64,000 bases of DNA. Origin: Takakia lepidozioides (Eukaryota; Plantae; Bryophyta). The number at the start of each line of letters is the position of its first letter. Positions within the stretch are counted from its first letter, which is position 1. Made by a program: the position numbers and the translations under genes. The notes beneath the pieces were generated by a model. The model was not told the DNA's origin and did no database searches. It saw only the letters and a list, made by a program, of their open reading frames with translations. Shown piece after piece: positions 1 through 64,000 of the stretch. Location of the stretch: positions 63,054,001-63,118,000 of the forward strand of contig CM060731.1 in assembly GCA_030704615.1 (NCBI GenBank), given 5' to 3'.

Positions 1-450
1 TAAGCTTAGAGTTCCAACCAAAGTCTTTATAAATAACAACATTTTTTTCTTACTTTGAATAGTTTATTACAACACATAAGTCAATTTTAACTTAATCCAA
101 ACTTTGGCCTAAATCAAGATCAAACTTGATATGCGACAATATTTTTGTCTTATAAACTTGATTTCTAAGATTTTATAGCAAATTGGAGAGATTATAATTA
201 TATAAAATTGATGACATATTAATTGTAGTCAATTTGATTGTCAAAGGGGTCCATACAATTAAGATATAGTTATATTTATAACATGATTGATGTTATAGTT
301 CGTGTCAAAATGTCAATGTTGACAAGTTTGAGAGTTTTAATTGATTCATTGGATGCACTAGCAAATGTAGTACCGGTTTAGGCTGCTCATATCACTGATC
401 ATCTGACATCACTTTAAATTTTTTCAATAAAATGGTATCTTGTTGAACTC

Positions 451-596
451 AGGTTGCACAAAATGACTCTCTGTAGACTAAATACGTGATTCAGCGTTAC
501 GTCGTAAGTTACATCATGACTCCGCATCCTAGCGTCAATTTGCTTCTTCGAATATTTTGGAATATTCACGTCACGTCACATCATTTTGTGCAACCT
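451..596. mobile_element. Small MITE-like element with 16-bp terminal inverted repeats
   Basis: AGGTTGCACAAAATGA (451-466) and its exact reverse complement TCATTTTGTGCAACCT (581-596); non-coding interior; no clear TSD. Confidence 0.45.
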
Positions 597-639
597 AGTT
601 GTTGTTTCTGTGACTAATTAACACATGACTGTCTGTAGA

Positions 640-2520
640 TATTTTATAGACATAATTATTGTCAACACACGATTAGCAATGCTATAAGACCTTTACAAAA
701 TACCATCTAATGCATGATAAAATGATAATATGTTGTTGTTCATGTAACTATTTAACACTTAGAGTTAAACCCTAAACCATTAATCATTAATACTTAGAAT
801 TAGACCCTAAAGCCCTGTTACTCAATGCCTAAACTTGTGACTCATGTGTTCTTCATAGCAATGTGCAAACTTACAAAATTTGCTATTAAACATGCAAATA
901 GTGACCAACTAAATATGCACAATAATAAGCTATTTGTAACCTCTGTAAAACTTAATTAACATGTGAGTGTGTACTTGACATTATTAAACACACATATCAA
1001 GTAGTTTAAAAAAACTCTACTACCAAACCTGCACACATTGACCCCACTAAATATGCCCAATAATAAATTAGTAGATTTTTATCGTTATTATATTTTATTA
1101 CTTAATACACGTGAGTGTGTTTCGATAGACATTGTAAACACCCCAAACAACCTAACCCACGTACAATGACCACCCAAATATATCCAATAGTAAATGGATA
1201 AATATACCTAAGTGTATTTTTATGAGCATGTTCTTGACAAACGTTGTCAACAGACACTTAGAAACCTAACCCACCCTAATTTGCCTAATAATAGGCTAGT
1301 AAAGTCTTGTCGTTCTTGTAATGAATTAGTTAATACACCTGAGCACGTTGTGTTTTTTGACACACATTGTCAACACATATTTAGCAACCTAATGTGCACA
1401 CAGTGACCACCTCGTTTATATGCCCAATAATAAGCTAGTATAATCATATTGTTTGCACAATTGATTAGTTAATATACCAGACAACCTAATCCACCAAAAA
1501 TTGCCTAAATAATAGTCTAATAAATTCTTATTGTTCCTGTAATGAATTAGTTAATACACTTAAGCATTGTGTTTTTTATAGACATTGTCCGGGTTGGTAT
1601 CGCGCGAGCACTGAGTTAAGAGAAACGGCGTGAGCACAAAACAAACCGCCGCGTGAGCAGAATCAACGGTTATGGGGGTAATATATACATCAGCAGAAAT
1701 ACAAATAATAGGCGGACCTAGGGACTTTACTGCGTTAATAGGGGATACATCGAATCTGATTACAACTTAAACGTGAAGATCAGAATGACGAAACTAGCAG
1801 ATGTCAAATAGTTTGAACCTTTCGCTGGCGAAACTAGGCAAAACCCATTTGCATTTTGCCGGCAAAACCCATTTTTTGGGTGGTTATTGGGGATGTTCTA
1901 AACATAATGTTACCAAATGCCACATTGTTTACGTGCGCTGATCTCTGGCAGATATATTTGTGGATCATTGTGCTCAGACGAGTTAAGCATTGGATGATTA
2001 ATTTCATGAATTTTTTCGCATAAGCACAATTTTCAAATAGTTTCGTATTTCTTACCGTGTGAGCGCATTTGGGTTTCACAATAGCATATTCTCAGGAATC
2101 TTTTGGAATACGCGGAATATTTATTTGTGCTCACGCCCGTTGGCGTGAGCCTGCTCACATGCTATCCAACCTCGGCATTGTCAACACACTCTTTAGTGCA
2201 ACCTAACATGCACATATACCACCTAATTTATATGTCCAATAATAAGTTAATAATTCTTGTTGTTCATGCAATTGATTAGGTAATATGCTTAAGTCACTTG
2301 TGTGTTCTTAATAGAGATTGTCAACACATACCTACCAACCTAACCTACTTAAATTTATCTAATAATAAGCTAATAAATTCTTGTTCATGTAATGAATTAA
2401 TTAATACACCTGAGCATTGTGTTCTTAACAGACATTGTCAATACACACTTAGTGCAAGCTAACTTGCACAAAGTCACTACCTAATTTAGATGCCCAATAA
2501 TAAGTTAAAGTAGATTATTA
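640..2520 (+). repeat. Degenerate AT-rich tandem repeat (units roughly 115-150 bp)
   Basis: Recurring motifs (G)ACATTGTCAACACAC, CAACCTAA and CCAATAATAAGCTA at ~658, 977, 1128, 1240, 1365, 1581, 2316 and 2432; interrupted by the element at 1590-2174. Confidence 0.7.
1590..2174. mobile_element. Non-autonomous hAT-like element (MITE) inserted in the tandem repeat
   Basis: Imperfect TIRs CGGGTTGGTATCGCGCGAGCA / TGCTCACATGCTATCCAACCTCG; 8-bp TSD ACATTGTC (1582-1589) / GCATTGTC (2175-2182); several subterminal GTGAGC motifs at both ends; removal restores the repeat unit. Confidence 0.7.
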
Positions 2521-3329
2521 CTAGGAGTCCTCAAGTGTTTGGAGTCCGTTTTTTTTTTCTTGTCAGCCTTTTGTCATTTGGAATGATTCCCTGCAGAGGA
2601 TCTCCTGAGTCTCTGTGTCTTGTTCAATCTTCCGCAATGCTGGGCTGATTTTGAAATTGACTTGCGCATAAGAACTTGGTGTCTTCTGCTTGGTGCCTGC
2701 CATTTTTCTTAGTCTCTCGGTTGCTGTAAGGAATTGGAGCACCAATTCCTGTATCACAAGGAGTATGAAACACACTGGAAGTTGTGTATACAGCAATTTC
2801 CAGTTTGCGGAAGAGAAAGTGAGGAGTTCGCTCATGGGTTTAAGTAGGGGTTCCTCTCTGTAGGTTTCTCCTCTAACTTCTCTCGAGGTTCTCGTGGAGG
2901 TAATTCTGTCCTGCTGGTTGCCTAGGTTTAAAGCGTATGTAGCTTTAATTGCTGAGCCCAGGCTTACCAAGAAGCATTTAGCCTCAGGTAACGATTTTGA
3001 GAAAACTTCATCCCTTTTGTGCTTGATTTTCTTCCGTCGATTTTTTTATTTTTTGCAAGTGGACCTTTATATCTCTACTTGAGATTGCTTTGGATGTTCT
3101 CTTCCATTGAACGAGAATGTAGCCCAAGAGGAGGGTGCGCACATTTTGCTGTTGTGACTTCTTTCAAAGCCATTTCAGCCGATTGTGTATAAGTTCAATA
3201 CTACAACGTGCATCGATCCACTTGGGTTGGTGACAGATGTACAAATGTTGGGCTGTCGTATTGCACTCTACACTCATAGGTTCATATGTAGGTCGCTGTT
3301 TTTTGTTGCTTACATCACTAGGGCCCATG

Positions 3330-4770
3330 GAAGTGGATATGGGGTAAAGATGAGGGAGAAATAGAGCCCTTGGTATACGGTAATCCCGAACACTGTCCGT
3401 GCCACTGAAATTGTTGGATGTAACCTATGTTGACTGCAGCTTTCTTATCGTAAGGATCGGCTGCTCGTTCACCTCGGCTATAGAGGTGTGAAGAACAATG
3501 GGGTGGATTTATGCCCTAAGACATCTACTCGGGTAAAAAGCCACTTTGCCCAATGTGGAGGCAATATTCCAATGTCTCTGGATCTCGACACGACCTCGTT
3601 AGGATGCCCCGATTAGTAGCCAATGGGACACTTGTGAGGCTTCAGGTATCTTTGGACAAGTGGGTTGTGTCAAAGTAACACATGCTTCAACACCTCTTTG
3701 TACCCCTACATTTCAACGGAGTAGATGATTACGGCAACAATCCATGCAGGAAGACCTTAGCTTGTCTGCATGGATAAAAAATGGACACAGTTTTTCTTCG
3801 ATGCCAACATACCGTTTAATGTGGCTTACAAGGCTTCCGGCATTTGTTTCTGCCGTTAGAGAAATCTTAGAGTCCAAATCCACGTACGTGCCTCCTTCTT
3901 ATCACAATCTCCGCACAAGATTGCTAGAAGACGTCATAACAGAGCTTACCCAAAATGTCAACGATAGGACGGACGAGTCTTTGAGAAAATATGGAAGCAC
4001 TATATGTGCCGATGGATGGAGTTTTGTTACAAACAGACCATTGATCAATGTCATGCTCGTATGTCCAGCTGGGGAAAATTCTTGGGATTGGTGGACACTA
4101 GTGGCGAGAAGAAAGATGGACGTTATCAATGTGGGTTATTGACGGACTTCATCGAACAGGTCGGAAGTGATAGAATCGTGCAAATATGCACGAATAATGC
4201 CGCTAACATGCGAACATGTTATTGGCACGATATCCCCATATGTACTACCAAGGCTGTGCAGCTCATATCCTTGACATCCTTTTTGAAGATTGGGAGAAAA
4301 AACAGTAGGTGAAACAACTTGTGCAGCTAATGAAGACCGTTGTGTCGTTTATTCGCACACACCACATCCTTTTGACAATATATAGGAGGCATGAACCAAA
4401 ATACAGCCTCCAGAATTTAGGCGAAACTCGTTTTGCCACTAACTTCTTGATGGTGGATCGGTTGGTGATGGTAAAGAGTAGTCTCGAGCACACCGTCATC
4501 GATCCTCAATGGGAGACGTATACATGGACGTTGCGGGACTCGAGAAAAGCCAAGTCAGTGGGCAAAAGTCGAAAGGTTCGCAACACCATTTGCAACGATG
4601 ATTTCTGGAAGAAATGTGAGAACTTTGTTTATATGATAGTGCCGGTGCTAATTGTCTTGCGGGAGTTTGATGGAAAACAACCAGTAATGGGCAAGACATG
4701 GTTACTAATGCAAAATATAGAGAATCATATCTAATCCATGAGGCATCTTCCTTTCTCCTTAGAACCATTT
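3330..4770 (+). mobile_element. Degenerate hAT transposase (BED-like N-terminus, DUF659/RNase H-like core)
   Basis: Frameshifted ORF pieces with hAT motifs PPSYHNLRTRLL, STICADGWS..NRPLINVM, EQVGSDRIVQICTNNAANM, ETRFATNFLMVDRL and DDFWKKC. Boundaries approximate. Confidence 0.9.
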
Positions 4771-5240
4771 TTTGATGTGGACGTTGGTGTGGCTTATAGA
4801 CGCCAGAGTTTGTTAGTTAGCTTCTCACGTGGGAATGTTCGATAGATTGCATATTGGGCGGGGGTCAGGGGGTTAGGCACAAGGTGCATCAGCCAAAATG
4901 GGTGAGTATGCGATATGGATGGGCTCCTATATGGGGGTTTTGTAATTTATTAGCTTATTATTTATTAAGAAAATTTAGATGGGTTAGGTTGGTAAGTGTA
5001 TGTTGACAATGTCCATGACGAACACACAAGTGACTCAGGTGTATATTTTAACTAATCAAGACTCAATTGCATGCGCCTTTTACTCCACGTTCGAGTGTCA
5101 ATCTAACGTATCACCTATGCCACCCAACGGTCCAATATGGAGACATTCTCTGGATTGTCTAGCCAAATTCAGGCATTTGTTGGGCTTGTGGGCATATAAG
5201 CTTGCTTGGTTATGTTGCAAAAGTGGCGTGGTTTGTGTAG

Positions 5241-5861
5241 ATGGAGGCAAAAGCTAGAGACAAGGAGCAACGTGAACTGGTGCTGAAGGGAAGACATGAA
5301 GGAGGGTTAGATAGCATCCAAGAAATGGAGAAGAAACGTTTGCTGATGCGTACTGCTGTGAACCTGGCACTGCATCTAACCACTCCCCCAACCTCTGTAC
5401 CACAGCACCTGCAGTCGCGTGTGACTGCCAGTGAACAGCACCTGGCTGCACTGCAAGCTGAGTGGTGTGTTTGCTCACTCCGCTGTTTGTTACCATCTTC
5501 GAACATAAAATAAAATGTGTTATTTTTCATGACAGCTGCATCTCAGCACCTTTTGTCAATATCCCAAATGTATTCAATGACCAGGGTTGGTTGCCTCCGA
5601 ATGATTCTGAGTGACGCTTGGAGCATCGTGACGAGTTTTGGATGTCATGAATTATACATGACTGGGTTAATATATTGTCACAACTGAAGGTTAAGATGTG
5701 GGTCCATTAATGCAGGGATGCAGTGAGCAACCCTTGGAGGAGAAGAAGGCTGAGCTGGAGAAAATTGCTTTAAGTGGCAAAGGGGAGCTGCATGGGAAGC
5801 TATGGCACATTAAAGAAATGCAGCAGCAAATGAAGCCCTTGGGTACCCTGCCTTGTGTTAG
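5241..5861 (+). pseudogene. CCDC22: CCDC22 (DUF812 coiled-coil) middle exons, segment B
   Basis: Exon 5241-5464 (AG acceptor; MEAKARDKEQ...LAALQAEW) and exon 5716-5861 (DAV/QPLEEKKAELEK...CVR; GT donor), with a 1-bp deletion near 5727. Resembles the 'QWDDVRLTLETKK' region of plant CCDC22 and joins in phase to segments A and C. Confidence 0.75.
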
Positions 5862-6316
5862 GTAGGTGTTTAGTTCTGCTGTGTTCGTCTGTGGGGTCGC
5901 TCATTTGCTAGGAAATTTCCTTGATGTCCTATTTCTCTACCAGTTGTTTACCCATTTGAAGAGGGATTCGGACCGCACTGTACCACCGTGGCTACTCTCA
6001 TGCATATGTACTCAAACACCATGCTCTTGTCCAGCTAGAGCTGGAGAAGATTGCTTTAAGTGGCAAAGGGGAGCTGCATGGGAAGCTAAGGCACATTAAA
6101 GAAATGCGGCAGCAAATGAAGCACCCTGCCTTGTGTTAGGTAGGTTTTTAGTTCTGCTGTGTTCGTCAGTGGGGTAGCTCATTTGCTAGGAAATTTCCTT
6201 GATGTCCTATTTCTCTACCAGTTGTTTACCCATTTGAAGAGGGATTCGGACCGCACTGTACCACCGTGGCTACTCTCATGCATATGTACTCAAACACCAT
6301 GCTCTTGTCCAGCTAG
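5753..6316 (+). repeat. Tandem duplication (~280 bp) of a partial CCDC22 exon plus following intron
   Basis: 5753-6038 and 6039-6316 are near-identical (AGCTGGAGAA...GTCCAGCTAG), with small deletions in the second copy. Confidence 0.9.
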
Positions 6317-6544
6317 GCTCTGCCCCGACATATTTCTATACAAGGCCTACCCATCAACACCCTCCCCCCCACTTCCCCATCCCCACAACTCACCATACAC
6401 TTTATTGAATTCACATTTTGCCATGACCGCTACCGAAATGACTCGATTCTAGAGAAACGCCAAAAATATGCCCCGCTCATCCTCGCAATCCGAAGACGGG
6501 GCTGGAAAAAGTGAGCCAATTTCAAAAGATGTCAAGCTATGCAC

Positions 6545-8074
6545 CTTGTCAGCCTGTGCAATGAGGCTTGCCAACTGCTCTTGAAGCTGTGCACTGACCA
6601 GGGTGTGCGTCTTTGCTTGATGCTGTCTGTCACCCACCTGAGCAACTACTGCCGCACCCCAACTTTCTTCCTGACCTAAAAGATGGGATATTTCCAAAGC
6701 ACAGGAACTGGCACCAGCAGTTCCAGGGCCCCTGTCCAGTAGTAATACACCTTTACTGATCACTTTGTGTCTCCACTGTTTGACCTGTTGGGCAAGCTGA
6801 GCCAGCTCTGCATCTTCCAAGCCTTTTGATGTCTTCACATTCAGCTCCAGGAGAGCTGGAAGCAGCCATGCCCTGGGCTTTGCCTGCAGGAAAACCAATG
6901 CTGGCTTTTTCTGCGCTTTCCCTTCAACAGCCCTGGAAGTACTCAGCCGTAAGGAACAAGTTCTGAAAGGAACCCCTACATCACCTTCGTCCTTTGCTGA
7001 TGTGTGTGCGGAAGCATGTGAGTGCACCACCGCGTGCTGTACTGTCGCACTCAGTTGTCAAGGGTGGGGGCGGCGTGCCCTTTTCGTCCTCTAGCAGACG
7101 GCGTTGAAGATCTGGAGAGCTGGTCCAGCAGAAAGCGGAGCAGGCGGTGTGTGTTGCTGTGTGATGGGTAAAGGAACTGCAGCACGCATGTCATGTCACT
7201 TCCCTCTTTCTACTCCAATCTTTCCTGCTCCTGCATGCATGGCCACCTTCCCTCTCCCTTTCACTCTGTACCTCCATTACCTTACCATGAACTATTTGAC
7301 TCTACAGCCTCCACCACATGATGAGTGTCAAGGATTGAATCAAATCCAATCATGATATACCTGGACAGCGCTAAATCCAACCATTTCTTGCACATTTCCA
7401 ACATTGCAGTGGGTATGATCTCGATGCATATTCTCCAGGAATAAGCCCAAGCTGCAAAGCCTACCTATCTGATCAGCCTAGCATCTACTGCCAAACATTC
7501 CCGTTCATCTGTATCTCGCTATGGAGCTCACTGCGAACGCCCATATACTGCAGCTCCCAGTGGGAACCAATCTTCTACTAAAAAACTTCAGATGATGCTA
7601 TACAGGAAGGGAACAGCTGACCAACTGCGGACTACTACAGCTAAAGTCTGCCGACCATCAGCAGTTGACCGACTCATCATTGTGAAAGCCCATTGTCTTA
7701 CAACTGTCCACCTAATTGCAGAACAATTAGATACCAAGAGCTATCTCATGTTGACAGAGAATTCAACCCTCACAAACAGAAAGCAAATGCAGATACATTG
7801 GACACTGGCCTGATGGAAGCTCAGGTTACCCTGATAGCCAAGCTGCTTGATGTCCAATGCCAAATCCATACACACTCGAAAGCGCTCGGCTGTGCCTGAT
7901 GGAAGCCCGCTGGTGGGCGGCGAGGTGCTAGAGCCACGCATCAGCGCCACAGCCTGCTCGCATATGACCACCAAGGCATTGGGACCTACTTCATGTACAC
8001 CCTTGGCCTCCATCGGCACGTTCACCTCCGGCCTGCTGCAGAGCTACCAACATAATCTGCTGTGCATCATCCAT
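6545..8074 (-). pseudogene. CCDC22: CCDC22 5' exons, segment A (N-terminal NN-CH-like domain and linker)
   Basis: ATG at 8074: MDDAQQIMLVALQQAG/(+1 frameshift)VNVPMEAKGVHEVGPNALVVICEQAV...ERFRVCMDLALDIKQLGYQGNLSFHQ, then degraded LFPS..LKFLVE(R)L. Matches the CCDC22 N-terminus (ERFRICTDIA..VKNLGY...FLVERL). Last exon ends ...LIAQADK with a GT donor at 6544. Confidence 0.85.
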
Positions 8075-8364
8075 CCCTCTCTCTCTCTCTCTCTCTCTCA
8101 AACCCACCCACCCACCTATGAGCTATGCTGCAGGCAACCCTTAAATCGTGGAACGCCCTTGGGCAGAGGCTTAGCCTTCGCAGAAAGCTAACGGAAGAGA
8201 CACACAATTCTCCATGACAGACGGTTAGGAGATAATTTACTGAACATTTAGAGTAGCTTAGGCAACCTCAAGTAAGCACTACATTATGTTTTTTCTACGG
8301 TCAAGGGGCACTAGTGTAAAGTACCCTTGTGGCCATTGATACAAAGGGACAGAAACTATCTTTG

Positions 8365-8720
8365 TCAGGGGCTGACGCCCGTGGTATGACTTACTTTGTA
8401 ACAGACAATTGATTCCCAGTTTCCCAGATTTCCTCTAGAAATCCCTGTACACAAGCATCAATCTGCTGTGTGTGATTTGCCCAATAACTCGGCCCCAAAA
8501 GGGACTGGGCTTGCTCAGCCTTGAGATTTGAAGTTGGTAAACAGAGGTACAGGCACAAATCCGTTGATGGATTTGAACAGCATGTCTCTCCGGTGAGAGT
8601 ATCCAGGGGCCAGGAGTGAATCAGAAAATTAATCTTGTCTTCAGGTTGCCCACACAACAGGCATTTGCAATCCCCTTTTCCTCTCTGCATCTGTTTGTTA
8701 CTCAAAGGTAGGCTTCCCGC
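8365..8720 (-). mobile_element. Dispersed LINE 3'-end remnant (copy 1)
   Basis: Encodes CKCLLCGQPED..HSWP and AEQAQSLLGPSYWANHTQQIDACVQGFLEEIW; homologous to copies at ~46.1, 57.6 and 58.9 kb. Confidence 0.55.
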
Positions 8721-9389
8721 CCTGAGTGTGCCATAGAAATAGAAAGGGCTGGCTGAAGCAGTGGGGCTAGAATTGAGAAGGCCTGAGCCACAAACATGAT
8801 GGAACCAATGACGTGATCTGAGGCTAACAGCTCGAAATGACAATAAAGACAAATGAATTTGACAGATCATAATAAAAGCATGAAACAAAAAGGAAGCTAG
8901 TCTTCTGACCACTAAAACTAACCAGTAACAGTAGTCCACCAAGATGATTTCTCAGTATGAAATTTGCACAACAGTGCCTCGGTGAAACAACCTGAGCTAT
9001 TCAAGGTTGTCTTGATTCCAGGGCCGCATATTTATCCATGCGTACTAAGAAGATCAAGAAATTTCTTCATCAGTATACATATGCAAAACTGCTAGATTCA
9101 TTATCCTTTGACCAACCATGCTACAATGGCAAAAACAAGACAAATCCACTACCAGAATTTTTATCACCACCCACTCTGAAAAATTAAACCTCGCTTCATT
9201 GGCTCTTATGTTACAGAGGCATTGGATGTCTTGCTCCATTGGCATACTTCGCTGTGTTGCAGTTCCAAAACAGGAGTGGTGAAGAAATTCATCTTTCTCC
9301 AGTAGCTTCACATTCTTCTCTCTGACTGCACCATCACGTGACACTTGTGCAGTGCAGCCGATGGTCGAGAGTGTTAGCCCCGCCATACA

Positions 9390-12111
9390 TCAAGCCATGA
9401 GGTCTTCAGATTGTCCAAAGTAGCATCCAGCGATGGTGATCATCAAGTTAAGCATGTGGAGTTCTTCATCATCCACTGACTCCTTAGTTGCACGAAGCAT
9501 CGCACACCTAACAACGAGTTAACAACCCAACCTTTACAATCAGTGAGTTTGCAGAGCTAACTCCTCCTAGTTGGGTGAAAAGTCTCAAGAGGAGCCTCAG
9601 TACCTCTTTCACAGCACATGACGTCCTATTTGCAAGTTTCAGTGGTACTTTAGCTGGTATTGAGCACAGATACAACTTATTGAGAGACACGAAGCAAGGC
9701 ACACATTACTCGGATGACAACCTGACTTTCACCAGTCTATGCGTGAGATACTGTTGTACCTTCTCAACAGTGCCCGAAAAGCAGCACTTGTCTGTGCATC
9801 TAAAGGCTTGTCAACCACAGCAGAGAGAGCAAATAGCCACAGGGCACGCTCTCAAGGTAATCCCTCCAACCTTTCTAACCATGCCACATGGTAACGGAAG
9901 AGAGACGCACGTGAGACCTCATCCAAACTTAACATTATCCCCAGCAGTGGTGGCTTCGGAACTCTTGATTCACCAAACATATCTTCCACTTTGTGCCCTG
10001 TGGTGCTACTTGGATCGGCACTGGTGGTTTTGAAACTCCCACCTTCATTTCCAGTGATGCTCTTTGTACTCACTTCAGTACTCAACAATTCGGACCCGAC
10101 CCCTATCTCTGAACATCTGTATCTTTCTAAACCCAAATTGTTCATGTTCGTTGCTAACTCAACAGCTGCTTCTTCAGTCTCTGCCTGTAGCTCTATATCA
10201 AGGGCCATGTTCTCCGTGTTGTCAGTCTCATCTCCTGTAGAGGCCAAGGATTCTTCTTCTGGGGAGGTAGTAACCATGCCAAACGAGAAGGCCTCCCATT
10301 CTGCCTGGCTATGAGTGGAAGGTAGAGGGCCCACATCGCACGCAGGCAGCTGTTTGATGCTTAAGACAGCCTACAACACAAATGAAGGATACCTTCAGTA
10401 ACTGATGAGAGCAATGCTAGACTTCTTTAACCAGGGAGAGAACCTCAACTGATGGGAAGTATCCAACCAGAGTCTGGATACAACATTGCTCGAAGAAATG
10501 GAGCTCACCATCCGAAGGTCCGAGAAATCTGCTAGAAACATTCTCTCCCATTCCTTTGATGGAAGCAAATGAGGAGCGCAAGGAGTCACAGAGGAAATGG
10601 ATGGCATGTATGGGGTCTGTTCTGCTGAAAGCTTGCATGGGTCAATTTTAGCTACCTTCACTTTAGGACATTGTGCTGCCTCCCATCTGCTTACCACCCC
10701 CAATCACCAACCCCCATCACCAGTTAAACCATTAGCTAATCCACAGTGGTAAGAAGGGAGCTGCACTGCTTTCGGAGTATATATGCACTTCAGCACAAGT
10801 GACCACATATGATATAGTGTCATTCCGATTGATATCACTACCAATGAGAAATTAGAAATACACATCTCTCCCCTTCCTATTGACTTCCTGCCTGATGGTG
10901 TAACCACAGAAAAGCCAAAGAGGGAAGACATCAGAAGTATCAGAACCCCTAGGGATTACAGTGCAAACTCACACAAAGCCGAATAAAAACAGAGAAGGGA
11001 AGGTGGCAGGCAATGTGCCTGACATGGCGCAAATACTCCCAGCCATCTTGTGGGGGTCCTGACTCGAAGTCAGGCTCCCCCTCTACAGCAAATGCCCGGG
11101 GCTGAAAGTTTTCAATCTCATCATCACTATCCTCTTCATAAAGCTCTGATTCTGCCGCTGCCACCACCCCAGGATGAGAGCCACTATCATGCCCATGATC
11201 AAGAATTTTCTGATTGTTGGAGGACGCTGTCGCTTCGTAGCCCAACTCGTGATGAATGTCGCCATCTGCATGGCACACTGTTGGTAAACATCTCTCTCCC
11301 TTAAGACACCAAGCCCTGAAACCTCACTACCCAATGCCAAACGCAAGAACGCCTTCCTGTCCCAGTTCGACGGCAGTACAATAAGAAACCATACCAGGCT
11401 CACTAATGGACGCATTCAATTTCTTAGCCGGGCGCTGCCGCCTGTCCGCATTCTTGTGTCGAGTGTGCACAAGCCCCACATCTAGCTGGTAAAGCTCGTC
11501 GGCAACAGACCCTATCTCAGCCATCACTTCATCCCACCTTCCTGGCGTGTGATCCACCCTGCCACGCAACGCTTGCAGCTCCTCCTTACGATACTGCAAT
11601 CTTTGTTTCCCTTCCCCTGATCTCAGGAAATCTTCAGCGGTTGCGTCCATGGGAAACGATTCACTCAGACCCATGGCGGGTATCTTTGTAACAAGGCCCG
11701 CCATGTTTCCATGCAGCACCCTAATAAGCAGTTATGTCCAGAGCTTCGGATCAAGGCAGGAGAAGGCTGCTCCAAGACTTCGATATCACCTGGGGCAAGG
11801 GCGGCTTGCTCTGCACCCGTGCTTCCGACTCAATTGTTAAGTAATTGGAAGGACACCGTCCCCTCGCATTGGCAAGACCCCTGGTGGTGAGAGAGAGGAG
11901 GGTTTGGAAGGTGATTGTAACTGGAAACACAAACGGGCGAGGGATCCCAAATTCAAAGCCCAGCTTAAGTAGAGAATGATCCCTTGTCAAGAACTGCAGT
12001 CATCTCAGAAAATTTGCACGAAGGAAGATAGGGTGGGGAGCTGAACTTAACAGCAAGACATTTTTCCCCTTCTTCATCCTCTGCTTTTGCTGCTGCAGCT
12101 GCTCCAGACAT
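9390..12111 (-). pseudogene. GEMIN2: GEMIN2/SIP1 (SMN-interacting protein) pseudogene
   Basis: Exons encode RAFAVEGEPDFESGPPQDGWEYLRHVR|WEAAQCPKVKVAKID...FLADFSDLRM|...LP*ERALWLFALSAVVDKPLDAQTSAAFRALLR|CAMLRA..LNLMITIAGCYFGQ. In-frame TGA at 9852-9854; further stops and frameshifts in the long first exon. The 5' start is tentative. Confidence 0.85.
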
Positions 12112-13188
12112 AATAGCTGACACTGCGGCTTCTCTCAAGCAGTGGTTGTGAGCAAAGGGTCAATCAGACCGGTGTCTGCACTTCCTCTCTGGTATTGAGT
12201 TCCTACTCAAGCCTATGATGTGGTCCATACACAGGTTTTGTATTGATCTACAATAATCTATACACAGGTATAGATTATTGTCACTGAATCACTGAATCAC
12301 TGACAATTCTCTAATCACTTGGACGCAGTGATTCAACGCAGCACTTTCCGTTGGTTCTCTCTCCAGAACGCAGCTCCCAATGGCATGTAGCCATAGCAGC
12401 CTGTGTTGCCAATTTTGATAGACTGGATAGATGTAGTCAGTCAGGATGCCATGGGATGTGAGAGAAAAGATTCTTTCCAAAATACTACGGTACTCGAGAT
12501 GGAGCAGCAGTGTCTCTTCAAGCATGGGTTCAGAAAGTTGAACAAGGAAAGCAGTTTTTGTTTGTAATCTACCTTGTATCAATACATTTGGTGTTTCCCA
12601 AATCTGGCAAAAGCTACTTCATTTTCACAATTCCTGTGTGGCACTGTTTCTTAATGAGTCCTCATGAAAAATTGCCACCATTGAATTCGAACATGGCCCT
12701 ACTGCTGATTTTTTTGTCAGGCCATATATGCAGCAGTGTTCGTCTACATGCAACTGATTATAAGTAGTGTCCAAGGGTGGGAATTTTGTGCAGCAGCCAA
12801 TTGAGTTAAAGCTGAAAAGGTAGTGCACATTACTGAAAACATGATAAAGCTACCAACAATTGACATTGAAATGGTAATCAGCAGCAGACTTGGGGATCTC
12901 TGGGCAATACTCATTCTACACAAACCTACAGAGATGTGCAGTGTAGGCAATCATTAACTTGGCTAGAGAAGACATCTGGAGAAACTGTGAAGATTTGCCA
13001 GGAGGGAGGAACAGGTGCAGGAGCAACCACAAATACCAAGGGTCAGTCCGATTCATAGGATCACAGTCAAGGAGAATATTTGGTGTAATACTTCGTGTAA
13101 ATCAATGAATGTACATGAATATTCTGGTGCACAACTCCGCTTGGTTGCACCCCCAGCCTTAACTAACTCAATCCCATATTCAACTCAA

Positions 13189-16100
13189 TTATGTCTCTAG
13201 TGCAACTTCTTCCATCTCATGTCTCAAGAACTGCCATGGCCCTGTGGCCATTCCCAGCCTGCATACATAGGATATCACCTTATTTTTCAGAAGCACACAT
13301 ACAAAAACTTTTCACATTCCATATGGACTCACTCTTAACAAAACTTCCCTGGTTGAAAATCTGCCAAAAGCTTGGTCCTCTTCTTGGGTTTAATTTTCCA
13401 TGTGGCTCTTAGGTGCAATATCCTGAACCTAATAGATCAATCACCTTCTTTAAGTGAATCATTCTCGAGCATAGCCTGCACAGATTTATTTTTGAACAGA
13501 ATAATGGGTAGAGAGAGGCACCTCAAAAACCCAACCAGCATGCGGAGACTCATGACAAGTGTCAAACCAATCCACACAGATGCAAGGCCCCAAATATTAG
13601 GGAAAAACAGCAGAAACAGAGCCGAAGGAATTGAAAGCAGAATCTGCAAAAACCAAACCAATCAACCCCACAGTTGAAAAAGGATTGCACCAATTGGTGC
13701 CTAGTTTGAGTACACACAAAATACAGTAGCCAAAGACCAAGAACCCTAAGTAGACCATAAATGGTGTTTAATTAGCCTCTCTGCACTAACAGGATCCAAC
13801 AATTTACTGAACATACATATTGTCAAAAAGAGGTACATCCACGGGTATGCAAAGGTGGAAAGCCTCCTCACCATTGAGTAAGCTGCATATGCAAAGTCGG
13901 AGGCCCCATAATGAAGACCATCAAACACAAATGCTAGTGAGTTGATTGGTTGTGTAGCCGCTACAAACTGCATAATACCAACCACATTTAGGGGATAGGT
14001 TAAAAAGGACACTGAAGCCCAATACAAGACTGGCAAAGTTGAATGTTTCTGGGAAACTGGGTGGCTTGAAAATACACTGAAAGAACAGGTTTTCTGAACC
14101 ATCTCCTTAAGATGCCCCTCAAGCTGTCCAAGGTTCCATAAGCACCCCTCAAAGATTTTCGGCGTGTATGGCTGGACACCGTCATGCCTAATGAATCAAG
14201 GTAACTGTAATATAAAGACAGGCCAATTAGCGTATTGTACTCATATCAGACCATGATGGAGCAGAACCATACCGGAATAAGGAGTGCCATGACGTGCAAC
14301 ACACCAGCCTCCCTAGAAAACACTTGAGAAAAGGTAGGCATGCCCACTCCCAGGACCAGAGCCATGAGCAACCCAAACCCTAACCCTATCTGCACGTCAA
14401 AAGTACACATAGACTCCAAAGTAAGGCAAAGCAAACACAATCTCAGGAGTCTTAGATATCAGATATGCCTAAAGCAAATCATCCTCTCTGACCTATTATG
14501 CACTACTCTCGGGATTTTAACTCAGTGTCACAATAGGCATAAGCCTTCATTACCCACCCTTTACGTTACCAGATTCACATAGGAGTGCCAAACTAACATC
14601 TGCTCCCCAGAAATGGACAGCAGTCAACATTGGATATGAATGTTCAATTTATTGGTGCACGCAAGGTGGATACTGGACCTGTAAAACCCGAAAGGCAGCC
14701 TCTTTCACCCGTCTGTAGTCCTTTCTAGCGAAGGCACTCGCAATGATTGCCTGATGAAGTCACCCAAACCGTGGAAAGTTTAGCAAAAATACAAACAACA
14801 TGAAGCAGGATAGTGAGGTTCACTTTAGACTTAGACCTATATGCAAAGTCTTAAAGGGGGTTATCTTCCCAGCCCACTCTTACATGTCAATCTTTCATAG
14901 AAGCGTCGCCACTTCAACTAGATCTGGAAGTAAAGTCATATCATCAGATGAAGTAACCACATCATCTGCAGGTCAAACACACCTGCCCAGCAAGAGCCAG
15001 GGAGTCTGAAAGCAGAGATGACGCCAGCCAGATCTGCATACAGATTTGATGAGCAGCCATGGGTATGCTTCCTTGCCTTGCAGCCATGGATGTTGCCAAC
15101 GTCATGACCATAAGAATGGCAATTGTTCGCCCCAACAGATACCCACCTGTCATTCAAAATGGAACTATAACCAAGAATCTTTAGGACGTCACTACAGAAA
15201 GAAAAGAAAAAAGAAAGAAAACAAGACTTATCATGTTTGACGCAGAGTCTTTTCCACCCCCTCAGTCCCATGCATTCGCTGACAAATCATCCAGGAATAT
15301 ACAAAACTAGAGAAAACAGCATTCCATACCAGATTTCAAAAATCGGTCGAACCGCATATCACTCAGCCGAGGTGGTAGAAGTACAACTCGCCTGCTTAGA
15401 TTCCATAGAAGAAAGCCAGCAGCAGCATACCTGCAAAAAATGAAGCTCCGCTCAAACATGTGAAAACAAGATTGGAAAACCCTGCTCATCTAACCCATGA
15501 TGACAGATCTACAAGATCGAGGACATCCACCTGCTAAGCATGATAATTGTCGACTTACTGTGCAGCCACAGTTGCAACAGCAGCCCCGCTGACGCCAAAC
15601 TTCAGTGTGAAGATTAGAATTGGATCCAAAACAATGTTGACTAGGTTCCCCGCCACTGCCATTGCCACGAGCATACGATGTTCATACTAGTGCCAAAAGA
15701 TGCCAGTTTTTACTTCAAGAACCCAATCCAACCACATAATATTCTCATTCTGTTCCACTTCGAAGTAGATGGGAAAAGACATGGGAAAGGTTTAACTTGC
15801 TTACAACTGGCGTACAACGGAGTCTTGGTGTCCTTGAACCCCCTAAATATTCCCTGGGTGGCAAGTGCTACCACCACAGCTGGGGCACCAACAGCGCGCA
15901 ATGTCAGATATTGGATAGCTGGCATGCGCATTGATGATGTCTGCTCTCCACCCCAAACCATGTCAACACCCATAGGCCAGAAACTACATGACAGAAACTT
16001 GTTTCTTGACTGAAATGGGCAACCCCTCCAATAATGAAAAGCTCGCCTAGCACCATGGATTAGTGGATGTGATAAAGTTGGCTCTTGCAATAAAGACCAA

Positions 16101-18095
16101 TTCAATGGAGTCATCTATGTAAATGGATGTGGTCTATCAAGCAGAATTTGGTTTAAGATGGATTGCTATCTGCTTTAGGTCTTCCCGTGCAGGTGTAGAT
16201 TACGCACATGATAGCCTAAAGGAACTGGATGTAGCTGGTAGCCCATCATAAACATCATTAAAAGAAAAACATTGACAATTTCCGCAATATTAAGAAGCCA
16301 TACGCTTCAACTTCAAGAGCCTCTACACTGTTCAGCAGCAAGTTAGGGTCCCTTTCTTGCAGATGACCATTCCTGGTAGTTTCTGATATTATGGTCTGAA
16401 AACTGGTAACTTCCTCTTCGTTAACATTCTAGAACAAGAACACAATTAAGATACCTCTTACCGCATCTACGCCCATGATAGTCAACACAGGCTCTCCTAA
16501 AAAAGCCAACACACATGCTTCCCCCACCCCAAGCAAAGTTCCAAGGACTAGGGCCGATGATGCTGATGGAATAAGTAGCTTTTCTGGTTTTCTTCTCTGT
16601 GCTCCTAAGCTTTGAGGTTCCTCTTCCTTCATATCAGCACCTGGGATATTTACGAACCCATGATCCCCATAGTTATGACTTAGCTGTGCACACACTGTTC
16701 ACCAGACATTAAGATACACACAGACAGCCAAAAATCATCACCTATACTAGGGTACCCGAAGTCATCGTACAAAACTCTGACATGACAGTCCAAATACCAA
16801 CAGAAAGGCTTAGAAGGCACACAGAGCAAAGAGGCAAGTATGGCATCTTACGCCATTTGTGAAGACGCACAACAAAGAGGCAAATATGAAAACTCAAGCA
16901 ATCTGTGTTGCACATTCTGACAAGCTTACCTTCCAGTGAAAGCAATGAAGCAGAAGTGGGTGAGGTGGGCTCCAAGGGTATGCCATCAACAACATCTTTC
17001 TCAGAAGCATCTTCAGCCACAAACGATGTTGTTATATTCAGGAGAGGAAGGTTGAACATCTTGGACACCAGATTAAATATCGCGATAGAGACACCCACCG
17101 CTGCCTGCTGCACTGGACCTTTAAACAGTACAACTCACAAGTTCAGTCTCTAAATCCAACAGCACTTGAATCCCCTTGCTAATGACTAGTAATAATAGGA
17201 GTTTAGATGACTCTCTAAGACACCATGCAAGTTTCCACTAAACAGACACATCTCCTGGTGAGGTTGTCCATGTGTCATAGGGACATCTACAGGTACCCTT
17301 CAATTGCAGGAAAAACTGAAGCCTGCGCAGTGAAACCATAGAGGTCCAAGGCTCAGGAAGAGCACCATACAAGGTAAGACAATTGCCCTCCCACTCAGAA
17401 GTATGAAACACAAACCCATACACCTACTATGCCCAAAAGCTGTATGCGCTCCCAACTACCCTAAGGAGTAGCAGGACAACATCCAGCAGTCAGATGGCGA
17501 AGTCGCAGTGGTAGAGAGCAACTTTCATCAGGGCTTCCTCTCTCCTCTACATGGAAATCCAGCAAGCACAAAAATGCTCTGCTTTCTGAACTTGAAAAGG
17601 CTGGAGTACCTATGCGCCCAATGAAAGCAGTGTCCACCAAAGAGGCAAGGGGGTCCGCTGCCAGGGCTAACATCGCTGGCAGTGCAATTACTGCAATCTC
17701 CACACCAAGTTCATCTGCCCTGAATGCATGTCTGAAAGAAAACATAGTGAATATGTAGCACATATGTCAAGGAGAATCCATCATTACATCCGTGAAAGAT
17801 AATCTATCTGTTACACTGGTAACATTTTTTCTTTGCAGCAACAGTGTGGCCTATGTCAGCTGTCCCCAAAGACTTGACACCCACTGGCAGTCTGTGATAA
17901 CCCATCCGGCAATGCAATACAGCAAACTAGACACGAAAACTAAATGCCCAGCACTTAAATCACTAAAACCCTAGTATTAAGGGGAACCGACCGAAAGTAC
18001 CTGGCATTTTCAAACAAACCTCGCAAAGGCTTCCCTCCTTTATTGACCATAAGTAATCTCTCAGTTTCACTTCCAGAAGTCGAGCGTGAACCCAT
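13189..18095 (-). CDS. MATE/DTX efflux transporter (FRD3/DTX42-47-like clade), 13 coding exons, apparently intact
   Basis: Phase-consistent GT-AG exons: IALPAMLALAADPLASLVDTAFIGRIG, PLLNITTSFVAED, QGIFRGFKDTKTPLY, GNLVNIVLDPILIF, AAHQICMQIWLASSLLSDSLALAGQ, TQPINSLAFVFDGLHYGASDF, RLGMATGPWQFL...TAA at 13189. No disablement found on manual splicing. Confidence 0.92.
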
Positions 18096-18139
18096 GCGTG
18101 ATACAACTTGATCCTCCTTGCTTTTCACGAGTCTAAACA

Positions 18140-20160
18140 GTACAGGACGCTTCAGAATATTCTAATTTCTTCAAAGACTGCCATCACTTCTGATACCACT
18201 AAGGTCCCGAAGTGGATGAGAACAGCCACACCCCCCTCTCGTCACATTCAACCAGACTGCAGAGGATAGTTTGAGACCAAGTCCATACAGCCTTCATGTT
18301 GACCTAGAAAAGGTATCTTAAAAAATTCATCTCATAATTGTTTTATTTATAACAAATCTGTTTTTTCAGATTATCTCGGCTGGTATTTGGTTCTATGCGT
18401 CCTCTTGGCACCCTGGCTCTGCTCACATCAACGAGGTTAAGCGCCAGCTTAGGAATTTTGTATGGGGAGCAGAAAATTCCTTGGAGGCAGATCTGCCTCC
18501 CAAAGAAGAAAGGGGGATTGGGAATCCTCGATCCAGAAACACAAATCACCGCGCTTCTTGGGAAATGGATCCCCAGGTTGCTGGGACCAGAGGGTGGCTG
18601 GTGGAAAAGCCTGATCAATGAAAGTATTTTTAATGCTTCGCCACTCAAAAATGCAGCATGGAACCCTCACTGCGGTGGATCACACAGGGTTTCAAACACA
18701 AAACAGTGGGCTCGTCACTCTGGTCAAACATCTGGCAAGGGGGCAAGTTACGCCAGTTCCTTACCAAGTCTCAACCCTCCATCCTTAGATAGCACATATT
18801 CCTTAATTCCAGCAGGCCCAACATTTTCCAGAGGAACAATGCTACTAGATGGTCGACATGGGACCAAAGAGGCAATAATCAGATCAACAACATCTGGGTA
18901 AATAATGGAATCAGATCCCTGGATTCTATTTCTGCAGCAGTGGGTAAAACCAGGGCAGCTCGCGGGTACAATGAGCTTCTCCAATCCCTAGACCCTCAAT
19001 GGTTAGCAAACACTCCAAATGGGACCTCCTCCTCCAGCTGACAATCAATGGGCACTTGTTCTGCTGAGGGGCATCCTCACTGTTTTGTTCGTCGCAGACT
19101 GTTCCCCCCAGAGTTATATACCGCTTACCCTTTCAGTATAGACACCACAACCCTCGCTCTCTCTTTGCTCTCTCATCGGCCAATCAATATCCAGCCCACC
19201 CCCCTGACCCCGATCAGGGTTTGGCAATGGTCCTCCAAGGATAAAGGCTTCAACCCACTCCCTCCCCTCACCTCTCCTCTCTCACTTTGGCTCGCATCAA
19301 ATACCTTTGTCTGGATACTGGGCAGACCCTTGGCAGAGCTGGAAATCGATCCTATGGAGTGGTCCTGGCAGTTCTCCAGATCACAAGACCCTTTCTTCAC
19401 CTACACAACAAAAAAAGCCTATAAAGATCTTTCCAACCCTCAACCTATAAAAGCGAAATGGGAGGCTAGGTGGGACCTGCAGGGGTTTCACGATGAGAAT
19501 TGGGATGCCATCTGGAGCTCCGTCTGGCTCAAATCTCGCTCTGCGAAGATTTCCGCATTCCTCTGGCGGGTTGTGGACAGAGTTATCAAGGTTGGAGAGT
19601 GGTTGCAATTCCAAACGGCCATTCTTTGTACTTGCTGTTCGTCGGGGATCATTGAGTCAATAGAACACTGCCTAATCACATGTCATGGACCAGCACAGGT
19701 GTGGCCCTAAAGTTAAGGCCTTCAATCTTAACTGGAACAGCAGATCGCTCTCCACATCAGACCTGCCACTAAACTATGGTAGACATACCAGGGCCAGATC
19801 TCTCTGTTGTCCAGTATTTGAGACACTCAGAGGCTCAACGTTGTGGCATCTTTGGAAAGTGAGGTGCAAAAAAAATTCTCTGAAAATTCAGTGACAGTCA
19901 GCTCTCTCCTCACCAATTATAATCTTGGTGTTGAATCAAGAAAAATGTGGGCCAAAACGTGTGCAGACATCCAGCGGCATCCGGAGAAAAATGGGTCATC
20001 TGTCAATCCTCCTCGCTCCACCACTGCAATTGGAATCCTCCCTCCCCCATCTCAAGCATCTCAAGCCTTCCACAGTTGCCTGGAGACTTCACTACAGATA
20101 CAGTCTGCCCCGAATAAATGTTACCTCTATAAACCTTAAACTACCATAAATGTTAAGAAA
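18140..20160 (+). mobile_element. Degenerate L1-type LINE ORF2 3' part (post-RT, zf-RVT), with a small opposite-strand endonuclease-like piece at ~18170-18300
   Basis: KIPWRQICLPKKKGGLGILDP..ALLGKW; WSSVW..SAKISAFLWR..CTCC..ESIEHCLITC; multiple frameshifts. The minus strand at ~18200-18290 reads RGGVAVLI (weak). Confidence 0.85.
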
Positions 20161-20949
20161 ATTTTACTCCCCTACTTGTGCACACTAGCAAATGTTAAGT
20201 GTTACTAGGGTAGCCTGTGCCATTGGCCCAAGTGTCCGATGTCATCCAATCCCTTATGTATCCAAGTAGAATATAGACTTATAGAATTTCCAGCAACCAA
20301 AAGTAGGGTAGCTTCAATTTATTGTTTTCCATGAATTTATTTAGTAATCCAATCATTGTCCCAAGAAAGCCCAATTTGCTATTTGTTTTTAGTAGTAATA
20401 CATCAAATCATTAATGATATATCTCGCATCGAGGCTCCAACCATTGTCCCAAGAGAGCCCACTTTCCCGAATTTCCAGCGACCCAAAGTACTTGAAATTC
20501 CACATTTCACACGGTAAGTCAACAAATCATGAGACCAAGTCGGTGCACCCTCTTCATCCATGGCTTTCTAATAGCACCAAGCACTCAGGGTGGGCCCCGC
20601 AGTTTGGGACATCTCAACTCTACAAAACAAAACAAACCAAACATCTCGATTCATATATTGATTTGTTAACTTTTTCCCCTCAATAAGTTATCAATAAATT
20701 ATCCAGGCCCCACCCCTATTCCTTTTTTTTATTTTTTAAACAACAGCTAAATCGGAGAGACGATTCAGAGATGAAATAGTAGCTAGAGGTTGTTTTCATG
20801 GAGATTAGAGCAGCAGGTGGTTGTACAAGATTTGAGTAGTACTATCCCGGGTTTGGATAAGAAACACTTTGAAAGAAGATCTTTATGAGAAGATCAATCC
20901 TCTTGATCATATAAAACACAATGTGTGCAATATTTCTCTCTTCAAACGA

Positions 20950-23900
20950 ATGTGAAAGGTTATTGTGATTCATGCTTGCAGTCTCTACTTACTGCCAATG
21001 TGAAGCAGAAGACCAAAAATTAAAAATTAAGCTGAAAGATAAGCTGACATGCTATAAATGACACAGATATTTTGGACCGTACTAAATTGTCAATTCACTC
21101 AAGTGGAGTGAGGAAGGGTGTTGCGGGTTCATGCTTGCACCCCCTACTTGCTGTCAGAACAAAAAATAAAAAATTCTGAGTTGCAACATTAGCTTCATGC
21201 CCTAAATGGTCCATTGGTACTCACATAGGTGTTTTAGACCCTATCTAATTCTACACTCAAATGCAGTGAGGGAGGGTGTTATAGGTTCATGCTTGCACTC
21301 CCTCCACCTTCTGGTGTGAATCAAAATAATAAACATACATGTTTTGGACCCCATGTAATTGTACATACATTCAAATGTAATGAGAGAGGGTGCCATGGGT
21401 TTGTGGTTGCACCGTATTTTATCTACTTCCAATGTCAATTTTTAAAAAGTAAGAAAATAAAGTTGAAACACAACTCAAAATGTCTTATGTTGCCATTCAG
21501 AATTCAATTAATGGTTTGGAGCATATCTCACTCCATATTAACCTCTGGAGTGTCTTGCACTCATAGATGTAGGCATGGTCTTTTTTGTAGTGAAAAGAGA
21601 TGAATCTACTCTATCACTTTATTTAAGCTTGTGAAGGTGCTTAGGGTTAAGATCGTGCGATTTGCACATTTAGGATTAGTCTCTCGGTGCTACTAGTTGA
21701 AATGACTTAGTAATCAGGTTAAGACACTGGTGAGTTCAAGGTTTTTTAAGTGATGAGTTGATATCTAATAAGGTGGGGATGCGTGTACATGCGGCTTCTA
21801 GTCTATGTTTTGAATTGTAGAGTATGGTTTTAGCGATTAGTTTTTGAATTGCATGGTTCTTTATCTACTCAATTGGTAGGAGGTTTGTGTGGGAATGTTT
21901 GCTTGCGAAGTCTTAATGTGGGATAATTGATTGTATTTGAACTCTATGATGTAGAAGTAGCGTGTATCATGTCGACATGCACACATCACTGTAGGAGGTT
22001 TGTGTGGTGTATGTTTCTGCTCTTGATAGTTCCCTTGAAGACTTCCAGCGTGGGAATCTGATTTCGCTGTTTTTGTATCTGTTGTGGTGTAGTGAGTCGT
22101 GCTTAGATTCATCAACGCAGAATTGTAGGACTCATAGTCATTCTGGTTACATGGTTACAATTGACTACTGTAGCGAGAGAGCAGGAGTCTCTTTGATGCA
22201 TAGTACAAGGACTGTCCGTCTTTGCAATACACAGCCACATGAGTGCCGACGGAGCAATTGATTTTCGATTTCCAAGGTGTTCCAGAGACAAAGACTTAGA
22301 GTTTTGGCGACTCTCCCAAAATGTTGACTTACGAGCATCTCGCGGAAGGATTTGGCTTGGATGATGTCATCTTCAAGATGCAAAGATCTCCATTGGGGAT
22401 TTTAGAGCTCTCTCATGCCAAGAACAGTTAGGATACTGTCATTTGTATGAAGAAACCAGGACATGGGTCAAAGGACATCAAAGCATGGGCAAAAATTTTA
22501 AATCTTTTTTTTCTAGTAAGCTCTCTAATTCATCGTTTTTCTAGGTTGCAAGGTTGTTTGTTAGGAGAAGGTTGCTTGTTTAGGGCTGTTTAGGTTGGTT
22601 GTTTATGTGACGTGTTCATGCTTGGTAACCTAGTTATGTTTCTGATGGATTGAGTTGGCTCAATTGAAGGATGATGTGAAGAAGACTCTAGTTTCTAAAG
22701 TTCAGGAAGAGAAACTCTCGGATCAAATTTTTTTTTCCCATGATTGGAATCTGTTTTTCTACTCTCATTTCATTCGGTTGTCTTAGGATCATATGCTTTT
22801 ATATATGTGGTTGTGACTTATATCTTGGTTAGAAACTCATATGTGTACATTGACAAATTGTATGTGTACGTTGAGATTGTGTAAGCTGAGGAAGGTGAGA
22901 GTACTACGAACGAGATACTTATAAACATTTTCAACCGAAAATACTTGTTGCAAGAGATGTTTTGGAGAGCATGCAGTTTCGATTGACATTCTTATTACAC
23001 AGTAAGGAGAAGTCCGAGCAGGTGACAGTTAATTGGCCCCCATTTGACCATGGTCTTCGACAGGTATCATACTCCAACTTAATTTGGCATCACTTTCGTA
23101 AAGAAAAAGAGAAGAGTTAGAGAGAGGATGTGTATGAAAAGGATTGGGTTAAGTTTTGCTTGTGGTATTCAGAGGCAGGGTACATTCATGATCTATAGTT
23201 GAAGGGTTTTACATTGGGTGGAGTTGATGAAAACATGTTGGCGTTGGATATTCGGAAGGAGATGGTGCAATACGTGACTGTCTTGAAGCAAGACAGAAAT
23301 GTATCCACAACTCACATCTTCTAAACAGCTATTCAGCAAAGGACAAGTGACGACAATGGTGAGAGACCACGACCTAAGGTGCGGACATTATTGGATTCGG
23401 CAATGTTTGACTTGTCTGCTGGTATGAAAGGAAACCTACTTCGGATGATACAAGACCTAACAGTTAAACCTCCAGAAGTATTCTAGGATTTGAAACTTTG
23501 TTTCAAAATGCAATTGTATTTTTTGAAACATGTCCTAAAAAACCATCTAGCTCAGGATCAGGAAATGTCTGATGTTGTGTCTCAGCATAATCCTTCAAAT
23601 AATCATCTGTAACAAACATGGGGTGAATTTGGCTCTCAGTCGTCGCCATGGCCTAACCCTGCTCCTCCCCCAGAGTTTCGAAGAGGCAAATGAGTGGTGA
23701 ATCAACTGAAGTAAAGTAAGTTACTTCTTACTGTTTTGTACTTCTTCACTTCAATTGATTATGATGAATGAGACCTAATAGGCATGTGTCTCTATTTCAT
23801 TATTCGTTTCTTTTCCCCACAACTTGGCACTTGCAAGACGTACGAATGCCTATTTGGTCAAGTTATTTGTTAACTGTTGTTCTTGTATGTGGCAGTTCCA

Positions 23901-24860
23901 GAGTCAAGAGGACATTGAAGTGAGGAGAAAGTTCATTTTGTCTTCTCCAGACTTGTAGCAAATAGTTTGTTACAAACTCTGTGCCTTTAGTCAGCCTTAA
24001 CGAAATCCACACTTTGGTAGGCAGCGATTGTCAGTGCACTGATTGTCTCTGCATCTGTCTGCCTCTAGAATCATCTCTTGCTGTTTGTTCATTCATTGGC
24101 TGTCTCCAAACTTAGCTCATATAACTATTGTTGAGCTCTTTGTGGTTGTACGTTCCTTGTGAGTTCAGTGTTGTTCGGGGTTTGGGAGGCGTGGAGTTCG
24201 TTTGTGGTTGTCTGTTGAGGAGAGGGGGAGGTTCTGGTTCGGGTGAGCTATTTGCTAAATGACTCCAGTACCGTAGAGACCTCACCACACTCTATCTCAA
24301 ACACTAGAGCTATGGCGGCGAGAGATTCGTCACCTCACTTGGTACATGAAACCTCCAATAACAATAAAATACAAATATAAATGGATAAAGTCATAACTAG
24401 CTAGAAATAACTATTTCTAACTAACCATGACTAAAACCATGACAGATGTCATGAAACTTCACAACGATGTTGACTCTTGTAGCACCAAAAACAATGACAA
24501 TTACGAGTGGACGTTTCGAGAGATATCCATTATCAGTGAGATTTCCTCATAAACTGAGATGAATTTTTTCTACATATTTGGTTTTGTCTTCTTTCTTACT
24601 TGAATTGTACACACAAAATTTTAATCTATAATACGTTGATGTTTCCACTAATGCAGCGTGAATTTGGATTTTCAGCATGCATAATAGATTTCATATTTAT
24701 GAAGAAATTCAATATGAGAGACTAAGTCAATATAGACAGAAAGAATTCTGATTCGTATAGATACACATGTCTACATTTTCGTGAACTCATGGACATGTAT
24801 TAGTTTTCATTTCAATATATAAATGTTATTGTTTGCAGATAACTCAATTTCATATGCAAT
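20950..24860. mobile_element. Unclassified degenerate TE-like region hosting the gypsy insertion (continues ~31208-33200)
   Basis: Degenerate direct repeats (AGGGTG..GGTTCATGCTTGCAC) at ~20960, 21115, 21270 and 21385; decayed exon-like blocks; no intact ORF. Family not recognised. Confidence 0.35.
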
Positions 24861-24863
24861 ATT

Positions 24864-25413
24864 TGTCAATGACGAGAACATGACTGAACACAAACAAGAT
24901 ATCAGACTAGAGGTACAAGACTAGACAAGAAGTCAAGGTCGGCATGGCCGAGTGTGTGGTGGGTAAACATGAATCAAGATGATATTTATAACAATGGACA
25001 AGAGTACAAAATACTAGAACTCAACTCGAATACTGGAATGCTGGAAACTGGACTGGGGTACCAGATACTGGAAGCTGGACTAGAGTACTGGGACTGAGAA
25101 CAAGAATAGTTTGAACTTGTGTTGGCGAGACCGAAGAGTGTCAAGTCTCGCCTCCTATATATACTGGTTACTAAGAAGCTTCCCTAAGAAACTTCCCCTA
25201 TGGAGGTTTCTTGCTGGAGAAGTTTCCTCCAAATGAAGCTTCCTGAGTAGTTTCTCAAGTTGCTCTTGATAATTTGGTAAACTCTCGGTAGCTTGGTAAG
25301 TAATGATAAATCGTGGTAAATCACGGTAAATCATGATAACTTCCGATAATATGGTAATTTGGTAACTTCTGGTATTTATTCCTGGTAAGTTCCTCTGGGC
25401 TATGTCCGTGACA
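24864..25413 (-). repeat. 3' LTR of the chromovirus
   Basis: TGTCAATGACGAGAAC...TATGTCCGTGACA; direct repeat of 30605-31207; adjacent to the PPT. Confidence 0.93.
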
Positions 25414-28400
25414 TCACCCCCTCTTCTAGTGCCGAGTTCCTCGAGGAGCGGTAAAATCTTGGGTTTGCTTACAATTGGAGAAAATCCAAAATCCGGCGAA
25501 TGATACTTACCAAGTATTCGGCTCTTCGTTCTTGACTCAAATAATTTATAGGTCCCTACAACCATCGATAGTGTCCAATACCTTGAACTTGGGACCACGC
25601 AGTGATTTAAACATTCTAATTTTCGAAGCTACCTTCAAACATGATTTCGTTGTCATCTGGATCCGAAGCCTCAACCTCCAACAGAATTATCAGACTTCGA
25701 GTAGGTTTCACTTGCCGTCGTACAGGGTCCAGACGAGGAAGTGCGCGTCGCATTGGTGGCCCATCGTCTCAAGAGCGTCGGCGTGATGTTGAAGGTCGTG
25801 AGAGTCGGAACGGCTGATTTGGTAGCTGGGTAAGCGACAACTCCAATGTATTTGGTTCCTCTGACTCCATACTGCCAATACAAGATACAAGAGTGCTAGA
25901 AGTGCTGGAAGTGTAGCTATATATACTGATGTGTGGTGTTCCTTCTTCCTTAGCGTGTATGTGGTACATTGAATGTGTAGTCTTCACCTTGAAGCTACTT
26001 GACTGACATCATCGTTGTGACGTCTTATTGACGTGTAGCTCGGGGTTTGGCTGGATATCGTTGATGAAACTGTTGGACTTTGTCAGATGCATTGGCGAGG
26101 TTGGATGAAAGTTCTCACGTTCGTTCGCTGATGTCATAGCCTTTTCAATGTATAAAATACTCAAGACGTTTATACTTGATGCGAGAGTCTAGGACTTCGT
26201 CGACTTCATACTCAATTTCCTGATTGACTTCGATTGGTGGAGGTGGTACGGAGATTCTCTCTGGAATATTCGATGGATGATACAACTCCAATAATGAAAC
26301 ATGAAAGACTGGATGGATGCGCATACTTCGTAGGAGTTCAAGCCGAAAACTGACCGGATTTATTTGTCGAATAATTTTAAATTGTCACAGGCGTTGATAA
26401 TCCAACTTCTTTAATGGTCGCGAGGTTTGTATGTCCCGTCGAAGAAGCCACACACGATCTCCGACCTTAAACTGAGGTTGGAGTTAAAGACGTTGATCTG
26501 CATACTCCTTGTATTGTTTTTGAGCTTCTACGAGGTGGAATGTAAGCCCCTTGTGAGTCGTAGCAAGATGAGTAACAAAGTTTTCTGCAACAGGGCTTCC
26601 AACAGTCTTCATGTGGAAAGGTTTGCTCGAGGATGATGATCATAATTGGAGAAAAATGGAGTTTGTTTGGTCGAAGAATGTATAGTGTTGTTGTATGCAA
26701 ACTCAGCCAATGACAGAAGGACCGTCCAATTATCTTGGTGATAATTTATTGTACAGCGAAGATACTGCTCCAAGATCTGGTTTACACGTTCGGTTTGACC
26801 ATCAGTCTATGGATGATTAGCTGTAGAGATGTTGATCTTAGTATCCAATATGTGAAATAATCCCCTCCAGAAATTTGATATGAACTGTGGTCATCGATCA
26901 GATACGATGGCATTCGGGAGTCCATGAATACAGTAGATATTATTGAGGAAGAGTCTTGCAGTTTCTTCGCCGATAATCGTCTTATTACATGGAATGAAAT
27001 GTGTTATCTTCGTAAAACGATCTACAATAACAAGGATTGAATCGGTGGTCTTGGAAATTAGAAGGTCCGTAATAAAGTCCATAGACACGGACGACCATGG
27101 ACCCTTGGGAATGGGTAATGGTTGAAAAAGGCTGTAAGGTCGATGTCGTGGTCCATTCGTTCTAGCACACGTGTCGCAAGATTTTATAAATTCTTTCACG
27201 AGTTTCCATATCTGCGGCCACCAATAGTCCCTGGATATCAATTCCATTGTTTTGTTGAAGCCAAAATGTCCTGCAGTCGGAAGATCATGACATGTTTGAA
27301 GAATTCGTAGTCGTGTAGGTCCTGGAGGTACAGAAAGAAGTCCCTTGAAATAAAGTAAGTAATCTTTGAATTCGAAGTCGTTTGTAACATGTGGGTTGTT
27401 TCGATGACGATTTAGTTGACTTCGTAATGTCGTAGCAAATTGGTCGCTTTTCAGTGCTTCCTGAATCTCCTTTATGATCTTTGCATCGTCATAAGTGCAC
27501 ATGGATAACATATTAAATTGGAGATTTGTTGGTTTCAAGATGATGGATTTTTGTTGGTCAAAAGCTGCATCCCCTTCTTTTGGCGCAAAATACGATCGTC
27601 AAGAAAGAGCATCGGGTTTCCCTTGAAGATGTCCGGGACGGTAGGTAATAACAAAATCAAACATTGCTAGTGACATACTGCATCTCGTTTGTCGTCGATT
27701 CAAAATACGAACACTCATAAAATACTCGAGGTTTTTGTGATCGGTATAGACTGTGACTTGATCTTTAGCTCCCTCCAATAGATGTACGCCACTCCTCAAA
27801 AACATCGATAATCGCTAGAAGTTCTTTGCTATGGATTTCATAATTGATCTCCGCAGCGGAAAATTTGCGAGAACGAAAACCAACAGGGTGAAGTCGGTCA
27901 TCTGTACCGTATTGAGAAAGTACCGCGCCAAGTGCAAAATGTGATGCATCTGCTTCCAAAAAGAATGGTTTAGATGGGTCTACGTGTACCAGTATTGGAG
28001 CCGTTATAAATGTCTGCTTCAGTTTTTCAAATGTTTGGTCAGCCTTCTCGTCCCATACAAATTTGTCCTTCCCTGTGAGTCGTGTCAATGGTGCAGCAAT
28101 TTTGGAACAGCCCTTGATGAAGATTCTATAGAAATTTGCAAATCCTAGAAAACATTGTACATCTCGGACCGAAGTTGGTTTTAATCCACTCGATGATGGT
28201 TTGTATTTTTTTCTGATCTATAAAGACTCTTTTGTCGAAAATAATGTAGTCCAAAAATTCGATTTCAGATTGGTGGAAAAGACATTTTTCCAACTTGACG
28301 TATAGTCTTTTTTCCCTCAATTTATCAAGAACAAGACGTACATGACGACAATGTTCTTCTTCATTCTGTGAAAATATCAAAATGTCGTCCAAATAGATGA

Positions 28401-30591
28401 CTACAAAGTCATCTAAAAATTCTCGAAAGATGTCATTCATCATGTGTTGAAAAATTGCTGGAGCATTTGTAAGACTGAAAAGCATAACACTGTATTCGAA
28501 ATGTCTATACATTGTACGAAAAGCAGTCTTACATTCGTCTCCTTCTTTTATTCGTACAAGGTTGTAAGCTCATCTCAAGTCGATCTTTGTGAAAAAATTT
28601 GCTCGTCCTAGTTGTTCGAGTAGTCCGAAAATTAGCGGTAATGGGTGACGATTTTTTATAGTGACTTTGTTGAGCCCACGATAGTCCACACACATGCGTA
28701 ATGATCTGTCCTTCTTCTTCACAAATAAGATAGGTGCTCCCGTGGGTGATTTCAAATGTCGAGTGAAATTCTTTGACAAATTTTCATCGATATATCCGCT
28801 TAAAGTAGCCAGCTCCGTCTGAGATAAATTGTAGATCGGGCCAAATGGTGGTTGAGCTTCTTCTTACAACTTAATTGCACAATCATAAGATCGATGTTTC
28901 TGGCAACATGTCTGCATTTTTCTTCTCGAAGACATCATTGAAATCTTGATATTGAGTGGGTAATGTCGAAATACCTTGGTCTGTTGTGGTTTTGATCGGA
29001 GTCGCATAAAGTGCAAATTTCGCGTCTTTCTTCGTATCTCTCATGAAGGCTCTAGCTCCAAGAAACAAGGGTTTAATACCTTTGGTACTTTTACATTTTT
29101 GTCTTGCCGAAATTTTTCGTGATCGTCAGTCGATGTCAGGATTATGAAGTACAAACCAGGGAAGTCCAAGGATCACATGATTCGTTGGAGACTGGATGAC
29201 ATTGAAAACAATTTGTGATGCTTGATTTTTAAACTTCACTTCAAGGGGTCGAGTTTCATGGTCAATGTTTCCTGATGCTAACGGTCGTCCATCGATGACT
29301 TCAACAGGGGTCGAGAATTTCTTTCTTACGAGCGTTAAATTATGTTGCTTCGCAAAGTCTTTGTCAATAAAACACGCTGAGCGCCCGAGTCCAATATTGC
29401 TTCTACGGAGATATCTCGATTTTGCATCGTGATCTTTACTGAAAATGTGAAACAAAGTACAGGGTCTGAAGGTAGAAAGAGACATTTTTTTAGTGAGGAA
29501 TTTGGGATGTCCAGTCGCATGATCTCTATTGTGACTGGACATCTTCGTTTTCCGACCTCCTCGTATCGAATACTTGAGTTGTGCCCCGAGCTTTGAATCT
29601 TCTCTTGTTGGGGCAATTTAATATTATGTGATCATCTTCTCCGCAATAAAGGCATAATTCATTTGAGCGTCGTCTTTGTTTTTCTTGTAGCGTCAATGGC
29701 TTGAATCGGATAGCATCAATCTGTATATGATCATTACCAGATATCTGATAGATCGTTGTGTTTGGTGTCGTAGTAGCAGCGACATGGTGCGTTGTCGACC
29801 ATCTGGATCGTTTCTCTTAACGTCTTTCGAACAAATGATTATCGCATGCAAAGACTTGGGTGATGAATTCGCTCAGTGTACTCACGTTTGGCATTGTCAG
29901 CAACAAATCTTTTACATCCTCTTTTAGGCCACATCGAAATTGACTAATGAGGCTCTTCTCATTCCAGTCGAGGTCGCATGCAAATTGTCGAAATTCGGCA
30001 GCATAAACGGAAGCTGGACGTGTTCCTTGTCGAAGATTTTGCATCTTTGTCTCTGCAACTCTGTCTCTCTCTATCATTATTTCAAAACGTTGTAGCGAAC
30101 TCGGACATGAACGCTTCAAAATTGTATAGTAAATGCGAATTTTTCTCCAATAGCGGTGCAAACCAAGATAGGGCAGTGCCTGATAGAAGAGTGCCCACGA
30201 ATCCCACTTGAATACCTTCATCAGGGTAGTGTTGTGGATGTAGTCGTAGGAACAATCGTACTTGTTGAACAAAACCGCGAAATCTCGATCTCGTCCCATC
30301 AAATTTTTCAGGCATGTTGACATTTGGTTCTCTTGTAATCTGTTGAAGATTTGGAGGAATCGTTGCAGTATGATTTGTTGTAGTAAGGTTGAAGATCTAT
30401 TGTTCGACTTCTTCAACTCTGAAATTTGTTGTTGCAAATTGTCGAGAGCGTTGCCAAGATCTTGAGACTGATCAACTTGTAATTGGACAGTAGAGGTACG
30501 AAGTTCTTGCATCTGGAGCTGAAGACTCTGCAATGTGACGACCATTTCCGCAAATGTGCCTTCCATCTTAACTAACTAAGGAACAAACTTT

Positions 30592-30602
30592 AGTCTCGCC
30601 AA
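30592..30602 (-). promoter_or_regulatory. Self-priming primer-binding site
   Basis: Minus-strand TTGGCGAGACT is the exact complement of AGTCTCGCCAA located inside the LTR (30883-30893), about 25 nt downstream of the TATA box. Confidence 0.75.
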
Positions 30603-30604
30603 AC

Positions 30605-31207
30605 TGTCAAGGACGAGAACGTGACTGAACACAAACAAGAGATCAGACTAGAGGTACAAGACTAGACAAGAAGTCAAGGTCGGCGTGGCCGAGTGCGTGG
30701 TGGATAAACATGAATCAAGATGATCTTTATAACAATGGACAAGAGTACAAGATACTAGAACTCAACTCGAATACTTGAATGCTGGAAACTGGACTGGGGT
30801 ACCAGATACTGGAAACTGGACTAGAGTACTGGAAGCTGGACTGGAGTACTGGGACTGGGAACAAGAGTAGCTTGAACTTGTGTTGGCGAGACTGAAGAGT
30901 ATCCAGTCTCGCCTCCTATATATACTGGTTACTAAGAAGCTTCCCCTATGGAGGTTTTTGCTGGAGAAGTTTCCAAGAGTAAACAAAGGTTTCTTGATGG
31001 AGAAGTTTCCTCCAAAATGAAGCTTCCTGAGTAGTTTCCCAAGTTACTCTTGGTAATTTGATAAACTCCCGGTAACTTGGTAAGTAATGGTAAATTATGG
31101 TAGATCATGGTAAATTACGGTAAGTCATGATAACTTCCGATAATATGATAACTTGGTAATTTCTGGTATTTACTCTTGGTAAGTTCCTCTGGGCTATGTC
31201 CGTGACA
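30605..31207 (-). repeat. 5' LTR of the chromovirus
   Basis: TGTCAAGGACGAGAAC...TATGTCCGTGACA; contains TATATATA at ~30917; immediately upstream of the PBS and gag ATG (30566) on the minus strand. Confidence 0.93.
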
Positions 31208-31277
31208 ATATCTATCTTTGTGTCTATGTTAATGTTTGGTGTATGATTATGATTATGATTGTAGCATTTGTTTATGG

Positions 31278-31556
31278 CAGTGTTTTTTTTTCAAATTTGG
31301 AAAATAACAGGAGTGACTACTAAGTTTTGCAGAAAATAGCCATATTTTCTGTTTATCCACTGAAGTTTCGACAGAATCATCCTCCTCTGTACTTTCATCC
31401 ATGTATATCATCCATATTAGGCGAATTCATTCCATGTTGTGTTTTGGAGAATTTTGGCGATTTCATCCATGAGAAAATAGGGAATTTACGACAGAATATT
31501 CGAATTCGTTTTCTGAGGTTGAAAAGTGCGAAATTTCGGCAGAAATAAAAACACGG
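31278..31556. mobile_element. hAT-type MITE
   Basis: TIRs CAGTGTTTTT / AAAAACACGG; 8-bp TSD GTTTATGG (31270-31277) / GTTTGTGG (31557-31564). Confidence 0.65.
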
Positions 31557-32348
31557 GTTTGTGGTGCTCTAAAAAAAACTGCGTAGAAACCAAAAGAACC
31601 ACTATATCGTAAAATGCACTCTTCTAGTTGTATTTATAATATGTTGCACGGTATATATGTTAATAGTAAAATACATTCTTGTTCGTTTTTGTAACGTTTT
31701 TTCATGTTATCGTGTTTTGATTGTATTTGGTCCTTGGTAACATTATTTCTAGTGCGCTAGTTGAATATATCTGTAATAGTTGCCATCCAAATCAAGCTTG
31801 CACCCTTCTTTGGTAGTTCCAGATGCGTTGGACGAAGCCATTGCTAAAGAAGCTTCAATCCAGTGATGCAAATCAACATCCTACAACTTGTGAATTAGAA
31901 CCAGAAAATGAACGTGATTTGCAAGCCGAGCATTTTGAAGATACCTTTGGGTTAATCTGGCACAAATTCAGATGATTCGACTGATTTAGCCTTCGTAATC
32001 AATATCAACTTGAGAGCAAATCTGAAAAGAGTGTTCAGTGGAGATATTATAATATTTATATGGTGTTGATGTTACTTTTAGAGTCGTTCATTTTCTGATT
32101 CATTATTATGCCCAAGCACTATACCTGGTACCATTAGCAAAGTGTACTCTGTTCTTTTTAAGTCCCGCTTCTGTTGTGCTTGACACATTCTTCATTCTTC
32201 TTTCGTGTTTGTCGAAACGTTTTCTCCCCGCGGTTACTTTCTTTCAGTTGTAGGTACAACAGGCGCGATGGCCGACTTTGAGACCATGAATGTAGCGTTC
32301 GTTAAGATATGGGGTATCTCGAGGACCGATTTGCGATGCCACAAGGGT

Positions 32349-32724
32349 TCAATCAAGTGCATAGAGGAAAACCCATGTGTCCTGGACACTTTGAGGGTGA
32401 GTCTCCAATAACAAAATATTGGAGTGATGTGTCATCTACTACTAACCCTCACCTCTCCACAATGCTGAAATCATGTCTGTGAGTTGCTTTACTTGAAGTA
32501 GTTTTATTTCTTGTTTATTGGTTTGTTGGTGGAGAGATAGAGATATACTGAAGGGTCCAAGGGTGTCTACACTATCTGTACTCAAGCATGGTAGCCAATT
32601 ATTCATGAAATTCAGTCTATAATGGGAATGATAGGAAGAGCATAGGATGATTCATGAACAAAGGACAAATGGAGATAAAACATTGACTTGGTAAGAAGTC
32701 AAACAGATGTCTTACACTCAAAAA
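32349..32724 (+). pseudogene. Isolated two-exon cytochrome P450 fragment (CYP85 clan, CYP722/CYP733-like I-J-K helix region)
   Basis: SIKCIEENPCVLDTLR|gtgag...atag|EEHRMIHEQRTNGDKTLTW*EVKQMSYTQK|gt; resembles 'IKFLGENP.VLEQLREEH.....LTW.EV..M.YT.KV'. Internal TAA; rest of the gene not seen. Confidence 0.6.
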
Positions 32725-33338
32725 GTTGGTGAATGTAATTGTGTAAGGTTTTTGGGCCTCAACGATCCTGGTCCTCTGCAACAACATGCATATAATTGAT
32801 GGCAACCAGATTCCAAGTTAGAGTGTTTTCATCAGTGTCTGCAACCTAAACTTTTATACTATTGGACCAAATAGTTATCCAAGAACTTGGTGCTCATTGT
32901 TGTATTCCTCATTAGCTGTATTCTTCTACCACTGCAAATGGGGGGAACATGTTGTCCTCTAGATATCATAGTACTGTTCTTAACTTGTACTTATATTTTC
33001 ACCATATAGACACTTTTATGGTAATGGAAATGCTTGAGTGTGATTCTCTCTATGATATGACATGCTTAATGTACATAACTTTCAATTTACTCCAGAAATG
33101 CTGACCAGAAAATCGAGGCAGATGCATACCTTCAGATGAACATAGCCATTCAGTTGAAGGTCCGGATGTCTGCATCGCTGACGACGTAGCGATCGCCCTG
33201 GCGCCTGCCATCGCCCCCTGAACGAACAAAGTAGACGACGCTATAATTTAAATTATCTCGCCTTACATCTGTGAAACATATCAATCTTTTCCATTGTCCC
33301 TAGCAATATTAACGGCAGTACGGGCGCATGTGGATTTG

Positions 33339-33376
33339 AGCCCATAACCACTGGGAGTTCTAGGAATTTAGGGTTT
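33339..33376 (-). promoter_or_regulatory. Site II (TGGGCT) plus telo-box (AAACCCTA) upstream of eIF4E
   Basis: AGCCCA at 33339-33344 and TAGGGTTT at 33369-33376, ~100 bp before the ATG. This pairing is typical of plant translation-machinery promoters. Confidence 0.5.
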
Positions 33377-33469
33377 GGGTCCCGTGCATCACTGAAGAGT
33401 GAAGAGACGGGAAGGGAGGAGACTGAGGAGACATTTTCAGAGAGGCCAGAAAGAGTGCGGATCGGAGAT

Positions 33470-36063
33470 ATGGCGGAGGAGGAGAAAGCTGCCGTTTGTG
33501 GGAGAGCTAGACGAGACTCTCAAGACAGAGGCTCCTGAGGAAGGGGAGATCGTGTTGTCGGAGGGGGAAGTGTTGATGGAGGGAAAAAGCATCCGCTGGA
33601 GCACGCCTGGGCGTTTTGGTTTGATAATCCTGACGGAAAGCAGAAGCAGGCTACGTGGGGTAGCTCTCTCCGGCCTGTCTATACCTTCTCCACAGTTGAA
33701 GATTTCTGGTGGTATGGATATGGAATCTCTGTCTCTCTCTCCTTTCTTTCCTATTAAAATCTTTTATCTAGCTTTCAGTAACTTGTAAAGGATTTCTGGG
33801 GATATGGAATCTCTCTCTCTCTCCTTTCTCTCCTATTGAAATCAATGAGCTAGTTTTTATCTAGCTTTCAGAAACCTATATTGGAATTCTCTTCCATTTC
33901 GGGTAGCTAGTAGTTGAAGTTTTCAAGGCCTTAAAGGGCTGCTTGGCTTGAGCGGCTGACCTACTTGGGGAAATTTCCTGTGGGTAGATTGTCTATCTGT
34001 CTACCTTTCACCTTCTCCCCTGACTGTCGTTTGAAGTTTCTAAGTGAGATTTTGTAAGATTTGCGCACCATTGTGACGTACGGGAGTAGGATAGTCTAAC
34101 TTGCCACGTTGAATCAAGGTGTTAACTCTGCTGTCTATATGCAGCCTGTACAACAACGTGCTGCAACCCAGCAAGCTGATTGCAGGTGCTGATTTCCACT
34201 GCTTCAAGGCTGGAATCGAACCGAAGTGGGAGGATCCCAAGTGTGTGCACGGTGGCAAATGGACTCCAAACACTCCCCGGGGTGGCAAGGGCGCCCTCGA
34301 CACTTACTGGCTCCACACTGTAGGTTTTGACTTAGCCTTGTGCTTTGTGATTGAATGCAACTTCACACTGGAGATGTCACTTATGCATCACAACAACCAA
34401 TCTATTTCACCTTTTGGCTACTACTGCCCACCCCCATCTCTGCCTGCTAACCATGGAGATCCAGGAGAGCTTCAGTCCTAAGAGTTTTGGTTTAGCTTTC
34501 TCTCTGTGAAGGGATAGAAAGCCGTCCCTCATGTAACTGGCTCCTGGTTGTTGGCTCCAGCTGCCATCCCTTCTTTCTTCTCCGCAGATGATTGAATTGA
34601 CAAAGGGATTTCCCACCTTCGTTTTGCAATGGGAGCTGTACACATAGCCTGTGGGTGAGTGTGCGGAGTTCGCCTTGAGGATCTGGATGGATGAAATGAC
34701 AACTCGTGCCAACTGGTCATCCAATTGGATGGATGAAAAGACAGCTGCCTTACCGATCTGGCTGCCTAAAGGCATCCAAGTCTTCCCTGGTCACATAACT
34801 GGCCGAGGATTGTTCTTCTGCTTCTGTTTGACTCATGTCAGCAGTTGTGTGTAAATTTCCCTCAAGCATCCTTTGCACTACCTTTTCATGAAACTTGAGA
34901 GAGGTCACTAAGATGCCTTTGGTAATTGGATGCAGGCTGCGACATCGTTTTCCTCTTTCTGTTTACCTTCCTCTCTTCTCCATTTGCCTCTCTTTTACTT
35001 TGGTTTATTGTATTGCAGTCATGCCGGCATTCTGATGTTGTTATGTTGTCTTAAGATTTGCATTTTCGTTTGTGTCTGCAGCTGCTGGCAATGATTGGGG
35101 AGCAATTTGATGAAGGGGATGAAATGTGGGGCTGTGGTGAGTGTGCAGAGACAACAAGACAAGATTGCCATCTGGACCAAGACAGCATCCAATGAAGCTG
35201 CCCAGGTTGGCAGTTGACTCCTGACTGAATTGGTGACTATTAGAGCTACTTGCATGCTCAAGCAGCCACGTTTTCATTTGTTGCAAATGGGCAGATGGAT
35301 ATTGTCACTTGGCATGTGGAATTTGATCTTCAGATGTTACAGCCAGATTACAGTTGTATGTGTTGTTATGGTGGAGGGGTCGAGTTTCAAACCTCTTTGT
35401 AACTTCAAGGCTTGTCATCTGTAGATGTTAAAGATGTTTGTGAAAACCACATTGAGTGCTGGTGGTGTTTCACATCATCTACAGGAAGACATTTTAGTTG
35501 GTGGTCTCTTTGAAAATCACCGAGAAACAATTTAGCCCTCTTGTCCACACAGATGTGGCAAACATTAATAAATGTCTATGGTGGTGCAGATGAGTGTGGG
35601 GAAGCAATGGAAGGAAGTACTGGATTACAACGATAAGCTTGGCTATTTGTTCCGTGTACGAGTTTTTACCGTCAGCTCACCTAATCGACCTTTCATCTAT
35701 GATGTCTCAATCTTGAGTTAACGTTCTGTTAAGCCTATTTTTTGTAGGAGATCAACGCCCCTGTGCCAGTCATTGGTTCAGCTGTGTCAGTCTGAAATTG
35801 GAGTAGTGGGGCATAGCCAATGATAATCTGGGTATGGAGTTCAGGGCAATGCATTTCCAAATAAAAGCAATCTTGCCTTAGTAGTTTATACCTTCATACA
35901 GGTTGTACTGAGAGTCACAGTATAGAGACCAAAGGGCATGGGAAAGGGAGGGGGAGAAGTGTAATGTTCTGCTCTTAAGGAGCTGATACAAGTTTTGTCG
36001 TGGGCTCCTCAGGACGATGCAAAAAGACAGGAAAAAGCAGCCAAGAATCGGTACACAGTGTAA
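33470..36063 (+). pseudogene. EIF4E: Cap-binding translation initiation factor eIF4E/eIF(iso)4E family, 5 exons, disabled
   Basis: [33 protein letters not shown]|[28 protein letters not shown]|[28 protein letters not shown]|MSVGKQWKEVLD|DDAKR..KNRYTV*. In-frame TGA at 33536-33538 and a 2-bp deletion at ~35124 in exon 3. Confidence 0.9.
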
Positions 36064-37535
36064 AGATCACGTCAGAAGTTCTAAGCTATTTTTAGTTGCT
36101 CCTCCATATGTTGTTACTCTTTTGCGAGGATGGCCATTTATTTTTCAACCAAAGAGAAAGAGAGAGAACAGCAGAGAGGGCAAACTACAAAGCTGCGCTT
36201 TGGTACACCGGCTGCAGGTTTGACATGAGTACATGTCAGCTTCCTTTGACCTGCAGAGGTGAGTAGAGTACAGAGAATTGAGAGCCAGAGATATAGTAAG
36301 AGCCAAAAAATAAGTTTGAAAGCTGACATGAGGAAATGAACATTGCCTATAAGTTGAAGTCCAGGTCTTTGATTGCATTATGTATGTTATGTGTGGTAGC
36401 TGGTCTCTTTCATGAACCTGTCAATATGAGCAGTCTTCTGATGTATTATCCAGGGCTAGTGTTGTTCACTACAGTCTTCTTTCCCTGTGTCTGCCAAGTG
36501 AAGCTTGTTGTCATTCCAACCAAGAAAAGCCCAGCTGGCACACCGTCAGGGGATAAGGTTGGTCTCCACAAGAATCTTTGGTGGAGACATGCTCTGAATC
36601 GAAAGCTGTCTATGACCAAAATTTGACCCAAGATTTACTGGGAGTACACAATATAAACAAATGTTTATTGCAGTAGTGTCTATTGTTTTGGTATTTCTTG
36701 TCAGTTCTGTATGTTCAAATTGGGGCGATCTAGGGGATCTGTAGTCATCTAGATGAGCAACATCACTTACGTATATTCCATTTATAATAGTAACAAAATT
36801 GAGAGTATCTGTACATGTACATTACTGTACGCCCCACCATATTTTGTGTCCTGTCCTTGTACTCCCTAGTCTGATGACATCCTTTTTGTTCGTACAAGCT
36901 ATTGCTATAACATATGAATGGGCTAGATGATTATGTTGCACATTGGGTCATATCTACAGGGTTCTCGAGTAATGCAACACTTGAATGTGGAGAAAGGAAG
37001 AAAAGTGAATGAACCAGCCACCGGGTCTTGTTAATTCCAGCAAGACGAGAGAAAGGAAGCTCATACAACTGTTTATGCAGCGGCTCCTCCACTCAGCACC
37101 AATATCTTAAGGTAGTTGCTCAGGGGATTGGTATCATGGTCTGTTGGTTTGGATAGTGTGACTAACAAGCTCTGATACAATACACATCTGTGTCAACTGC
37201 GAAATTCCCTCACTGTAGGAACTCTTTGGATTTACAGACACATGAATTATCCCTGTAAAGCAGTGAACCCCCTACTGTACTGTATGTCCTCTATTATAAG
37301 TTATCCCTAAATGAACACCCAATTTTGCATGCAATGAGCACTACAAAGTATCTTGGATGAGTTAGAAACTCTGGCAGGCCAATCCAAGAATTGAAATAAT
37401 AGACACTTAACATGTGGCATCTCCAACTATTGGAGTATTGCACTGGCATGAGAAACATCTTAATGAGCAAATCCAAAATGCCATCAGCACAGTATATTTC
37501 TTGAAATGTCCAAAAAAACAGTAGCTCCCTAGGTA

Positions 37536-38396
37536 CTATGAAGAAAATCTTCCATCATGGAAAAAATTCCAAAATGTGTCTTGAAGAAAGCCAAACCTGG
37601 AGTAGATCCATTTATGTGGCAACTCCGAAATCTCCCCTGGAACATACAATACAAAGTGTGCAAGAAGACTTTCAAGAAATCCGATGACCAAGCCTGCTAC
37701 AACGTCTAAGAAAAAATGCCGACCCAGTATGATGCGAGATGCCATAGTGGCGACTGCCCAGGTGGTTATTGTAATTGCAACCATAATTACCAGCCAATCT
37801 TCAATTGCAGGCAACAAATCATCTATGATTGGATGGCAATCTTTGAACAAGTTCTTCAGGGGTAACATCGAAATCTGAGAAGAATGATTCTTCCACATCG
37901 CCAGATACAGCCAGAAAAAGGTTGCAATCATGACACCCCGAGTGGAATGGCCACTGGGGAACGACCAGTGATCCAAAGAGACAACAAGGAGGTGGCCCCT
38001 GTTATAGACTGGCCGTGGCCGCTTCACAATCCCTTTCATGATCGCAACCAATAGACAATCAAATATGAAACCAATAAAGAGGTTGAAAAGAAACAAGCGA
38101 ATTTCAGGTGGCAACTTTGTTGGGGCAAGCCAAAGGGCAGCTACTGCAGGGATCCAGAAGAGCCCATCCCCTGAGAATTCAAAAATCCGCAGAAAAGCAT
38201 AGGAACTTGGTCCCAGACATTTCTCGTGCAGCCACTGTGAAAGTTGCTGATCAAAATCTGTAACACGCTCCACCAGGCTTGGATGAGGATGTGGTTCTGA
38301 GACTTGCACAGATTGCACAGTAGATCCTCCCCTGGCTTTTCTGTGCCGTGTGCTTGACAGTGGTGAAGGCCGGTGATTTTGCTGTGATGTACCCAT
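37536..38396 (-). CDS. PAP2-superfamily lipid phosphate phosphatase (LPP-beta / PLPP6-like), 286 aa, single coding exon
   Basis: All three catalytic motifs: KGIVKRPRP, SFPSGH, SRIILGRHFFLDV; several hydrophobic TM segments; open ORF. Confidence 0.92.
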   Translation of the reverse strand: MGTSQQNHRPSPLSSTRHRKARGGSTVQSVQVSEPHPHPSLVERVTDFDQQLSQWLHEKCLGPSSYAFLRIFEFSGDGLFWIPAVAALWLAPTKLPPEIRLFLFNLFIGFIFDCLLVAIMKGIVKRPRPVYNRGHLLVVSLDHWSFPSGHSTRGVMIATFFWLYLAMWKNHSSQISMLPLKNLFKDCHPIIDDLLPAIEDWLVIMVAITITTWAVATMASRIILGRHFFLDVVAGLVIGFLESLLAHFVLYVPGEISELPHKWIYSRFGFLQDTFWNFFHDGRFSS

Positions 38397-40416
38397 GATG
38401 GTAATGACAGCAGAGTCCTACACAATTAACACTGATCTCCCTACGTACTCCATCTTTGAAAGTACCAAGAAATGAAAAGAACGAGTTATTCGTTTGAGAT
38501 GGATTTCAGACAAGAACTCCGTACGTAAAACATACCTCGCTGACCAAAGGAAAAGGAAAACTATGCCTCTTGGTCCGAATTGGGCACGGGGTTTGCTGTT
38601 TCCAATTTAAATTTTAAACTCTATCGCTCTCCACATCCCTCACCTCCAATGATGGTTGGAAAACGCGTACCAGCTTCAGGACGATTATGCGTTAAGACAT
38701 TGGAAACCGATTTCCGCAGGAGGAGTAACAAAGAACCGCAATCCCTTGTCCTTGAGCTCCAGGGATGCACAGACGGGAAAATCTACATGCACAGGAACGG
38801 TATTACCACTTCAGTAGAGAAGATCAGAAACGAAGGTCCAACCAGAAATTAAGAACATGAACGGAATCTCCTCACAGGTGTCCATCGACGGTCTCCAGCC
38901 CCTTCACCAAAATCGCAGGAAACATCTCTGCGGAAGTCCAGGCAACTTGTCTCCTGAGTCTCTGTACGAAGACTCTCTCTCAACACTGGTGGGTCCCAAC
39001 AGGCAATCACGTCTACCATAACTGGGAGCTGCCACTGCGCGTGAAGTTCCAAATTCCAGAGAAACTGGAGTCCCCAAAACCGGTGATTCAAATATAACGT
39101 GGACTAACACACCATGTGCGAGGATACTACAGAGACAGACCTGTAGACGTACACGCCTATCACCACACCTGCGAGATCATGAGGCCATCTCACCTCATTC
39201 GTCTCTCTCTCTGTTTGGGTTCTTGCAAAATAATGTCTTCCCCAGTGGAAGAATCACAGCAGAGCCCAAAAGAGGAAAAGAGATGGTACGAGCTTATGCA
39301 GCACTACTTGGCTATGGCTGCCGGATACCACAGAGGTAATGGAGCCATTTCGCAAGAAAGACAAAAGATTTTCCGTGGCTAAACTGAACTCTTCAATGGC
39401 TAAAGTACAGTACCAAACCAGCTAACTAATCTTCTTACTAATCACCTCAGTTAGCCGCTAATGAACCCTAAGTATCATTAGGGCAGCGCCAAACCACAGA
39501 CAGCTATGGCCCCACGCGTGCGGCCCAGTTGTGGCAGAGACGAGCGAGGACGTGGATGCTCGTTCTTCCTCGATGCTGCGGGTTCTTTGATGAGCGATGC
39601 TGAGCGAGGCAGAAACAATAGAAGCACATGGACCATTCATTGATGATGGAGGAGAGATGGTTGAGCATGAATGATAGAGGCAGTGAAGGACGTACTTACC
39701 TACCTACGAGAATAATGAAGCAAGGATCGATTGCGAAGATCGTCGCTTGTGAGGGGTTGCAGGTCAATAGATATCCAGCTGTGCCTCGGTTCTCGAGCTT
39801 TGGAAAGGTTTTTTCAAGTCTCCGCTCTGTCTCGCCAAGGCCTGCCGCCTACGCTGAGTAGTGGAGATTTCAGTAAACCCTAAAATTTCGTCTCTTTCTT
39901 TATTTGTCCCTGGAGGGACGGCCAGAATGATAAGGTAGTGCGGTGACTTTTCCAACAACCGAGGTGGTCCCGACTCCCAACAAGCGCGTGGGGTTGGGCT
40001 TTTGGATGGATGGAGACATGAGCAGACATTCCGTGCCGACACGATAGGACTGACATCTTCCCTTTGGCACCTAGTGCCGAGAGCTACTAAGAGGTGGGAG
40101 TATTTTGTCAAGTATTGTCAGGTGTGACACCCTGGAATTGAGTTATTATTGAAACTTCTGTTCACGAACTTCGTTTTGGCGTGGGGCACCGGCTTGTTAT
40201 GCTCGTGAGATCTTCATCTTAATTGAAGGAGGACAAACTCTCCTGAATGCCTTGCACAGGAGCGGCAGTCATCAAATTGTTGAGAATGAGAATGTAGTGT
40301 GTTAGGTTGGGCCAGAAGCTTCAGGCGATCCCACGATGTTTATAATATTTGCTTAGAGATACACGCAGGTAGAGTGCGGGTGACACACAAACGCTGCGTG
40401 TTTAGGTTGTCGGAGA

Positions 40417-43400
40417 TGGATCAAAGTCCTAGACTGAAAGGTGATGAGACCACTAGAGTCAAATCCATAATGGCTTGGGAAGCAGTAATGAAACAGAGGG
40501 TGCTGTGCTCCACAACGGCCCTTAGTACAAGAGCACGCGTATCGGGGCCTATGCGATTGAAGGATCTCGATTCTCTCATCTGTTATATCCGAGAACACAT
40601 TGAGATGGATTTGCGCTTGCCAGGTAGGCTTATGATTATCACGTGACTTTGGCTTCAGTCAGGTTGGCTTTGCTAGGCAAGCTTATGCTTGCTGATTCCA
40701 AGGTTTGTGATCGCACCTAACTTTATATGCTTACATCTTTGAAAGAATAGAAGTTTACATATTGTAGGACATCACAAAGAGGAGCAACTTTGCCCAATAA
40801 CATGCTGGTGGGGGTTGGCAACTATTCTTGATGACGAGAATATGGTTACAATAATTTACTTCATATATCAAGTATAACACAAGACGAAGTAAAAGAAGGG
40901 GTTGCAAGGTCTAGGAGAGAGTGGTTTTTAACATCCCAGACTTCTAAGAGACCACCCATGCACAGTAAGGGTTAGGAGCTTGTCACATCATCGACACTTT
41001 CTTACACGAACACCTACCCATTCATAACTTCAAGGTTTGACTCTGAGCCCAAAGCACAGAGCAAATCAGCTCTTGCAAGGTTACAATCAACATAATTGGA
41101 GGACCGGTTGTCAGCATATTCATGGCATTGCTTGCACAGCCCCAAAGCCTGTCTCTTTATCTCTAGTCTGCATGAATATGCTTCAAATTTCTAGGGCTAG
41201 ATATTGGAAGTAAGCATGTTGGTTGCGATGGTAGGTATGGGTATGCTGTCAGTATTGGTAATGACTAACACCTAAACAAAAAGGAAGTCTTCCAAAAACT
41301 ATTTGTAAATCTTTCCAACAACAAATCAGTCAGAGGAAAGGACCTTCAAGCCAATTTTAAGTTGGTGGGCCTCTCAATGCCCATAATTATTGTCTCAAGT
41401 AAATTTAATCAATTGATGTTTTGCCAACTGAGGTTCATCAAATTTCTGCCTTGAGGTTAAGTCTTAGCACTGTGTGGTATCAGGCTTTAGAAACTCTTCT
41501 GAGAAGTTTGAGATGGGAGCCCCAGCCTCTGAGGCAGCTGTCCGCAGGCGAATGGAACATGAAGGTGCCCTTCTGGAGGAATGGTTGGACACTATGCTCA
41601 AGTATGCAGGACTGCCATTTGATTTCTTGGACGGCAAGTTGACGTATGGTTCCTCCTTTCTGTATCATCAGTTTTTTGCGTATGTATCATCCACAGTTAT
41701 CTTTTGATACTGTTTTCCTGAGGCTTATTTGCTACAATGGGTTTGACCATATGACCTTGTATCTGCATATACCAGAGATTTGTGGATTTGTCTTCTGATA
41801 ATTTATACAAGATGAAACTAAAATTTATGCACTCAAAAGAGCCAGTCATGCACCCGTACTTGATCAGATGGATATGGAATATTGACTCTACAGGATCAAG
41901 ATCGCACATAGCTTCCTTGTTGTGACACTTTCTGGCGATGAAAGAGCATCTTTCATTTCCATTGAAAGATCTCAAGATATGTAAGCTTACATGGACATCA
42001 TGAAAGCATAGCCATCTGACATTGACATTAAGAAACTAATCGTGTGTCAACAGTTCAGCACACATAATCTGCTCTTAATGATTCAGAGAGGTGGACACAC
42101 AAGATAAAGGGTTGCAAGAGTATGGGCTCAGCCGCATTCAGCTGCTCAGCCTCGGTCTTTCGCAAGTTGAGATCCAGCATGCTTATCGCATGCTTTACGT
42201 CTATACCATAGGGTGTGTGGATATGCTGAAAGAGCTTTGCGTCCATTGCCTCCAGAAATCCCACCTGGTGGGCTGTTCTGGCAGTGCTACATTATTCTCT
42301 GTGAAGAATAATGAAGTCCATCTTTCTCATGAAGTTCCATTCCTTTCTTTCTTGTTGTGTCGCTGTGTTGTGCTACCTGCGGTTTCGTCACTGCTTTGGT
42401 ATCAATCTGTCAGGCATTCAATATATTTAAGCTCAGAAATCTCATCGAAACTTTTGTGGTCCATAGGCTCTGCTTTGTCACCCTCAGGATGCAGTATGTT
42501 GCACAACAGGCGACATGGAGAAAGAGTATCCTTTGATCTTCTTCTTGTGCCCCGCTAGAGATTCTCCATCCCTGACAGATGCCTTACGGTATGAGGACCC
42601 AAACTGGCTAGTGGCTCACCTTCGTTAGGCATTTTGCCTTCGTGCCACGCTTGAGTAGTTCTTTTGTTGTGTTTTGGTTCTGTAACCCTTGGACATTGCT
42701 TGGGTGTCACACATTTCATTCTTTCTTTTCTGTGTCCCTGTTTCAATCTTGTCTTCCTCTATTCTAAAGAAGAATTAACTTTCATACTACGTGAATGTTT
42801 TGTATTCTCAGGCCCGTCCTCAAATTCATAAAACACATCCCCTCCCCCATTCACTTAGAGCTCTCTCCATGATACGACAGTTCACACAATTTTAATGCTT
42901 CTCTGTTTTCTGTTTTGGTGCAAAGATCATTTTCAAGGCCGAAGTCGCAGAGCTATTAAAGGAAAAACAGCAGGCTCTAAAGGTGACACGTGCATGTCTA
43001 AATGAGGCACTTGATGGGCTTTCACTGGAGTCTCTTAAATTACTGTCAATTGTTGAGAGCTCCAAGCAGGAGGTTGCCATGATCGAGACTAGGAAAAAAG
43101 AGGTTGGTAATCTTGAAACCATCAATCTTTGCACCAGGTTCGATAAACTTTTATTTCCACATCATGCCAGTTCTTTTGAGTTGATATGTTGCAATGCAAG
43201 AATCTTTAAAAGAATTGTTTCGGTTAATTGGAGAGTTAAAACTGAGACATTGCGACAACATGCTGTTGTCTCAGATTGCTGATTTGCTTTCACCACAATG
43301 CAGTTTCTCACTCCAGTTGAGGGAGGTTGAGGCCTGAAGCCTAACAAGCCAAATCCATGAATGTTCTATGAGCAGAAAATGGGAGGTTGGCGAAACTAAT

Positions 43401-44683
43401 GATATTTGTTGTTTTCTAATCTCAACACTGCTATCTGTAATCCACAATGACATGCACTCCCATGGAGCATATGTATGATCTTCAGGAAGACAATGACTCG
43501 TTAATGGGGAACAAGAGGAGGTTTCTTTAGATCTTGTCACTCTGCTCCCTGACTTTTGGGTGCTCTTTCCTCATTAGTCTGCCTGGTGGCCAGAATGGTC
43601 ATTCATGTGCGAAGCCTCAGGCAGACTTGGCGAATTGGATACATCTTTGATTGTGCTCATATGTTGTGTGGATTCCCAGGATATTCCCAGTCATAAATAT
43701 TAGAAGTCTAAAATGAACCACATGGGGATTGGATATAGGTGGCGGATGCAAAGGAACAAGTAAAGGAAGCAGAACAGCAAGTTGCCTCCTCTTGACAGCA
43801 GTATGCTAACTTAACTCGAGAGCACCAACAGACCAAGGCTCAGGTCAGTATGGGTGTGAGCTCTTCGATCCAAGCAGTTACTGGGAAGTACCAAAAAACA
43901 CGTTACAAGGGTTGGTGCGCTGTGCTGCTATATGAGCTCTCATGGGAAGGGCCTACCTTCTGTCATCTTCCCTGAAGGTGTGTTTGGGTGACTACTCACT
44001 GCAGGAATGGTCATCTCAGTGAGTGGTCGTCTCGTGGGTTGACTCCAGGGTAAGCACAAGGCTGGGGATTTTAGTAGTTTACTCGCTGTTTCCATTTTTG
44101 GGGACCAAATGATGTTTGTTACCATAGCCTTGGCTCATCATTATCAAAACTTAGGGCTCCTTCTTACAACTTTGTGGATGTAGAAGTCAATTTATTGTGG
44201 ACCTAAATAGTCACAGGGCTGTGGCATGTTGATCACAATTGGTCTCAAAGGTTGGCCTCCTGTTGTTTGTCAATCTGAGTCTTCTCCATGCTACAGATCA
44301 CTGCCTAAGTGTTTACTGCTGTGCCTTTTGGAATGCATTGGATGTGTGTTAGGTGTGAATTCATTGTTTATTTGACATTGAAGGCTATGAAAGGGGTTAT
44401 TTACATAGTATAGTACAACTTAAGCTCGAAGAGAGGAGAGAGTAGGGTGAAGGATGGGGCCGTGGATATGGCATGCAATGGACCATAGAATATCATCTGC
44501 TCCTGCAGTATGTGAAATTTTAGATATCTCTCTTCTTTCCCTTCATCCACACACTTGATAGAACCTTATACTTGTCATATTTCAGCTACAGGAAGCCACA
44601 AAGATGATAGAAAGGCTCGCCGCTATAAATCGAAAGTCCTACGTCCAGATTGTTCAAATGGGAGGAATTGGAAAAGAGGACGG

Positions 44684-44716
<33 letters not shown>

Positions 44717-47700
44717 GAAGGAGGAGGGCAAGGAGGATGAACCCACAGTCCTCAGAAAGTACTGCTCACATCTTTGTACCGTTGTATAATAGTTGTGGGC
44801 AGGAATGTTCTTATGCTGTATATGGCATATTGAAAGTGATTAACTATAGGACCAATTGTAACACAGATACACATTAATTTTCTGCTGTTCTGAGCAGCTT
44901 TTCCCTGAAAATTCTTTTTACACCGCGAGCTGGCCTTTCCTATTGCATATATGTAAACTATCCAACAGTACCTTGTGACTGAAATGGGTTGCTTTTGAAA
45001 ACACGCTCTACAGTGTCTAGGGTCTTCTCCTTAGTGTGGAACACCTGTATCCCATGTCTCACAGGAAGGGTGTTTCCGGAAGGTGCTGAGACTGAAAACC
45101 AACAACATTCATTTCTATCCAGTGACATTACTCTCTCGGTCACTTAAGTCCTTAGGTTATAAATGGGATCACCCCAGAACATAGTTTGTAATCTATAAAC
45201 TTGGCTCACAACTGAGCAATCCTCACTCAGAAGATGTTAGTGGAACATGCTGAGTGCAGCCTAACAAGTAGAAAGTGGCCAAGGTAACCCACCTTCTGGG
45301 AAAAACAAGCCCCAATAAAAGATGGAGTAAGAGTTCCCAATCACTAGCACCTTGAGTGATGGAGGGCTGAGAGCATGACGCTGACAAGCATTTAATGGCA
45401 AAGTCGGACGAAGCTCACATAGCTAGCTAGAAACCAAGCCAAGAATCCAAGTTGCATTTGCTCCAGAATGCAGCCATAACCAGCACAGCTACTCTTTTGA
45501 TCCATGTAACCTGTCATGGGGTGAGAATTGCATAACCTAACAGGTTTTCACACAACGCAATGGGCATTTGGGTCCTCGGTCTCTCTTAAACTAAGAGGGC
45601 CTTGGCTGTGTTCTTGTCTACCCTCAGGATAGCTTTCCTGATTTTGTCTGTGAATGCTTTGAACTCCTCTCCTGCTTCTGCCCTGCACACAACCCAGAGT
45701 GACAGGTAGAGACTAGAGACCTTCCCATTTCTGTGGTAAACACAGGGCTATCAAACTAAAATCAATAACTCTGCAACGGGGCTGTCAAGTTTGCATGTGG
45801 ACAAGTGCCTCTGTGAGTGCCTTAATGGCAGTTGCAGGAAAATAAGTTTATACCTGTAGCTGAGCTGTAGGGATAACCTAAAACCTGGTTGCGAACCCCA
45901 CAGTAGGCTCCGGGAGGGTAAGTTTCCTGTGGGGTCAATGGCCACAAGGCTATGACAAGCCCAGCCAACGTTCGCAGGGAACAGCTCTTTGCGAGCCCCC
46001 TCATAAAGGTAGTTTCTGGTCCCTTTTGTTCCTCCCAAACTGGGCAGGGGGTCTATGTGGCTACGGCAAACAATGTCTTATGAGTACATTCTCAATCTCT
46101 TTTCAAGACCTTGAGGCTGAGCCTAAAGCCCTGGCCCTGTTGGGGTCTAACTTTTGGGCTGCTCACACACAGCAGATTGTTGCTTGTGTGAAGGGCTTTC
46201 TAGAGGATATCTGGAAAGCCTGAACTAATTGTTTATATCAAGGTAAGTCCCACAACTGGAGTGAGCCCCTCACAAACGTAGTGTCTATTCCCTCTGTTTC
46301 TGTCCAAACTGGGCGTGGGGTCTATGGCCACAAGGCTACGGCAAACAAAGTCTTATGAGTACAGTCTCTCTCAAGAGGAGGGTCGCATAAGGCTTTCAAT
46401 ATGACTGGACCAGAGAGTGTGTAGGAGGGCTCTCCTCTGGAAGCAGCCACTCCCTTCCTGTCTCAGTCCAAGGTGATAGTTGCTGGGAGTTGTAGAGAGG
46501 GCTTGGAGAGTTTGGTCCAAGGGTGGAGACTCTGTTCCTTTGCCAGAATACTGAGAGTCTCAAGACGATTGTGCCTATGAGCCTCCACTCAAGGCCAGTC
46601 TGTGGGTAGTGATTTGATGTCAATCCATGTGTCTCAAGGAAACATCATCTAGTAAGGTCCATCAGGTCATCATTTGGGAGAGAGCAATTTGTATATCTTC
46701 GTCTCCAGGAATTTGGGACTCCTAGGGACTCCCAATGAACGAACACACATGGTCAGACCGATCAGTTGGTGCATGGACTGTGTGGCTCTCTGTCGAGGGA
46801 CACAACAGGTCTCTGCGATATCTTATGTTAAGACACTGTTCAACTGAAGTACAAGGCCTTAAGTTGCAAACACTAGAAGTATTTGCAACATACATGCATG
46901 AGAAGTATGTTTGGCAGGAACGAAGTGAGTCCATCAAAGCTTTAATCTGGAAATCTAATTTGAAGTGGGTCTTTTGATCTCATGAGTCCTTGAGGCTTGC
47001 AGACAGACATACAAAAACAATCTTCTTCTCTCCCTACCTGTGGGTTGGAGGGGGTACTATGGGTGCAAGCAAGCAAAGTCCAATGCATACAACTCTCATT
47101 ACTCTGCTCTCTTCTACACAATTTGGCGCTCTTGTCTATGTTGTTCACCTCTTTTGTTATCGCAATCTTTATATCCAAGTGTCTTCTACTTTTCCCGATA
47201 TGATCATCTGTCTGTTCATCGGCTGTTATTTGTATCCATTTCAACCTTCTTGTCTTCCTCTTACTCTTCATACAGGAGGGCAGCCCAGCTGCAACAGGCA
47301 GTGGCAGAAGAGAGAGCTCATGTACAACGAGCAAACTCATACAATGCAAAACTCATCGAAAATCTGGCCAATGAGAAAAAGGAACGGGCCTCCTTAGACA
47401 AAAAGGTTGCTGAGCTTGAAAAAGAGCGAGCGAAGCTGCATCAAGAGGTTCATTCTCTCAGGGGCTTGCTCTATACATCTATACTACCTAAACCGATTAC
47501 CCTTGGTCCTAGTGTTGTACTGGCTGTAGACTATACCTTGATTCAACCACTTCTAGGTACTTCACTAGTTCATCAAAGGTTGTGAAGAAGCTCAGAGTAA
47601 GTTTCAAGGTGGACTTCAGCTGGCTCATTTTTAGCATCATTCCTATGCGGCCTTTAGCCAGATAACCTGGACTGCCTTCTCTAGGTGGTTTGTTCCTTAG

Positions 47701-48594
47701 ATACTGGAGCACTTGAAAATTCCATCCATCCTTTGTTTGACTGTTGGTCAAGCTGCCTGTGGTCATAACAGAGTTGAGGGATGTTCATACTTGTCTCGGC
47801 CATCCAAGCCAACTGTGACCACCACCACTCACTTTCAAGTCATCTGTTTTAGAAATGAATGTCGGCGTCCACATTCAGGTTACTAGAAGATGTGGCCACT
47901 GCTTCAGAAGAACATCAACAAAGAGGCAAAAAGCCGAGGAGTTGACCCCTTAGCTGCACCCCATTCTATATTGAAGAAGTCACCCTTCTGGCTATTAGCT
48001 AAGATAACAATCTTTTGTCCTATCATCAGTTTCCCTCTGATATGGTGGCACAAAGCCCAAACCAAAGTCTTTGTACTCATCATAGTGGAGAGACTTGGAT
48101 GATCTACCAGCTGATTTGCCAGAATTTCAAGGCCAAGATAAAAGATAAAAACAGTCGCTAAACTGTATTTTTGAAGTTTTTGAAGTTATTTTATGGGGGT
48201 ATTCCTCTTTTTTCCCAAAGAAGAGCTACATTGGGAAGCTTCAAATAGCAAAGCTTTGCATGGTGGCAAATGTGGCTTTTCTTGTAGGCCTTGTTTTGCA
48301 TGGCATAAAAGTCAAACTCAAGCCTGGTAGTAAAATTATTTCTAGGGGGTGCAGGGCTAACAGGGTGAGGAGAGAATTGATAAAACTGAGCGGCTGGAAA
48401 ATCGTCTACACAGACTGGAGAATGAGCTTTCAGTCCTAACACAGGCAAAATCTGTGCAAAGCGGTGCTTTGTTTGATCTCAGACGACAACTGGACCATGT
48501 AGTTGAGAGAATGGGCAAGCTGCAAGAACAACTAAAGGAGAAGACACTTATCTGCGAACAAACGACCAAGGATCTGCAATTGACCCAAGGGGAG
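40417..48594 (+). pseudogene. Unidentified multi-exon coiled-coil protein gene, disabled and 3'-truncated
   Basis: AG/GT-bounded exons at ~41483-41643, 42058-42267 (YGLSRIQLLSLGLSQVEIQHAYRMLYVYTIG), 42926-43103, 43739-43843 (in-frame TGA 43793-43795), 44586-44759 (DE-rich), 47276-47447 and 48364-48594 (heptad-rich). The last exon ends in a donor with no further exon seen. Start uncertain. Confidence 0.6.
45955..46365 (+). mobile_element. Dispersed LINE 3'-end remnant (copy 2)
   Basis: GAGGCTGAGCCTAAAGCCCTGGCCCTGTTGGG...CACACAGCAGATTG...GGCCACAAGGCTACGGCAAAC, shared with the other copies. Confidence 0.6.
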
Positions 48595-48709
48595 GTAGTT
48601 CTTATTTGACCCACATAGACTGAACAAACTTTTTGACCCTGCCATCTTATCAGGAAGGTTGTACTGCTAAATAAGATAGAATGTGTTGAAGAAGGTGCTT
48701 TCGTTAGCA

Positions 48710-50320
48710 GTATCCGGAAACTTGAATGACAACTGCAGATCTATTGCGGGCCAGACCAGAACCTCTTATAAATGTTTATGGATATGGAGGCTACATATCT
48801 TCATCACCCTACTTGTAATGGATCCACCAAGCCATAGCCCACCCAAACTGGAGCAGTTGGCAAGAAGATAGACCCATTGGAGTACCTACACGTCCATAAA
48901 CTTGAACAACAAGTGCAGATCTGTTGGGGGCCAGACCACAACCCCTTAAGAAAACTCCAAAGCTCTAGAGGCCACCATACATTTATCACACTAGTTGTTA
49001 GAAATGTGCCAAGCCATAGCACACCACAAATGGAAGAATTGGCAAGAAGATAGGCATATCAAAGTACTTGAACGTCCGGAAACTTGGACAACAAGTGCAG
49101 ATCTATTGGGGGCCAGACCACAACCCCTTAAGAAAATTCAGAGCTCAGTAGGCCACCATAACTTGATCACACTAGCTGTTAGAAATGTGTCAAGCCATAG
49201 CACACCACAATTGGAGCAATTGGCAAGAACATAGGTCCATTTGAGTACTTGAACATCCGGAAACTTGAACAACAAATGCAAATCTGTTGGGGGCCACACC
49301 ACAACCCCTGAAATCTCTAGAGGCCATAATATATTGATCATACTAGTTGTGAGAAATTCTCCAAGCCATAGCACACCACAATTGGAGCAATTTGCAAGGA
49401 GATAGGCCCATCTGAATATAAGTTGAAAGTCCGGAAACTTAAACAACAAGTGCAGATCTGTTGGGGGCCAGACCACAACCTCTTAAGAAAATTGAGAGCT
49501 CAGGAGGCCACCATAACTTGATTACACTAGTTGTTAGAAATGTTTCAAGCCATAGCACACCACAACTAGAGCAATTGGCAAGGAGATAGGCTCAGCTGAG
49601 TACCTAAAGGTCCGGAAACTTGAACAACAAATGCAGATCTGTTGGGGGCCAGACCACAACCCCTTAAGAAAATTCAGAACTTAGAAGGCCACCATAACTT
49701 GACCACACTTGTTAAAAATATTTCAAGCCATAGCACACCACAACTGGAGCAATTGCCAAGGAGATAGGCCCATCTATGATCTGAGTACCTGAACGTCCGA
49801 AAACTTGAACGACAAGTGCAGATTTGTTGGGGGCCAGACCACAACCCACCTTAATAAGATTCAGAGCTCAGGAGGCCACCATACCTTGATCATATTAGTT
49901 GTTATAAATGTTTCAAGCCATAACACACCATATTTGGGGCAATTGGCAAGAAGAGAGGCTAATTTGAGTACCTAAACGTCTGGAAACTTGAACAACAAGT
50001 ATAGATTTGTTGGGGCGATCACAACCCCTTAAGAAATTTCAAAGCTCTGAAGGCCATCATATTTTGATCACACTACTTGTTAGAAATGTGCCAAGCCATA
50101 GCACACCACAAATGGAGGAATTGGCAAGAAGATAGGCCCATCAAAGTAGCTGAATGTCTGGAAACTTGAACAACAAGTGCAACTATACTGGGGGCCAGAC
50201 CACAACCCCTTGAAAATCTTTATGGCTCTGAAGGCTAGCACATCTTCATCACCCTACTTGCTACAAATCCACCAAGCCATAGCACACCCAAATTGGAAAA
50301 ATTGGCATGAAGATATGGCA
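48710..50320 (+). repeat. Tandem array, ~9 units of ~175-185 bp
   Basis: GAAACTTGAACAACAAGTGCAGATCTGTTGGGGGCCAGACCACAACCCC...CAAGCCATAGCACACCACAA recurs at ~48717, 48898, 49079, 49260, 49435, 49615, 49800, 49984 and 50161. Confidence 0.95.
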
Positions 50321-51774
50321 CAACAGAAATGAATGTGACTCTGTCTGGCTTCACCCCCTGCTGATGTGCATTTGCTCACAGGTCTCCAAAGCCTCTATCC
50401 CCCATATTCATGTTGTACATGTCATGCAATCATAGCATTCCAGAACACCACATCTCGTTTGTCCATCAAACAATTCATTTGCATCCACAGTGCTCCCACA
50501 TTTGGCATACATATCAATGTCAAGAGTATTGTTCAGAATGACATCTGGTACTATTCCAGCCTTGACGATGTCACCATGGACCTCTTTTCCCTTTCATGAA
50601 TATATAAATGGCTGAGCCCTAGAATACTACTTCCTGGCAATGGTGCCCCTAAAGAACCGGCAACAGATGACCCAAACCTCGAGCGACCTACTGCAGCAAA
50701 AACATGAGAAATGAAGAGGGTGGGAACGAAATTGATGGAGAGTTGGAGAGCGTTTGGGCGTGGATTAAGGAGAGCAGACAAGTGAAAGAAAGATGGGATA
50801 GAGAGGAGGGTGGAGAGGATGATATTGAGGGCCGTATGAAAAAGCTAGGAAGCTGTCGAGCTTCAACCCTCCCCGCATCGATTGCGCGCATGTCTCCAAA
50901 ACTGTCGAGCTCAACCCTCCCCTCATCGCTTGAACGCATGTGGTCTCCAAAGCTTCCATCTCGGACCCTAGCTATGCATCTGCAAATCATCCCACGACAC
51001 AAACAAAGAAAAACGACCAAGTCCAAGACTCATCGTTCAGCACACAACCCCGCAACCCTAAATCCATTTTAAATTATTTTGAACTTTTATTGGATAGTAC
51101 ACTTTTTGTTACCCCAGTGGTTTGGGGCTCAAATCCTGCTATGTCCTTTTTATATGTGGTACGGTATGTGAATTTCACTTTATTGTAATGATACAATGTT
51201 AACTTTTTTTATGAAGTGATAAAGGCAGGCCAAGATGAACTAATTAATATGACCAAATTTAAATTATGCATGTTTGGCCATATCCGGGTCATATGAAACC
51301 TGTTTGACGTAGTTTTTGGGGGGATAGTTTCAGGGCTTACAATGCTACCCACCTACACCTCATTTTTGGGCTCTTGCAAAAAGTCTATAGATTTTTCCAA
51401 AGTATATTAGATTATCTATTTTTTTAAATAAAAAATAAAGGGAAACACCTAAGAGCTACAACTCATAAATCAGGCTTATCTACTAGATGTGACATATGAA
51501 AATTTGAATGAAATGTAAACAACTATTGTCAAGCCTTGTAGTGAGTTCAGTTATTTGGAAATTTTGTATTTTTGGAACTGACTTAATTTATTTTCATTCT
51601 AAAATTCATCGTTGAAGTTTGGACATTGGAGAAAATGCAAATTTTGATGGTCTACGGGCACCCTCTACCTTATCAGATCAGCCCATACCTAGGTCATTAG
51701 ATGGTGCCACGGCTCTAAGTGGAGAAGAGCTGGCTATGTTATATTTCAAGCTAATTTTGTATTACCAAACATTG

Positions 51775-52320
51775 TTCCAGTTGAGGAAAGTGCTTCAGAG
51801 AATGAATACTGTGATTCAGATTCAGAGTAACGTTGATTGTTTGGAACCATCTGTTCAATAGCATCATCCTACAATGATTTGGACACTTGTATGCTTTTTA
51901 AAGTCTGCCACAGGTGCACAAACCACTTTAACATTTTCATGTATCACCACAAGAGTAGTACTAGTCACTGAGGTGTCTTTAATCACTCACAATCTACCAC
52001 CGTCCAAAGTGATACCAATCACTGCAGTGTCTTTAACCACTCACTATGTACCACTGTCCAAGGTGTCTTTAACCATATAACATTCTAGAACTAACATGAG
52101 AGACTGAAGACCTAGCTATGTTGTCTACATGCATTCAAGCGGCGTTTGTACAACCAACCGCTATTCCAGTTGAGGAAAGCCATTCAGAGGATGACGAATA
52201 TGTTTCAGATTCAAAATAAAGTTTATTGTTGGAACCATTTGTTCAATAGCATTATCCTACAAATGGTCTGGACACTTGTCTGTTTTTCAAAGTTTGTCAC
52301 AGGTGCACAAACCACTTAAA
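51775..52320 (+). repeat. Diverged ~160-bp direct repeat pair
   Basis: TTCCAGTTGAGGAAAG...CACAGGTGCACAAACCACTT at ~51775-51930 and ~52165-52318. Confidence 0.75.
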
Positions 52321-52337
52321 GTTTAGGGTTTAAACTA

Positions 52338-52552
52338 CATGTCTTTGAAGTCATGACGTATAGGTCCTGGAGGTACATAGAGAAGTCCCTTGAAGTAAAG
52401 TAAACCATCTTTGAATTCGAAATCGTTTGTAACATGTGGGTGGTCTTGAAGTTGGTTCAGTTGACTTCGTAGTGTTTTAGCAAATTGGTTGCTCTTCAGT
52501 GCTTCCTGAATCTCCTTTATGATCTCTGCATCGTCATAGGTGGACATGGATA
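52338..52552 (-). mobile_element. Short pol fragment of the same chromovirus family
   Basis: MSTYDDAEIIKEIQEALKSNQFAKTLRSQLN..FEFKDGLLYFKGLLYVPPGP; near-identical to ~27290-27510. Confidence 0.9.
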
Positions 52553-52751
52553 GCAGAGAGAGAAGACGCCGGTCATGGCCGGCGAAACTAAGAGCCACTT
52601 CGCCTTGCGGCTACTGCCCCCTTTCGGGGGTGGGCCCTATATAACAAAGGGAGTGCCCTGAGGGGCACCCAGTGTCCATTGAATATGGGGGAGATAGTGG
52701 TACCCGTGGGTACCCAGGGGTACTCTGGGAGGCCTAGGGGGTACTTGGGGT

Positions 52752-52870
52752 GCCGGATTCAAGCTGACATTTGTTGGTAATGATAGCTATGAGTGAGCGG
52801 AGCGCCGTGAGCCGGATTCAAGCTGGCGTTTGTTGGTAATGATAGTTGTGAGTGAGCGGAGCACCGTGAG
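52752..52870 (+). repeat. 59-bp tandem direct repeat within an unclassified GC-richer repeat fragment
   Basis: GCCGGATTCAAGCTG(A/G)C(A/G)TTTGTTGGTAATGATAG...GAGTGAGCGGAGC(G/A)CCGTGA occurs twice. Confidence 0.8.
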
Positions 52871-53182
52871 ATGAATTTCTTTTGAAGCATTTGTGGATGG
52901 GTAGGATGGGGATTTGGAAATTATCGTGTATACTGTTAATACGTGTATACTGTTAATGTTAATACTGGCATTATGAATGCCTCCTCGGGTACCGACGGTA
53001 AGTGGATGGGTGCTCCGGTGCTCAGTAAAATGTAGTTAGTGGAAGTTTATGTGTAATCAGTGGATATGTAAGTGTATGTTGTTTAAGGTATTTGCGAGGA
53101 GAGAACAATCAAGGCTTCTGGATATGAGTTTTCCAGTTTTTGGTTTTTGTAGCGGCTGAAGTTGGTTTGGGATTCATGACAG

Positions 53183-53920
53183 GGAGGAAGAGATATGGAT
53201 AATAAGGACTGAAGTGGAGGGGGAAGGGAATGTAGCAAAACGGTCTTCCTATGTGCATCGCATCACTGAGCTGGTGCGCAATAGTAAAAAACAGGCTATT
53301 GACATTGCATGCATCATTCTCAACACCCGCCATTTGCAGCGTGACAGCAATGCCGCTCACGACCGCCTTCGTCGCACGCACGCTCTTGTGGATGAGCTTG
53401 TCTTCAGGTTTCATTCTCTCCTTGTTGAGCATACAAGACTGGAGCATTGGTTTTTATGCAAATTAAACTAGCCAATCTCGTAGTACAATCTGCCTGAAAA
53501 TGGGACTTTTCTCCATGTCAGGGTGAAATCACTCCACAACTTGTGGCACTTCAAACCAAAACCACATCTATAAACTGACAACTTTTGTGTCGTTGCAAAA
53601 TCGCCTATTGCATATGAAGCTGAAGTGCCATTACATTTGTTGACAGGGATGCAAAGTGGGATACAGTTTGTCGACAGCCATACAGGTCACTTAGCACCAT
53701 CCATGAAACATTTGCAGACATTGTGGATGGGGTATTTGAAATGGACAAAATAGGTAGAGAGATTGCAGAACTGCAAGCCATGTTAGAAGATCTACAGAAG
53801 TCGCCAGTAGATATAACCAGTGTGCAGTCAGATCTGCATGCCATCATGGCGGAGAATCAAATCTTGGAGAAGGGACTTGCAGAGGTGCTTGCTCTGCAAC
53901 AAGGACTTGCAGACATGTAA
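53183..53920 (+). pseudogene. CCDC22: CCDC22 3' exons, segment C (two exons to the stop codon)
   Basis: Exon 53183-53407 EEEI..AKRSSYVHRITELVRNSKKQAIDI..TRHLQRDSNAAHDRLRRTHALVDELVFR; exon 53647-53920 DAKWDTVCRQPYRSLSTIHETF..REIAELQ..QSDLHAIMAEN..TAA. This is the diagnostic DUF812 C-terminus; no adjacent 5' exons. Confidence 0.9.
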
Positions 53921-54013
53921 ACTGTTTCAGGTCTTAAAGGTTGCTCGATCCATTATTTTTCTGGAGGCCTCCTGTGTAGAGGATACCCTCAGTTTGTAAG
54001 TACTTTCTATGAG

Positions 54014-54590
54014 CTAACTTAGTCTTTCTCCACTTAAGTGATCATCTACTCCTGTGGCTGGTTCTCCTGTTGATAACCGTGACAAGTGATCCGCCACAAG
54101 ATGCAGCCTCCCAGGCTTGTAAACAACCTCAAACTCAAACTCGTGCAAGATTATCAACCATCTTGCTATTCTTCTGCTTATCAGAGGTTTGTTTACCAGG
54201 TATATCAGAGCCTGGTGATCCACATAGAACATAAACTTCTTGCCCAACAGGTAATGCCTGAATTTCTTCACTGCATAGATCATTGCCAATGCTTCTCTTT
54301 CCGTTGTGCTATAATTTCTTTCGGCATTGTTCATCAATTGGCTAGCATAGTACACAGGTGAATCTATCATTCCTGTAACATTTTGGGCTAACACTGCTCC
54401 TAGTGTTTCTCTAGAAGCATCACAGTGAACATGAAATATTTCCTCTTTCTTCAGAAGTTTGCTCAATGGTGTTGCTATCTGTGCATACCGTCTGATAAAT
54501 CTTCTGTAATAACTGGTTTGCCTCTTTATGATGAGCTTGATGTACTCGTACACAATACTTCTACCAATATAAAACGCATTGGACACAAGC
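54014..54590 (-). mobile_element. Ty3/gypsy RT-RNase H fragment with internal deletions
   Basis: YYRRFIRRYAQIATPL, HCDAS..LGAVLAQ, ERNYSTTEREALA, YVDHQAL, VADHLSR. Confidence 0.9.
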
Positions 54591-55964
54591 CTATTATAGT
54601 ATCCAAAACCATAGCCAGTGCTTGTTCAATTTTCATGGGTTTTGAAATTAGTTAACTCTCTCTCAAATGAAAGATCTCAATAAATCACAAAGCTTACAAA
54701 ATGGTTGGTACTTCATTCTATATGTTTCTAACCACATTGCATTTCTAACCCTCAGGATAAAATGCTACACACTATTATGTATTGTTCTCCGGTTGTATTT
54801 CCACTACTCCCTTGACCACCTCTGCCTTATGTACTCACTAACCATGTACATACCATGTATGTACTCAATAACCGTATATAACAACAGAAAAATTTGCAAG
54901 ATTGAATCTATACATCATAAGTAAGCATTATTATTAATGTTTTGATTTGCAATATGAAAAATGACATGAACAACTTACCTACTAGGAGGAACTTGCAAGC
55001 TGCCGGCGGTGACCAATGTTTTTCTTTGACAATCGCCACCGGGGCCACATATGTAAATTCTACCCCTAGCGCCCATGGGGCAAAAATAACAAAGAGAGGT
55101 AGAGGAGTGGCTATATAACCGGTGGCAGGGTTCAAAAGGTCCACGTAAGTCAGGCTCGTGATTATCAACTACTGCCCCTTTTTGGCGATTTTTTTCGATT
55201 TTTACCTTGTAGAAGTAGCTAACCCATTTTCCAGGTTGAAATCTGGCTATTTTTTCCCAGATAAAAAAATTGGTGTGATGAGCAACCTTCCCATCCATAA
55301 AGAGTGTCATTAGTGTGTTTTTTGTTTTTATTTGTTTGTTTGGTGTTTTTCTTTGGTTGGCTCTCTTGTAGAGAGAGACTTTGCGGAGACATGCAAGTCA
55401 AGGGAGAAAATGTGGTCAAAGGACCTTACACCGTGTCAAGGCGCTGATTGGTGTGTTGTGCTGAGTCATGCTCCCCACTCTTACCTTCCTCTTATGTTGT
55501 GCCAAAGCAAAGCATGAGAGCCAATTGCCCTTTGAGGCTTAACAGGATACTGAACCGCCCAAGGCCATCTTGACATAAACTCCATTTTTTGTTTTTGTTT
55601 TTAAGAACAGGTGGATTGTAGCCCTGTTTGTTTGTTTGAAAAAAAAAATACGGAGGTAACTTTTGTAATTTAAAAAAAAAACAAATTGCAATGTGACAAG
55701 TGGACAACTTTCTTCCACATCACTCTGATGGTTTCTTTTGCAATCTGGAAAATGAGAGGAAACAGGAAACCCCTCCCACAAAGTTCTGCAATGGAGGTAC
55801 AGAGCAACAAGAAGCTTTAGCACTCCACACTGTGATGTGAACCTTGCAAACAGCAAATCTCTCACCTCTCTAGTCACTTCACACATCTCTCCCGCCCTCC
55901 CATGTCCTGTGGCCCTCTTGCCAAATTCATTGGGTTGTCTCGACTAGTGTGATCATATCTCAGA

Positions 55965-58711
55965 ATGGGGTTGATGGCAGCCCTGCACTCCACTGCAATG
56001 CACAATGCCATATCTCCACTCCTCCGTGGGCATACCTGCGTTACATCAGGATCCGTGAACAGTATCCGTTCAATCTCCGTGCTCCCTACCCACCGGTTCG
56101 GTGCTTCCACAGCTAGAGCTCGCCATGGGGTGTCTCTACCTCATAGGAAATCTGCTGCCTTGTTCTTGTGTCTCTCATCTTCAGAGTCAAGCCCCTTGGC
56201 AACGAGCTCCAGCGACAAATCACGTAAGCTTCTTATTGCATAGTTTGTATTGCACAAGTTTGGTCCAGCCGAGATTTCGCATGCTTTTCGTACCAGGCGT
56301 GCCTTCATTTCGATAGGAAGGTGCAAGTTCTCTAAGTTTACACCCATTTCCAGTTATACATCTTATCTGCAGTTACATTATCATTCCAGTAACCGGCACT
56401 GCAGCCCTCTGTGAAAAGGACAACAGAGGCTTCAGGTGGTTTGTATGGTCAATTCTTGAGAGGACGTTCCGGGCTCTGTTTTGGTTAGAGTGACTTTCCA
56501 TCTCCGTGTACCCATGTAGAGTTCCTCTATGTAGTTTCTGTAATGGTGCCCTGTCTCTCTACTCTCTGTGTATGTCTCTGAAAAAGATGGGTTTCAAGTC
56601 TGTGTTATTTATTTGGCCGGAGTCTTCTCTGTCTCCGATGTTTGTTGTTGTTGCTCTTTCTCTTTCTGTTCTCGGAGTTTCCCTTGGGCGTTATGCAGTT
56701 TTTTCCTCTCTTTCTTTTCTCTTGCAGGTGTGTCCTGTGAGGGAATTCGAGCTATGGCGACGGAGACACCAGTGAAAGTGGAGACTGACGAGGCCAGCAG
56801 GGAAGGAGAAACGAGCCAGGAGACGACCTCCAGTGCCAGCAGCTGGAGGATCAAAATGCTGTACGATGGCGAGTGCCCTCTTTGCATGCGAGAGGTCTGT
56901 AGATCACCAAGTTCGCGATCCTCATATACATTCTCATTGACTGGATCGGAATGTCTTGAGGACTGCTTAACACACAATTTGAAGACTCTATGGATGGTCT
57001 TGAACAGAATCGATCATTACACATTCGAAACCCTTGTATCTTCTGAGGACAATTCCTTGCGAGGGGACGAAACCTCTTCAAGCAGCTTGCTAAAGGGGTT
57101 TTTTCTCTGCAATAAACAAGTGATTACTAATTGCGGTAGTTTCCTCTGCCTCCCCAGGCACAGGTCCGGTGGTGATATGCTTAATACCAGTTGCTTGTTT
57201 GTGTCATCTGCAGACAAGTTGAAATTGAGAGTGAGGTGTGAATACTGCAGGTAAACATGTTGGCAGAGAGAAACAAGACCTATGGGGCTATCAAGTTTGT
57301 GGACATTTCTGCAGATGATTACTTTCCAGAGGATCACAATGGAATAGACTTTGTGACGGTAATTTGTTTCCCATACATCAGTCTGTCTGTGTCTTTCCCA
57401 GGCAGATTTGCAGTGAATTGCATTTTCATTTTCGTGTTCTCAAGGTTGCAAATGTTACAGCCAAGGAATTAACTGCTCTTTTGTGTGGGAACAGGCAATG
57501 GGGCGAGTTCATGCCATTCTTCCTGATGGAACAGTGCTTACCAATGTGTCGGTAGCTTCTCTATCTTGCTCTCTCTCCCTCTCTCTCGCTAGTACAGACA
57601 TCAAGAACATAGTTCCTGCACGTCTGTTCAACAACTTTCAAAATCTCGAGGCTGAGCCTAAAGCCCTGGCCCTGTTGGGTTCTAACTTCTGGGCTGCTCA
57701 CACACAGCAGATTGATGCTTGTGTGAAGGGCTTTTAAGGATTTCTGGAAAGCCCAAATTAATTGTTTATATCAAGACTATTGGCATGAGCTCACAGAGTT
57801 TTAGTCCATTCCCCTCTGTTTCAGTCCAAACTGGGTGCACCGTCTATGGCCACAAGGCTACAGCAATGGAAGTCTTATAAGTACATTCTTCTAATAAAGT
57901 TTGTTTTTGTCTCTCTTAACATGGTGAAGTATCACGCTGTGATGGAATGTCTCTGTCCCATGGAGAGGAAGTTTCTTTGTGAAGCCGAGTAAATCATGCC
58001 TATGTTCTGTGCATTGGCTGTGCAGGCCTTCAGACGATTGTATGAAGAAGTAGGGCTAGGATGGGTATATGCCATTACCAATTACCAGCCGGTCAGTATC
58101 CTCTCCTTATCTGCATAAACCAAGTTTGATAATGTTGCTTCTAATCCGAATTTTTGGACATGAACGCAGACTTGGTTTGGTTTCTTATTTGTATGTTGGG
58201 GTGGTGGATGTTACTTTGGATTCTGTGCCCATCAGGCACAGAGTGGGTTAAATGCAACCGTTTGAAGGGGTTGGTTAATTGAGCCAGACGATCTCTGGAC
58301 ATCACACACACACACAGAAAAACAGAAAGAGAAAGAAATGTTGGCTTGGGCATGCTGCATAGGCCCCTTGGGATACTGAATCTTCCAGAGTTTGACCAAC
58401 TACTATGTGCAAAGCTTACATTCCAACTAGAACGCAGAGATTGGTTGCAGCACTGCGGCTCCAATTCTCTACCTGGAACAGATGTGACAATTTGGCTGTG
58501 TTTTTTAAAGAAATGTTATATGTGCTGACATTTGAACTCAATTTTCCAAGGCCGAACCCTTGTGAGTGGCAACTCTTTCTGCATTTCTTCAGAGGGCTCG
58601 GAGTCTGCTAGTGACTGACTGACTGACTTATTGGGCTTATTGTGCAGTGGGCGAGCTTGGCAGACGCCGCCTACTCCTTTTGGGCCAAATACCGGTTGCC
58701 AGTAACAGGTG

Positions 58712-58753
<42 letters not shown>

Positions 58754-60339
58754 CATGTTGCCTTGCCAGTTTGTGACATGGATTAGGACCTCAAGGATGA
58801 TCTGAATGGCCTACCTACCGTCGGCACTAGACTGAAATTTAAAGTCAGGGTGGGGAGTCTACCTTTGAGCAATAAACAGACGCAGAGAGGAAAGGGAGAT
58901 TGTGAATGCCCAATGGCAGGCGGCCTGAAGACAAAATCTGGTACAATGTCTGGGATATTTTCATCAGAGAGCGAACCTCTGCAGGACCATCAGGATCGCA
59001 GTCCTTGCACATCTGTTCACCAACTTTCAAATTTTTGAGGCTGGGTTTAAAGCCCTGGCCCTGTTGGGTCTGATTGCTGGGCAGCTCACACACAGCAGAT
59101 CAATGCTTGTGTGAAGGGAGTTTTAGAGGAAATCTGGAATGCCCAAACCAATTGTTTATACTACGGTCAGTCCCGCTACTGGAGTGAGCCTCTCACAAAG
59201 GTAGTGTCTGTTCCCCCTTGTTCTGCCAAACTGGGTGCAGGGTCTATGGCCACAAGGCTATGGAAAACAACATCTCATGAGTCCATTCTCCATGCTGCCT
59301 CTTACTTACATGGTCGTCTCATGAGTACACCCTCTTTTCATGGTGCCATGGGGCCAAGTGGCCACCTGTGGATGTCATGAAGTTTAATTTTTCCTTTCTT
59401 TCTTCTCTCTCCGTCACTCTCTTTCTCTCCAGTGTTATGCCTAAACTGGGCCGGGGTCCTTTGGCCACAAGGCTATGGCAAACAACGTCTTATGAGTACA
59501 TTCTCTTTCTCCCCATGAATTTTGGGGGAAAGGGTTCACTCTTCAACTCTTTTCAAGCATGCAAATGGAATGCCATACATGGACCAACTGCAGTCTTCCC
59601 CCGACCCACCCCCGCTGCTCACCAAGAGACAAAATTGGTACCTTCCTCTATCCTACAAACCATTTGGAGCTAGTTGGTAGTGCAAATGTTTCCTAGAAAA
59701 TATGGCATCTCTTAGGAGCACACCACACTATAAATACACTGTCTAACCATCCACTCAAGATACTTGCAACAGAGGGATACTCAGTTGAGGAGAACTTCAA
59801 ACTACTTGCCAGGTTTAGCAGCTTCTGAGACTTGACCACGGTGCCCCTTATCTATGGTCAAGGTATTGGAAAGCACAGTGAAGGAGCTATTGTCAGTCAC
59901 ATGCATCTGGTATGGGAGCTAGACATAAGCCTACCTGTTTCCTAGCCGTTCCTAACATTATATCTGCAATTATCTGTTGTCTCGCAGGGCGACCACCACT
60001 GGCTGAAATTTTGGAGGAGAAACGGCGAAAAAGGGTAGGTGTCCCTTCCTTCTTGATCATCAGCTGCTATTTATGTCCGTAATTGACGATAATAGAGGTT
60101 ACAGTTGAGCTTGAAATAAATTTGCAGATGCTGGAGCCTGGCAGTCACATGCCAGAGGCATCACAGTGTACATGAAATACCACATGCCAGGATGTAGCTC
60201 ACTCAGTTGGGTGAGTAACTCACTAGGGATTTGTCTTCATACACTCAGCCAAGATGTGAGAGGTTCACTGCCATTTTTTCTGCAGGAGGAAGCTGAAGTT
60301 TGTGATATAACCAATCGCCGGTGTCGCACCGAAGAGTAA
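55965..60339 (+). CDS. DCC family (DUF393) thiol-disulfide oxidoreductase with predicted organellar transit peptide, 8 exons, apparently intact
   Basis: Ser/Ala/Arg-rich exon 55965-56223 splices in phase to 56728: IKMLYDGECPLCMRE|VNML..IKFVDIS|AMGRVHAILPDGTV|AFRRLYEEVGLGWVYAIT|..WAKYRLPVT|GRPPLAEILEEKR|EEAEVC..TAA 60339. DxxCxxC motif present. Confidence 0.88.
57630..57890 (+). mobile_element. Dispersed LINE 3'-end remnant (copy 3, intronic)
   Basis: Near-identical to 46110-46360. Confidence 0.6.
58712..58750 (+). repeat. (CT)n microsatellite in a DCC intron
   Basis: About 19 CT units directly after a splice donor. Confidence 0.9.
58845..59510 (+). mobile_element. Dispersed LINE 3'-end remnant (copy 4, intronic)
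   Basis: GSLPLSNKQTQRGKGDCEC matches GSLPLSNKQMQRGKGDCKC at 8.7 kb; same tail sequence as copies 2 and 3. Confidence 0.6.
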
Positions 60340-62047
60340 GACGATGATTACAAGTAGCAAGAGGAAGACATAGGTAATTAGGCTTCATGTCCTGACTATT
60401 CATTCTTGTCCCAATGCATCTGGGACACCGAGCATGGACTTCAGAGTAGTTCAAATTATTATATTTACATCATGTGGATCCCACCCACATTTCGAGTACA
60501 GGGAAGAGGGGTCTTAAATCCACCGTGTCCCTATCGCTCTTCCTTGTTTTCCTGATCGGTGGCCAACGCTTCTCCATCCTTGTCACTAATTCCCTTGGTG
60601 GTATTTGCAAGGATGTGGTATCATAAGTGCTCAAACTTGAAGCTCAAACCTGGGGGCTCCTCACTTTTCCAATTTGTTAATGTCAAATAAGGTCCGACCA
60701 ATTGCCCTGGATGAAGCCTGTTAAAAGTGACCAAATTCACAGTAGCTCAGGCCTGGCCCTAGAGATCTGGGTAGTGATATGTACCCAACTTTGGCATGGT
60801 AATGCCCATTCAGCCGGGCACTCACCCAATGCATCTTGCTGTGGGGTGCAGGCTACGGGCAGCTCTGCTGTGGGGGGGTGGAGTTGGATCCCATGGGTCA
60901 AACACAGCTCATAAATATAAAACAGACATATACAGCGTAACTGGCAAAGCAAAGGAGCTCCAATGACTGTCGGATTGCGAAAGAAATGTTGCAGCTGGGT
61001 CTAATTCCCTGTTGGTGATTGCCCACACAATGCCCTTCATTGCAACTACCTGGCTTCAAACCTTCGCAACCACATTTTCCTCCTTTTCGGCCTATCCTTC
61101 AACTAACAAACACATAGTTCAATTCTATGTTGTCTTAGAGATTCCATTGGAAGAATGGCTTGCTAGCATGCAACTTCCCCAAGGAGGAATACCACATGCA
61201 GCCTAGTTGCCAACAAGAGTAATACACTATAGCCATCGTCTTCGGAGCTTGTGCAAACAATGGCCAGAGCTATGGCAGCATGCGCTTGTGCTTTCCCTCA
61301 TATTCATGTGGGTATCTCATTTTACAACGTCTTCACGAATCTGCACAGCGACTTCAATTCAAAATTCGAAGGACTCTCCTGGTCCCCTTCTAATGCTGAC
61401 GACTCCAAAAAATTACACGGAGTTTATGGATAAAGGTGCTATAGCAGTTCAGTGTGTCATACACAGAATGTTGGGAGATTTCTGTACCGTAGCAATCTAG
61501 CCAAATGCATTGAGCTGATCTTTATAACGTCATTAATCGAAAGAGATAAGCAGTTAAGAGTTTAGATTCCTTCACTGCTGGACATGTCTGTACAATAGAG
61601 GAGCCCCCTGAGGGGACGGTGAGGTAAGCTGTGACAGTATGTAGCACAGTGCGTCGTGATTGTGAGCGGACGTTCAGCGACGCCGCTCCACTCGGAGAGC
61701 ACGTCGTATGTCAGAGCCCATGTGCGATCCTTTATTGCCCTGCCTTGCCGCTCTTCTCAAAGCTTTGTCACCGCTTTGCATTATAAGCCTCTCTACCGCC
61801 TTTAAGCATCAGCATCAGCTTTTGCTAAGTGCAACGTCTGTCACAAGCGATTGATTTGGTGTGGTGAAATTGCTGGGACAGTACGCGAGATTGTCAAAAC
61901 ATCTGACAGCCTGTCTTCCCTCGCAGGGCAAGCTCCCCCTGTACTTCCACTCCTGAGACTCTGCTCGAGAGCTGCTGAAGTTAGGTTTTGTTAGTGATTT
62001 GAGATCAGATCTGTGCAAAGGAGAGCGTGTTTGAGGTTTGTTAAAAA

Positions 62048-62422
62048 ATGGGTTGTCTGGGAAGACGATCGTCTGCTCTCGCCTCCTTCTGTGTTGTGGT
62101 CTCTCTTCTCTTAATGGCAGACTTTGCCGTTGCCGGGAGTCAGCTGGAGGACGCTCCTCCCATGTTCACAGAGCTCGCAAACTCCAGTGAGATGTACTCG
62201 GAATTCGGGGTGGGGGGAATGCTAGGATCGAAGGAGACCATGCGACGGATGTTGGCTGGGTCAGGGTACTTCATAAGCTACGGCTCTCTCTCTGCGAACC
62301 GAGTTCCATGCCCAGCTGGGTCAGGCAGGTCTTACTACACGAATAACTGCGACTCGACCAACTCTCCTGTCAGGCCGTATACAAGGGGCTGCACGGCCAT
62401 CACACACTGTGCTAGAGGCTAA
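62048..62422 (+). CDS. RALF: RALF (rapid alkalinization factor) peptide precursor, 124 aa
   Basis: Signal peptide, acidic pro-region, RRML S1P cleavage motif, FISYGSL.ANRVPC..GRSYY..C..PYTRGC.AIT.CAR with four conserved Cys; intronless. Confidence 0.96.
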   Translation: MGCLGRRSSALASFCVVVSLLLMADFAVAGSQLEDAPPMFTELANSSEMYSEFGVGGMLGSKETMRRMLAGSGYFISYGSLSANRVPCPAGSGRSYYTNNCDSTNSPVRPYTRGCTAITHCARG

Positions 62423-64000
62423 CTCGACATTTCAGAGGTTGGTGTCTACCTCTCTGCCACTCAATGTCTGCATCATGTGCGTAACCCCGTTAGAGTAGAG
62501 CCCTATCTAGCAGATAGTACAGCTGTGAAGTTTCATTTTGCGATTGTGAAGACTTGTTTGGGGGTACAGCCCGCATTCATCTTGGCCGCAAAGCTTCGGG
62601 ATGGCGTTGATGTCAAAGCGTTATACTGTGACAACTGCTTTTTCTAGCCTCTTGTCTTCCCTTCCCCACCTTCTCGACCTTCCTCTCTTGCCCCCTCTAT
62701 ATCTCATGCACGCTGGGGTAGTAAGAACACAAGGCTACGGCAAGTATGGTGTAATATATGTTCAGTGCGTTGGCTTGGGCTGTACTTGTCTCCGTGTCTG
62801 TGATGATTAAAAATGTGACGCTACTGTTTCGTGTGTCATCGGGCTGGAAGGCCATGGCAAGGTAGCATTGTAAAATATGAAAATACAGAAATCCATCCCC
62901 CCCACCCCCTCCTCCCCCATGCAGCATTTTCCGTTTCTCCACCAAGATTAGTCTTACTTCTGGGGGGGAGCATTCACTGAAAAGCAGTGCATAGTTCCTA
63001 TGGCTCGATAGCAATGGCATGCAACTTTTGTTAGTAAGGACTTGTGCCCTTACCTCCTGCGCCCTTCCTGCCTTAGCCTACTCTCCACAAAGTTTTCACT
63101 TCTTGTGTGAGTGTTCGATGATTGCAGTGGTGGGGCTCTCCTCTCTCCCCTGTCACGATGATCAATGGGCCAACCAAGTTTGTCACATGACCCTCTTTGA
63201 TCAGAGTGCTCCATCTCCAAACAAGGGTCAAGATTCAATCCTATCTACCTCTGAAAGATTTCCACTTTTTGGAGCTGCATTGGTGCATTGTGAGCTGGAG
63301 TTCAGTGTAAGTTCTGCTGGAGTCTTCCTTCTTGCCTCAGAAAGTAATCACATGATATTTCATCTCAACCGGAGGCGCTGTTAGCAACTTTTCGAATGAA
63401 ATGCAAGTGGCTGCAGTGTTCTGGACAAGAGTTGATCCCTTGCATTGTAGGAAGAACTCCCCATCATAGTGGTTCAAGCCAACACATGAACACTTGGTTA
63501 TGTATTATTCTTTTTTAGGTTCATCCCAGGTGCTGTGAGGATAAGAGTGATCTGAGCAGTCAGGACCCACTATGCTTGGAGCCCGTAGGAGGGGTCAGAG
63601 CATCCCCACCCTACAGTGAACCCAGCACGCCAACGGAATATCAGGGTGTGGTGGGCGGGAAAACGTCCACACCCTTGCACCGAACCCTATATCCCATGAA
63701 AAGCGGGCATTGAATTTCCTTCCGTGCACTGAACCCGAGCGCCCTATTCAGGGCCCCGAATAAGCCCCTGAATCTAAGTCAATGCGACCATGCCCAGGTC
63801 TAACGCGTGCGTGTCAGCAGCTTGGCAATGAGCACAGCCCCTCCTGCCAATGGGAGCCGAGCTGTGCAGGGACAGCGTGGGGGATTCAGGGGCAAGGGTG
63901 TGCGCGAGGAGGGGCTGCCTTGCCACAGAACCCAACAGGCCCTGAATCGATCACGTAATTTTGGCGATACAGAGAGTCTTTCGGGCTCAAGGGTGGGGAT

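Follow-up and report, generated by a model that had tools for sequence, protein, structure and literature searches.

Three rearranged pieces of a CCDC22 gene in Takakia lepidozioides, probably a non-functional duplicate with an intact second copy

CCDC22 is an endosome-sorting gene. In the 64,000-nucleotide stretch of Takakia lepidozioides DNA analysed here (the window), CCDC22 sequence lies in three pieces on two strands across 48 kb. Is this a single gene, can it still be expressed, and how did it come apart? The pieces, with the evidence that located each, are:

Piece A: 8074-6545, minus strand, exons 1-2 (tblastn, Pfam)
Piece B: 5241-5861, plus strand, exons 3-4 (tblastn, RNA contigs)
Piece C: 53183-53920, plus strand, exons 5-6 (tblastn, Pfam)

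The family assignment made in the original prediction is confirmed by domain searches. The N-terminal domain CCDC22_N (PF21674) was found by Pfam at 7744-8043 on the minus strand with an E value of 4.3e-11, and CCDC22_CC (PF05667 positions 358-477) on the plus strand at 53160-53468 (E 1e-17) and 53624-53917 (E 7e-8). Exon 5 also matches human CCDC22 (PDB 8f2u_T, residues 469-545), and exons 2-4 match CCDC22 through bryophyte homologues only. A tblastn search of the window with the full-length, 584-residue CCDC22 homologue of Ceratodon (P0004) gave the following matches, in the order of the query:

P0004 residues 1-27: 8074-7994, minus strand
P0004 residues 17-87: 8025-7810, minus strand
P0004 residues 87-123: 7179-7069, minus strand
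P0004 residues 136-295: 7057-6536, minus strand
P0004 residues 293-368: 5241-5465, plus strand
P0004 residues 373-408: 5728-5835, plus strand
P0004 residues 417-492: 53181-53408, plus strand
P0004 residues 489-574: 53636-53893, plus strand

The Sphagnum homologue P0166 gave an identical tiling pattern over residues 1-609, colinear and without overlap. With both queries the three pieces thus tile one non-overlapping CCDC22, as had been proposed. The searches were run exon by exon, without a joined protein model, and the only further CCDC22-like match in the window was at 6038-6124, where part of exon 4 is repeated. In a search of representatives and in a word search with P0004 the nearest protein, from Sphagnum, stood at ~60%; the intronless LPP gene of the window had no protein match above 53%.

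The structure of the gene was placed with the help of contigs from public DNA and RNA reads, among which a second, intact copy of CCDC22 is present:

7810..8074, minus strand: exon 1, with the ATG at 8074 and CCDC22_N (Pfam, tblastn, translation)
7177..7809, minus strand: intron 1, GC..AG in the window copy (RNA joint 7176-7810)
6545..7176, minus strand: exon 2 (tblastn, RNA and DNA contigs)
6509..6544, minus strand: stub of intron 2 on the A side, donor GT at 6544-6543 (second-copy DNA contigs)
5146..5240, plus strand: stub of intron 2 on the B side, acceptor AG at 5239-5240 (second-copy joint 5146-6509)
5241..5464, plus strand: exon 3 (tblastn, RNA contigs)
5465-5715, plus strand: intron 3, canonical GT..AG (exon joint placement)
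5716..5861, plus strand: exon 4 (tblastn, DNA and RNA contigs)
5862..5968, plus strand: stub of intron 4 on the B side (second-copy DNA contig matching 5698-5968)
53183..53407, plus strand: exon 5, CCDC22_CC, open (Pfam, PDB, tblastn)
53647..53920, plus strand: exon 6 with a TAA stop, open (Pfam, tblastn)

This six-exon structure is common to Sphagnum and Riccia, and the breaks therefore sit in introns 2 and 4; the intron between B and C, in which the gene had been predicted to be broken, is intron 4 by the exon structure of these two relatives. Introns 1, 3 and 5 and the stubs of introns 2 and 4 are kept, at positions common to Sphagnum and Riccia, and the gene is not a retro-copy. The predicted donor at 6544, acceptor at 5241 and donor at 5861 are correct: in RNA contigs 6545 is followed directly by 5241, and the donor region at 5861 is used as well. 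An alternative acceptor of intron 1, at 7229, is also used in RNA (joint 7229-7809). Past 5968 the second-copy contig continues for a further 124 nt without resemblance to the window. From the complementarity of the pieces, C probably belongs to the same copy as A and B, and the site of its break may be placed on the same grounds.

The window copy has no intact open reading frame, with a stop after codon 27, three 1-nt frame changes and exons on two strands. In exon 1 an extra base at 8027, which neither the second DNA copy nor any RNA contig has, brings in the stop on translation. Exon 2 has lost 1 nt near 7057-7069, where tblastn shows the change of frame (~7060), and lacks 21 nt relative to the expressed copy; the alignments contain 22 gap letters in the RNA contig over 6545-7179 and 21 in the DNA contig over 6509-6890. 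Exon 4 has lost a G after 5726, a frameshift, and both the second copy and the RNA carry that G. The indels at 8027 and 5726 tell the two copies apart in DNA. The frameshifts noted earlier in A and B are real: DNA contigs of the window type carry them and the expressed copy does not. For the window copy the three 1-nt frame-breakers bear out the view of a dead gene.

Reads compared with the window stretch 4400-8600 contain two CCDC22 forms at equal DNA depth (19.4 versus 21.4 in X1, 70.7 versus 60.9 in X4). In the second, intron 2 is intact with 131 nt, and 6509 is joined directly to 5146, positions that lie on opposite strands in the window. The second-copy contigs show 24 differences and 2 gaps over 5146-5474. 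Divergence between the copies is patchy, from 0 to 7%, reaching ~7% across exons 3-4 and the intron stub, a pattern that may reflect gene conversion between them.

RNA contigs of 1624 and 1553 nt run through 7179-6545 (minus strand), 5241-5465 and 5727-5866 (plus strand) and then for ~590-620 nt beyond. At every diagnostic site listed, these being the best supported sites, they carry the letter of the second copy. The intact second copy makes the mRNA, and spliced RNA contigs show that form only, although contigs drop rare variants and low-level transcription of the window copy could escape them. The retained splice sites and the joining of exon 2 to exon 3 in RNA could be taken to mean that the scattered pieces still yield CCDC22 by trans-splicing. 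A search for RNA reads across the A-B junction had been suggested, and such joins do exist, but with the second copy's variants at all of the listed diagnostic sites; that copy has an ordinary 131-nt intron 2 in its DNA, and the window copy carries three frameshifts. Trans-splicing, earlier regarded as only formally possible beside a dead gene, is not needed, as the RNA matches the second copy, and we consider it exceedingly improbable.

The original prediction also spoke of a gene-destroying rearrangement. The window copy is indeed cut and dead, but CCDC22 is kept in the genome through the expressed second copy at equal depth. Since an intact copy is present in the same DNA, the window copy is a decaying spare and CCDC22 has not been lost. 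We therefore think it probable that what lies in the window is a duplicate of the six-exon CCDC22 gene that has been rearranged and is no longer functional (a pseudogene).

The second form might instead be an allele on the homologous chromosome, the rearrangement then being a heterozygous structural variant. The two forms are equal in depth, they agree letter for letter over long stretches of the A block, and the left flank at 4765-5030 likewise occurs in two forms of equal depth. Against this, alleles usually differ by far less than the ~7% found between the forms in exons 3-4 and the intron stub, and the nearest relatives by sequence search are mosses, whose sequenced stage is normally haploid. 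An allele is thus unlikely, and the second copy is probably a paralogue or homeologue.

Read contigs place the actual joints of the window copy at 5145/5146, 5968/5969 and 6508/6509. The break in intron 2 is base-exact, 6509 and 5146 being adjacent in the intact copy. Between the B and A ends lies the following material:

6247..6508, strand not assigned: fragment R, 262 nt of a high-copy repeat, in the B-A joint between 5968 and 6509 (read depth)
5752..6316, plus strand: tandem duplication, unit 5752-6037 (286 bp), second copy 6038-6316 (repeat comparison)

Fragment R is covered at a depth of ~1400, where a single copy gives ~20, and it has a loose end at 6339. It matched no Pfam family and has no further copy within the window, nor did the flanking ORFs match a Pfam family. 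Its first 69 nt are repeated at 5969-6037 through the tandem duplication, which reaches from the end of exon 4 over the intron 4 stub into the beginning of R and shows microhomology at its edge; the two copies differ by 5 substitutions and one 8-nt indel. The position 6316/6317, previously taken as a rearrangement junction, is merely the end of this duplication, and the joint between B and A is fragment R.

Could these joints have been made by the assembler? The B-A joint, with its high-copy repeat and tandem duplication, is hard to assemble, the DNA runs may come from the assembled sample itself and so are not fully independent, and among the contigs listed none spans 5968/5969 or 6508/6509 in window form. 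However, a k-mer DNA contig identical to the window over 5043-5474 (0 differences) crosses 5145/5146 at the depth of a single copy, the reads contain window-type variants, frameshifts among them, and the window is free of Ns. A mis-join of the pieces is accordingly very improbable.

The surroundings of the joints are made up of the following genes and elements:

2265..5073, plus strand: hAT-like element with DUF659 ORFs and inverted subterminal repeats (Pfam, repeats)
9855..11323, minus strand: GEMIN2/SIP1, upstream of piece A, in the same orientation (Pfam)
52356..52559, minus strand: gypsy fragment (linker before integrase), left of the C block (79% amino acid identity to the gypsy element at 27311-27514)
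54020..54515, minus strand: gypsy fragment (RT thumb and RNase H), immediately beyond the 3' end of C (28-35% amino acid identity to the same reference element)

The hAT-like element ends at ~5073, 72 nt from the left joint at 5145/5146. No transposon terminus or target-site duplication was found at any joint, the hAT-like termini being defined from their inverted arms only. The inverted repeats of the window (pairs I1-I4) lie elsewhere, no inverted match of at least 10 nt beyond chance was found between the junction regions, and direct or terminal inverted repeats linking these regions amounted to chance 10-mers. Neither recombination between inverted repeats nor alternative transposition of a hAT element finds support in these results.

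For the duplicate these data show that one DNA molecule was cut within two of its introns, 2 and 4, and that its pieces came together again in a different order and orientation, with exons 3-4 to the left of inverted exons 1-2 and a 262-nt fragment of a high-copy repeat as filler in the joint. Exons 5-6 now stand 45 kb off on the plus strand. In a later step 286 bp at the joint were tandemly duplicated, and three 1-nt indels have broken the frames of exons 1, 2 and 4. Because no inverted repeats or transposon ends are found at the joints, the pieces were probably joined by end-joining with filler.

The path to this arrangement can be drawn in two ways. In the model first proposed, the ancestral arrangement began with L and continued through X', exons 1-2 and exons 3-4 to exons 5-6; an inversion of ~47 kb, broken at L and within intron 4, took GEMIN2, MATE, eIF4E and LPP along, exons 3-4 being flipped by a second inversion or in the same three-break event. 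These genes and their strands are confirmed, three breaks suffice, GEMIN2 lies co-oriented just upstream of A and the orientations of A, B and C agree. The ends are, however, without inverted repeats, and the near-abutting pol coordinates of the gypsy fragments flanking C are left as coincidence. Synteny gives no support either: in Ceratodon, Riccia and two Sphagnum species neither GEMIN2 nor RALF lies within 10 kb of CCDC22, and the comparison left the predicted ancestral order unreadable from these genomes. The inversion is one possible path, which we hold tentatively, and a local shatter fits about equally. In the latter, a minus-strand gene beside GEMIN2 would have had exons 3-6 excised, exons 3-4 re-inserted flipped, and the exon 5-6 block (~52560-54020) inserted into a gypsy fragment 47 kb off. 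The gypsy pieces at 54020-54515 and 52356-52559 are on the same (minus) strand and ~57 nt apart in the reference element (27572 versus 27514), and all three blocks are short and bordered by repeat fragments. Four breaks are required, though, and the gypsy pieces, at 28-35% versus 79% amino acid identity to the reference, may not be one element; we see this path as conceivable but somewhat doubtful.

The locus resembles duplicated non-processed pseudogenes in its kept introns, its intact expressed partner, its accruing frameshifts and its signs of gene conversion. It differs from the usual members of that class, which decay by point changes or deletion, in that several breaks have shuffled its exon pairs across 48 kb, one of these breaks being known to the base. 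Filler DNA in plant end-joining repair has been reviewed, as regards T-DNA junctions (PMC8395108), and the 262-nt ectopic repeat between unrelated ends, with no long homology at the joints, is like it; the repair is here reconstructed, however, and the fragment could be a later insertion. The protein resembles CCDC22 of the CCC/Commander complex (human 8f2u) in having CCDC22_N and CCDC22_CC and in its full-length colinearity with bryophyte homologues. Unlike a functional CCDC22, the window copy cannot encode the protein, and the function presumably lies with the second copy. In Arabidopsis, CCDC22 has been described as required for root and root-hair growth (PMC9815543).

The kind of event is ordinary, a duplicate turned pseudogene by rearrangement. 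That the breaks, filler and tandem duplication were a single germ-line event of a chromoplexy-like or template-switching type, or one instance of a genome-wide habit of killing spare copies by small inversions, we regard as an unlikely further step. The result corrects a tempting reading of the locus, in that CCDC22 is retained and no exotic joining of RNA takes place; for annotators, such pieces are neither three genes nor one trans-spliced gene. It provides a cleanly resolved case of a redundant copy dying by structural rearrangement in a bryophyte, with the intact partner as reference. In this genome duplicates may often be lost through small inversions, which, if true, would be of modest interest for genome evolution.

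The 64,000 nucleotides of the window are plant nuclear DNA, gap-free with 0 N, and match CCDC22 in three places. The CCDC22 homologue of Ceratodon, P0004 (584 residues), tiles the window in tblastn in a colinear and non-overlapping manner; the two Pfam domains of the family lie on pieces A and C.

CCDC22 matches in the window
8074–6536, minus strand: P0004 residues 1–295 (tblastn), piece A
5241–5835, plus strand: P0004 residues 293–408 (tblastn), piece B
53181–53893, plus strand: P0004 residues 417–574 (tblastn), piece C
7744–8043, minus strand: CCDC22_N (Pfam)
53160–53468 and 53624–53917, plus strand: CCDC22_CC, end portion in two pieces (Pfam)

The Sphagnum CCDC22 proteins, the closest proteins found, tile in a like manner over residues 1–609. 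Since the Ceratodon and Sphagnum proteins agree, the three pieces are genuine and complement one another to an essentially complete CCDC22, as the original prediction held. Residues 469–545 of human CCDC22 (Commander complex structure 8f2u) match exon 5, and exon 5 alone, searched against protein representatives, retrieves full-length plant homologues; the searches with the CCDC22 pieces all took one exon at a time.

In Sphagnum and Riccia the CCDC22 gene is divided into six exons, which meet at about residues 100, 327, 401, 450 and 525. The ends of the window pieces coincide with these boundaries (A, exons 1–2; B, exons 3–4; C, exons 5–6), and the cut sites fall within introns 2 and 4. In contrast to these six exons, the Ceratodon purpureus homologue (L001:10001–11755) is a single uninterrupted ORF of 1755 nt, suggesting that this moss lineage has either lost every intron of the gene or had the gene replaced by a retro-copy. 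Intron 1 of the window copy (7177–7809) has a GC..AG boundary; RNA contigs use two acceptors, 7176 and 7229, suggesting that the live copy is alternatively spliced here.

Four public runs of the same species were compared with window positions 4400–8600: DNA runs X1 and X4, from one sample that is possibly the assembly's own source, and X5 and X6, guessed to be RNA. The DNA runs contain two CCDC22 forms at equal depth. A contig of the window form (5043–5474, 0 differences) spans the left joint at 5145/5146. The second form differs from the window over 5146–5474 by 24 letters and 2 gaps, and in it 5146 adjoins 6509 directly on the opposite strand; an intact exon 2/exon 3 arrangement is therefore present in the same DNA, with an uninterrupted intron 2 of ~131 nt (6544–6509 plus 5146–5240). 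The contigs from X5 and X6 (1624 and 1553 nt) run in the order 7179–6545 (minus), 5241–5465 (plus), 5727–5866 (plus) and, being without introns, represent spliced RNA. They continue for ~590–620 nt past the compared stretch, which fits exons 5–6 (499 nt) and a 3′ UTR. At every diagnostic position among the best-supported differences listed, the RNA carries the letter of the second form, at the whole of the depth in each row, so that the intact copy is the source of the messenger. Trans-splicing of the window pieces, which had been thought formally possible, is not needed and finds no support, as the joined RNA has the second form's letters at these positions.

Compared with the expressed copy, the window copy carries the following lesions.

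8027, exon 1: extra base; frame stops after codon 27
near 7057–7069, exon 2: one base missing; frame change in tblastn
exon 2: 21-nt deletion
after 5726, exon 4: G missing

We infer the single-base deletion in exon 2 because the RNA contig has 22 gap letters over this exon and the indel seen in the DNA contig is 21 nt. The differences at 8027 and 5726 occupy about half and a quarter of the DNA depth, respectively; at 5726 the tandem copy nearby may add depth. As each is found in only part of the depth, the reads contain both forms, and the differences genuinely belong to one copy and did not arise in assembly. Exons 5–6 of the window copy are open. With frame-breakers at 8027, ~7057–7069 and 5726, the window copy is dead, as had been argued.

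Position 6316/6317, taken originally for a rearrangement junction, is instead the end of a tandem duplication (unit 5752–6037, second copy 6038–6316), whose units differ by 5 substitutions and one 8-nt indel. Homology of intron 4 to the second CCDC22 form ends at 5968; the different sequence beginning at 5969 runs contiguously in the second tandem unit as 6247–6508, where it is followed by intron 2 at 6509. The B–A joint runs from an intron-4 stub through this 262-nt fragment (R, 6247–6508) into the inverted stub of intron 2, and it was formed before the 286-bp duplication. At least over 6340–6508, R is a high-copy repeat (depth ~1400 against ~20 per single copy); its other genomic copies diverge around 6339, and it has no Pfam family and no further copy within the window. 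On its left side, 5146 is bordered by 72 nt of low-copy sequence, beyond which comes a hAT-like element that has DUF659 ORFs and a pair of inverted arms (~2265 and ~5073). No inverted repeat or transposon terminus, hAT ends included, coincides with any joint, and the joints were therefore probably formed by end-joining with filler.

The other features of the window are as follows.

9855–11323, minus strand: GEMIN2/SIP1, upstream of A and co-oriented
15713–16114, minus strand: MatE, weak match
19042–19707: LINE fragment
24864–31207, minus strand: full-length gypsy element (gag, RT, RNase H, integrase); LTRs 24864–25413 and 30605–31207, 85–96% alike
34113–34478, plus strand: eIF4E
37539–38417, minus strand: PAP2 lipid phosphatase
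48698–50315: satellite-like array between the coiled-coil gene and C, ~9 units of ~181 nt, 60–90% alike
51745–52320: ~389-nt tandem-like duplication, 76–86% alike, immediately left of the gypsy fragment bordering C
52356–52559, minus strand: gypsy fragment flanking C, linker before integrase, 79% amino acid identity to the full element
54020–54515, minus strand: gypsy fragment flanking C, RT thumb and RNase H, 28–35% amino acid identity to the full element
62045–62419, plus strand: RALF
8338–8725, 46101–46367, 57612–57889 and 58845–59504: dispersed repeat of very high copy (reaching depths of several hundred thousand in the reads); one copy, immediately upstream of the ATG of CCDC22, is inverted relative to the other three

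Breaks in introns 2 and 4 of one molecule were followed by rejoining in another arrangement; the exactness of the intron 2 cut argues against independent capture of three fragments. Two paths are about equally probable. A three-break or nested-inversion event, as first proposed, would have turned ~47 kb with exons 1–4 and flipped exons 3–4. Alternatively, a local shatter beside GEMIN2 would have been followed by re-insertion of the exon 5–6 block into a gypsy fragment at a distance of 47 kb, accounting for the pieces around C, which nearly abut in full-element coordinates (27572 and 27514); this requires four breaks, however, and the pieces, given their differing identities, possibly do not belong to one element. 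Synteny with Ceratodon, Riccia and Sphagnum is uninformative between the two.

Divergence between the forms is patchy: ~7% over 5146–5474 and exon 4, ~5% over 6971–7121, and near zero over 7150–7470 and also over 6509–6970 and much of intron 1, where the contigs of both merge at double depth. This mosaic across 6509–7470 suggests gene conversion between dead and live duplicates. A divergence of 7% is too high for an ordinary allele. The nearest relatives are mosses, in which the sequenced plant body is normally haploid. The second form is, with good probability, a paralogue or homeologue. The hAT-like element's low-copy end (4765–5030) also occurs in two forms of equal depth, with 9 differences in 266 nt, and the duplication behind the second copy may therefore extend past the gene.

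The window CCDC22 is a duplicated, non-processed pseudogene that a rearrangement with several breaks has put out of action. Objects of this kind are known, and this one is unusual solely in how cleanly its pieces and one of its breaks can be made out. CCDC22 is a subunit of the Commander/CCC complex and, according to PMC9815543, is necessary for root hairs to grow in Arabidopsis. In Takakia lepidozioides its role is presumably carried by the intact copy.
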